NCBI GenBank assembly: GCA_964019425.1
Contig: OZ025798.1
Coordinates: 248,001-312,000, forward strand
Reading direction: 5' to 3'
Length of the DNA: 64,000 nt
From: Flectonema sp. DT1601
Lineage: Eukaryota
Shown here: piece after piece, positions 1 to 64,000 of the stretch
Numbering within the stretch: the stretch's first letter is position 1
Layout of the letters: each line of letters opens with the position of its first letter
Notes under the pieces: generated by a model
Told to the model about the DNA's origin: nothing
Database searches by the model: none
The model's input: only the letters and a program-made list of their open reading frames with translations
Made by a program: the position numbers and the translations under genes

Positions 1-735
1 CTACACACTCGTGACAAACTAAAAACTCATAGAGCATCAAACATCAATGCTAAATTAGAAGCCCTCTTCTTCAATCGAACCACACTGGATCGATCCGAGT
101 AACTTCAGAAGACATAATCTACTCCAGGAATGAATTAAAGTAGTTTGCATTTTAACAAACACATAAAAGATAAACATCTTAAACTTGGACTTCTTTGAAA
201 GGAACAATTACAGCAATGAATGTCACTACTACCCACAATGGATATTGCTACCCAAAGCGCCTAACACGAGTCTTACTCATATCGAAAACAATAGCGAAGG
301 CCGAGCAGATTGTGCCAACTCAAAATCCATAATTCTCGTCAGGAAAGTATTATCGAGAACTAGGGCAAAAAAAAAGAAACTTCAAAATTTTCGGAAACCC
401 TTATCCTTGCGGGAGTCAAAGTGTGTGAAAGAAACTACTCACAAGAATAGTTTCTTACAACTATGCCCTTTATTCTTAAAAGTTTCCGCCTTATTTACGA
501 ATTCCACCAAACAAGTATGAAGAAATTCGTTGAAAAACATTCAAACAAGATAATAATTGGTTAATAAATTTAAACTAGGAACTATGATCATGCTTCAATG
601 ATTCACTGTGACCTAACTAAACTCATCGCTATTGATCGAAACAATAATGAGACGAATAGAGAGGAAAGGCACGCTATTAAGATATTAAATTCATTTCATT
701 AGAACAACACAGAATGTCACAACAGTGAAGTTCTC

Positions 736-1758
736 TCACTTGGAAATCAGGTGGTTTGGCATACAGATCATGTCTCCGGCACCACGTCCATTCTCAACGT
801 AGCACCCGTAACCAGCCCCCATCAACCTTTTGGTATCGTCAGCACCTCTTGCCGAATCATAGGTGCCCATTATACTACAAATTATTCCAGAACACCTATT
901 TATTGTGTCCGAGTCTGCTGGTGTCCATCCCTGATTGCAGCTCGACGAAAAAGTGTTGATTGTCAGAGAAGAGCAAGGTACCGATGGTAGTGGAGTAGGT
1001 GCTGGTGGTGGCGGAGTTTGTGCTAGAACTGGAGTTGTGTTGTTTGGCATACAGATCAGGTCAACGGCACTACTTCCATCCTCAACATAGCATCCGTAAC
1101 CAGCTCCCAGCAACCTTTTGGTATCGTCAGCACCACTTGCCGAATCATAGGTGCCCATTATACTACAAATTATTCCAGAACACCTGTTTATTGTGTCCGA
1201 ATCTGCTGGTGTCCATCCCGAACTGCAGCTCGATGAAAAAGTGTCGACTGTCAGAGAAGAGCAAGGTACCGATGGTGGTGGAGTAGGTGCTGGTGGTGGT
1301 GGAGTAGGTGCTGGAACTGGAGTTGTGTTGTTTGGCATACAGATCATGTCTCCGGCACCACTTCCATCCTCAACATAACATCCGTAACCTGCCCCCATCA
1401 ACCTTTTGGTACCGTCAGCACCTCTTGCCAAATCCCAGGTGTCCATCATACTACAAATTGTTGCAGCACAATTACTCATTGTTTCCGTGTCTGCTGGTTT
1501 CATTCCCGTATTGCAGCTCGATGATTGCCTGACGATACTCAGTGAGCTGCAATCAAAAGCAGTCTGTTTGTATTTTAATAACACCCGACAATACCGATAC
1601 TAAATTCAGACTGTTAGTTGGTACGAAACTCTTGTTGTACAAACTAACTAAGTAACCCTTCCACACAACAACAAATCATTTCAATAAGGAAGGGAATGAT
1701 GAAATAATAAACATACCGAAGACGCAAACAAACCGATAACAACAACAAAAGTCTTCAT
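736..1758 (-). CDS. Secreted tandem APT-like lectin, 3 domains (type A); exons 1758-1717, 1563-736
   Basis: Exon 1 encodes MKTFVVVIGLFASS, donor GTATGT at 1716, acceptor AAACAG at 1564, in-frame join to TAFDC. Six-Cys domains with Pro/Thr linkers. Confidence 0.85.
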
Positions 1759-3969
1759 CTTATTTATTTACTGTCATCAGGAGGTAAAAAAGATGCTCAA
1801 GGAAGAACAAAGGCAACATGCAACTATAAATAGGGTTGCTTCACATAACTACTCACTTTAAATAGGAATCCACGTCGGTCAATACTATAAATACCATTAA
1901 CTTGCTGTCAAGGCGTAGGCCACGTGCTTCAGGTTGAACAGAATCAGGAGGGGAGGAAGTGAGTACAGCCTAATTGAAGCAAAGCTTCTGATGATTAAAA
2001 TACTATTACCACCACCACCTGTTATTTTAGGAATTTAATCAGAATGAAAATAAAAAGTTACAACAAGAAAAAGAATTCAGCCAAACTTAACTTTCCTTTT
2101 ACTTTCTTACTCATTCATTTTGTGTGCCATCCAGTAGCCTGTGAAAGGAATAAGTTAGGTTAAGTTACACTGTCACAATTCTCTTTCTTCTGAACAGGTT
2201 TATCTGTACAAGAAGAAAAAAAAAATGGGAAGAAAAAAAGGAAACAAGAAAAGAATGTGTTTCCAGCATTTGGAAAAGATAGAGAAAACATTAAATAAAT
2301 CTTTCTGCTGTTCTGTTTCTTCAAAAGCAAGGGAGATGCTGTCTTGTCCTACTCAACAAAGGGACAGCTTAACTTAGTTGGTGTTTGTAAGTTAGTATAT
2401 GAGATCACTAAGATAATGTATTAAATCAAAATATATATAAAAAAGGAAAGCCCTCGCAACACATTGTTCTGCTGTTCCGTAAAACACTTGTGGTGGAATA
2501 CCTAGTTTCAGGTCTTAATCTTATACTATACTTGGTAAGTTGGTAGTATTTAGAATATGAGATACTATTAATAGTTATCAGTCAATCAAAAAAACAATAG
2601 AACGCAACAATTCGTAGGACAACAAACAAATAATGGTTGGTTGGGCTTAAATTAACTTCCTCAGTCCTCTTCAGCGAAGAAAGTACGGGGGAACACTGCG
2701 GTGTCAAGCCTGTCTACTTTAATGAACAAGGCTAAACTTTGAATTCCCGTGCCAAATGTTAATGAAATATCGGATCTCAACACAAACGTTTCTGAAATGG
2801 ACAGCTCCACACACGAAAGTATTCGAAATGGATGCAAAGAAAAAAGAAAAAGGAAAAAAATCTGTTTTCCTTTGGGATTATTGTTTTAAAGAGGAACAAG
2901 TATGAAGAAGTGATCCAAATCCCTTAAAAATATTCAAAACAGAATATAACTCGTTAGTCAGGTGACGATTAACTGAAGTCCAACAATATTGAATCGAAAC
3001 AACGATGAGAGGAATAGAGAGGAAAGCTGTGCTATTAAGACATTAATTTGATTTTATCAGAACTGCAACACAGAACTTCACAACAGTGAAGTGTCAAATG
3101 TTACTGAAATGTCGGATTACAACACAAACGATTCCGGAAGAGAAATTAATAAAAAAGAAATTCGCTGGTCTACTCAGCGTCTTCGCCCTTCTCAGCAAAC
3201 AGACCACGCCAATATGGTTATTTGCCTGATAGCTTATTAAACCATTGAACTGATAAAAATATAAAAACCAAAATAAAAAAGAAACACACAAACTAAAAAA
3301 TCGTAGAACATCAAACATTAATCACACTGGATCAAACTTCAGAAGACTTAATCTCCTCCAGCAATGAATTAAAGTAGTTTGAACTTTAACAAACACATAA
3401 AAAATACACATCATATATCTTTGAAATGAACAATTACAGCAATGAATGTCACTACTACCCAAAGCGCCCGACACGAGTCTTACTCATATCGAAAACAATA
3501 GCGAAGGCCGAGCAGATTGTAAGAACTTGGGCTGCAAATAAAAAGATCACAAGATTACTAAAAGAAACTCCCAGTAGATAAAAGTATTTCCTTGATCAGG
3601 AATTCTTCTTGCTGGAAGAAACTCTTGTGAAATTAAGTTTCTTGAAAGTATGCGAAAGAAACTACTCATAAGACAACAATGCCCTTTATTCTTAAAGGTT
3701 TCCGCTTTTTATTCGAATTCTTTCAAACGGGTCCCGCATACAAATATAAAGAAATCCACTAATAACATTCAAAATGTATAATATTAATTGGTTAATAAAT
3801 TTAAACCAGGAACTATGATCATGCTTCAATGATTCACTGTTACCTAACTAAACTTACCGCTATTGATCGAAACAATAATGAGACGAATAGAGAGGAAAGG
3901 CACGCTATTAAGATATTAAATTGATTTTATCAGAACTACAACACAGAATGTCACAATAGTGAAGTTCTC

Positions 3970-4974
3970 TCACTTGGAAATCAGGTGGTTTGGTATACAG
4001 ATCGCATCTCCGGCACCAGTTCCATTCTCAACATAGCATCCGTAACCAGATCCCATCAACCTTTTGGTACCGTCAGCACCTCTTGCCGAATCCCAGCTGT
4101 CCATTATACTACAAATTGTTGCAACACAATTAGTCACTGTTTCCGCGTCTGCTAGTGTCCATCCTTGATTGCAGCTCAACGATTGCCTGACGATTGTCAG
4201 CGAAGAGCAAGGTACCGATGGTGGTGGAGTAGGTGCTGGTAGTGGTGGAGTAGGTGCTGGAACTGGAGTTGTGTTGTTTGGCATACAGATCAAGTCTCTG
4301 GCAGCACCACTCTCAATATAGCATCCGTAACCAGATCCCATAAACCTTTTAGTATCATCAGCACCTCTTGCCAAATCCCAGGTGTCCATTAAACCACAGA
4401 TTGTTGCAGCACAATTAGTCATTGTTTCCGTGTCTGCTAGTGTCCTTCCCACATTGCAGCTCGATGATTGCCTCATGATTGTCAGCGAAGAGCAAGGTAC
4501 CGATGGTGGCGGAGTAGGTGCTGGTGGTGGTGGAACTGGAGTTGTGTTGTTTGGCATGCAGATCATGTCTCTGGCACCACCACTCTCAATATAGCATCCG
4601 TAACCAGATCCCAGTAAGCATTTAGAATCGTCAGCACCTCTTGCCATACCCCAGGTGTCCATTAAACCACAGATTGTTGCAGCACACATATTTATTGTTT
4701 CCGTGTCTGCTGGTTTCATTCCCGTATTGCAGCTCGATGATTGCCTGACGATACTCAGTGAGCTGCAATCAAAAGCAGTCTGTTTGTATTTTAATAACAC
4801 CCGACAATACCGATACTAAATTCAGACTGTTAGTTGGTACGAAACTCTTGTTGTACAAACTAACTAAGTAACCCTTCCACACAATAACAAATCATTTCAA
4901 TAAGGAAGGGAATGATGAAATAATAAACATACCGAAGACGCAAACAAACCGATAATAACAACAAAAGTCTTCAT
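3970..4974 (-). CDS. Secreted tandem APT-like lectin, 3 domains (type B); exons 4974-4933, 4779-3970
   Basis: Same two-exon structure; conservative V>I change in the signal peptide. Confidence 0.85.
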
Positions 4975-6195
4975 CTTATTTATTTACTGTCATCAGGAGG
5001 TAAAAAAAGATACTCAAGGAAGAACAAAGGCAACATGCAACTATAAATAGGGTTGCTTCACATAACTACTCACTTTAAATAGGAATCCACGTCGGTCAAT
5101 ACTATAAATACCATTAACTTGCTGTCAAGGCGTAGGCCACGTGCTTCAGGTTGAACAGAATCAGGAGGGGAGGAAGTGAGTACAGCCTAATTGAAGCAAA
5201 GCTTCTGATGATTAAAATACTATTACCACCACCACCTGTTATTTTAGGAATTTAATCAGAATGAAAATAAAAAGTTACAGCAAGAAAAAGAATTCAGCCA
5301 AACTTAACTTTCCTTTTACTTTCCTACTCATTCATTTTGTGTGCCATCCAGTAGCCTGTGAAAGGAATAGGTTAGGTTAAGTTAAACTGTCACAATTCTC
5401 TTTCTTCTGAACAGGTTTATCTGTACAAGAAGAAAAAAAAAAGGGAGGAAAAAAAGGAAACAAGAATAGAATGTGTTTCCAGCATTTGAAAAAGAAGATA
5501 GAGAAAACATTAAATAAATCTTTCTACTGCTCTGTTTCTTCAAAAGCAAGGGAGATGCTGTCTTGTCCTACTCAACAAAGGGACAGCTTAACTTAGTTGG
5601 TGTTTGTAAGTTAGTATATGAGATCACTAAGATAATGTATTAAATCAAAATATATATAAAAAAGGAAAGCCCTCGCAACACATTGTTCTGCTGTTCCGTA
5701 AAACACTTGTGGTGGAATACCTAGTTTTAGGTCTTAATCTTATACTTGGTAAGTTGGAAAGAAAAAGGAAAAGAATCCGTTTTACTTTGGGATTTTCGTT
5801 TTTTTCTCCTTTTAAAGAGGTACAAGTCCAGCTTTCCGCCTCGCCTAGCTTATTAGACTATCGAACAAAATTAATAAAATATTAAATAGAAATAAAAAAA
5901 TAAAATAAATAAAAAATCAATAAAATTAAAACAGGATAAAATAGTTACCCTGATAATATACTAAAGCACTCGCAGAGCATTAAATATTAACGCTAGGTTG
6001 GTAGCTCAACGTTATCGATCGAAACAATAATGAGAGGAATAGAGAGGAAAGGTACGCTATTAAGATATTAAATTCATTTTATCAGAACTACAACACAGAA
6101 TGTCACAACAGTGAAATTCCAAATGTTACTGAAAGGCAGGAACTCAACACAAACATTTCCGTAACGGACAGCACACGCAAGAGTTTCCGACATAG

Positions 6196-6231
<36 letters not shown>

Positions 6232-6851
6232 GGCCTGTCTACTCATCGCCTTCGCCCTTCTTAGCAAACAGACCACGTCAATATGGTTTTATCTTTTACC
6301 ATTTAACACGTTATTTTACCCAACGTTGCTATGATGAGGGCTCCAGGAGGGTAACTCACAGCAACAGAGGGCCTCATCCGTAACAGTTTCCGAAGACTCC
6401 GTATGGATTGTTGAATTAGCTTCAGCTGAAGGGATGTAATTTATCTTATATGATTAATGGACACCTACCTTCAGCTTTCCACTTTGCCTAGGTTATTAAA
6501 CCCAATTAATAAAAATATAAAAATAAAAATACATAAAAAAATACACACGTGTGACACACAAAAAATTCTTAGAGCATTAAAAATTAATCGAACCACACTG
6601 GATCGATCCGAGTAACCTCAGAAGACATAATCTTCTCCAGCAGGTATGAATTAAAATAGTTTGCACTCTAAAAAAATAAATAAATATTACATGTTTGAAC
6701 GCTTCAAGGGGAAAAACAATAATGAATTACTACTACCTAAAGCGTCTAACACGAGATCGAAAAAAAAACAACGAAGGCCGATTCTGCCAACTTAGCATCC
6801 CAAATTATCGACGGGAAAGTATTGTCGACAACTTGGGCCGCAAAATTGAAC

Positions 6852-7018
6852 TTGGCTTTAACTTAAACTAAACAAAAAAAAAAAAAACACAAACAAGTAT
6901 TATATTATTACTATTTTGCACGAAACCGAGTAAACCAACTAAAACTGATTAAGCTAAAGGAGGTTAAGGTGTGCTGCTAACATTCTTTTTTCGTTCTTAC
7001 AATACTTGTTAAATGCAA
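6852..7018 (-). mobile_element. Short (~167 bp) non-autonomous/'empty' relative of the YR retroelement (SIRE-like), copy 1
   Basis: Left end ttggctttaacttaaacta matches the element end at 44285. The right ~100 bp (tgcacgaaaccg...gttaaatgcaa) matches 47911-48009. Absent from homologous spacers (e.g. ~3530-3550). Confidence 0.85.
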
Positions 7019-7381
7019 AAAGAAATTATCAAATATCTGCTGCTCACAAGATTACCAAAGTAAAAATTTCTCCATGATCAGGAATTATTCTTGTACGAGG
7101 ATAATCTTGTGAAATTAAGATTTTGAAAAGTGTGTAAAAGAAATTACTCATAAGACAACAATGCCCTTTATTCTTAAAATTTTTCGCTTTATTTTCGAAT
7201 TCCTTCAAACGAGTTCCCCAAAACAAGTATGAAGAAATCCGCTAAAAACATTCAAAACGGATTGGTTAATAAATTTAAACTAGGAACTATGATCGTACTT
7301 CAATGATTCACTGTTACCTAACTAAACTTATCGCTATTGATCGCAACAATGATGAGAGGAATAGAGAGGAAAGGCAGGCTA

Positions 7382-10180
7382 TTAAGGCAATAAATTGATT
7401 TTATCAGAATGCCACAACAGTGAAGTTTTCTGCTTAGAAATCAGGTGGCTTGGCATACAGATCATGTCTCCGGCACCAGTTCCATCCTCAACATAGCATC
7501 CGTAACCATGTCCCATCAACCTTTTGTTCCCGTCAGCACCTCTTGCCAAATCCCAAGTGTTCATCATATTACAAATTGTTGTAGCACAATTCATCATTGT
7601 TTCCGTGTCTGCTGGTTTCATTCCCGAATTGCAACTCGATGATTGCCTGATGATTGACAGCGAAGAGCAAGGTACCGATGGTGGTGGAGTAGGTGCTGGT
7701 GGTGGTGGAGTAGGTGCTGGAACTGGAGTTGTGTTGTTTGGCATACAGATCATGTCTCCGGCCCCGGTTCCATCCTCAACATAGCATCCGTAACCATGTC
7801 CCATCAACCTTTTGTCCCCGTCAGCACCTCTTGCCAAATCCCAAGTGTTCATCATATTACAAATTGTTGTAGCACAATTCATCATTGTTTCCGTGTCTGC
7901 TGGTTTCATTCCCGAATTGCAACTCGATGATTGCCTGATGATTGACAGCGAAGAGCAAGGTACCGATGGTGGTGGAGTAGGTGCTGGTGGTGGTGGAGTA
8001 GGTGCTGGAACTGGAGTTGTGTTGTTTGGCATACAGATCATGTCTCCGGCACCAGTTCCATCCTCAACATAGCATCCGTAACCATGTCCCATCAACCTTT
8101 TGTTCCCGTCAGCACCTCTTGCCAAATCCCAAGTGTTCATCATATTACAAATTGTTGTAGCACAATTCATCATTGTTTCCGTGTCTGCTGGTTTCATTCC
8201 CGAATTGCAACTCGATGATTGCCTGATGATTGACAGCGAAGAGCAAGGTACCGATGGTGGTGGAGTAGGTGCTGGTGGTGGTGGAGTAGGTGCTGGAACT
8301 GGAGTTGTGTTGTTTGGCATACAGATCATGTCTCCGGCCCCGGTTCCATCCTCAACATAGCATCCGTAACCATGTCCCATCAACCTTTTGTCCCCGTCAG
8401 CACCTCTTGCCAAATCCCAAGTGTTCATCATATTACAAATTGTTGTAGCACAATTCATCATTGTTTCCGTGTCTGCTGGTTTCATTCCCGAATTGCAACT
8501 CGATGATTGCCTGATGATTGACAGCGAAGAGCAAGGTACCGATGGTGGTGGAGTAGGTGCTGGTGGTGGTGGAGTAGGTGCTGGAACTGGAGTTGTGTTG
8601 TTTGGCATACAGATCATGTCTCCGGCACCAGTTCCATCCTCAACATAGCATCCGTAACCATGTCCCATCAACCTTTTGTCCCCGTCAGCACCTCTTGCCA
8701 AATCCCAAGTGTTCATCATATTACAAATTGTTGTAGCACAATTCATCATTGTTTCCGTGTCTGCAGGTTTCATTCCCGAATTGCAGCTCGATGATTGCCT
8801 GATGATTGACAGCGAAGAGCAAGGTACTGATGGTGGTGGAGTAGGTGCTGGTGGTGGTGGAGTAGGTGCTGGAACTGGAGTTGTGTTGTTTGGCATACAG
8901 ATCATGTCTCCGGCACCAGTTCCATCCTCAACATAGCATCCGTAACCATGTCCCATCAACCTTTTGTCCCCGTCAGCACCTCTTGCCAAATCCCAAGTGT
9001 TCATCATATTACAAATTGTTGTAGCACAATTCATCATTGTTTCCGTGTCTGCTGGTTTCATTCCCGAATTGCAACTCGATGATTGCCTGATGATTGACAG
9101 CGAAGAGCAAGGTACCGATGGTGGTGGAGTAGGTGCTGGTGGTGGTGGAGTAGGTGCTGGAACTGGAGTTGTGTTGTTTGGCATACAGATCATGTCTCCG
9201 GCCCCGGTTCCATCCTCAACATAGCATCCGTAACCATGTCCCATCAACCTTTTGTCCCCGTCAGCACCTCTTGCCAAATCCCAAGTGTTCATCATATTAC
9301 AAATTGTTGTAGCACAATTCATCATTGTTTCCGTGTCTGCTGGTTTCATTCCCGAATTGCAACTCGATGATTGCCTGATGATTGACAGCGAAGAGCAAGG
9401 TACCGATGGTGGTGGAGTAGGTGCTGGTGGTGGTGGAGTAGGTGCTGGAACTGGAGTTGTGTTGTTTGGCATACAGATCATGTCTCCGGCACCAGTTCCA
9501 TCCTCAACATAGCATCCGTAACCATGTCCCATCAACCTTTTGTCCCCGTCAGCACCTCTTGCCAAATCCCAGGTGTTCATCATATTACAAATTGTTGTAG
9601 CACAATTCATCATTGTTTCCGTGTCTGCTGGTTTCATTCCCGAATTGCAACTCGATGATTGCCTGATGATTGACAGCGAAGAGCAAGGTACCGATGGTGG
9701 TGGAGTAGGTGCTGGTGGTGGTGGTGTTGGTGCTGGAACTGGAGTTGTGTTGTTTGGCATACAGATCATGTCTCCGGCACCAGTTCCATCCTCAACATAG
9801 CATCCGTAACCATGTCCCATCAACCTTTTGTTCCCGTCAGCACCTCTTGCCAAATCCCAGGTGTTCATCATATTACAAATTGTTGTAGCACAATTCATCA
9901 TTGTTTCCGTGTCTGCTGGTTTCATTCCCGAATTGCAGCTTGATGATTGCCTGACGATACTCAGTGAGCTGCAATCAAAAGCAGTCTGTTTGTATTTTAA
10001 TAACACCCGACAATACCGATACTAAATTCAGACTGTTAGTTGGTACGAAACTCTTGTTGCACAAACTAACTAAGTAACCCTTCCACACAATAACAAATCA
10101 TTTAAATAAGGAAGGGAATCATGAAATAATAAACATACCGAAGACGCAAACAAACCGATAACAACAACAAAAGTCTTCAT
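7382..10180 (-). CDS. Secreted tandem APT-like lectin, 9 near-identical domains (type C); exons 10180-10139, 9985-7382
   Basis: 288-nt periodicity. The usual stop is lost, giving a 16-aa C-terminal extension. Confidence 0.85.
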
Positions 10181-11179
10181 CTTATTTATTTACTGTCATA
10201 AGGAGGTAAAAAAGATACTCAAGGAAGAACTAAGTAACCTTAAACAGGAATCCATTTCAGTACTGGGGCAACATAAACAAAAATGGTTACGTGCTAAAAT
10301 TAAAATCCTCCTCTTCAGCGAAGAAAGTACGGGAGACACTGCGGTGTCAGACTTGTTTACTTTAATGAACAAGGCTAAACTTCGAATTCCCGTGCCAAAA
10401 GTTGCTGAAATATCGGATCTCAACAAAAACGTTTCTAAAATGGACAGCTACACGCACACGAAAGTATTCGGGATGCATGCAAAGAAAAAGAAGAATAAAA
10501 TCTGTTTTATTTTTGGAATTCTATACAAGTTTGAAGAAATGATTAAAATCCCTTAAAAATATTCAAAAAAAAGAAAATAATTCGTTACTCAGGTAACAAT
10601 TTAACAAACACAAAAAATACACATCATATATCTTTGAAATGAACAATTACAACAATGGATATTGCTACCCAAAGCGCCCGACACGAGTCTTGCTCATATC
10701 GAAAACAATAGCGAAGGCCGAGCAGATTGTGAGAACTTGGGCTGCAAATAAAAAGATCACAAGATTACTAAAGGAAACTCCCAGTAGATAACAGTATTTC
10801 CTTGATCAGGAATTCTTCTTGCTGGAGGAAACTCTTGTGAAATTAAGCTTTTTGAAAGTATGCGAAAAGAATTACTCATAAGACAACAATGCCCTTTATT
10901 CTTAAAGGTTTCCGCTTTTTATTCGAATTCCTTCAAACGGGTCCCGCATACAAATATAAAGAAATCCACTAATAACATTCAAAATGTTTAATATTAATTG
11001 GTTAATAAATTTAAACTAGGAACTATGATCATGCTTCAATGATTCACTGTTACCTTACTAAACTTATCGCTATTGATCGAAACAATAATGAGAGGAATAG
11101 AGAGGAAAGGTACGTAATCAAGACATTAAATTAATTTTATCAGAACTACAACACAGAATGTCACAACAGTGAAGTTCTC

Positions 11180-12175
11180 TCACTTGGAAATCAGGTGGTT
11201 TGGTATACAGATCACGTTTCCGACACCAGTTCCATTCTCAACATAGCATCCGTAACCAGGTCCCATCAACCTTTTGGTACCGTCAGCACCTCTTGCCATA
11301 TCCCAGGTGTCCATTAAACCACAAATTGTCGCGGCACAAGTGATCATTGTTTCCGTGTCGGCTGGTGTCCATCCCAAATTGCAGCTCGATGATTGCCTGA
11401 TGATTGTCAGAGAAGAGCAAGGTACCGATGGTGGTGGAGTAGGTGCTGGAACTGGAGTTGTGTTGTTTGGCATACAGATTATGTCTGCGGCACCACCACT
11501 CTCAACATAGCATCCGTAACCAGGTCCCACCAACCTTTTGGTAAGGTCAGCACCTCTTGCCATATCCCAGGTGTCCATTAAACCACAAATTGTCGCGGCA
11601 CAATTAGTCATTGTTTCCGTGTTTGCAGGGTTCATTCCCGAATTGCAGCTCGATGATTCTCTGATGATTGACAGCGAAGAGCAAGGTACTGACGGTGGTG
11701 GAGTAGGTGCTGGTGGTGGTGGAGTAGGTGCTGGAACTGGAGTTGTGTTGTTTGGCATACAGATTATGTCTGCGGCACCACCACTCTCAACATAGCATCC
11801 GTAACCAGGTCCCAACAACCTTTTGGTACCGTCAGCACCTCTTGCCATATCCCAGGTGTCCATTAAACCACAAATTGTTGCGGCACAATTAGTCATTGTT
11901 TCCGTGTCTGCTGGTTTCATTCCCGAATTGCAGCTCGATGATTGCCTGACGATACTCAGTGAGCTGCAATTAAAAGCAGTCTGTTTGTATTTTAATAACA
12001 CCCGACAATACCGATACTAAATTCAGACTGTTAGTTGGTAAGAAACTCTTGTTGTACAAACTAACTAAGTAACCCTTCCACACAACAACAAATCATTTCA
12101 ATAAGGAAGGGAATGATGAAATAATAAACATACCGAAGACGCAAACAAACCGATAACAACAACAAAAGTCTTCAT
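11180..12175 (-). CDS. Secreted tandem APT-like lectin, 3 domains (type D); exons 12175-12134, 11980-11180
   Basis: Same structure; domains carry GPGY as in aerolysin. Confidence 0.85.
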
Positions 12176-13778
12176 CTTATTTATTTACTGTCATCAGGAG
12201 GTAAAAAAGATGCTCAAGGAAGAACAAAGGCAACATGCAACTATAAATAGGGTTGCTTCACATAACTACTCACTTTAAATAGGAATCCACGTCGGTCAAT
12301 ACTATAAATACCATTAACTTGCTGTCAATGCGTAGGCCACGTGCTTCAGGTTGAACAGAATCAGGAGGGGAGGAGGTGAGTACAGCCTAATTGAAGCAAA
12401 GCTTCTGATGATTGAAATACTATTACCACCACCACCTGTTATTTTAGGAATTTAATCAGAATGAAAATAAAAAGTTACAACAAGAATAAGAATTCAGCCA
12501 AACTTAACTTTCCTTTTACTTTCTTACTCATTCATTTTGTGTGCCATCCAGTAGCCTGTGAAAGGAATAGGTTAGGTTAAGTTAAACTGTCACAATTCTC
12601 TTTCTTCTGAACAGGTTTATCTGTACAAGAAGAAAAAAAAAAGGGAGGAAAAAAAGGAAACAAGAATAGAATGTGTTTCCAGCATTTGAAAAAGAAGATG
12701 GAGAAAACATTAAATAAATCTTTCTGCTGTTCTGTTTCTTCAAAAGCAAGGGAGATGCTGTCTTGTCCTACTCAACAAAGGGACAGCTTAACTTAGTTGG
12801 TGTTTGTAAGTTAGTATATGAGATCACTAAGATAATGTATTAAATCAAAATATATATAAAAAAGGAAAGCCCTCGCAACACATTGTTCTGCTGTTCCGTA
12901 AAACACTTGTGGTGGAATACCTAGTTTCAGGTCTTAATCTTATACTATACTTGGTAAGTTGGTAGTATTTAGAATATGAGATACTGTTAATAGTTATCAG
13001 TCAATCAAAAAAACAATAGAACGCAACAATTCGTAGGACAACAAACAAATAATGGTTGGTTGAGCTTAAATTAACTTCCTCAATCCTCTTCAGCAAAGAA
13101 AGTACGGGGGAACACTGCGGTGTCAAGCCTGTCTACTTTAATGAACAAGGCTAAACTTCGAATTCCCGTGCCAAATGTTAATGAAATATCGGATCTCAAC
13201 ACAAACGTTTCTGAAATGGACAGCTCCACACACGAAAGTATTCGAAATGGATGCAAAGAAAAAAGAAAAAGGAAAAAAATCTGTTTTCCTTTGGGATTAT
13301 TGTTTTAAAGAGGAACAAGTATGAAGAAGTGATCCAAATCCCTTAAAAATATTCAAAACAGAATATAATTCGTTAGTCAGGTGACGATTCACTGAAGACC
13401 AACAATATTGAATCGAAACAACGATGAGAGGAATAGAGAGGAAAGCTGTGCTATTAAGACATTAATTTGATTTTATCAGAACTGCAACACAGAACTTCAC
13501 AACAGTGAAGTGTCAAATGTTACTGAAATGTCGGATTACAACACAAACGATTCCGGAAGAGAAATTAATAAAAAAGAAATCCGCTGGTAATATTAATTGG
13601 TTAATAAATTTAAACTAGGAACTATGATCATGCTTCAATGATTCACTGTTACCTAACTAAACTTATCGCTATTGATCGAAACAATAATGAGACGAATAGA
13701 GAGGAAAGGCACGCTATTAAGATATTAAATTGATTTTATCAGAACTACAACACAGAATGTCACAACAGTGAAGTTCTC

Positions 13779-15086
13779 TCACTTGGAAATCAGGTGGTTT
13801 GGTATACAGATCGCATCTCCGGCACCAGTTCCATTCTCAAAGTAGCATCCGTAACCAGATCCCATCAACCTTTTGGTGTCGTCAGCACCTCTTGCCGAAT
13901 CCCAGACGCCCATTAAACCACAAATTACTATAGCACAATTAGTCACTGTTTCCGCGTCTGCTAGTGTCCATCCCTGATTGCAGCTCGATGATTGCCTGAC
14001 GATTGTCAAATATAAGCAAGGAACCGATGGTGGTGGAGTAGGTGCTGGTGGTGGAGGAGTAGGTGCTGGAACTGGAGTTGTGTTGTTTGGCATACAGATC
14101 ATGTCTGTGGCACCAATTCCATCCTCAACAAAGCATCCGTAACCAGATCCCACCAACCTTTTGTCCCCGTCAGCACCTCTTGCCGTATCATAGGTGCCCA
14201 TTATACTACAAATTATTCCAGAACACCTATTTATTGTGTCCGAATCTGCTGGTGTCCATCCCGAATTGCAGCTCGATGAAAAAGTGTTGACCGTCAGAGA
14301 AGAGCAAGATACCGATGGTGGTGGAGTAGGTACTGACGGTGGTGGAGTAGGTGCTGGAACTGCAGTTGTGTTGTTTGGCATACAGATCATGTCTGTGGCA
14401 CCACTTCCATCCTCAACAATACATCCGTAACCAGGTCCCACCAATCTTTTGGTATTGTCAGCACCTCTTGCCACACCCCAGTTGTCCATTTTACCACAAA
14501 TTGTTGCAACACAATTACTCATTATTTCCGTGTCTACTGGTGTCCATCCCAGATTGCAGCTCGATGATTGCCTGACGATTGACAGCGAATAGCAAGGTAC
14601 CGATGGTGGCGGAGTAGGTGCTGGTGGTGGCGGTGTTGGTGCTGGAACTGGAGTTGTGTTGTTTGGCATACAGATCAAGTCTCTGGCACCACCACTCGCA
14701 ACATAGCATCCGAAACTAGATCCCATTAACATTCTGGTACTGTCAGCACCTCTTGCCGTACCCCAGCTACCCATTAAACCACAAATTGTTGCAGCACACA
14801 TATTTATTGTTTCCGTGTCTGCTGGTTTCATTCCCGAATTGCAGCTCAATGATTGCCTGACGATACTCAGTGAGCTGCAATCAAAAGCAGTCTGTTTGTA
14901 TTTTAATAACACCCGACAATACCGATACTAAATTCAGACTGTTAGTTGGTACGAAACTCTTGTTGTACAAACTAACTAAGTAACCCTTCCACACAACAAC
15001 AAATCATTTCAATAAGGAAGGGAATGATGAAATAATAAACATACCGAAGACGCAAACAAACCGATAACAACAACAAAAGTCTTCAT
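13779..15086 (-). CDS. Secreted tandem APT-like lectin, 4 divergent domains (type E); exons 15086-15045, 14891-13779
   Basis: Same structure. Confidence 0.85.
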
Positions 15087-16913
15087 CTTATTTATTTACT
15101 GTCATCAGGAGGTAAAAAAGATACTCAAGGAAGAACAAAGGCAACATGCAACTATAAATAGGGTTGCTTCACATAACTACTCACTTTAAATAGGAATCCA
15201 CGTCGGTCAATACTATAAATACCATTTTCAGGAATCAGGAGGGGAGGAAGTGAGTACAGCCTAATTGAAGCAAAGCTTCTGATGATTGAAATACTATTAC
15301 CACCACCACCTGTTATTTTAGGAATTTAATCAGAATGAAAATAAAAAGTTACAACAAGAAAAAGAATTCAGCCAAACTTAACTTTCCTTTTACTTTCTTA
15401 CTCATTCATTTTGTGTGCCATCCAGTAGCCTGTGAAAGGAATAGGTTAGGTTAAGTTAAACTGTCACAATTCTCTTTCTACTGAACAGGTTTATCTGTAC
15501 AAGAAGAAAAAAAAAGGGAGGAAAAAAAGGAAACAAGAATAGAATGTGTTTCCAGAATTTGAAAAAGAAGATAGAGAAAACATTAAATAAATCTTTCTGC
15601 TGTTCTGTTTCTTCAAAAGCAAGGGAGATGCTGTCTTGTCCTACTCAACAAAGGGACAGCTTAACTTAGTTGGTGTTTGTAAGTTAGTATATGAGATCAC
15701 TAAGATAATGTATTAAATCAAAATATATATAAAAAAGGAAAGCCCTCGCAACACATTGTTCTGCTGTTCCGTAAAACACTTGTGGTGGAATACCTAGTTT
15801 CAGGTCTTAATCTTATACTTGGTAACTTGGAAAGAAAAAAGAAAATAATCCGTTTTACTTTGGGATTTTCGTTTTTTTCTCCTTTTAAAGAGGTACAAGT
15901 CCAGCTTTCCGCCTCGCCTAGCTTATTAGACTATCGAACAAAATTAATAAAATATTAAATAGAAATAAAAAAATAAAATAAATAAAAAATCAATAAAATT
16001 AAAACAGGATAAAATAGTTACCCTGATAATATACTAAAGCACTCGCAGAGCATTAAATATTAACGCTAGGTTGGTAGCTCAACGTTATCGATCGAAACAA
16101 TAATGAGAGGAATAGAGAGGAAAGGTACGCTATTAAGATATTAAATTCATTTTATCAGAACTACAACACAGAATGTCACAACAGTGAAATTCCAAATGTT
16201 ACTGAAAGGCAGGAACTCAACACAAACATTTCCGTAACGGACAGCACATGCGAGAGTTTCCGACATAGACAGCAAAAAAAAAAAAAAAAAATCGGCCTGT
16301 CTACTCATCGCGTTCGCACTTCTTAGCAAACAGACCACGTCAATATGGTTTTATCTTTTACCATTTAACACGTTATTTTACCCAACGTTACTATGATGAG
16401 GGCTCCAGGAGGGTAACTCACAGCAACAGAGGGCCTCATCCGTAACAGTTTCCGAAGACTCCGTATGGATTGTTGAATTAGCTTCAGCTGAAGGGATGTA
16501 ATTTATCTTATATGATTAATGGACACCTACCTTCAGCTTTCCACTTTGCCTAGGTTATTAAACCCAATTAATAAAAATATAAAAATAAAAATACATAAAA
16601 AAATACACACGTGTGACACACAAAAAATTCTTAGAGCATTAAAAATTAATCGAACCACACTGGATCGATCCGAGTAACTTCAGAAGACATAATCTTCTCC
16701 AGCAGGTATGAATTAAAATAGTTTGCACTCTAAAAAAATAAATAAATATTACATGTTTGAACGCTTCAAGGGGAAAAACAATAATGAATTACTACTACCT
16801 AAAGCGTCTAACACGAGATCGAAAAAAAAACAACGAAGGCCGATTCTGCCAACTTAGCATCCCAAATTATCGACGGGAAAGTATTGTCGACAACTTGGGC
16901 CGCAAAATTGAAC

Positions 16914-17080
16914 TTGGCTTTAACTTAAACTAAACAAAAAAAAAAAAAACACAAACAAGTATCATATTATTACTATTTTGCACGAAACCGAGTAAACCAA
17001 CTAAAACTGATTAAGCTAAAGGAGGTTAAGGTGTGCTGCTAACATTCTTTTTTCGTTCTTACAATACTTGTTAAATGCAA
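16914..17080 (-). mobile_element. Short YR-element derivative, copy 2
   Basis: Near-identical to 6852-7018, in the same duplicated spacer context. Confidence 0.85.
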
Positions 17081-17443
17081 AAAGAAATTATCAAATATCT
17101 GCTGCTCACAAGATTACCAAAGTAAAAATTTCTCCATGATCAGGAATTATTCTTGTACGAGGATAATCTTGTGAAATTAAGATTTTGAAAAGTGTGTAAA
17201 AGAAATTACTCATAAGACAACAATGCCCTTTATTCTTAAAATTTTTCGCTTTATTTTCGAATTCCTTCAAACGAGTTCCCCAAAACAAGTATGAAGAAAT
17301 CCGCTAAAAACATTCAAAACGGATTGGTTAATAAATTTAAACTAGGAACTATGATCGTACTTCAATGATTCACTGTTACCTAACTAAACTTATCGCTATT
17401 GATCGCAACAATGATGAGAGGAATAGAGAGGAAAGGCAGGCTA

Positions 17444-18793
17444 TTAAGGCAATAAATTGATTTTATCAGAATGCCACAACAGTGAAGTTTTCTGCTTAGA
17501 AATCAGGTGGCTTGGCATACAGATCATGTCTCCGGCACCAGTTCCATCCTCAACATAGCATCCGTAACCATGTCCCATCAACCTTTTGTTCCCGTCAGCA
17601 CCTCTTGCCAAATCCCAAGTGTTCATCATATTACAAATTGTTGTAGCACAATTCATCATTGTTTCCGTGTCTGCAGGTTTCATTCCCGAATTGCAACTCG
17701 ATGATTGCCTGATGATTGACAGCGAAGAGCAAGGTACCGATGGTGGTGGAGTAGGTGCTGGTGGTGGTGGAGTAGGTGCTGGAACTGGAGTTGTGTTGTT
17801 TGGCATACAGATCATGTCTCCGGCACCAGTTCCATCCTCAACATAGCATCCGTAACCATGTCCCATCAACCTTTTGTCCCCGTCAGCACCTCTTGCCAAA
17901 TCCCAAGTGTTCATCATATTACAAATTGTTGTAGCACAATTCATCATTGTTTCCGTGTCTGCAGGTTTCATTCCCGAATTGCAGCTCGATGATTGCCTGA
18001 TGATTGACAGCGAAGAGCAAGGTACTGATGGTGGTGGAGTAGGTGCTGGTGGTGGTGGAGTAGGTGCTGGAACTGGAGTTGTGTTGTTTGGCATACAGAT
18101 CATGTCTCCGGCCCCGGTTCCATCCTCAACATAGCATCCGTAACCATGTCCCATCAACCTTTTGTTCCCGTCAGCACCTCTTGCCAAATCCCAGGTGTTC
18201 ATCATATTACAAATTGTTGTAGCACAATTCATCATTGTTTCCGTGTCTGCTGGTTTCATTCCCGAATTGCAGCTCGATGATTGCCTGATGATTGACAGCG
18301 AAGAGCAAAGTACCGATGGTGGCGGAGTAGGTGCTGGTGGTGGTGGTGTTGGTGCTGGAACTGGAGTTGTGTTATTTGGCATACAGATCATGTCTCCGGC
18401 ACCAGTTCCATCCTCAACAAAGCATCCGTAACCATGTCCCATTAATCTTTTGTCCCCGTCAGCACCTCTTGCCAAATCCCAGGTGTTCATCATATTACAA
18501 ATTGTTGTAGCACAATTCATCATTGTTTCCGTGTCTGCTGGTTTCATTCCCGAATTGCAGCTCGATGATTGCCTGACGATACTCAGTGAGCTGCAATCAA
18601 AAGCAGTCTGTTTGTATTTTAATAACACCCGATACTAAATTCAGACTGTTAGTTGGTACGAAACTCTTGTTGTACAAACTAACTAAGTAACCCTTCCACA
18701 CAACAACAAATCATTTCAATAAGGAAGGGAATGATGAAATAATAAACATACCGAAGACACAAACAAACCGATAACAACAACAAAAGTCTTCAT
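17444..18793 (-). CDS. Secreted tandem APT-like lectin, 4 domains (type C); exons 18793-18752, 18607-17444
   Basis: Same structure; 9-nt deletion inside the intron; A>V in the signal peptide. Confidence 0.85.
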
Positions 18794-19663
18794 CTTATTT
18801 ATTTACTGTCATCAGGAGGTAAAAAAAGATACTCAAGGAAGAACAAAGGCAACATGCAACTATAAATAGGGTTGCTTCACATAACTACTCACTTTAAATA
18901 GGAATCCACGTCGGTCAATACTATAAATACCATTAACTTGCTGTCAAGGCGTAGGCCACGTGCTTCAGGTTGAACAGAATCAGGAGGGGAGGAAGTGAGT
19001 ACAGAGTACAATACCACGTGCTTCAGGTTGAACAATCCACTGTTATAAAACAGCTTGTTTGTTTGTTTGTTTGTTCTTTTTTTCTAACAGTAAGCAGAAA
19101 GAACAATCTTCTCTTTCGCAATAGTACTGACCTTAAAGAACAAGAATGATTCCGGCAAAATGTCAGATCACAACACAAAAGTTTCCGAAACAGACAGCAA
19201 AAAAAAAGAAAATTCAAGAAGCATTTTTCTAAGTGACGCTGGTTGTCACTTAAAATCAGCCACACAGAATAATTTTGGATTTGAATTCGCTTGGCTTTTG
19301 AGTCCTGGTGCGGAACTTTTTTTAAAATTTAAAAACCCTTGAATTCCTTTTTTTCTCCCATTTTTTTCATTAAATGGGAAATAAAGTTGGATATAAAAAA
19401 AATAGCGCTTTAATTCTGTTTAATTTTGCAATTCCCCTTTGAAAAGAATACAGGTATGAAGAAATATGATTCAAGTCCCTAAAGATATTCTGCCAAAGAT
19501 TATTCGTTACTCAGGTGAAACTGATGCACCCTTTTCACCAACAAAACTTATCGCTATTGATCGAAACAATGATGAGAGGAATAGAGAGGAAAGGCACGCT
19601 ATTAAGATATTAAATTGATTTTATCAGAACTGCAACACAGAATGTCACAACAGTGAAGTTCTC

Positions 19664-20665
19664 TCACTTGGAAATCACGTGGTTTGGCATACAGATCATG
19701 TCTGTGGCACCAAATTCATCCTCAACATAGCATCCGTAACCAGAACCCATCAACCTTTTAGTATCGTCAGCACCTCTTGCCATATCCCAGGTGTCCATTA
19801 AACCACAAATTGTTGCAGCACACTTAGTCATTGTTTCCGTGTCTGCTGGTTTCATTCCCCAACTGCAGATCGATGATTGCCTGACGATTGACAGCGAAGA
19901 GCAAGGTACCGATGGTGGCGGAGTAGGTGCTGGTGGTGGTTGAGTAGGTGCTGGAACTGGAGTTGTGTTGTTCGACATACAGATGATACTTCCCGCACCA
20001 CTTCCATTCTCAACAATGCATCCGTAACCCAATCCCATAAATCGTTTGCTAGGGTCAGCACCTCTTGCCATATCCCAGGTGCCCATCAAATCACAAATAG
20101 TTCTCGAACAAGCAGTCATGGTGTCCGTGTCTGCTGGCCTCAATCCCGAATCGCACACCATCGAATGCTGCTTAACCATCACGTGGGAGCAATTTGGAGC
20201 TGGTGGTGTTGGAGTTGGAGTTGGAGTTGGGGTTGGTACCGGTGGAGGTGTTGGAGGGTGGCTTGGCATACAGATCATGTCTGTGGCACCAAATTCATTA
20301 TCCTCAACATAGCATCCGTAACCAGAACCCATCAATCTTTTGCCCCCGTCAGCACCTCTTGCCATATCCCAGGTGTCCATTAAACCACAAATTGTTGTAG
20401 CACAATTCATCATTGTTTCCGTGACTGCTGGTGTCCATCCCAAATTGCAGCTCGATGATTGCCTGACGATACTCAGTGAGCTGCAATCAAAAGCAGTCTG
20501 TTTGTATTTTAATAACACCCGACAATACCGATACTAAATTCAGACTGTTAGTTGGTACGAAACTCTTGTTGTCAATAACAAATCATTTCAATAAGGAAGG
20601 GAATGATGAAATAATAAACATACCGAAGACGCAAACAAACCGATAACAACAACAAAAGTTTTCAT
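19664..20665 (-). CDS. Secreted tandem APT-like lectin, 3 domains (type F); exons 20665-20624, 20497-19664
   Basis: Intron 27 nt shorter but splice sites kept; synonymous AAG>AAA in exon 1; (PT)n linker. Confidence 0.85.
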
Positions 20666-22261
20666 CTTATTTATTTACTGTCATCAGGAGGTAAAAAAGA
20701 TACTCAAGGAAGAACTAAGTAACCTTAAACAGGAATCCATTTCAGTACTGGGGCAACATAAACAAAAATGGTTACGTGCTAAAATTAAAATCCTCTTCTT
20801 CAGCGAAGAAAGTACGGGAGACACTGCGGTGTCAGACTTGTTTACTTTAATGAAAAAGTCCAAACTTCGAATTCCCGTGCCAAAAGTTGCTGAAATATCG
20901 GATCTCAACAAAAACGTTTCTAAAATGGACAGCTACACGCACACGAAAGTATTCGGGATGCATGCAGAGAAAAAGAAGAATAAAATCTGTTTTATTTTTG
21001 GAATTCTATACTAGTTTGAAGAAATGATTAAAATCCCTTAAAAATATTCAAAAAAAAGAAAATAATTCGTTACTCAGGTAACAATTCACTGTTGATCAAC
21101 AAGAACTATCAATCGAAGTAATGATGAGAGGAATAGAGATAGAGGAATGGAACGTTATTCAGAGTTCAAATACAGTCATCAGAACGGAAGCACAGATCAT
21201 GTGAATGAGCGAAGTGACAAATGTTACTTCACTTCTAAACAAACAGACCACGTCAAAAAGGATTTATCTTTTACTATTTAACACACAGTCCAGTAGTTAT
21301 TTTATCCAACGTTACTATGATGAGGGCTCCAGGAGGGTAACTCACAGCAACAGAGGGCCTCATCCGTAACAGTTTCAGAAGACTCCGTATGGATTGTTGA
21401 ATTAGCTTCAGCTGAAGGGATGTAATTTATCTTATATGATTAATGGACACCCATCTTCAGCTTTCCACTTTGCCTAGGTTATTAAATTACTGAACTTGAA
21501 CGAAATACTTAAAAAATAAAAGTTAAAAACACTACACACTCGTGACAAACTAAAAACTCATAGAGCATCAAACATCAATGCTAAATTAGAAGCCCTCTTC
21601 TTCAATCGAACCACACTGGATCGATCCGAGTAACTTCAGAAGACATAATCTCCTCCAGGAATGAACCAAAGTAGTTTGCATTTTAACAAACACAAAAAAT
21701 ACACATCATATATCTTTGAAATGAACAATTACAACAATGGATATTGCTACCCAAAGCGCCCGACACGAGTCTTGCTCATATCGAAAACAATAGCGAAGGC
21801 CGAGCAGATTGTGAGAACTTGGGCTGCAAATAAAAAGATCACAAGATTACTAAAGGAAACTCCCAGTAGATAACAGTATTTCCTTGATCAGGAATTCTTC
21901 TTGCTGGAGGAAACTCTTGTGAAATTAAGCTTTTTGAAAGTATGCGAAAAGAATTACTCATAAGACAACAATGCCCTTTATTCTTAACGGTTTCCGCTTT
22001 TTATTCGAATTCCTTCAAACGGGTCCCGCATACAAATATAAAGAAATCCACTAATAACATTCAAAATGTATAATATTAATTGGTTAATAAATTTAAACCA
22101 GGAACTATGATCATGCTTCAATGATTCACTGTTACCTAACTAAACTTATCGCTATTGATCGAAACAATAATGAGAGGAATAGAGAGGAAAGGTACGTAAT
22201 CAAGACATTAAATTGATTTTATCAGAACTACAACACAGAATGTCACAACAGTGAAGTTCTC

Positions 22262-23257
22262 TCACTTGGAAATCAGGTGGTTTGGTATACAGATCACGTT
22301 TCCGACACCAGTTCCATTCTCAACATAGCATCCGTAACCAGGTCCCATCAACCTTTTGGTACCGTCAGCACCTCTTGCCATATCCCAGGTGTCCATTAAA
22401 CCACAAATTGTCGCGGCACAAGTAATCATTGTTTCCGTGTCGGCTGGTGTCCATCCCAAATTGCAGCTCGATGATTGCCTGATGATTGTCAGAGAAGAGC
22501 AAGGTACCGATGGTGGTGGAGTAGGTGCTGGAACTGGAGTTGTGTTGTTTGGCATACAGATTATGTCTGCGGCACCACCACTCTCAACATAGCATCCGTA
22601 ACCAGGTCCCACCAACCTTTTGGTAAGGTCAGCACCTCTTGCCATATCCCAGGTGTCCATTAAACCACAAATTGTCGCGGCACAATTACTCATTGTTTCC
22701 GTGTTTGCAGGGTTCATTCCCGAATTGCAGCTCGATGATTCTCTGATGATTGACAGCGAAGAGCAAGGTACTGACGGTGGTGGAGTAGGTGCTGGTGGTG
22801 GTGGAGTAGGTGCTGGAACTGGAGTTGTGTTGTTTGGCATACAGATTATGTCTGCGGCACCACCACTCTCAACATAGCATCCGTAACCAGGTCCCAACAA
22901 CCTTTTGGTACCGTCAGCACCTCTTGCCATATCCCAGGTGTCCATTAAACCACAAATTGTTGCGGCACAATTAGTCATTGTTTCCGTGTCTGCTGGTTTC
23001 ATTCCCGAATTGCAGCTCGATGATTGCCTGACGATACTCAGTGAGCTGCAATTAAAAGCAGTCTGTTTGTATTTTAATAACACCCGACAATACCGATACT
23101 AAATTCAGACTGTTAGTTGGTACGAAACTCTTGTTGTACAAACTAACTAAGTAACCCTTCCACACAATAACAAATCATTTAAATAAGGAAGGGAATGATG
23201 AAATAATAAACATACCGAAGACGCAAACAAACCGATAACAACAACAAAAGTCTTCAT
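22262..23257 (-). CDS. Secreted tandem APT-like lectin, 3 domains (type D); exons 23257-23216, 23062-22262
   Basis: Almost identical to 11180-12175. Confidence 0.85.
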
Positions 23258-25467
23258 CTTATTTATTTACTGTCATCAGGAGGTAAAAAAAGATACTCAA
23301 GGAAGAACAAAGGCAACATGCAACTATAAATAGGGTTGCTTCACATAACTACTCACTTTAAATAGGAATCCACGTCGGTCAATACTATAAATACCATTAA
23401 CTTGCTGTCAAGGCGTAGGCCACGTGCTTCAGGTTGAACAGAATCAGGAGGGGAGGAGGTGAGTGCAGCCTAATTGAAGCAAAGATTCTGATGATTAAAA
23501 TACTATTACCACCACCACCTGTTATTTTAGGAATTTAATCAGAATGAAAATAAAAAGTTACAACAAGAAAAAGAATTCAGCCAAACTTAACTTTCCTTTT
23601 ACTTTCCTACTCATTCATTTTGTGTGCCATCCAGTAGCCTGTGAAAGGAATAGGTTAGGTTAAGTTAAACTGTCACAATTCTCTTTCTTCTGAACAGGTT
23701 TATCTGTACAAGAAGAAAAAAAAAGGGAGGAAAAAAAGGAAACAAGAAAAGAATGTGTTTCCAGCATTTGAAAAAGAAGATAGAGAAAACATTAAATAAA
23801 TCTTTCTGCTGTTCTGTTTCTTCAAAAGCAAGGGAGATGCCGTCTTGTCCTACTCAACAAAGGGACAGCTTAACTTAGTTGGTGTTAGTTAGTATATGAG
23901 ATCACTAAGATAATGTATTAAATCAAAATATATATAAAAAAGGAAAGCCCTCGCAACACATTGTTCTGCTGTTCCGTAAAACACTTGTGGTGGAATACCT
24001 AGTTTCAGGTCTTAATCTTATACTATACTTGGTAAGTTGGTAGTATTTAGAATATGAGATACTGTTAATAGTATAATACAGTCAATCAAAAAAACAATAG
24101 AACGCAACAATTCGTAGGACAACAAACAAATAATGGTTGGTTGAGCTTAAATTAACTTCCTCAATCCTCTTCAGCGAAGAAAGTACGGGGGAACACTGCG
24201 GTGTCAAGCCTGTCTACTTTAATGAACAAGGCTAAACTTCGAATTCCCGTGCCAAATGTTAATGAAATATCGGATCTCAACACAAACGTTTCTGAAATGG
24301 ACAGCTCCACACACGAAAGTATTCGAAATGGATGCAAAGAAAAAAGAAAAAGGAAAAAAATCTGTTTTCCTTTGGGATTATTGTTTTAAAGAGGAACAAG
24401 TATGAAGAAGTGATCCAAATCCCTTAAAAATATTCAAAACAGAATATAATTCGTTAGTCAGGTGACGATTCACTGAAGACCAACAATATTGAATCGAAAC
24501 AACGATGAGGAATAGAGAGGAAAGCTGTGCTATTAAGACATTAATTTGATTTTATCAGAACTGCAACACAGAACGTCACAACAGTGAAGTGTCAAATGTT
24601 ACTGAAATGTCGGATTACAACACAAACGATTCCGGTAGAGAAATAAATAAAAAAGAAATCCGCTGGTCTACTCAGCGCCTTCGCCCTTCTCAGCAAACAG
24701 ACCACGCCAATATGGTTATTTGCCTGATAGCTTATTAGACCATTGAACTGATAAAAATATAAAAACCAAAATAAAAAAGAAACACACAAACTAAAAAATC
24801 GTAGAACATCAAACATTAATCACACTGGATCAAACTTCAGAAGACTTAATCTCCTCCAGCAATGAATTAAAGTAGTTTGAACTTTAACAAACACATAAAA
24901 AATACACATCATATATCTTTGAAATGAACAATTACAGCAATGAATGTCACTACTACCCAAAGCGCCCGACACGAGTCTTACTCATATCGAAAACAATAGC
25001 GAAGGCCGAGCAGATTGTGAGAACTTGGGCTGCAAATAAAAAGATCACAAGATTACTAAAAGAAACTCCCAGTAGATAACAGTATTTCCTTGATCAGGAA
25101 TTCTTCTTGCTCGAGGAAACTCTTGTGAAATTAAGTTTTTTGAAAGTTTACGAAAGAAACTACTCATAAGACAACAATGCCCTTTATTCTTAAAGGTTTC
25201 CGCTTTTTATTCGAATTCCTTCAAACGGGTCCCGCATACAAATATAAAGAAATCCACTAACAACATTCAAAATGTATAATATTAATTGGTTAATAAATTT
25301 AAACTAGGAACTATGATCATGCTTCAATGATTCACTGTTACCTAACTAAACTTATCGCTATTGATCGAAACAATAATGAGACGAATAGAGAGGAAAGGCA
25401 CGCTATTAAGGCAATAAATTGATTTTATCAGAACTACAACACAGAATGTCACAACAGTGAAGTTCTC

Positions 25468-27042
25468 TCACTTGGAAATCAGGTGGTTTGGTATACAGAT
25501 CGCATCTCCGGCACCAGTTCCATTCTCAAAGTAGCATCCGTAACCAGATCCCATCAACCTTTTGGTGTCGTCAGCACCTCTTGCCGAATCCCAGACGCCC
25601 ATTAAACCACAAATTACTATAGCACAATTAGTCACTGTTTCCGCGTCTGCTAGTGTCCATCCCTGATTGCAGCTCGATGATTGCCTGACGATTGTCAAAT
25701 ATAAGCAAGGAACCGATGGTGGTGGAGTAGGTGCTGGTGGTGGAGGAGTAGGTGCTGGAACTGGAGTTGTGTTGTTTGGCATACAGATCATGTCTGTGGC
25801 ACCAATTCCATCCTCAACAAAGCATCCGTAACCAGATCCCACCAACCTTTTGTCCCCGTCAGCACCTCTTGCCGTATCATAGGTGCCCATTATACTACAA
25901 ATTATTCCAGAACACCTATTTATTGTGTCCGAATCTGCTGGTGTCCATCCCGAATTGCAGCTCGATGAAAAAGTGTTGACTGTCAGAGAAGAGCAAGGTA
26001 CCGATGGTGGTGGAGTAGGTACTGACGGTGGTGGAGTAGGTGCTGGAACTGCAGTTGTGTTGTTTGGCATACAGATCATGTCTGTGGCACCACTTCCATC
26101 CTCAACAAAGCATCCGTAACCAGATCCCACCAACCTTTTGGTATCGTCAGCACCTCTTGCCGTATCATAGGTGCCCATTATACTACAAATTATTCCAGAA
26201 CACCTATTTATTGTGTCCGAATCTGCTGGTGTCCATCCCGAATTGCAGCTCGATGAAAAAGTGTTGACTGTCAGAGAAGAGCAAGATACCGATGGTGGTG
26301 GAGTAGGTGCTGGAACTGCAGTTGTGTTGTTTGGCATACAGATCATGTCTGTGGCACCACTTCCATCCTCAACAATACATCCGTAACCAGGTCCCACCAA
26401 TCTTTTGGTATTGTCAGCACCTCTTGCCACACCCCAGTTGTCCATTTTACCACAAATTGTTGCAACACAATTACTCATTGTTTCCGTGTCTACTGGTGTC
26501 CATCCCAGATTGCAGCTCGATGATTGCCTGACGATTGACAGCGAATAGCAAGGTACCGATGGTGGCGGAGTAGGTGCTGGTGGTGGCGGTGTTGGTGCTG
26601 GAACTGGAGTTGTGTTGTTTGGCATACAGATCATGTCTCTGGCACCACCACTCGCAACATAGCATCCGAAACTAGATCCCATTAACATTCTGGTACTGTC
26701 AGCACCTCTTGCCGTACCCCAGCTACCCATTAAACCACAAATTGTTGCAGCACACATATTTATTGTGTCCGTGTCTGCTGGTTTCATTCCCGAATTGCAG
26801 CTCGATGATTGCCTGACGATACTCAGTGAGCTGCAATCAAAAGCAGTCTGTTTGTATTTTAATAACACCCGACAATACCGATACTAAATTCAGACTGTTA
26901 GTTGGTACGAAACTCTTGTTGTACAAACTAACTAAGTAACCCTTCCACACAATAACAAATCATTTCAATAAGGAAGGGAATGATGAAATAATAAACATAC
27001 CGAAGACGCAAACAAACCGATAACAACAACAAAAGTCTTCAT
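25468..27042 (-). CDS. Secreted tandem APT-like lectin, 5 domains (type E, third domain duplicated); exons 27042-27001, 26847-25468
   Basis: Same structure. Confidence 0.85.
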
Positions 27043-29217
27043 CTTATTTATTTACTGTCATCAGGAGGTAAAAAAAGATACTCAAGGAAGAACAAAAGCA
27101 ACATGCAACTATAAATAGGGTTGCTTCACATAACTACTCACTTTAAATAGGAATCCACTTCGGTCAATACTATAAATACCATTTTCAGGAATCAGGAGGG
27201 GAGGAAGTGAGTACAGCCTAATTGAAGCAAAGCTTCTGATGATTGAAATACTATTACCACCACCACCTGTTATTTTAGGAATTTAATCAGAATGAAAATA
27301 AAAAGTTACAGCAAGAAAAAGAATCAGCCAACCTTAACTTTCCTTTTACTTTCCTACTCATTCATTTTGTGTGCCATCCAGTAGCCTGTGAAAGGAATAA
27401 GTTAGGTTAAGTTACACTGTCACAATTCTCTTTCTTCTGAACAGGTTTATCTGTACAAGAAGAAAAAAAAAAAGGGAAGGAAAAAAAAGGAAACAAGAAA
27501 AGAATGTGTTTCCAGCATTTGAAAAAGAAGATAGAGAAAAAATTAAATAAATCTTTCTGCTGTTCTGTTTCTTCAAAAGTAAGGGAGATGCTGTCTTGCC
27601 CTACTCAACAAAGGGACAGCTTAACTTAGTTGGTGTCTGTAAGTTAGTATATGAGATCACTAAGATAATGTATTAAATCAAAATATATATAAAAAAGGAA
27701 AGCCCTCGCAACACATTGTTCTGCTGTTCCGTAAAACACTTGTGGTGGAATACCTAGTTTCAGGTCTTAATCTTATACTATACTTGGTAAGTTGGTAGTA
27801 TTTAGAATATGAGATACTGTTAATAGTTATCAGTCAATCAAAAAAACAATAGAACGCAACAATTCGTAGGACAACAAACAAATAATGGTTGGTTGGGCTT
27901 AAATCAACTTCCCCAGTCTTCTTCAGCGAAGAAAGTACGGGGGAACACTGCGGTGTCAAGCCTGTCTACTTTAATGAACAAGGCTAAACTTTGAATTCCC
28001 GTGCCAAATGTTAATGAAATATCGGATCTCAACACAAACGTTTCTGAAATGGACAGCTCCACAAACGAAAGTATTCGAAATGGATGCAAAGAAAAAAGAA
28101 AAAGGAAAAAAATCTGTTTTCCTTTGGGATTATTGTTTTAAAGAGGAACAAGTATGAAGAAGTGATCCAAATCCCTTAAAAATATTCAAAACAGAATATA
28201 ATTCGTTAGTCAGGTGACGATTCACTGAAGACCAACAATATTGAATCGAAACAACGATGAGAGGAATAGAGAGGAAAGCTGTGCTATTAAGACATTAATT
28301 TGATTTTATCAGAACTGCAACACAGAACGTCACAACAGTGAAGTGTCAAATGTTACTGAAATGTCGGATTACAACACAAACGATTCCGGAAGAGAAATTA
28401 ATAAAAAAGAAATTCGCTGGTCTACTCAGCGCCTTCGCCCTTCTCAGCAAACAGACCACGCCAATATGGTTATTTGCCTGATAGCTTATTAAACCATTGA
28501 ACTGATAAAAATATAAAAACCAAAATAAAAAGAAACACACAAACTAAAAAATCGTAGAACATCAAACATTAATCACACTGGATCAAACTTCAGAAGACTT
28601 AATCTCCTCCAGCAATGAATTAAAGTAGTTTGAACTTTAACAAACACATAAAAAATACACATCATATATCTTTGAAATGAACAATTACAGCAATGAATGT
28701 CACTACTACCCAAAGCGTCCGACACGAGTCTTACTCATATCGAAAACAATAGCGAAGGCCGAGCAGATTGTGAGAACTTGGGCTGCAAATAAAAAGATCA
28801 CAAGATTACTAAAGGAAACTCCCAGTAGATAACAGTATTTCCTTGATCAGGAATTCTTCTTGCTGGAAGAAACTCTTGTGAAATTAAGTTCCTTGAAAGT
28901 ATGCGATAGAAACTACTCATAAGACAACAATGCCCTTTATTCTTATAGGTTTCCGCTTTTTATTCGAATTCCTTCAAACGGGTCCCGCATACAAATATAA
29001 AGAAATCCACTAACAACATTCAAAATGTATAATATTAATTGGTTAATGAATTTAAACTAGGAACTATGATCATGCTTCAATGATTCACTGTTACCTAACT
29101 AAACTTATCGCTATTGATCGAAACAGTAATGAGACGAATAGAGAGGAAAGGCAGGCTATTAAGATATTAAATTGATTTCATCAGAACAACACAGAATGTC
29201 ACAACAGTGAAGTTCTC

Positions 29218-30234
29218 TCACTTGGAAATCAGGTGGCTTGGCATACAGATCATGTCTCCGGCACCAGTTCCATTCTCAACATAGCATCCGTAACCAGATC
29301 CCATCAACCTTTTGGTACCGTCAGCACCTCTTGCCGAATCCCAGCTGTCCATTATACTACAAATTGTTGCAACACAATTAGTCACTGTTTCCGCGTCTGC
29401 TAGTGTCCATCCCTGATTGCAGCTCGATGATTGCCTGACGATTGTCAGCGAAGAGCAAGGTACCGATGGTGGTGGAGTAGGTGCTGGTGGTGGTGGAGTA
29501 GGTACCGGAACTGGAGTTGTGTTGTTTGGCATACAGATCAAGTCTCTGGCAGCACCACTCTCAATATAGCATCCGTAACCAGATCCCATAAACCTTTTAG
29601 TATCATCAGCACCTCTTGCCAAATCCCAGGTGTCCATTAAACCACAGATTGTTGCAGCACAATTATTCATTGTTTCCGTGTCTGCTAGTGTCCTTCCCAA
29701 ATTGCAGCTCGATGATTGCCTCATGATTGTCAGCGAAGAGCAAGGTACCGATGGTGGCGGAGTAGGTGCTGGTGGTGGTGGAGTAGGTGCTGGAACTGGA
29801 GTTGTGTTGTTTGGCATACAGATTATGTCTCTGGCAGCACCACTCTCAATATAGCATCCGTAACCAGATCCCAGTAAGCATTTAGAATCGTCAGCACCTC
29901 TTGCCATACCCCAGGTGTCCATTAAACCACAGATTGTTGCAGCACACGTAGTCATTGTTTCCGTGTCTGCTGGTTTCATTCCCAAATTGCAGCTCGATGA
30001 CAAAGTGTTGATTGTCAGTGAGCTGCAATTAAAAGCAGTCTGTTTGTATTTTAATAACACCCGACAATACCGATACTAAATTCAGACTGTTAGTTGGTAC
30101 GAAACTCTTGTTGTACAAACTAATTAAGTAACCCTTCCACACAATAACAAATCATTTCAATAAGGAAGGGAATGATGAAATAATAAACATACCGAAGACG
30201 CAAACAAACCGATAATAACAACAAAAGTCTTCAT
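29218..30234 (-). CDS. Secreted tandem APT-like lectin, 3 domains (type B, mosaic); exons 30234-30193, 30039-29218
   Basis: Same structure. Confidence 0.85.
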
Positions 30235-32368
30235 CTTATTTATTTACTGTCATCAGGAGGTAAAAAAAGATACTCAAGGAAGAACAAAGGCAACATGCAA
30301 CTATAAATAGGGTTGCTTCACATAACTACTCACTTTAAATAGGAATCCACGTCGGTCAATACTATAAATACCATTTTCAGGAATCAGGAGGGGAGGAAGT
30401 GAGTACAGCCTAATTGAAGCAAAGCTTCTGATGATTAAAATACTATTACCACCACCACCTGTTATTTTAGGAATTTAATCAGAATAAAAATAAAAAGTTA
30501 CAACAAAAAAAAGAATTCAGCCAAACTTAACTTTCCTTTTACTTTCCTACTCATTCATTTTGTGTGCCATCCAGTAGCCTGTGAAAGGAATAGGTTAGGT
30601 TAAGTTACACTGTCACACTTCTCTTTCTTCTGAACAGGTTTATCTGTACAAGAAGAAAAAAAAAAGAGAGGAAAAAAAGGAAACAAGAAAAGAATGTGTT
30701 TCCAGCATTTGAAAAAGAAGATAGAGAAAACATTAAATAAATCTTTCTGCTGTTCTGTTTCTTCAAAAGCAAGGGAGATGCCGTCTTGTCCTACTCAACA
30801 AAGGGACAGCTTAACTTAGTTGGTGTTTGTAAGTTAGTATATGAGATCACTAAGATAATGTATTAAATCAAAATATATATAAAAAAGGAAAGCCCTCGCA
30901 ACACATTGTTCTGCTGTTCCGTAAAACACTTGTGGTGGAATACCTAGTTTCAGGTCTTAATCTTATACTATACTTGGTAAGTTGGTAGTATTTAGAATAT
31001 GAGATACTGTTAATAGTATAATACAGTCAATCAAAAAAACAATAGAACGCAACAATTCGTAGGACAACAAACAAATAATGGTTGGTTGAGCTTAAATTAA
31101 CTTCCTCAATCCTCTTCAGCGAAGAAAGTACGGGGGAACACTGCGGTGTCAAGCCTGTCTACTTTAATGAACAAGGCTAAACTTCGAATTCCCGTGCCAA
31201 ATGTTAATGAAATATCGGATCTCAACACAAACGTTTCTGAAATGGACAGCTCCACACACGAAAGTATTCGAAATGGATGCAAAGAAAAAAGAAAAAAATC
31301 TGTTTTCCTTTGGGATTATTGTTTTAAAGAGGAACAAGTATGAAGAAGTGATCCAAATCCCTTAAAAATATTCAAAACAGAATATAATTCGTTAGTCAGG
31401 TGACGATTCACTGAAGACCAACAATATTGAATCGAAACAACGATGAGAGGAATAGAGAGGAAAGCTGTGCTATTAAGACATTAATTTGATTTTATCAGAA
31501 CTGCAACACAGAACTTCACAACAGTGAAGTGTCAAATGTTACTGAAATGTCGGATTACAACACAAACGATTCCGGAAGAGAAATTAATAAAAAAGAAATT
31601 CGCTGGTCTACTCAGCGCCTTCGCCATTCTCAGCAAACAGACCACGCCAATATGGTTATTTGCCTGATCAAAATAAAAAGAAACACACAAACTAAAAAAT
31701 CGTAGAACATCAAACATTAATCATACTGGATCAAACTTCAGAAGACTTAATCTCCTCCAGCAATGAATTAAAGTAGTTTGAACTTTAACAAACACATAAA
31801 AAATACACATCATATATCTTTGAAATGAACAATTACAGCAATGAATGTCACTACTACCCAAAGCGCCCGACACGAGTCTTACTCATATCGAAAACAATAG
31901 CGAAGGCCGAGCAGATTGTGAGAACTTGGGCTGCAAATAAAAAGATCACAAGATTACTAAAAGAAACTCCCAGTAGATAACAGTATTTCCTTTATCAGGA
32001 ATTCTTCTTGCTCGAGGAAACTCTTGTGAAATTAAGTTTTTTGAAAGTTTACGAAAGAAACTACTCATAAGACAACAATGCCCTTTATTCTTAAAGGTTT
32101 CCGCTTTTTATTCGAATTCCTTCAAACGGGTCCCGCATACAAATATAAAGAAATCCACTAACAACATTCAAAATGTATAATATTATTTGGTTAATAAATT
32201 TAAACTAGGAACTATGATCATGCTTCAATGATTCACTGTTACCTAACTAAACTTATCGCTATTGATCGAAACAATAATGAGACGAATAGAGAGGAAAGGC
32301 ACGCTATTAAGATATTAAATTGATTTTATCAGAACTACAACACAGAATGTCACAACAGTGAAGTTCTC

Positions 32369-33676
32369 TCACTTGGAAATCAGGTGGTTTGGTATACAGA
32401 TCGCATCTCCGGCACCAGTTCCATTCTCAAAGTAGCATCCGTAACCAGATCCCATCAACCTTTTGGTGTCGTCAGCACCTCTTGCCGAATCCCAGACGCC
32501 CATTAAACCACAAATTACTATAGCACAATTAGTCACTGTTTCCGCGTCTGCTAGTGTCCATCCCTGATTGCAGCTCGATGATTGCCTGACGATTGTCAAA
32601 AATAAGCAAGGAACCGATGGTGGTGGAGTAGGTGCTGGTGGTGGAGGAGTAGGTGCTGGAACTGGAGTTGTGTTGTTTGGCATACAGATCATGTCTGTGG
32701 CACCACTTCCATCCTCAACAAAGCATCCGTAAGCAGATCCCACCAACCTTTTGGTATCGTCAGCACCTCTTGCCGTATCATAGGTGCCCATTAAACTACA
32801 AATTATTCCAGAACACCTATTTATTGTGTCCGAATCTGCTGGTGTCCATCCCGAATTGCAGCTCGATGAAAAAATGTTGACTGTCAGAGAAGAGCAAGAT
32901 ACCGATGGTGGTGGAGTAGGTACCGACGGTGGTGGAGTAGGTGCTGGAACTGGAGTTGTGTTGTTTGGCATACAGATCATGTCTGTGGCACCACTTCCAT
33001 CCTCAACAATACATCCGTAACCAGGTCCCACCAATCTTTTGGTATTGCCAGCACCTCTTGCCACACCCCAGTTGTCCATTTTACCACAAATTGTTGCAAC
33101 ACAATTACTCATTGTTTCCGTGTCTACTGGTGTCCATCCCAGATTGCAGCTCGATGATTGCCTGACGATTGACAGCGAATAGCAAGGTACCGATGGTGGC
33201 GGAGTAGGTGCTGGTGGTGGCGGTGTTGGTGCTGGAACTGGAGTTGTGTTGTTTGGCATACAGATCAAGTCTCTGGCACCACCACTCGCAACATAGCATC
33301 CGAAACTAGATCCCATTAACATTCTGGTACTGTCAGCACCTCTTGCCGTACCCCAGCTATCCATTAAACCACAAATTGTTGCAGCACACATATTTATTGT
33401 TTCCGTGTCTGCTGGTTTCATTCCCGAATTGCAGCTTGATGATTGCCTGACGATACTCAGTGAGCTGCAATCAAAAGCAGTCTGTTTGTATTTTAATAAC
33501 ACCCGACAATACCGATACTAAATTCAGACTGTTAGTTGGTACGAAACTCTTGTTGTACAAACTAACTAAGTAACCCTTCCGCACAACAACAAATCATTTC
33601 AATAAGGAAGGGAATGATGAAATAATAAACATACCGAAGACGCAAACAAACCGATAACAACAACAAAAGTCTTCAT
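32369..33676 (-). CDS. Secreted tandem APT-like lectin, 4 domains (type E); exons 33676-33635, 33481-32369
   Basis: Same structure. Confidence 0.85.
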
Positions 33677-34854
33677 CTTATTTATTTACTGTCATCAGGA
33701 GGTAAAAAAGATACTCAAGGAAGAACAAAGGCAACATGCAACTATAAATAGGGTTGCTTCACATAACTACTCACTTTAAATAGGAATCCACTTCGGTCAA
33801 TACTATAAATACCATTTTCAAGAATCAGGAGGGGAGGAAGTGAGTACAGCCTAATTGAAGCAAAGCTTCTGATGATTAAAATACTATTACCACCACCACC
33901 TGTTATTTTAGGAATTTAATCAGAATGAAAATAAAAAGTTACAACAAGAATAAGAATCAGCCAAACTTAACTTTCCTTTTACTTTCCTACTCATTCATTT
34001 TGTGTGCCATCCAGTAGCCTGTGAAAGGAATAAGTTAGGTTAAGTTACACTGTCACAATTCTCTTTCTTCTGAACAGGTTTATCTGTACAAGAAGAAAAA
34101 AAAAAGGGAGGAAAAAAAGGAAACAAGAAAAGAATGTGTTTCCAGCATTTGAAAAAGAAGATAGAGAAAACATTAAATAAATCTTTCTGCTGTTCTGTTT
34201 CTTCAAAAGCAAGGGAGATGCTGTCTTGTCCTACTCAACAAAGGGACAGCTTAACTTAGTTGGTGTTAGTTAGTATATGAGATCACTAAGATAATGTATT
34301 AAATCAAAATATATATAAAAAAGGAAAGCCCTCGCAACACATTGTTCTGCTGTTCCGTAAAACACTTGTGGTGGAATACCTAGTTTCAGGTCTTAATCTT
34401 ATACTTGGTAAGTTGGAAAGAAAAAGGAAAAGAATCCGTTTTACTTTGGGATTTTCGTTTTTTTCTCCTTTTAAAGAGGTACAAGTCCAGCTTTCCGCCT
34501 CGCCTAGCTTATTAGACTATCGAACAAAATTAATAAAATATTAAATAGAAATAAAAAAATAAAATAAATAAAAAATCAATAAAATTAAAACAGGATAAAA
34601 TAGTTACCCTGATAATATACTAAAGCACTCGCAGAGCATTAAATATTAACGCTAGGTTGGTAGCTCAACGTTATCGATCGAAACAATAATGAGAGGAATA
34701 GAGAGGAAAGGTACGCTATTAAGATATTAAATTCATTTTATCAGAACTACAACACAGAATGTCACAACAGTGAAATTCCAAATGTTACTGAAAGGCAGGA
34801 ACTCAACACAAACATTTCCGTAACGGACAGCACACGCAAGAGTTTCCGACATAG

Positions 34855-34899
<45 letters not shown>

Positions 34900-35519
34900 G
34901 GCCTGTCTACTCATCGCGTTCGCCCTTCTTAGCAAACAGACCACGTCAATATGGTTTTATCTTTTACCATTTAACACGTTATTTTATCCAACGTTACTAT
35001 GATGAGGTCTCCAGGAGGGTAACTCACAGCAACAGAGGGCCTCATCCGTAACAGTTTCCGAAGACTCCGTATGGATTGTTGAATTAGCTTCAGCTGAAGG
35101 GATGTAATTTATCTTATATGATTAATGGACACCTACCTTCAGCTTTCCACTTTGCCTAGGTTATTAAACCCAATTAATAAAAATATAAAAATAAAAATAC
35201 ATAAAAAAATACACACGTGTGACACACAAAAAATTCTTAGAGCATTAAAAATTAATCGAACCACACTGGATCGATCCGAGTAACTTCAGAAGACATAATC
35301 TTCTCCAGCAGGTATGAATTAAAATAGTTTGCACTCTAAAAAAACAAATAAATATTACATGTTTGAACGCTTCAAGGGGAAAAACAATAATGAATTACTA
35401 CTACCTAAAGCGTCTAACACGAGATCGAAAAAAAAACAACGAAGGCCGATTCTGCCAACTTAGCATCCCAAATTATCGACAGGAAAGTATTGTCGACAAC
35501 TTGGGCCGCAAAATTGAAC

Positions 35520-35684
35520 TTGGCTTTAACTTAAACTAAACAAAAAAAAAAAACACAAACAAGTATTATATTATTACTATTTTGCACGAAACCGAGTAAA
35601 CCAACTAAAACTGATTAAGCTAAAGGAGGTTAAGGTGTGCTGCTAACATTCTTTTTTCGTTCTTACAATACTTGTTAAATGCAA
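35520..35684 (-). mobile_element. Short YR-element derivative, copy 3
   Basis: Near-identical to 6852-7018, same spacer context. Confidence 0.85.
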
Positions 35685-36047
35685 AAAGAAATTATCAAAT
35701 ATCTGCTGCTCACAAGATTACCAAAGTAAAAATTTCTCCATGATCAGGAATTATTCTTGTACGAGGATAATCTTGTGAAATTAAGATTTTGAAAAGTGTG
35801 TAAACGAAATTACTCATAAGACAACAATGCCCTTTATTCTTAAAATTTTTCGCTTTATTTTCGAATTCCTTCAAACGAGTCCCCCAAAACAAGTATGAAG
35901 AAATCCGCTAAAAACATTCAAAACGGATTGGTTAATAAATTTAAACTAGGAACTATGATCGTACTTCAATGATTCACTGTTACCTAACTAAACTTATCGC
36001 TATTGATCGAAACAATAATGAGAGGAATAGAGAGGAAAGGCAGGCTA

Positions 36048-37364
36048 TTAAGGCAATAAATTGATTTTATCAGAATGCCACAACAGTGAAGTTTTCTGCT
36101 TAGAAATCAGGTGGTTTGGCATACAGATCATGTCTCCGGCACCAGTTCCATCCTCAACATAGCATCCGTAACCATGTCCCATCAACCTTTTGTTCCCGTC
36201 AGCACCTCTTGCCAAATCCCAAGTGTTCATCATATTACAAATTGTTGTAGCACAATTCATCATTGTTTCCGTGTCTGCAGGTTTCATTCCCGAATTGCAG
36301 CTCGATGATTGCCTGATGATTGACAGCGAAGAGCAAGGTACCGATGGTGGTGGAGTAGGTGCTGGTGGTGGTGGTGTTGGTGCTGGAACTGGAGTTGTGT
36401 TGTTTGGCATACAGATCATGTCTCCGGCCCCGGTTCCATCCTCAACATAGCATCCGTAACCATGTCCCATCAACCTTTTGTTCCCGTCAGCACCTCTTGC
36501 CAAATCCCAGGTGTTCATCATATTACAAATTGTTGTAGCACAATTCATCATTGTTTCCGTGTCTGCTGGTTTCATTCCCGAATTGCAACTCGATGATTGC
36601 CTGATGATTGACAGCGAAGAGCAACGTACTGATGGTGGTGGAGTAGGTGCTGGAACTGGAGTTGTGTTGTTTGGCATACAGATCATGTCTCCGGCACCAG
36701 TTCCATCCTCAACATAGCATCCGTAACCATGTCCCATCAACCTTTTGTCCCCGTCAGCACCTCTTGCCAAATCCCAAGTGTTCATCATATTACAAATTGT
36801 TGTAGCACAGTTCATCATTGTTTCCGTGTCTGCTGGTTTCATTCCCGAATTGCAACTCGATGATTGCCTGATGATTGACAGCGAAGAGCAACGTACTGAT
36901 GGTGGTGGAGTAGGTGCTGGAACTGGAGTTGTGTTGTTTGGCATACAGATCATGTCTCCGGCACCAGTTCCATCCTCAACATAGCATCCGTAACCATGTC
37001 CCATCAACCTTTTGTCCCCGTCAGCACCTCTTGCCAAATCCCAAGTGTTCATCATATTACAAATTGTTGTAGCACAGTTCATCATTGTTTCCGTGTCTGC
37101 TGGTTTCATTCCCGAATTGCAGCTTGATGATTGCCTGACGATACTCAGTGAGCTGCAATCAAAAGCAGTCTGTTTGTATTTTAATAACACCCGACAATAC
37201 CGATACTAAATTCAGACTGTTAGTTGGTACGAAACTCTTGTTGCACAAACTAACTAAGTAACCCTTCCACACAATAACAAATCATTTAAATAAGGAAGGG
37301 AATGATGAAATAATAAACATACCGAAGACGCAAACAAACCGATAACAACAACAAAAGTCTTCAT
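36048..37364 (-). CDS. Secreted tandem APT-like lectin, 4 domains (type C); exons 37364-37323, 37169-36048
   Basis: Same structure; two shortened linkers; C-terminal extension as in the other type C copies. Confidence 0.85.
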
Positions 37365-38969
37365 CTTATTTATTTACTGTCATAAGGAGGTAAAAAAGAT
37401 ACTCAAGGAAGAACTAAGTAACTTTAAACAGGAATCCATTTCAGTACTGGGGCAACATAAACAAAAATGGTTACGTGCTAAAATTAAAATCCTCCTCTTC
37501 AGCGAAGAAAGTACGGGAGACACTGCGGTGTCAGACTTGTTTACTTTAATGAACAAGGCTAAACTTCGAATTCCCGTGCCAAAAGTTGCTGAAATATCGG
37601 ATCTCAACAAAAACGTTTCTAAAATGGACAGCTACACGCACACGAAAGTATTCGGGATGCATGCAAAGAAAAAGAAGAATAAAATCTGTTTTATTTTTGG
37701 AATTCTATACAAGTTTGAAGAAATGATTAAAATCCCTTAAAAATATTCAAAAAAAAGAAAATAATTCGTTACTCAGGTAACAATTCACTGTTGATCAACA
37801 AGAACTATCAATCGAAGTAATGATGAGAGGAATAGAGATAGAGGAATGGAACGTTATTCAGAGTTCAAATACAGTCATCAGAACGGAAGCACAGATCATG
37901 TGAATGAGCGAAGTGACAAATGTTACTTCACTTCTAAACAAACAGACCACGTCAAATATTCCTTAAAAATATTCAAAACAGAATATAATTCGTTAGTCAG
38001 GTGACGATTCACTGAAGACCAACAATATTGAATCGAAACAACGATGAGAGGAATAGAGAGGAAAGCTGTGCTATTAAGACATTAATTTGATTTTATCAGA
38101 ACTGCAACACAGAACGTCACAACAGTGAAGTGTCAAATGTTACTGAAATGTCGGATTACAACACAAACGATTCCGGAAGAGAAATTAATAAAAAAGAAAT
38201 TCGCTGGTCTACTCAGCGCCTTCGCCATTCTCAGCAAACAGACCACGCCAATATGGTTATTTGCCTGATCAAAATAAAAAGAAACACACAAACTAAAAAA
38301 TCGTAGAACATCAAACATTAATCACACTGGATCAAACTTCAGAAGACTTAATCTCCTCCAGCAATGAATTAAAGTAGTTTGAACTTTAACAAACACATAA
38401 AAAATACACATCATATATCTTTGAAATGAACAATTACAGCAATGAATGTCACTACTACCCAAAGCGTCCGACACGAGTCTTACTCATATCGAAAACAATA
38501 GCGAAGGCCGAGCAGATTGTGAGAACTTGGGCTGCAAATAAAAAGATCACAAGATTACTAAAAGAAACTCCCAGTAGATAACAGTATTTCCTTGATCAGG
38601 AATTCTTCTTGCTCGAGGAAACTCTTGTGAAATTAAGTTTTTTGAAAGTTTACGAAAGAAACTACTCATAAGACAACAATGCCCTTTATTCTTAAAGGTT
38701 TCCGCTTTTTATTCGAATTCCTTCAAACGGGTCCCGCATACAAATATAAAGAAATCCACTAACAACATTCAAAATGTATAATATTAATTGGTTAATAAAT
38801 TTAAACTAGGAACTATGATCATGCTTCAATGATTCACTGTTACCTAACTAAACTTATCGCTATTGATCGAAACAATAATGAGACGAATAGAGAGGAAAGG
38901 CACGCTATTAAGATATTAAATTGATTTTATCAGAACTACAACACAGAATGTCACAACAGTGAAGTTCTC

Positions 38970-40277
38970 TCACTTGGAAATCAGGTGGTTTGGTATACAG
39001 ATCGCATCTCCGGCACCAGTTCCATTCTCAAAGTAGCATCCGTAACCAGATCCCATCAACCTTTTGGTATCGTCAGCACCTCTTGCCGAATCCCAGACGC
39101 CCATTAAACCACAAATTACTATAGCACAATTAGTCACTGTTTCCGCGTCTGCTAGTGTCCATCCCTGATTGCAGCTCGATGATTGCCTGACGATTGTCAA
39201 ATATAAGCAAGGAACCGATGGTGGTGGAGTAGGTGCTGGTGGTGGAGGAGTAGGTGCTGGAACTGGAGTTGTGTTGTTTGGCATACAGATCATGTCTGTG
39301 GCACCAATTCCATCCTCAACAAAGCATCCGTAACCAGATCCCACCAACCTTTTGGTATCGTCAGCACCTCTTGCCGTATCATAGGTGCCCATTATACTAC
39401 AAATTATTCCAGAACACCTATTTATTGTGTCCGAATCTGCTGGTGTCCATCCCGAATTGCAGCTCGATGAAAAAGTGTTGACTGTCAGAGAAGAGCAAGG
39501 TACCGATGGTGGTGGAGTAGGTACTGACGGTGGTGGAGTAGGTGCTGGAACTGCAGTTGTGTTGTTTGGCATACAGATCATGTCTGTGGCACCACTTCCA
39601 TCCTCAACAATACATCCGTAACCAGGTCCCACCAATCTTTTGGTATTGTCAGCACCTCTTGCCACACCCCAGTTGTCCATTTTACCACAAATTGTTGCAA
39701 CACAATTACTCATTGTTTCCGTGTCTACTGGTGTCCATCCCAGATTGCAGCTCGATGATTGCCTGACGATTGACAGCGAATAGCAAGGTACCGATGGTGG
39801 CGGAGTAGGTGCTGGTGGTGGCGGTGTTGGTGCTGGAACTGGAGTTGTGTTGTTTGGCATACAGATCATGTCTCTGGCACCACCACTCGCAACATAGCAT
39901 CCGAAACTAGATCCCATTAACATTCTGGTACTGTCAGCACCTCTTGCCGTACCCCAGCTACCCATTAAACCACAAATTGTTGCAGCACACATATTTATTG
40001 TGTCCGTGTCTGCTGGTTTCATTCCCGAATTGCAGCTCGATGATTGCCTGACGATACTCAGTGAGCTGCAATCAAAAGCAGTCTGTTTGTATTTTAATAA
40101 CACCCGACAATACCGATACTAAATTCAGACTGTTAGTTGGTACGAAACTCTTGTTGTACAAACTAACTAAGTAACCCTTCCACACAACAACAAATCATTT
40201 CAATAAGGAAGGGAATGATGAAATAATAAACATACCGAAGACGCAAACAAACCGATAACAACAACAAAAGTCTTCAT
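38970..40277 (-). CDS. Secreted tandem APT-like lectin, 4 domains (type E); exons 40277-40236, 40082-38970
   Basis: Same structure. Confidence 0.85.
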
Positions 40278-42448
40278 CTTATTTATTTACTGTCATCAGG
40301 AGGTAAAAAAAGATACTCAAGGAAGAACAAAGGCAACATGCAACTATAAATAGGGTTGCTTCACATAACTACTCACTTTAAATAGGAATCCACTTCGGTC
40401 AATACTATAAATACCATTTTCAGGAATCAGGAGGGGAGGAGGTGAGTACAGCCTAATTGAAGCAAAGCTTCTGATGATTGAAATACTATTACCACCACCA
40501 CCTGTTATTTTAGGAATTTAATCAGAATGAAAATAAAAAGTTACAGCAAGAAAAAGAATCAGCCAAACTTAACTTTCCTTTTACTTTCCTACTCATTCAT
40601 TTTGTGTGCCATCCAGTAGCCTGTGAAAGGAATAAGTTAGGTTAAGTTACACTGTCACAATTCTCTTTCTTCTGAACAGGTTTATCTGTACAAGAAGAAA
40701 AAAAAAAGGGAGGAAAAAAAGGAAACAAGAAAAGAATGTGTTTCCAGCATTTGAAAAAGAAGATAGAGAAAACATTAAATAAATCTTTCTGCTGTTCTGT
40801 TTCTTCAAAAGCAAGGGAGATGCTGTCTTGTCCTACTCAACAAAGGGACAGCTTAACTTAGTTGGTGTTAGTTAGTATATGAGATCACTAAGATAATGTA
40901 TTAAATCAAAATATATATAAAAAAGGAAAGCCCTCGCAACACATTGTTCTGCTGTTCCGTAAAACACTTGTGGTGGAATACCTAGTTTCAGGTCTTAATC
41001 TTATACTATACTTGGTAAGTTGGTAGTATTTAGAATATGAGATACTGTTAATAGTTATCAGTCAATCAAAAAAACAATAGAACGCAACAATTCGTAGGAC
41101 AACAAACAAATAATGGTTGGTTGGGCTTAAATCAACTTCCCCAGTCTTCTTCAGCGAAGAAAGTACGGGGGAACACTGCGGTGTCAAGCCTGTCTACTTT
41201 AATGAACAAGGCTAAACTTTGAATTCCCGTGCCAAATGTTAATGAAATATCGGATCTCAACACAAACGTTTCTGAAATGGACAGCTCCACAAACGAAAGT
41301 ATTCGAAATGGATGCAAAGAAAAAAGAAAAAGGAAAAAAATCTGTTTTCCTTTGGGATTATTGTTTTAAAGAGGAACAAGTATGAAGAAGTGATCCAAAT
41401 CCCTTAAAAATATTCAAAACAGAATATAATTCGTTAGTCAGGTGACGATTCACTGAAGACCAACAATATTGAATCGAAACAACGATGAGAGGAATAGAGA
41501 GGAAAGCTGTGCTATTAAGACATTAATTTGATTTTATCAGAACTGCAACACAGAACGTCACAACAGTGAAGTGTCAAATGTTACTGAAATGTCGGATTAC
41601 AACACAAACGATTCCGGAAGAGAAATTAATAAAAAAGAAATTCGCTGGTCTACTCAGCGCCTTCGCCCTTCTCAGCAAACAGACCACGTCAATATGGTTA
41701 TTTGCCTGATAGCTTATTAAACCATTGAACTGATAAAAATATAAAAACCAAAATAAAAAGAAACACACAAACTAAAAAATCGTAGAACATCAAACATTAA
41801 TCACACTGGATCTAACTTCAGAAGACTTAATCTCCTCCAGCAATGAATTAAAGTAGTTTGAACTTTAACAAACACATAAAAAATACACATCATATATCTT
41901 TGAAATGAACAATTACAGCAATGAATGTCACTACTACCCAAAGCGCCCGACACGAGTCTTACTCATATCGAAAACAATAGCGAAGGCCGAGCAGATTGTG
42001 AGAACTTGGGCTGCAAATAAAAAGATCACAAGATTACTAAAGGAAACTCCCAGTAGATAACAGTATTTCCTTGATCAGGAATTCTTCTTGCTCGAGGAAA
42101 CTCTTGTAAAATTAAGTTTTTTGAAAGTTTGCGAAAGAAACTACTCATAAGACAACAATACCCTTTATTCTTAAAGGTTTCCGCTTTTTATTCGAATTCT
42201 TGCAAACGGGTCCCGCATACAAATATAAAGAAATCCACTAACAACATTCAAAATGTATAATATTAATTGGTTAATAAATTTAAACTAGGAACTATGATCG
42301 TACTTCAATGATTCACTGTTACCTAACTAAACTTATCGCTATTGATCGAAACAATAATGAGACGAATAGAGAGGAAAGGCACGCTATTAAGATATTAAAT
42401 TGATTTTATCAGAACTACAACACAGAATGTCACAACAGTGAAGTTCTC

Positions 42449-42586
42449 TCACTTGGAAATCAGGTGGTTTGGTATACAGATCGCATCTCCGGCACCAGTT
42501 CCATTCTCAAAGTAGCATCCGTAACCAGATCCCATCAACCTTTTGGTATCGTCAGCACCTCTTGCCGAATCCCAGCTGTCCATTAT
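42449..42586 (-). pseudogene. Truncated array gene: only the C-terminal half of the last domain remains
   Basis: Encodes IMDSWDSARGADDTKRLMGSGYGCYFENGTGAGDAICIPNHLISK*, then breaks abruptly into unrelated sequence at ~42587. Confidence 0.85.
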
Positions 42587-43001
42587 ATTTTTTGTTCCTC
42601 AACAAAGAGCTTCATTGCCCTGCCTGCACTGTGATCTCTTCTTATGGTCTGTGTTGAACTATGCAATCGCCCTTGACACATTGGTGGCAGAGTTCACCAT
42701 CTCACCAATGTTAAGCAACTCCTCCCTTGACCACTTCTCATAGCAGCGAGACGTTTGTGCTCTTTTACCCGCTGCTCTTTCTTTATCAAACCCAGCACCA
42801 CCTTGCTTTCAGGGGTTCAAAAGCATCCCGTTTTTTCAAAAAATTGTGCATAGTGAAAAATTTCATACTCAAAAACTACCATTTTACAGTCAAAATGTGT
42901 ACTTTCATACTTTTTTAAAAATCCACCAAGTTTTTTTTCCGAGAATCCACCATCTTTTTTATATCCAAAGTTGTTATAATCCAAATTTTTTATACACCGT
43001 G
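42587..43001 (-). mobile_element. Unrelated ~400-bp insert, possibly the 5' end of a decayed DNA transposon
   Basis: Not homologous to any other spacer. A minus-strand frame reads ...RCYEKWSREELLNIGEMVNSATNVSRAIA*, which weakly resembles a transposase HTH N-terminus. TTGGAT(T)ATAA sub-repeats lie near 42960-42985. Confidence 0.3.
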
Positions 43002-43119
43002 ATATTTATAATTACAGTAATTTGAATTCATCAGAATTGTAACGCAGAACGTCACAACAGTGAAGTTCCAAATGTTACTTAAATGTCGGAACACAGAATG
43101 TCACAAATATGAAGTTCTC

Positions 43120-46100
43120 TTACTTGGAAATCAGGTGGCTTGGCATACAGATCACGTTTCCGACACCAGTTCCATTCTCAACATAGCATCCGTAACCAGA
43201 TCCCATCAATCTTTTGCCCCCGTCAGCACCTCTTGCCATATCCCAGTTGTCCATTAAACCACAAATTGTTGTAGAACACGTAACCATTGTTTCCGTGTCT
43301 GCTGGTGTCCATCCCAGATTGCAGCTTGATGATTGCTTGATGATTGACAGCGAAGAGCAAGGTACCGATGGTGGTGGAGTAGGTGCTGGTGGTGGTTGAG
43401 TAGGTGTTGGAACTGGAGTTGTGTTGTTCGACATACAGATGATACTTCCCGTACCACTTCCATTCTCAATAATGCATCCGTAACCCAATCCCATGAATCG
43501 TTTGTTAGGGTCAGCACCTCTTGCCATATCCCAGGTGCCCATCAAATCACAAATAGTTCTCGAACAAGCAGTCATGGTGTCCGTGTCTGCTGGCCTCAAT
43601 CCCGAATCGCACACCATCGAATGTTGCTTAACCATCACGTGGGAGCAATTTGGAGTTGGTGGTGTTGGAGTTGGAGTTGGAGTTGGGGTTGGTACCGGTG
43701 GAGGTGTTGGAGGGTGGCTTGGCATACAGATCACATCTCCGGCACCAGTTCCATTCTCAACATAGCATCCGTAACCAGATCCCATCAACCTTTTGGTATC
43801 GTCAGCACCTCTTGCCATATCCCAGTTGTCTATTAAACCACAAATTGTTGTAGAACACGTAACCATTGTTTCCGTGTCTGCTGGTGTCCATCCCAGATTG
43901 CAGCTTGATGATTGCTTGTTGATACTCAGTGAGCTGCAATCAATAGCAGTCTGTTTGTATTTTAATAACACCCGACAATACCGATAGTTAGTTAGTTAGT
44001 TAGTTAGTTAGCTAGCCCGACATACCATCGAGTACCGGTTAGATAGACACAACAGGGTGGAACGGTTAACCACCTGTGAGTCCCCAATACTACGACTTTA
44101 TGTCGAACCTGATCCCTGAGAGGATCACTTTTTTAGCGTAAGCGAGGAAATCTAATGTTCGAGAGACACTGATACCTCAATGCTTCGGCCTTGACCGGTT
44201 CGCCAGCGAAATAACAAAGTTTGGGGAGGGGAAAGGAAGTTGATAATGATAATGATAATGATAAAAGGCAAAAACAAAAAAGAATTGGCTTTAACTTCAA
44301 CTATACAGAAAATAATGATATAACACTGTGATTTTTTGTTTGTGCACGAAACCGGACCCCTTTCCAGTGGATTGTTCGTGGCCGTCGTGTCTAGTTTGAT
44401 ATGGTATCTATCAAAGTTGGGAGAATAACGGTCTTTTATGAGATAATAAACCGATGTGATGCGGTGTTCGTTCTTCTTGTGTATCATTTCTTAGTATGCT
44501 TCATCTTCCAGTCTAGTGTGCTTGTCAGCAATATTGTCCTCGCTCACCACGTACTCGACGTGCAGAACTGAACTAGACCTGTCCAACAGTCGATGAATAG
44601 TCCGTAACATGGGTTGTACATTTTGTTGTAGAGAATAGCCACGGTGCAACGAACCGATAACTCCCTTGTTGTCTACATGTCCTGTCACCCTGCAACTCTG
44701 CAGTTTTAACTCTGTCACTACATATTCAATGGCCTTGACTACTGCGAAAAATTCCTTTTCGAAAATCCCCATGTTCACTATATCGTGCGGGAAGCGTCCT
44801 CTCCGATAAGAGTTTCCCACTACAAATGCCCAGGCTTTTGTACTTGCATCAGATACGAAAGTTATTTCTGTTTCATATCTACGCTTATTCCACCGCACCC
44901 ATTCGTTCTTCACAAGCTCCCTGAACTCGAGCCTAAGAGAGTTCATGTACTCCTCTGAGATTTTCACTGCTGTGTTCCAGAAAACCTTAGATTTCGGGTC
45001 GCCTTCCTGCATCAGTTCAGACATTCCCATCAGGAGTTCTGTCGCCTCGTGTAGACGTAATCTCAGCGCATGACGTCTCCACAAAATGATTCCCGAAATC
45101 TTCCAGTAACTACGTCGTAGGTTCACGCGTGAGTCCAAGATCATTTTCCCTGGTTCAGCGACCGCTTTGACCCATTTTTCCTTTAGTTTCCAACATTTCC
45201 TCGTCAAGTCAGCTTCTATTCCTAATGTGATTATGTATGTGTTGGGTTCTGTGACCGCGCCTATCGTAATTGAATATTTCAGACATAGAGTTCGGAATCT
45301 ATCTCTAACCGATTGTAGAACCTGTATATCATCCGCCGCAAAGATGGCATTGTCAATCCACCCAATGCCGGACACATCCCTCCCATCTATTGCATCTTCG
45401 ATCAGATTCAGAAGAACAGCCTGGGCCAATTGAGGTGCACCTCTGTACCCCATCGGCAGACGTGTCATCCGGTAGATCTTCTTGTCTACTCGAAAAGAGA
45501 ACAATGGTCTAATTCTTTCAGGAATCGGGAATTGAAAGAAATACGATGCAAAGTCAAACTCGCAAGCGTATCTACGTGGTAGCAAGGTTTCCACTATCGT
45601 TTCGTAAGACGGTAGCCTGCATGGCGGTAACGAGGTATAAGCTGTTAACTCAGTAATAGTCTTACAATTTAGGATGAAACGTAATTGTCCAGGTGTACTT
45701 TTCGGTATGAGAAACGCAGAGTGCATGAATCTATTCGTCGTCGATCTAGGAGATGGTTCGGCGAAACCAAGCTCAAGCATGCGTTCGGTATGAGGTTTTA
45801 ATTGGACATTCTTTGCGCCTATCCCAGATTCGTCTTCTTGTGGCGAATTGTTAATCACTTGGATGACAAAGTTCGGATCTGCAATCCATCTCATGTTTGT
45901 TCTCAGGTTCGGATAGCTTCCCACTAGCAGTTCCATGTTTACCGGTTCCATTCTTATTCCAGATATGGTTCCGTCATAACATGTTCGCGGACAACGTGTT
46001 CCAGTTATCCCCGTTAGCCATCCTTCCGCGTAGTCGTACATGCGGAATCCTGCTTCCAATTTTGAAGCCCAAAAAGGTCTGTCATGGATAGCTTTCACTG

Positions 46101-49100
46101 CAGTAGTGCGGCCGCTTTTATCGTATTCCGAGTCGAGGTCCAAGTCTCCGGCGGTATGTAGAACTGGGTTGACGTCCCTGATGCATGCCGCGCCATCGCC
46201 TGAGCGTCCCGTTCCGACGACTCCAACGCGACATACGTGAGTGCACTGTGACGTATGTAGTGGCTCGTGGTGTCGAGATGTCTTTCCAGCCATCTGTTGT
46301 ATCCCGATCGGTTCAAACCCGTGAATACCATTTCGCCATTCGTTGTTGTCAACCATTGCAACACCACGCGGAATAAAGAGCCATTTTTTGCTACCAGAAT
46401 CCATTGACCTCGTCTCGTTTTGTCGGTCTTCCCCCCGACCAAGCCAATTAGGTAACCGTTCCTGACTTCTCGGATGTCCCGTCTCCTCAGTAGCATCAGG
46501 TCGATAAATCTCGCCGCCAGAGACCATTGTGTGGCCAACACCGCTACATACATCCCTTCCTGTCGACGGATTACTTCCGTGATCTCTTCCTTGGTGCGTA
46601 TTTTCGTCAGCATTCCCTCCCTTCGCTGATTTTCGTCTGTTGACCTTGTCATGGCCTTCCGGAATGCAGCTGTGGGCGGAATTGCAGCCGAGCGAAAACT
46701 TGCCAAGTATTGGTTCGCCGACTGTGGTTGCAACTCTCCCAAGTTGATCTTTGCCTGTAGCCACAGGAGGAAACTCCGCGTCGGCGGCATATCCGGTTTT
46801 ATCGCACATATGGTTGCATCGAAGGGGATCCAATTTCGCATTACCGATCTTATCGATGCTTGTGTCGATTCGGCGAAACAACCGGTCAGTGTCAGGTCCA
46901 ACTGACTCTCGAGTTCCTCGAGTTTCTCCGAGTTCACTATGGCAAGTGATTTTTTCGGCGGTCTTCCGATCCGCTTTTTGCCTTGCGTCCCTTCTGGAAC
47001 AGGCCCCCACACATCGTGTGGTTTTCCTCCATTCAATACTTCCTCTTTCCTCCAGCTCCCTTCCCTGAAAAATGACGTTTACGGTCGCCACCGCTCATTT
47101 GGTCACCCTCGTGGGTTTGCCCCGGGAGCGCGGTTCTCATCGTCTCCTTCATCGCGAGGCCAATTAGTCGCTCCGTATACTCCCCGTATCCGTACGTCTT
47201 GAGGTACCCCTCATAGGCGCCGGTCATCTTTCTGTTCCTCGTCGAGAACAGCAGATCTTCCATGCGGTCCACCGCCACTTGCAACGTCTGCCTGACGTGC
47301 CCTGAGCTGTTGGAGACCGGTAGCAGGCCGTCAATCATTCTCAGCAAGTGCCGCATTTCGTGCGACACTGCCCCCCCGCCCTCGACAGCAGTCCCGGGAT
47401 TGCTTTTCCGTTGACTGTGCCGTAACGCTGTTGCAAACCTGCAAACACGTAATTCAGGCCAGACGGGGTTTTTAGGTTTTCCACCCAAGTGACGACCCTA
47501 CGTGGATCCATCGTCACCCGCTCCACTACAGTTAATTCCTTAACTGTTTCCGCAACTGGCATCGTTGCGTTAAAATGTCGCCCTTCCGGTACGAGCATTG
47601 CATATGGGGCTCCATTCCGGAGCACAAACCCACATGGAGGACACACCCATTCCTGGGATGCCTCAGGCAACCACCTGGCTTGGGTGACTTCGTCGTTGCC
47701 TAAACGGGACTTGAGACATTCCGTCTCGCCCATTTCACCGCATCGGTGACAGTTCGTGCCGTCCGTATGTATTTTTCCGCATAACGGAAACACACAACAT
47801 TGGTCTGTCGCTGACGGATGCGCCCCTTCCGGGATCTCAGGCACCTCGACAGTTGACCAGTCGAAATCTTGTGGGATATCTACTTTCGACATTTTGTGAG
47901 TTTTTGTTTGTGCACGAAACCGTGAACCGACTTAAACTGATAAAGCTAAAGGAGGTTTACGTGTGCTGCCAACATTCTTTTTCGTTCTTACAATACTTGT
48001 TAAATGCAAAAAAAAAAAAGAAAAAAACAGAAGGGAATGGATAGAGAATTCATATGTTAAATAAGTAATAGTAATTATAGTAATCCTGGATGAATTTTGA
48101 CTGCTACTGATGATGACTGACCTAAGAGGATGCCAGTGTCACATGCCAAGAGATATGTCGATATAGGACTTAGTCGGAGGTCCACGGACCCTGTGGTCAA
48201 ACCAATTGGGATTAATCCTTTTGTAGTCGGCGTAGTGGATCTTATTCAAAAGATCTGTGAATTGCGTTCCCACGATACCGAGGTAGCAATTCAGTTCCAC
48301 TGTCCATAGATGTTCATGTATCTCCTTGATTTCGGTGCGGTCGTATTCTTGTGTGATGGCCTGCATGACTACGGTCGTGTCATTCGGGGATAACTTTGGA
48401 AGATTGGAGTATCTGTTGAGGTGTCACAGAAGTTTCTGTCTTGGTATGGCTACGCGTAGCGGGAAACTCATTAAGTAGCTGTCCAATTCCTTCAGCATGG
48501 CGGCTAAAAACGGTTGATTGTCTGTATCGAAGAAGGTATGATGGTGCTGGCCTACATCTTCCGTGTCATCTGTCGGGAGATTCGGGAAGAACTTTCGAAC
48601 AATCTGACTCACTCCCTTGCACTTAGAGAGGAGGTGGTTGCGCATCTGTCTCGGTGTGATCACAGAATCGGCAGTCGGTAAGACCCAAACCTGGCAGCTT
48701 AACCAATTTGTGGTGACCAGTGCGTATTTGAGCAATACTCACCTCGTCCTCCCGAGAGATGTCAGGATGAAACCTCTGTACTCTTCCTGCTGATGTAGCT
48801 AAGCAGTGGACATGCATTGTGTCGCGGGATCTGAGCCATTCCCTTCTCACCTGGCTGATTATGGAACATTGGGCCATGCGGTAGTCGAACTCAACTTCCG
48901 TGAGCGGCAGGTCGGAAGCCGCCGCTTTGGAGGCTAGGTTGTCCGCCAATTCATTCCCTATTACACCACAATGGGAGGGTACAAATTGAATTGATATCGG
49001 ACGGTTTAGGGAAGATATCATTTTAAATATCTCGCTGTTAGTACGCGAGGATTGGCATAGATAGCCTTTAGCCAGGCTTCTTAGCGACGACTGGCTATCC

Positions 49101-51424
49101 GATATGACGTGAATGCGACCATATGGGAGCCGTGCTGAGTTCTCGCGGATGAGATCGAGGGCTGAGATCAGTGTGCGCTGTTCGGCGTTGTAAATCATGA
49201 GTGAAGGATGGTAGCGCTGTTGCTTCTTGTAGCACTTGTTCCTGTTGACGAGTACTGCCGCGTTGCCACAGTGGTAATTGCCATCCTTGTCCTCGAAATA
49301 CGAAGCATCAGTGTATACTCTGGCAACTGCCGGCGGGAGAGACTCCAACGAAGCGATGGCAAATTTGAGGTTGAGTCCCGAGTCCTGTGACTTTCTGAAA
49401 TCTCTGTTAGGTATAATTGTTACGTTGGGTGGTGTTAACCACGGTACTTGGTAATGTTGTAAATACATCTGCGATCTGAGTCGGGGTGTTGGATAGCGTC
49501 TGGATGAATGCGAGGCTGAAGCTTCCCACGGAGTCTCCTCCTTATTGCCTTTGAAGAGACCCCATGTCGGTAGATTATCATTGTATCGCTGGAATCGTTC
49601 ATAGCACAGTGCTAGGGACTTAGTCAGATGTTGCTGAAACGGTAGAATATCTGACTCTACTGATACTGCTGAGGTCGACGCCGATTGGGAACAGCCCGTT
49701 AGTCTCAACATGAGCTTCCTGTGGACCGAGCTTACATGTGCCCATGATTTCTAGCGGAGGAATGGGGCGTATGCAGCTAGGCCGTGGAATGCCCTAGCTA
49801 GTACCAAACCATTCACCAGTTGTTTCAGAGTTTCCGTCTTGATCCTGAAGGATGAGATCATCTTTAGAAGACCAATTCCACGCTTCAGCGTGCTTTCCAT
49901 TTTGTTCAATTATGGAATAAAGGAGAGACGGTCGTCGATCAACACACCCAGATATCTCGCCTGTCTGAGAGGCTTGGCTGTTGTCATCGTGAGAGCCTTC
50001 TTACTCACTCTGCTTCGCAATTCTGAACGAGTCGACACCTTCCTTCCGTTCACAGTTAGGGGAAAGGTTGTTCCTCCATCGCGATTCAGTTGTGCTCCAG
50101 GTCCTATGTCTAAGTCGTCTAAAAGGTCCATCGGGCTTGAAATGGACTCCAGTTTTATAGTTGATGGAAGATACAGTCTAGGGAATCTACAGAGCCCCCT
50201 GCCAGGGTCAAACCGTGTGCCAATGGCTAGAAACTCCGTCTTCTCTATTGACAGACTCATTTCTGAGTCTACTAGCCAGCCCTCCACTTGCCGTATTGCC
50301 TCATTGGCTTTATCCTCCAGATCACCAACTTTCGTACTGCTAACAAATATAGAAAGGTCGTCTGCATAAAGAAGCTTCAGATCGGCACTCTTGATCGACT
50401 GTGGTAGGGAGTTGACGTATAGTCTGAAGAGGAGAGGTCCAAGGATGCTACCTTGTGGGACACCTTTATTACATTCGACCTTCTTCGAGAAAGAGTCGCC
50501 ATATTGCAGACGGGCCGACCGGTGAGTTAGGAAATCAGAGATCCATCTAACAAATGGTGACGGTAGGAGTGGTTTGAGTCTTGCTATTAACTTATTATGA
50601 TTAACATCATCAAAAGCACCTGAGATGTCAAAGAACAGCAGGACTCCACATCTGTTGAAATCGCTTCTTACTTCTGATGCTGCATTCGTTAAGACCGCGA
50701 TGTTTTCTTCAGTAGTCCTGACCGGGACGAAACCAGCTTGATTGGGGTCAAGGTTACCCTCCATAATATGCTCCAGTCGCCGGAGGATCAGAGATTCAAT
50801 GAATTTAGCCACAGTTATCGAAATCGGACGGTACGACGACGGTTCCACTGGATCTTTTCCATTACCTTTGAGAAATGGAATTACGTTGCTTCTTTAAAAC
50901 AATCTGGCAGAATGCCGCGCTGTAGTGACCAGTTGGCAATCTTGAGTAGGACCTCCTTCATCCCGGTTCCTAAGTGTAGAATCATGTTATTCGTGATTGC
51001 GTCAGGTCCCGCACTATCGGTCTTCCTGAGCGAGTGGAAAACGGCCTGGGCTTCTTCCAAAGAGAAGGGTTTACACTCAGGGATTTCGAGGTCTTCTGGT
51101 TTTACCGTTGGGGACTGTGATCTGCCTACATCGTTACTTGAGGGGAAAAAACGTTCCAACAGCGACTTCAGCGGGGCTTGTGGTTTAGGAAGGGACGTTT
51201 TATCACCTCTAAGTTCTCTCAGTTTCCTGTATGTCCAAGAAAAACCCTTATCGCTGCTACCGATACTAAATTCAGACTGTTAGTTGGTACGAAATTCTTG
51301 TTGTACAAACTAACTAAGTAACCCTTCCACACAATAACAAATCATTTCAATAAGGAAGGGAATGATGAAATAATAAACATACCGAAGACGCAAACAAACC
51401 GATAACAACAACAAAAGTCTTCAT
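43120..51424 (-). CDS. Secreted tandem APT-like lectin, 3 domains (type F); exons 51424-51383, 43950-43120; intron carries a 7.3-kb nested retroelement insertion
   Basis: Both exons and both splice sites are intact. The intron sequence resumes exactly at 51258 after the insertion. Confidence 0.8.
43979..43986. repeat. 8-bp target-site duplication TACCGATA (second copy at 51258-51265)
   Basis: Uninterrupted introns of the paralogues contain a single ...caaTACCGATActaaa. Confidence 0.9.
44327..44354. repeat. 28-bp internal direct repeat (second copy at 47895-47922; 27/28 identical)
   Basis: tgtga(t/g)tttttgtttgtgcacgaaaccg flanks the coding region on both sides. Confidence 0.9.
44491..47091 (-). 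CDS. Reverse transcriptase + RNase H of the YR retroelement (true start uncertain; first ATG after the YR gene is 46041)
   Basis: RT motifs FLIPK..LRFILNC, EFDFASYFFQF, LPMGYRGAP, WIDN, LGIE. DIRS-type RNase H motifs SDAS, IFEKE, VDN, V.SEDN.AD. Confidence 0.9.
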   Translation of the reverse strand: MATVNVIFQGRELEERGSIEWRKTTRCVGACSRRDARQKADRKTAEKITCHSELGETRGTRESVGPDTDRLFRRIDTSIDKIGNAKLDPLRCNHMCDKTGYAADAEFPPVATGKDQLGRVATTVGEPILGKFSLGCNSAHSCIPEGHDKVNRRKSAKGGNADENTHQGRDHGSNPSTGRDVCSGVGHTMVSGGEIYRPDATEETGHPRSQERLPNWLGRGEDRQNETRSMDSGSKKWLFIPRGVAMVDNNEWRNGIHGFEPIGIQQMAGKTSRHHEPLHTSQCTHVCRVGVVGTGRSGDGAACIRDVNPVLHTAGDLDLDSEYDKSGRTTAVKAIHDRPFWASKLEAGFRMYDYAEGWLTGITGTRCPRTCYDGTISGIRMEPVNMELLVGSYPNLRTNMRWIADPNFVIQVINNSPQEDESGIGAKNVQLKPHTERMLELGFAEPSPRSTTNRFMHSAFLIPKSTPGQLRFILNCKTITELTAYTSLPPCRLPSYETIVETLLPRRYACEFDFASYFFQFPIPERIRPLFSFRVDKKIYRMTRLPMGYRGAPQLAQAVLLNLIEDAIDGRDVSGIGWIDNAIFAADDIQVLQSVRDRFRTLCLKYSITIGAVTEPNTYIITLGIEADLTRKCWKLKEKWVKAVAEPGKMILDSRVNLRRSYWKISGIILWRRHALRLRLHEATELLMGMSELMQEGDPKSKVFWNTAVKISEEYMNSLRLEFRELVKNEWVRWNKRRYETEITFVSDASTKAWAFVVGNSYRRGRFPHDIVNMGIFEKEFFAVVKAIEYVVTELKLQSCRVTGHVDNKGVIGSLHRGYSLQQNVQPMLRTIHRLLDRSSSVLHVEYVVSEDNIADKHTRLEDEAY
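46095..47036 (-). CDS. Tyrosine recombinase
   Basis: Catalytic set in the expected order: R (LAARFIDL), K (GGKTD), HxxR (HYIR), H (ARHAS), Y (TQFYI). No ATG start. Confidence 0.9.
   Translation of the reverse strand: MNGGKPHDVWGPVPEGTQGKKRIGRPPKKSLAIVNSEKLEELESQLDLTLTGCFAESTQASIRSVMRNWIPFDATICAIKPDMPPTRSFLLWLQAKINLGELQPQSANQYLASFRSAAIPPTAAFRKAMTRSTDENQRREGMLTKIRTKEEITEVIRRQEGMYVAVLATQWSLAARFIDLMLLRRRDIREVRNGYLIGLVGGKTDKTRRGQWILVAKNGSLFRVVLQWLTTTNGEMVFTGLNRSGYNRWLERHLDTTSHYIRHSALTYVALESSERDAQAMARHASGTSTQFYIPPETWTSTRNTIKAAALLQ
47033..47892 (-). CDS. ORF1/gag-like protein with N-terminal PHD-finger-like motif, split over two frames (47892-47341 and 47488-47033)
   Basis: CVFPLC..CHRC..ETEC..WVCPPC. 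The two frames can be joined by a -1 shift at the G7 run (47371-47377). Confidence 0.6.
48139..51257 (-). pseudogene. Disrupted LINE ORF (RT, RNase H, zinc knuckle)
   Basis: RT motifs YRPIS, QAGF, DISGAFD, GVPQGSILGP, YADD, YLGV. RNase H motifs YTDAS, SDSQS, VPSHCGVIGNELAD. CRFC..HLLSKC spans a frameshift. Frameshift at ~50885, in-frame stop at 49910, further lesions at ~49750 and ~48640. Confidence 0.9.
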
Positions 51425-52045
51425 CTTATTTATTTACTGTCATCAGGAGGTAAAAAAGATACACAAGGAAGAACAAAGGCAACATGCAACTATAAATAGG
51501 GTTGCTTCACATAACTACTCACTTTAAATAGGAATCCACGTCGGTCAATACTATAAATACCATTAACTTGCTGTCAAGGCGTAGGCCACGTGCTTCAGGT
51601 TGAACAGAATCAGGAGGGGAGGAAGTGAGTACAGCCTAATTGAAGCAAAGCTTCTGATAATTTCATTATTCATTTATTGTGTAGTTTCGGTATTTGATGA
51701 TTCAAAAATAAATATTTTAATCTCTAATCAAAAGTCTCCACTTTTTAAACTAGTTGTTTGCTTTTTTTTTTTTCTTCTTTTCTTTTTCCAGCTCTTCTTC
51801 TTCCCCTCCGGACCCCCTCCACAAAAATATTAACTAAACAACAAAAGGGCAAAGCATCAGCTACACCGATACTGTCCTCCCGCGAGGAATAAGCAAAACA
51901 AAAACTCCTGTAAAGAAGACAGTTGCAATATACCCACTTAACTTATATTTTCAAAAGATGGCAGCAGGCAGAATGTATAAAAGAATGATATAAAAAAAAC
52001 ATATAAATAACTAAGGAAGGGGAAAGCAAAGATATTGTTCAAAAT

Positions 52046-53278
52046 CTAATTATAGTCACCGTTGGTATAAGATTCGCTTTTATCATAAAAAGACTCGTCT
52101 TTTTGGTCTGCTGGTTGTGATTGCGATTCTATAGTGTCTAAATTTTTATTTTCATCAAATACTATCGACTTATCAATATCTGCTGCAGCTTTCTCTGGAT
52201 CGGGAAACTCAGAAGAAGTTTCACTACCATCACCAAGATCCGGGTCTGCCGACATAGTCTGAGCTATAATTTCAAAAAGTTGAGACCACGATTTTGCCAA
52301 CCCAGATGATGGTCTCACAGTAGGGAGTACGTCTATAAGAGCTTGCCCTGCTGTAATATAATTACACTCGCGAACACCATAAAATGCGTGTCGGATACCC
52401 GCGTCTCCCAGGCTAGATCGCACTGCCTGAATGTCAGGCAGTTTTTCTACTATGTCATTAAGCTGTAATAAGAATCCACAAGCAGTGAAGTCTCCATCAA
52501 CATCTGCGTATAAATCCCTCAACTGAGCGGCTCTTTGAAACAACCTCAAGTAGTATGACTGCTCTAAGATTGTTCTCTCTATTGTAACTGAATTCCAAGT
52601 ACTTTTTATATAGGCAACGTCATCTTGTGTGAGTTTGATTACTTTTTTTTGAATTTCAGGGACTCCAGGAAGTTCTTTTTTTATCTCTCTTCTGTGTACC
52701 GTTACGAGCGTCCTACACAAATAAGCATAGAAGAATCTCCATGCCTGTTTTGTTTCACCGTCTAAGCTGTCACCAAGTGAACGTGCTAGTGTTGTTTGTA
52801 TTGCTTGCCATAAAATGTTGTAGTGATATTCTGATATGTTATATTTCGCATGACGTTTTCCTATGTCGATTATTGGTTGTAGGAACTTACTGCGTTTCTT
52901 TGATGGAACTTTTATTGCCTCTCCGATTGTTATGATACATATTTTGAATGATTTAGTGAATCGTTGTCCTAAACTCGCAATTGACACCTGTCTACTTTCG
53001 AATAACTCTTTCGTGTCATAGCTAGCGTTAATCATGACGTCGAATATCTCTTCTCCAATGTTGGTATCTTCTGAAACTGTTTCCCATGATCTTTGTACTA
53101 TCATCATACTTTCAGTTGTAATCCCAAGAGATTTCTTTCTTTCTTTACTTAATCCTTCATCAGTCGCTCCGAATAACGCAAAACCATTATCTTGTGGGAC
53201 TGGAGTATCAAACCTCTCATTTTGTAATTGGGATTGAGAGTTACGTTTACTGACAGGTGTTGAATGCCCGCATCCCAT
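52046..53278 (-). CDS. Two-domain globin with N-terminal acylation motif (410 aa)
   Basis: Start MGCGHS at 53278, just after a pyrimidine tract and CAG. Two globin folds: VQRSW..TKELF..IGKRHAKYNI..AW and IKSTW..LRDLY..GIRHAFYGV..SW. Confidence 0.85.
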   Translation of the reverse strand: MGCGHSTPVSKRNSQSQLQNERFDTPVPQDNGFALFGATDEGLSKERKKSLGITTESMMIVQRSWETVSEDTNIGEEIFDVMINASYDTKELFESRQVSIASLGQRFTKSFKICIITIGEAIKVPSKKRSKFLQPIIDIGKRHAKYNISEYHYNILWQAIQTTLARSLGDSLDGETKQAWRFFYAYLCRTLVTVHRREIKKELPGVPEIQKKVIKLTQDDVAYIKSTWNSVTIERTILEQSYYLRLFQRAAQLRDLYADVDGDFTACGFLLQLNDIVEKLPDIQAVRSSLGDAGIRHAFYGVRECNYITAGQALIDVLPTVRPSSGLAKSWSQLFEIIAQTMSADPDLGDGSETSSEFPDPEKAAADIDKSIVFDENKNLDTIESQSQPADQKDESFYDKSESYTNGDYN

Positions 53279-54148
53279 TGCTGTGAGGGAGATGAGATAT
53301 ATTTGTAAAAAGAACACAACAAAAAAAAAAAAGAAAAAAAACAATTCTTTCTAATTCGTGTCACAAAAGCTATCTTTTTTCCCATACATTGAGTTATTCT
53401 ACAAAATAAAAAAATAATAATTTTTTCCCCTTAAAAATTACATCATTTTCATCCAACAAATTACTTCTAAGGAAACAACTACAAAAATGAAATTTGACGA
53501 CAATTTTACTTTTTTTTTTTTTTTTTTTTGTTTAAATCAAGACTTTGATGTTTGATTTAAAAAAAAAAAAAAAAAAACGGAACCATCTGAAGAAACAAAG
53601 AACAACAACGTGTTTGCTAAAAAAAAGAAAAAAAAAAAACAACTGTAAAAGTGGTGCATCAATGCTGTAACAATGGAATACAGCTTCGAAAAAAAGAAAA
53701 CTCGATATTATTTCAATCGGGAAAAATACACAAAAAAAAAAAAAAAAAAGAAATTCAATTGCCTGCCATGGTTTATTGGATGACAACAACCGAATCTTCG
53801 TAAGCTGAAAAATTGAAAAAAAAAAAAAAAAAAAAAAATACAAAAAAATATAATGGTTGAAGCCAAGTGCTTTTACAAGCACATCAAACAACAAAAAGAA
53901 AAGAAAAGAAAATCACGCAACAAGACTAAAACACACATTTTAAAGGAATGCTATCCAAATAGAGCAAAGAGCAGAGAGGGAACTACAGTGAAAAGAAAAA
54001 TAGTAAAGAACAAAACTAAATATAACCTGATAAGCCACATTGTTAGATCTTTGTGGAGAAATTTCTGAGCGATGATAAAAGGTGATACGATCTCAGAAGT
54101 CTTTATTTAGAAGACTCGTCTACAGAATCTAGGTACAGCTTTTTATTA

Positions 54149-57100
54149 TTACTGTTCAGTCGTACCATCGTTGTGATGAAGTGCTGAGTGCTTTACGGTG
54201 TTCAAAAGCTCAAACACATCACTGACTAACAACTCGTGTTCACGAGCAGCTAACGACACGCAGGTGCTTAGTGACTTCCCCTCAGTTCCTGATCGTATTG
54301 TTCGGAGAAGTGATGTGCTCGCCTCAATGCGATCTACTTTATGTAGTGTTTGCGGAACAACTCCTTTCATGTCTCCGTTTGATAATTGAATACCAACTCG
54401 ACCCCTTGAGTAACCTGTCACTCTCGCAAGTTGATTTTCGTGTCTTACAGCTGTTCCGATAGGAAAGTCCTGTTTTGTTTTTTTTGTTTTTTCTATTTTC
54501 GAAGTTTTGTAATTACTTTGTAACTATCACCCCTTCATCTTAAATACATACTGAAGGACTGTCACACTTAGATAACATCTCAGGCATTACACCGACTCGG
54601 ACACCGTTCGGGAATTCAACACCGATGCGGCCACGGTTGTGGCCGGTGATACGACCTCTCATTTTGACATCGACGGTGCTGCCGACGGGGAATTGTTCAG
54701 TCGTTGGTATCTGAAGAGGACTGAGTTCCGAAGGAAGGCATCCTATTTTAGAACCATTTTCAAGGATAACTCCAAATCGACCTCTACTACTCCCGATAAC
54801 AACACCTGAGAATTGTCTACGAAGCTGAACTGATGTCCCAATCGTAAAGTCACGAGACAGGGCTTGTGTTTCAGTTAGTATTGTTATCTTAGTGGGTAAG
54901 ACTCCTCTCGTCTCTCCAGACTTCAATTCAACACCAATTCTTCCTCTTGCGCAGTGAGTTACCCGTCCATACTGTCCGCCAACTAAAACAGGTGTTCCTG
55001 GTATGAATTTCTCTTTCATTTCACCATCCGAAAGCTCAGCAACTCTTACATTACAAGGAAGGACTCCAACAGTTTTTCCATCCTTGTCGAGTATCACTCC
55101 AAGTCTACCTCGTGAATGATGACACACTTCTCCTCGTAGTGACATCACTCTGACATGAGATCCAATTTGGAATAAATTATTATAACCAAACACCTCCTCG
55201 TTGTTGCTGTCAGTTCGAACTATTTCGTGAGGAACAACTCCAACGATCGAACCGTTTGGTTTTTGAATTCCAATTCTTCCTCGAGAAACACCAGTCACAG
55301 TTGCTAATTCATTAGTTGATTTTATAATTACCTGCTGACCTGTTGGGTAGATACTGTCGAGGTGACCTTCGAGTGGTTTCAGTTGTGGAGGTACAACTCC
55401 TCGTTGTGATCCATCAGATTTCATTGTCACACCAAGACGACCTCTTGAAGAGCCTGTGATGATTCCGTCTTCCATAATGACTACTTCTAATCCAACTGGA
55501 TAGAGGTGTTTTATTTGCTGATCTTCAGTTGGAATTGTGATGTTTGTTGGAATCACACCTTTCACAACACCATCCTCAAACTGTACACCAATACGACCTC
55601 TTGAACAGTAGGTGACACGTCCTAAACGATTAGCAACTTTAACAACAGTGTTGTGAGAAAACTTTTCCTTTAACTCAGAATCGCTAAGCTCAGCAACTCT
55701 TACATTACAAGGAAGGACTCCAACAGTTGTTCCATCCTTGTCGAGTATCACTCCAAGTCTACCTCGTGAATGATGACACACTTCTCCTCGTAGTGACATC
55801 ACTCTGACATGAGATCCAATTTGGAATAAATTATTATAACCAAACACCTCCTCGTTGTTGCTGTCGGTTCGAACTATTTCGTGAGGAACAACTCCAATGA
55901 TCGAACCGTTTGGTTTTTGAATTCCAATTCTTCCTCGAGAAACACCAGTCACAGTTGCTAATTCATTAGTTGATTTTATAATTACCTGCTGACCTGTTGG
56001 GTAGATACTGTCGAGGTGACCTTCGAGTGGTTTCAGTTGTGGAGGTACAACTCCTCGTTGTGATCCATCAGATTTCATTGTCACACCAAGACGACCTCTT
56101 GAAGAGCCTGTGATGATTCCGTCTTCCATAATGACTACCTCTAATCCCAAGGGGTACTTTGCTTGGAGAGCTTCATTCTCAGTTAGAATGATGGCTTTTT
56201 GAGGAATCACACCGCTGGTTGCTCCGTCAGGGAATTCAACACCTACTCTGCCTCTGAAAGTTCCAATTACAGTTCCGAGTTTTCCACCAACACTGACTGC
56301 TGTTCCTTTTGGGTACTTGTCAGAGAGGTTCTCTGATTCATCAGCATCTTGATCTCTTTTGATATTTATTGGAAGCGCATCAATCTTACTCCCATCTTTC
56401 AATTCAACATCTATCCTTCCTCTGTGATGAGATATAACCTCACAAGGTAACCATTTAGTAACTTGAACTTGACTTCCAATTTTAACACTTTTAATTACCT
56501 CCATCTCTTCTTGTTGCTTCTTCTTAATTTCACTGCAGGCATCAAATAAGTGCGCCAAGAGTGCTCTGCTAGTTGCAGCAGCTCTGTATATTTGATTGAC
56601 TTTTTGCGTGATTTGTGGATCTTCCGAGTGTCCACCTGGCATGATAAGTCCTTTTAGGATGTCTAATTGTTTGATTATCGGTTCTGCATTTGTTTTGGAA
56701 AGTTGGTTGCTATTGTTCTCATGTTCCCGACAGCGTTGTTCTCGGAGGAGGAGAGATTTTTCAAGTTCGACAAGGCGATCGGATTCCTTTTGGAGACGTA
56801 ACTCTTCCAATCGTATGAAGTTTTCACGTGATGACAATGCATTCTCACTTTGGACATGAGTTCCTTGAGGGATTCGATTATAATCAGTTGGACACTTATT
56901 ACTATGATTCCAAGATGTTTCTGGTCGATTTGACATGTCAGTCTTTGATAACACAGAAGGTGACTGTGCTTCATAAGAATGATTATGATTATCTCCCGAT
57001 CCTCCCATGTAACCACGTCCAGTATTAGTTGCAGCTGGTGGAGATGGTGATCGATGATGGTCTGCTGGAAGTGTTGAACTATTTCTATCCATCATACAAG

Positions 57101-58070
57101 AAGTGTATACTTTATGTATCCATTGAGCTACTACTCCTGCTGTTGATGAAGCAGCTTTGATATCGTCAGGTGTACTGTCTGGGTCTGTTATGAAATCTCC
57201 TATTTGAGATAAGACACTATTCGGAACTTCCTTTTCATCGAAATTCGCCAACTCAGTAAGAAACACAGCCGAACCAAGACGCTCCTTAGCACCTGCCCAT
57301 GTAGTTTCACTGTAACTACCAATAAGGTTTAGCATCACAGAGACTGTTCTAATGATGAGCTGTGGAGGTGCTCTCAGCTGTCGAAGTTCCTTTATGATTG
57401 ATGCATCAAGACCACGAAGGGGATAACTCGATGGGTGTGTAGCTGAGTGTGGTCTCTTCTGAGGAGACTTAAGCTTGCTTGAAATCATCCCAATAGTAAG
57501 TGAGCTGAAGTCTAATGTTGGAAGTGCGCATACTAAGTCTGCATCATCTAAGGCTTTCATGATTCCTTGTTGCTGTTGTTGTCTTAATTGCCTTACACAA
57601 CTTCCAACAGACACTCTACATGATGTAAGATCAGCATTGTATTGCGCAGAGTGTTTTCTTGATAAAAGGATAAACCTCTGAGAGTCTCTGACTGCTTTTT
57701 CACATACTTTCAATGTGGTTGTTGCTATGATGTGTTGTCTGCCTGCAGCACCAGTAGGATTTCTTCTACCTACCTCATGAAGCTTACTAGTTAATAATCC
57801 TAAAGAGTCAATATACGGTTTTAGTATTGATATTAGCATGGCGTACTCTTTAGCTGCTTGCGGTACTGAAACATCTGTTTCTGATTCATTTATTTCTCTT
57901 AACAGTCTGGCTTTTGGTCCAAGTGGTAATGCTGAAATAAGAGTTCCTTTTGCTTGTCTCAAATCTTCCATTGTATATAATCCATGTGACGCAAGAGTAT
58001 CTTTGTACTTGTCCAGTCCTAATCTCATTAACAAGACATCAACTTCAGTCGTTGCCCTTTGAGAAGACAT
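54149..58070 (-). CDS. SAM domain + dynein-stalk microtubule-binding-like domain + coiled coil + 13 'RGR(I/L/V)G(V/I)' repeats; exons 58070-54552, 54469-54149
   Basis: Long ORF. An 82-nt intron (GTATGT...AAACAG) joins in frame to a 13th repeat (DFPIGTAVR..TGYSRGRVGI). Confidence 0.8.
55032..56147. repeat. Recent intragenic duplication: ~55032-55493 and ~55686-56147 (654-nt offset)
   Basis: Near-identical DNA and protein blocks, each covering three repeats. Confidence 0.9.
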
Positions 58071-58322
58071 TTTTTTTTTTTTTTTTTTAGAAAACTGAAA
58101 TAAATGACTTATTGTGTTGTCTCAATCTACTATACATAAAACCATAGAAGATGATTGTTAAACAGGCTGATCATAAAAAGAGGCGATAAATAAAGTACAA
58201 TAAGAAGATGGTAATAAAAGGAATGATTTTCATAGAAGCTGTGAAACAACCATCAAAACCTTGGCGTAGTGTAAATGAAAAAAAATAGCAGGCGAAGGTA
58301 CAAAAAATTATAACAAAACAAG

Positions 58323-61300
58323 CTAAGTGATACTGACTTCATCAGGCCTTGACATAGCAGGGGCTGACTGAGGACGTGCAGCTGTTTTAATTCTTCTTTT
58401 AAAGAGAGAGAGTGAACCAACAGAAGTCTCCAAGAAAGGAGTTCTTTGAACACCAACTCGACGGAGATAGCGCTGAATTTTCACATTAGTTGGTTGATGT
58501 AGACCACAAGCCCTCTGATAATCATAAATAGAAGGTTGGTAGCACTGATTGCTTTCAACATTAACTAACGGTTGTCTCTTAGTCAATTCTTGATTAGAGT
58601 TTATATCTGTGATTTGTTTTTGATTTTTTTCATCTTTTTTTGTTGATTCTCGTGTTGGCCACGTCACCCAAGACTTTGCAATTGGAGAGACAATATTATA
58701 ATCCGGATCGTATCCTCTGACATATCCTCCAACTGGACTATTGAGTTCTTCAAGTGAAGTTGTTGTACTTTCACATGATGAGAATAATGAATCACAAGAT
58801 GTGCAGGTTCCGATACAAACAACAGATTTTTCTATTTTATTTGAGATCGTCAGTTCGGTCTCAACAGCAGACGTCCCAACTGATTCCATTAAAGTTATTG
58901 TTTCTTCTTCATCACTAACTCTTCTCGGAGTTGGAGGAGCAATCGTAATCGCTGACTCTAAACCTGAGACTCCAAATGAAAACTCTGAAAGCATCGTTTC
59001 CATTGTGGGTGAAGTAAGTGGAGATGGGGAAGCAGCAGACAGTTGTGCTTCAAGGTTTTCAATTCTAAGTCGAGCTTCAATCAGATCTCTGTTGTCACTA
59101 ATTTGAGGAAGACTCTCAGGAACTCTCATACTCGTCGGGCTTCCAAGTGTTGCCCTCCTTCCTGGGCTACCTGGCAGACTACTTGTTCGTATTTCACAGC
59201 GAGAATTCCGAAAGTTTCCGAAATTACTTTCTCTTCGAGATGCTCGTCGCCTCGGAGTTGTTGAAGGCGACACGTTTCTAATATCAGTTTCCTGTTTTTT
59301 GTTGTTTATTTGAAAAGTACGCTATTCCACTCAACGACAATCATAAGAACACATACACTGGTATCAACTCCCTGGGGGATCACACTTGAACTACGTCGTT
59401 CAGTACGAGGGTGATGATGATTTCTTTTAAGTGATACCACAGACTGCTTTCCACGATTACGAGGTGACACTACAGGAATGAATTCATTATTATCATTGTT
59501 ATGTAGTCTGACGTGGTCGAAATTAGACGGCTTTCCGCCAGAGTCAGGAGTGACAAGAGGACCCGTTTCTGAGTCGATTTCCGCAACAGTTCCAGAAGTC
59601 CAAGTGAAGTCAGTGTTATCTTTAACTTGAACCCGTTGACCAACTGAGAGATTATTAACAACAGATCCATTAAGAAAAGGAACAAACTCATCACAAACAA
59701 AACAAAATGTTCCCTCATCATGACTAGAGATTGCAAGTTCAGAAGCGATACCAATACAGGCGCCAACAGTTGTCGTGAATCTCTTTTTATCTGATGCAGT
59801 CACTCCATAGAGAACATTACCTGAAGCAATTCCAATGTTGACTCTGAAAGAGCTGCATCTCATTTTATAATAAAGCAGATTAGTGAATCGAATTGCTTGA
59901 GTGCTGTGTGACTTACACTTCTTACCCGCATTCCATGTTACCAACACGTAGTCGTTGCAGACAACAGAGATTACACCATCAGTTCTTTCAGCAGAAAATT
60001 CTACATTTGATAAAATAGCACTCAAAGCTGTCATCATACCCAACGGAAGATTATACGGTAACATCAATCTAACATAAGCAACAGTAGCAATGCTCGATTT
60101 CAAACCAGTTCTGAGCTGCTTAGCAGACGACAGTACTATTTTTCTTGAATTCATTTCAGCCGTGTTCGCTGCAATTACGCAATCATGTTGACGATTGCTG
60201 AGGCTTTTAGGAAGTATTCCATACACGTCAGCCCCTTCAGCAACACCTTTAAGCTTTATAATTCCATAAGGGATGAGAACAGGATTGTCGAGCTGTATTA
60301 AGTCAGATTCTGATATTTCTGATAACACTTGTTTCGTAATTAGGATAATTCCTCCAGCAGAGGCTGATTCTATGCGAGAAGACTTATTTACAGTAGTGCC
60401 GAAATAGTCGTATCTGCCAGTTAGAGGGTTTTTTTCTGCGTCGGCGTGTCCACAGTGGATACCAATGCGAACTCTAATTCCATTCCATAAATAGTTTTTA
60501 GTATCGATGTCAATCTGTGTTGATGCTGATGGCACAGCTGTTACTGATGAAGGCCAATCGCTATGTACTAAATCAAGTTGGACATTTAAAGAAAAATTTA
60601 CAGCTTCAAAACAACTGTTGAATGCGACCATGAATGCATCTCCGATGGTCTTAACTTCGTATCCATTATGTTTATTTAAATTATTTCTCATAATTGTATT
60701 GTGAGTTGCTAAGGCTATATTCATTTCCGAAGCCTGATCCCATAACATAGTTGAACTTTGAATGTCAGTAAACAACATGCAGATCTTACCTGTAGGAGCA
60801 GCTTTAACTCCTTCTTGAGGAGCGACTTCCTTACATCGTCCAGATAGTGAAAATGGAACCAGTCCCGATATAATAATCCCTTCAGTTATACCTTTAAGCT
60901 GAATACTGCCGTAAGGTATTATTATAGGTGATCGTAGTTTGATCATTACGTCTTTTATGTCAGACATGACTTCGTTGGTTATCGCTACGAGTCCTCCAGT
61001 TGATGAAGACTCTATTTTTGATGCGATGTTCATAACCGGACCGATGTAATCAGCTTTTCCTGAAATAGGATTTGTTTTCATATCAACTGATCCTGTGTGG
61101 ATTCCAACTCTGACTCGAAGTCCTCTCCAGATTGTTTTCCCGTCAAAGTCTTCCCTACAACAGTCTGTTTGAAGTAATGTTCAGAAATGTTCTTTTTTAT
61201 AAATTGAAAAAAACAATAAAAATAAACAATTAATACCTGCACATTCGAGAAGTTCCTCATCCCAGTCAGCTTTAACGAGCGCTTCCTGAAGTGAAAGTCC

Positions 61301-63787
61301 AAACTGACAGGCTTCCAGAGCAGAATCAAAAGCAATAACAAATGCATCTCCGATGGTTCTAACTTCGTATCCATTCGTTTGTTTGATTAGACGACGGAGT
61401 ACTGTGTTGTGAGTGTTGAGACTTTTCTGCATTAAAAGTGGTGCAGCTTCCCAAAGTGATGTTGATGATTGGATGTCTGTGTAGACGATAGTAATAATTC
61501 CAATGGGAGGTTTTCTAGAAGGAGTCGCATGACTGCAGAGATCATCTTCTTCAACTTCGATATCATTATCGCTTAAGATTGCTGTTGGTAGAAATCTTTG
61601 ATATTCATGAAGCATCCAAGCAATGACTGATAATGACTTTTGTATAGGTGTTGGCTTCTCTAAAGTAGAGAGCCAGTCCAGTACTTCAAACTTCATTGTG
61701 GCAACTGCTTCAGACATCATCTCAACTTCTGTTATCGCCTGCCGTAGTTGCTCTCCTTCCAAAACCGCTTCTCTGTCAGCCTTTAGTATAGAAACCGCTT
61801 CCAACATTTGCCTTTCCAGTTTATCATTTTCTTTCTTTGATTGTCTGCAATCAAGTTGCAGTTTCTCAATTTGGTCTTCGAGCTTTTTCACTTTTGACCC
61901 TTCGTCTTTATGCTGTTCGTGGACAGGATTTGGATTCTGTTGCTGTTGTTTCTCTCTTTTTGTGAATAACGCTTTAATAACTTCCACCAACTCTGTGGTG
62001 AGTCGCTTAGCGATGTCGAGTTCACTGCAGCTGTGAGAAACTTTTGTCGACATACTTCGTAGGGATAGAAATAGTGAGTCTGTGTAGTTAGAAGTGAAGG
62101 AAGTTGACGAACCGTTTTGAGTAGCCCGTCGCAAACCAGAGCAAAGCTCGCGAAGGCCGTCGATCATTGCTCCCCAGGCTGATTTTAGAATCATAGCTTC
62201 TGGACTGTTGGACAGTTCTCGAAATAATGATTTCTTTCGACGACGCTTTGACGTCGGTGATATCAGACTTCCCAACATGAATGAACCTTGATTACTATCA
62301 GGAAAGGAAGTATCCTTTACAAAGGACTCTACTCTGCTACTCGGACGTCTGTTGTTCAGATGACTAACATCGTCACCGTCATCGAATACATTTGCTTCCT
62401 CTACGTCTGAACTATCATTTTGCTGTTTCGGTAAATCTTCTTCGCACACACCGCTGTGTGTGCTTCTGCGTCGAAAACTTCTTTCAGCTTCAGACCAATG
62501 AGTACTTTTTCTTTTGAAATCACTGTACTCTAATTCATAACTTTTTGCCCCACCTAAAGGGTCTCCTGGAAAGTAACAGCTGCCGTAGCGAGGACGAGGT
62601 GGGATTGCTGCCGAACCTTCCGGAGGCATTTGCTCTGCGAAATTATTATCAACGCGAAACCTATCACACAGTAGTCTAATGAAGCCGAGGATCTTACGGA
62701 TGTTAGCCCAGGGTAGATTTATAGTTGTTGGAACTGCTTTCATTTTTAAGACTAAATCCGTAAATTGTAAATGCACCTTAGAAGTAGGTGGGTATAACAC
62801 CCCATCAATAACAGTTTGTATGTAACCAATAGAAGGTGTATTACAACGTGGTGGTAGAATTAGTATTATTTTGCTGCTGACATCGTCTCTGAATGAGATT
62901 TCTTCTGCTGCTGATAGAGGCAAGAATTCAAATTCATTTTCAGAGTTGTCAATGAAGTCGAGTCGTCTTCGTGGTTTATAAAGCGGACCTGAGACAGTTA
63001 TCGTAGCAACAGCAGCAGCGATGGTTGCTTCCCTCGAAGATTTGAAAATTCGGATTCTGATGTTGCTTGTTGTTACTTTAACAGATACAATTCCGATTAT
63101 CCCTAACGTCGCTGACAAAATAGAATTCATTGCGACAGAACATTGCTGTTCATCATCTGTCTTACGCCTGCTGACAATTTCCCAATATTTTCCAAAGGCT
63201 GTTTCAGCAGGGGGGCAGTCTCTGACGATATGTTCTTCTATTGAGTTAACAATGTCGGTAATCAGGTCGTGTCTCCAATCAAGTTTTGCTTGACGCTCTC
63301 TCAAAGATCGAGACTGAGCAGGTGTTAAAAAAGCTGCCGTAGATTTCATATGAGGAATATAAGATGTAATCGCTATGTCATGTTTCTCCATGTCGTGTCG
63401 TTCTCGAAGCTCAATTTTCTTTTTTAGCTTTTCATTTTTTTTTTGTATCTTTGGAAGTGAATCTCTTACAAATCTAAGAATCCAAACAGCGTTTGTTAAC
63501 ACATCAGTTGATGCCTGACCTGTTATTTTGTTTGCTATTTGGAGTAGTTTTGCTGTTACATTTTCTTTTGGTTCATGCTCTTCTTCAGATTCCACCGACG
63601 GAACCAAATCAAAAGAATTAGTTGGGCTGTTTAGTCGTTGTGAGTTTCTCGGTGATTTCAACTTTCTCATAGATTTTTTTCGTTTTGTGCTACCTCCTGT
63701 GCTGTCGGATAAAAAGCTGCAAAAAGCTCGTATCTTACCCCTGCTGGCTAAAATTTTGGATGAGTCTTCTATTTGATTCTCCTTCAT
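58323..63787 (-). CDS. Soluble class III adenylate cyclase with two complete and one degenerate catalytic domains; exons 63787-61237, 61164-59357, 59291-58323 (3' end uncertain)
   Basis: Introns 61236-61165 and 59356-59292 (GT..CAG) join three ORFs in frame and restore WRGLRVRVGIHTG. Motifs (Y/F)TDIQSST, GYEV(R/K)TIGDAF and DY.G...N occur twice. No obvious transmembrane segment. Confidence 0.88.
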
Positions 63788-64000
63788 TATTATTTTTGTT
63801 GTTGAATTTTTTTTTTTTCTAAATGTGAAAAATAGTTTTGATGAAATTACTTAACTGAACTATAACATCATCCACGTGAGATCGTTCTTCACCAACATCT
63901 GAACAGAATGAAAGTACAGCTGTGTAACTTATCAAGTAAAGGGAAAAAAAAAATTGTTCCAACGGATTCGGAGAAGAAACTATTCAGATTGAAAAGCCGT

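What the first reader, a model, noticed from the sequence alone, without database searches (positions are those of the whole stretch)
736..51424. Eukaryotic array of secreted multivalent proteins built from the aerolysin glycan-binding (APT) domain, without a pore-forming domain
Seen: 14 genes with a signal peptide and 3-9 repeats such as CNSGMKPADTETMMNCATTICNMMNTWDLARGADGNKRLMGHGYGCYVEDGTGAGDMICMP. Knowledge, recalled from memory: Aeromonas aerolysin residues 19-77 read CGDKYRPVNREEAQSVKSNIVGMMGQWQISGLANGWVIMGPGYNGEIKPGTASNTWCYP. By hand the two align with only two single-residue insertions and about 18/59 identities. These include the C19-C75 disulfide pair and the receptor-binding residues W45, M57 and Y61, and type D copies keep MGPGY exactly. 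The APT domain has a C-type-lectin-like fold and binds N-glycans. Inference: a protist turned a bacterial-toxin targeting module, possibly acquired horizontally, into a 55-domain repertoire of secreted lectins/agglutinins with four extra Cys and Pro/Thr spacers. Possible roles are prey or host recognition, adhesion or defence. I know of no description of such a family.
Basis: partly seen in the sequence, partly recalled or inferred. Interest (0 to 1): 0.9.

Follow-up and report, generated by a model that had tools for sequence, protein, structure and literature searches.

The report
Aerolysin-type lectin array in a diplonemid
A marine protist, likely a diplonemid, carries a tandem array of 14 genes for likely secreted proteins made only of 3-9 copies of a module with the predicted fold of the cell-binding tip of the bacterial toxin aerolysin, without the pore-forming part, so they likely act as multi-armed sugar-binding proteins rather than toxins.

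Summary
In detail: 14 two-exon genes hold 55 six-cysteine domains (36 distinct) joined by Pro/Thr linkers, with no pore-forming domain. The domain is an aerolysin domain 1 (APT) homolog. A family profile hits aerolysin at E 6e-8. The model (pLDDT 93) matches it at TM 0.81 and Z 13.2.

The interpretation needs three changes.
(1) The nearest bacterial relatives are not the toxin. They are pore-less APT-like repeat proteins and fusions in myxobacteria, cyanobacteria and others, so the pore-less repeat design already exists in bacteria.
(2) The family occurs in four named diplonemid species and includes membrane forms with a sorting-receptor-like tail. The array likely derives from such a gene.
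(3) Of the recalled binding residues, W45 and Y61 are kept family-wide; M57 is not.

Not shown: glycan binding, expression of this array, the direction of transfer, and positive selection. My literature searches found no description of the family. Verdict: a real, apparently undescribed variant of a known domain, likely multivalent lectins.

The parts
736..1758 (-). gene 1: exon 1 1717-1758, intron 153 nt, exon 2 736-1563; 289 aa, 3 APT-like domains
3970..4974 (-). gene 2: exon 2 3970-4779; 283 aa, 3 domains
7382..10180 (-). gene 3: exon 2 7382-9985; 881 aa, 9 near-identical domains
11180..12175 (-). gene 4: exon 2 11180-11980; 280 aa, 3 domains; third domain has MGPGY and was the one modelled
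13779..15086 (-). gene 5: exon 2 13779-14891; 384 aa, 4 domains
17444..18793 (-). gene 6: intron 144 nt, exon 2 17444-18607; 401 aa, 4 domains; Pfam APT E 1.7e-15
19664..20665 (-). gene 7: intron 126 nt, exon 2 19664-20497; 291 aa, 3 domains
22262..23257 (-). gene 8: near copy of gene 4; 280 aa, 3 domains
25468..27042 (-). gene 9: 473 aa, 5 domains (gene-5 type with one domain type present twice)
29218..30234 (-). gene 10: 287 aa, 3 domains (gene-2 type)
32369..33676 (-). gene 11: 384 aa, 4 domains (gene-5 type)
36048..37364 (-). gene 12: 387 aa, 4 domains (gene-3/6 type)
38970..40277 (-). gene 13: 384 aa, 4 domains (gene-5 type)
42449..42590 (-). orphan 3' half-domain with stop and 3' flank, no first exon: relic of a 15th gene
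43120..51424 (-). gene 14: exon 1 51383-51424, 7432-nt intron, exon 2 43120-43950; 290 aa, 3 domains
43979..51265 (-). 5'-truncated, broken LINE-type retroelement in the gene 14 intron (RT 49910-50764, RNase H 48623-49711, (CTAA)n tail, 8-nt target-site duplication at about 43979-43986 and 51258-51265)
44327..47922 (-). second retroelement nested in the first: RT 44491-46809, overlapping ORF with weak tyrosine-recombinase match 46095-46841 (E 0.032), Cys-rich ORF 47341-47892, 28-nt direct repeat at both ends; likely DIRS/Ngaro/VIPER-like (classification inferred)

Best explanation
The array encodes likely secreted proteins built from 3-9 copies of a domain with the predicted aerolysin domain 1 (APT) fold and no pore-forming part; they likely work as multivalent lectins that bind and cross-link glycans on cell surfaces. 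SHOWN: gene structure, domain homology, predicted fold, lack of a pore domain, and the family's presence in named diplonemids and bacteria. INFERRED mechanism: the signal peptide routes the protein through the ER. Three predicted disulfides harden each ~73-aa module: C13-C72 (aerolysin C19-C75), C33-C58 (shared with most bacterial relatives) and C1-C28 (found only in the diplonemid type). The face carrying the conserved Trp and Tyr (aerolysin W45, Y61) would bind a glycan weakly. Pro/Thr linkers, probably glycosylated, would hold the modules apart so that avidity gives tight binding or agglutination of prey, host or own-coat glycoconjugates. INFERRED history: diplonemids share an APT-like module with bacteria, probably gained from them early. 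It sits in type I membrane proteins, some with an ATG27/M6PR-like tail and a YxxPhi motif. In this lineage such a gene likely lost its anchor, multiplied the module, and was amplified and shuffled by unequal crossing-over and conversion.
For: Fold: model pLDDT 92.9. Foldseek top hits are aerolysin (E 5e-6, TM 0.80-0.83, rmsd 1.5-2.3), then pertussis toxin subunits. VIA gives Z 13.2 (rmsd 2.5, 80 aligned) for aerolysin, 7.3 for pertussis toxin and at most 5.9 for C-type lectin domains. Sequence: family profile vs aerolysin E 6e-8; Pfam APT over its cut-off in 3 of 5 genes tested. Function of homologs: aerolysin domain 1 binds N-linked glycans and W45A disrupts this (passages, 10.64898/2026.07.29.741567); the pertussis APT domain is implicated in N-glycan binding (passages, PMC12002313). 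The W45 equivalent is W in 92 of 95 bacterial-type, 32 of 58 other six-Cys and 48 of 55 window domains; the Y61 equivalent is Y in 88 of 95, 34 of 58 and 51 of 55. In bacteria the module is fused to known lectin domains in 3 of 22 proteins scanned, plus one weak Lectin_C hit, and caps a protein whose N-terminal part resembles the pore-forming lectin LSL (E 2.7e-6). C33 and C58 are lost together in 6 of 95 bacterial domains and never singly. The spliced N-terminus matches a Flectonema neradi transcript protein whose domain is 72-74% identical to gene 14 domain 1. Thirteen of 23 six-Cys representatives have a C-terminal TM, and 5 of 23 hit Pfam ATG27/Man-6-P_recep. Diplonemids are mostly eukaryovores, scavengers or opportunistic parasites (passage, PMC8061765).
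Against: No binding data exist for any member. A shared fold does not show a shared ligand, and the C-type-lectin-like rows include protein-binding domains. Single window domains fall below Pfam's cut-off (3 of 20 match at E <= 0.1, best 0.003), and genes 1 and 5 have no APT hit. The M57 equivalent is not conserved outside the window. W and Y are kept in only 55-59% of the other six-Cys domains. Diversifying selection, expected for a recognition repertoire, is not shown: a model with a fast neutral class fits better than the positive-selection model (lnL -2169 vs -2181). Eleven of 14 genes have a donor-like GT across the stop codon, so a further exon adding an anchor is not excluded. The Pfam ATG27/M6PR hits cover only the TM and tail, not a lectin domain. 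The direction of transfer is untested.
Confidence: 0.55

Rival explanations
1. The proteins are structural components of the mucilage or cell coat: disulfide-hardened modules on mucin-like linkers that glue cells to surfaces or to each other by binding the organism's own glycocalyx, not prey.
For: Sessile Diplonema cells sit in a mucilaginous coat that attaches them and glues neighbours (passages, PMC5845003). High copy number and homogeneous 4-9-mers (genes 3, 6, 12) suit dosage. Positive selection is not shown. Each protein has 4-16 N-glycosylation sequons.
Against: The 55 domains fall into 15 types at 85% identity, and most genes mix types. Membrane relatives have sorting-type tails. No localisation data exist. 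This rival overlaps the best explanation and differs in the target.
Confidence: 0.2
2. The module binds a protein or lipid ligand rather than a glycan, as many C-type-lectin-like domains do.
For: Structural neighbours include protein-binding CTLDs and invasin. Aerolysin binding also depends on the receptor polypeptide (passage, PMC4183550). The M57 equivalent is not conserved family-wide.
Against: Both characterised APT domains are tied to glycan binding. Aromatic W and Y are the best-kept non-Cys, non-Gly residues. Fusions with lectin domains occur.
Confidence: 0.12
3. The proteins belong to a toxin conflict: either targeting subunits of a separately encoded pore-former, or decoys that mask the glycans used by bacterial APT-bearing toxins.
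For: The module is the binding lobe of aerolysin and caps a second pore-former-like bacterial protein. Diplonemids have extrusomes and predatory stages.
Against: No pore-forming family was found among the 10 non-array window ORFs scanned. None was found among 41 neighbour ORFs of 7 stand-alone bacterial loci, 19 of which had no family. The proteins have no domain other than the repeat. The rest of this genome could not be searched.
Confidence: 0.08
4. Most genes have an unrecognised last exon, so the products are membrane-anchored receptors like their diplonemid relatives, not secreted proteins.
For: AA|GTGAGA or AA|GTAAGA spans the stop codon in 11 of 14 genes. A hydrophobic candidate exon follows an AG about 415 nt downstream in 9 of the 14 spacers examined.
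Against: The T-rich spacers give up to six such candidates each. No spacer matches the relatives' TM/tail convincingly (best tblastn E 0.07). Genes 3, 6 and 12 lack the GT. A D. japonicum transcript protein with four domains ends without a TM (completeness not seen).
Confidence: 0.1

Closest known systems
Aerolysin domain 1 (small lobe; Pfam PF03440 APT; PDB 1PRE)
   Same: Predicted fold (TM 0.8, Z 13.2), the C19-C75-equivalent pair in 55 of 55 domains, W45 and Y61 equivalents, 26-28% identity.
   Different: No pore-forming lobe; 3-9 copies instead of one; four more Cys; Pro/Thr linkers; eukaryotic intron-containing genes.
Pertussis toxin S2/S3 N-terminal APT domain
   Same: Second structural match (Z 7.3, rmsd 2.5, 80 aligned); implicated in N-glycan binding.
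   Different: 14-18% identity, no sequence hit; part of an AB5 toxin, not a free repeat protein.
Bacterial stand-alone APT-like repeat proteins (hypothetical proteins of Myxococcota, cyanobacteria, Thiotrichaceae and others)
   Same: Nearest bacterial relatives (HH probability 95.9); 2-4 tandem repeats, signal- or lipoprotein-like N-terminus, no pore domain; the C33/C58 pair.
   Different: Four (or two) Cys rather than six; short linkers; single genes, not arrays; function equally unknown.
CD-M6PR / ATG27-type sorting receptors
   Same: Membrane relatives in four diplonemid-type proteins plus one unnamed hit share the TM and tail region (Pfam PF09451/PF02157), several with YxxPhi.
   Different: The luminal domain is APT-like, not an MRH domain; the window proteins lack TM and tail.
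Eukaryotic aerolysin-family toxins (biomphalysins and others)
   Same: Aerolysin-related genes in eukaryotes, linked to horizontal transfer (abstract start, PMC3424411; passages, PMC8047071).
   Different: The mirror image: they keep the pore lobe and lack the APT lobe; this family keeps only the APT lobe.

Membership tests
APT domain (PF03440) | Profile match above Pfam's gathering score | tested here: inconclusive
   Met for 3 of 5 whole proteins by summed repeats (57.2, 25.5 and 25.1 bits vs cut-off 25); not met by single domains (best E 0.003 of 20).
APT domain (PF03440) | Sequence homology to aerolysin domain 1 by an independent profile | tested here: met
   A 52-sequence profile without aerolysin hits residues 15-86 at E 6e-8.
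APT domain (PF03440) | Fold of aerolysin domain 1 / reduced C-type-lectin-like fold | tested here: met
   Predicted model, pLDDT 92.9; TM 0.81, rmsd 1.5-1.8; Z 13.2 over 80 residues.
APT domain (PF03440) | C19-C75 disulfide pair | tested here: met
   Both Cys in 55 of 55 domains; the bond itself is inferred.
APT domain (PF03440) | Receptor-binding residues W45, M57, Y61 | tested here: inconclusive
   W 48, M 39, Y 51 of 55; all three in 34. The W45 role was read; the M57 and Y61 roles are recalled, not read.
APT domain (PF03440) | Binds N-glycans | not testable with these tools
   Needs glycan arrays.
Aerolysin-family beta-pore-forming toxins | Pore-forming large lobe (PF01117 / ETX-MTX2 fold) | tested here: not met
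   Each protein consists wholly of signal, repeats, linkers and a 6-22 aa tail; no such Pfam hit in the 5 genes scanned.
Ca2+-dependent C-type lectins | CTLD sequence profile and Ca2+/sugar-binding loop | tested here: not met
   No Lectin_C hit; the 73-aa module aligns to CTLDs of 110-150 aa only at Z <= 5.9.
P-type lectins (CD-M6PR/ATG27) | Luminal MRH domain plus TM and sorting tail | tested here: not met
   Window proteins have neither; relatives share only TM and tail.
Bacteria-to-eukaryote transferred gene | Eukaryotic sequences nested within a bacterial clade in a rooted tree | tested here: inconclusive
   59 six-Cys rows split from 79 bacterial-type rows (SH-aLRT 95); the tree is unrooted, has 68 columns, lacks aerolysin, and no clade test was run.

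The most novel reading that the evidence does not exclude
Diplonemids run a two-part recognition system built on a bacterial APT module. A conserved membrane receptor carries the APT domain in place of the P-type lectin domain, on an M6PR/ATG27-like sorting tail. Lineage-specific arrays of secreted, domain-shuffled multivalent lectins tag or clump prey and hosts. This would be a protist counterpart of opsonin and receptor repertoires, and it would recast the APT domain as a widespread free lectin module that aerolysin and pertussis toxin borrowed.
Probability: 0.25. Interest if true: 0.85.

Novelty: new variant of a known kind. Interest (0 to 1): 0.62.

Why it matters
In the passages I read, the APT domain is described only as a part of aerolysin and pertussis toxin, and eukaryotic aerolysin relatives are said to lack it. 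This finding shows it as a free, repeatable module across several bacterial phyla and as an expanded family in diplonemids, which are among the most abundant marine protists and whose ecology is little known (abstract, PMC10161547). It offers concrete candidate prey- or host-recognition proteins that can be tested in the model species: DIPPA_15423 and DIPPA_05207 in D. papillatum. It also offers 36 natural variants of a 73-residue candidate lectin scaffold.

Tried and rejected
- No whole genome is held, so copy number and any pore-forming partner elsewhere are untested.
- No RNA holder was listed; this is no evidence on expression.
- The single-sequence three-domain model was poor (pLDDT 54) and gave no fold match; it was replaced by the alignment-based model.
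- The Atlas gave no usable hit for the window domain and only scores of 0.75 for a bacterial relative.
- No match in plasmids or phages, in viral contigs (bacterial alignment), or in metagenome contigs (one Flectonema protein).
- No relative among proteins of 859-2450 aa (weak evidence).
- Aerolysin family PF01117 was found in 0 of 5 bacterial genomes carrying the module, but the control rang nowhere, so this is uninformative.
- Positive selection: pN/pS 1.0 overall. M2a beat M1a (LRT 50), and 8 simulations with block-wise trees gave at most 8.9, but a fast-neutral-class null fitted better on all 74 codons and on codons 13-74. The claim is dropped.
- P0049 was dropped from the 43 hits as a spurious repeat match.
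- DIPPA_15423 and DIPPA_05207 were not found in the held supplements of the P. papillatum proteome paper; the main file was cut when stored.
- Rossjohn 1997 and Hong 2002 are not held.
- Three look-ups in earlier findings returned nothing.
- Contamination by bacterial DNA is rejected: the genes have spliceosomal-type introns, a pyrimidine tract and AG 12 nt before each ATG (likely a trans-splice acceptor), retroelements in an intron, and diplonemid transcript relatives.
- No complex prediction was run, because no binding between proteins is claimed.
Full report
1. The observation. The window holds 14 head-to-tail genes on the minus strand, from the stop at 736 to the ATG at 51424. Each has a 42-nt first exon, a phase-0 GT-AG intron and one long second exon; the spliced products are 280-881 aa without internal stops. 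They contain 55 domains of about 73 aa, 36 distinct, which fall into 15 types at 85% identity. All have six invariant cysteines and are joined by 16-24-aa Pro/Thr linkers. There is no other domain and no TM-like segment. The splice model is supported by a Flectonema neradi transcript protein whose N-terminus runs collinearly from the signal peptide into the first cysteine. Related spacers are mostly 92-98% identical over long blocks. The 13 short introns differ by 1.2% on average, against 11-12% for the first domains beside them. Some genes are homopolymers (3, 6, 12), while others mix types in a fixed order (5, 9, 11, 13). This pattern fits unequal crossing-over and conversion (inference); four-gamete incompatibility is 15% for near and 21% for far site pairs. 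Close copies ending the same way occur on other unnamed ENA contigs, so the family is larger than this array if those contigs are from the same or a related organism.

2. The domain. Pfam APT scores above its cut-off in 3 of 5 genes scanned. Single domains do not reach it (3 of 20 at E <= 0.1), and the window-only profile reaches aerolysin only at E 0.36. With relatives added, a 52-sequence profile that contains no aerolysin hits aerolysin residues 15-86 at E 6e-8. The model of gene 4 domain 3 built on that alignment has pLDDT 92.9. Foldseek ranks aerolysin first (E 5e-6, TM 0.81, rmsd 1.5-1.8 for most chains), then pertussis toxin subunits. VIA-align gives Z 13.2 (rmsd 2.5, 80 aligned) for aerolysin, 7.3 for pertussis toxin and at most 5.9 for C-type lectin domains. 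A profile from bacterial domains alone separates 36 of 36 window domains from 1080 cysteine-fixed shuffles. The homology claim therefore stands.

3. Relatives. The window profile searched over 1.84 billion representatives returned 43 proteins: one from the window, one spurious repeat (dropped), 23 of a six-cysteine type and 18 of a four-cysteine type. I looked up 12 of the 23. Eight carry names, all diplonemids, two each from Diplonema japonicum, Flectonema neradi, Rhynchopus euleeides and D. papillatum; six of these are transcript assemblies; four are unnamed. The other 11 were not looked up. The window's domains group with the F. neradi protein (SH-aLRT 96) at 67-74% identity, so the source is likely a diplonemid; I did not determine the species. 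Thirteen of the 23 have a C-terminal TM segment. Five match Pfam ATG27/Man-6-P_recep in the TM and tail only, and several end in a YxxPhi motif (its role in sorting is my own knowledge). A one-domain, linker, TM, tail form occurs in F. neradi, in D. papillatum (DIPPA_15423) and on an unnamed contig (P0012), which makes it a plausible ancestral form (inference).

4. The bacterial side. Of the 18 four-cysteine hits, I looked up 8; two carry organism names (Pyxidicoccus, Spartinivicinus). A scan of GTDB genomes gave 31 loci: 15 Myxococcota, 6 cyanobacteria, 3 Thiotrichaceae, 2 Acidobacteriota and 5 others. This is a lower bound, because exact motifs were required. Eleven loci encode stand-alone 2-3-repeat proteins; 20 carry one domain in a larger or partial protein. 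Among 22 proteins scanned, partners include MVL plus DM9, OAA-family sugar-binding domains (twice), kinase, caspase and solute-binding domains. One unnamed protein joins the module to a region like the pore-forming lectin LSL. None of 41 neighbour ORFs from 7 stand-alone loci matched a pore-forming family; 19 had no family. Cysteines come in pairs: two in aerolysin and in 6 cyanobacterial domains, four in 89 of 95 bacterial-type domains, and a further pair only in the diplonemid type. So the pore-less repeat design and two of the four 'extra' cysteines exist in bacteria. A tree of 138 of 168 domain rows (near-duplicates dropped; 68 columns) separates the 59 six-cysteine rows from the 79 bacterial-type rows at SH-aLRT 95. 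It is unrooted and lacks aerolysin, so it names no donor or direction. Transfer from bacteria is the simplest reading of the distribution. D. papillatum has at least 96 genes so acquired (passage, PMC10161547), but transfer is not shown for this family.

5. How it likely works. Aerolysin domain 1 binds N-linked glycans and W45A disrupts this (passages, 10.64898/2026.07.29.741567). The pertussis APT domain is implicated in N-glycan binding (passages, PMC12002313 and PMC11610972). The W45 and Y61 equivalents are the best-kept aromatic positions across the family. The M57 equivalent is mostly Asp in bacteria and variable in other diplonemids; the roles of M57 and Y61 are recalled, as I saw MacKenzie 1999 only as a reference entry. 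I infer secreted, disulfide-hardened, multivalent lectins whose avidity lets them coat or clump glycan-bearing surfaces (0.55). The target is open: prey or host, given eukaryovory and opportunistic parasitism (passage, PMC8061765), or the organism's own mucilage (passages, PMC5845003). A recognition arms race would predict positive selection. A standard site test gave LRT 50, but a model with a fast neutral class fitted better, so only a constrained scaffold with fast-changing sites is shown. One caveat on secretion: 11 of 14 genes have a donor-like GT across the stop codon, and without RNA a further exon cannot be excluded.

6. Novelty. Searches of the held library found no description of this family: 'APT domain' + aerolysin gave 5 papers, 4 listed, passages read in 3; Diplonema + aerolysin gave 0; PF03440 gave 2, unrelated by title; aerolysin + APT + tandem + lectin + protist gave 0. 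The D. papillatum genome paper has no 'aerolysin', 'lectin' or 'toxin' in its main text and no 'aerolysin' or 'pertussis' in 7 held supplements; it lists DIPPA_05207 as a hypothetical protein. Subscription journals were not searched. Automatic Pfam annotation already marks APT on some of these proteins. Described eukaryotic aerolysin relatives such as biomphalysins keep the pore lobe and lack the APT lobe (passages); this family is the reverse.

7. Verdict. This is a real array and a real APT homolog, not a toxin and not a C-type lectin by membership, though it likely works like a multivalent lectin. It is a new variant of a known kind: a known binding domain in an apparently undescribed architecture and lineage, with a wider bacterial and diplonemid family behind it. 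Interest 0.62. The boldest reading not excluded is a paired receptor and secreted-lectin recognition system in diplonemids (probability 0.25, interest 0.85).

Noticed in passing
window 43979-51265: Gene 14's intron holds a broken LINE-type element with RNase H, a (CTAA)n tail and an 8-nt target-site duplication, and nested in it a second element with RT, a weak tyrosine-recombinase-like ORF and a 28-nt terminal direct repeat. The gene's exons and splice sites remain intact.
   Followed up: partly
window, stop codons of 11 of 14 genes and of the relic at 42449: A splice-donor-like GTGAGA/GTAAGA overlaps the stop codon; genes 3, 6 and 12 have GCAG there and read on 16 more residues.
   Followed up: partly
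window 52046-53278: A 410-aa protein with two globin domains and an N-terminal MGC motif (possible myristoylation/palmitoylation site, recalled).
   Followed up: no
window 54540-58070: A 1176-aa ORF with a SAM-like N-terminus (by eye), a weak dynein-stalk match and many short repeats with an SRGR-G-V motif; no Pfam family over cut-off.
   Followed up: no
window 58323-63787: Adenylate/guanylate cyclase domains in two adjacent ORFs, probably exons of one gene.
   Followed up: no
P0038 / DIPPA_05207: Its orthogroup OG0027225 in PMC10161547 has one D. papillatum member and one 'Ahoya' member (likely the kinetoplastid Azumiobodo hoyamushi), a possible occurrence outside diplonemids.
   Followed up: no
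L022:3000-6608, L024:1037-2356: Cyanobacterial proteins with a long N-terminal region of no Pfam family and a C-terminal two-Cys APT-like domain; two lie in tandem in L022.
   Followed up: no
L017:3531-5186, L020:2535-5207, L026:2162-3757, P0043: The module is the C-terminal, likely extracellular, domain of myxobacterial Ser/Thr kinases, a cyanobacterial caspase-like protein and a TIR protein, suggesting use as a sensor domain.
   Followed up: partly
P0041, P0048: Two unnamed three-repeat proteins of the bacterial four-Cys type with atypical low-complexity N-termini; their origin (bacterial or another eukaryote) is unknown.
   Followed up: partly
L006: The record titled Comamonas sp. KCTC 72670 encodes a three-repeat protein that groups with Myxococcus/Corallococcus proteins; possible mislabel or transfer.
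   Followed up: no
P0056: A Rhynchopus euleeides protein joins a WD40 propeller to three APT-like domains.
   Followed up: no
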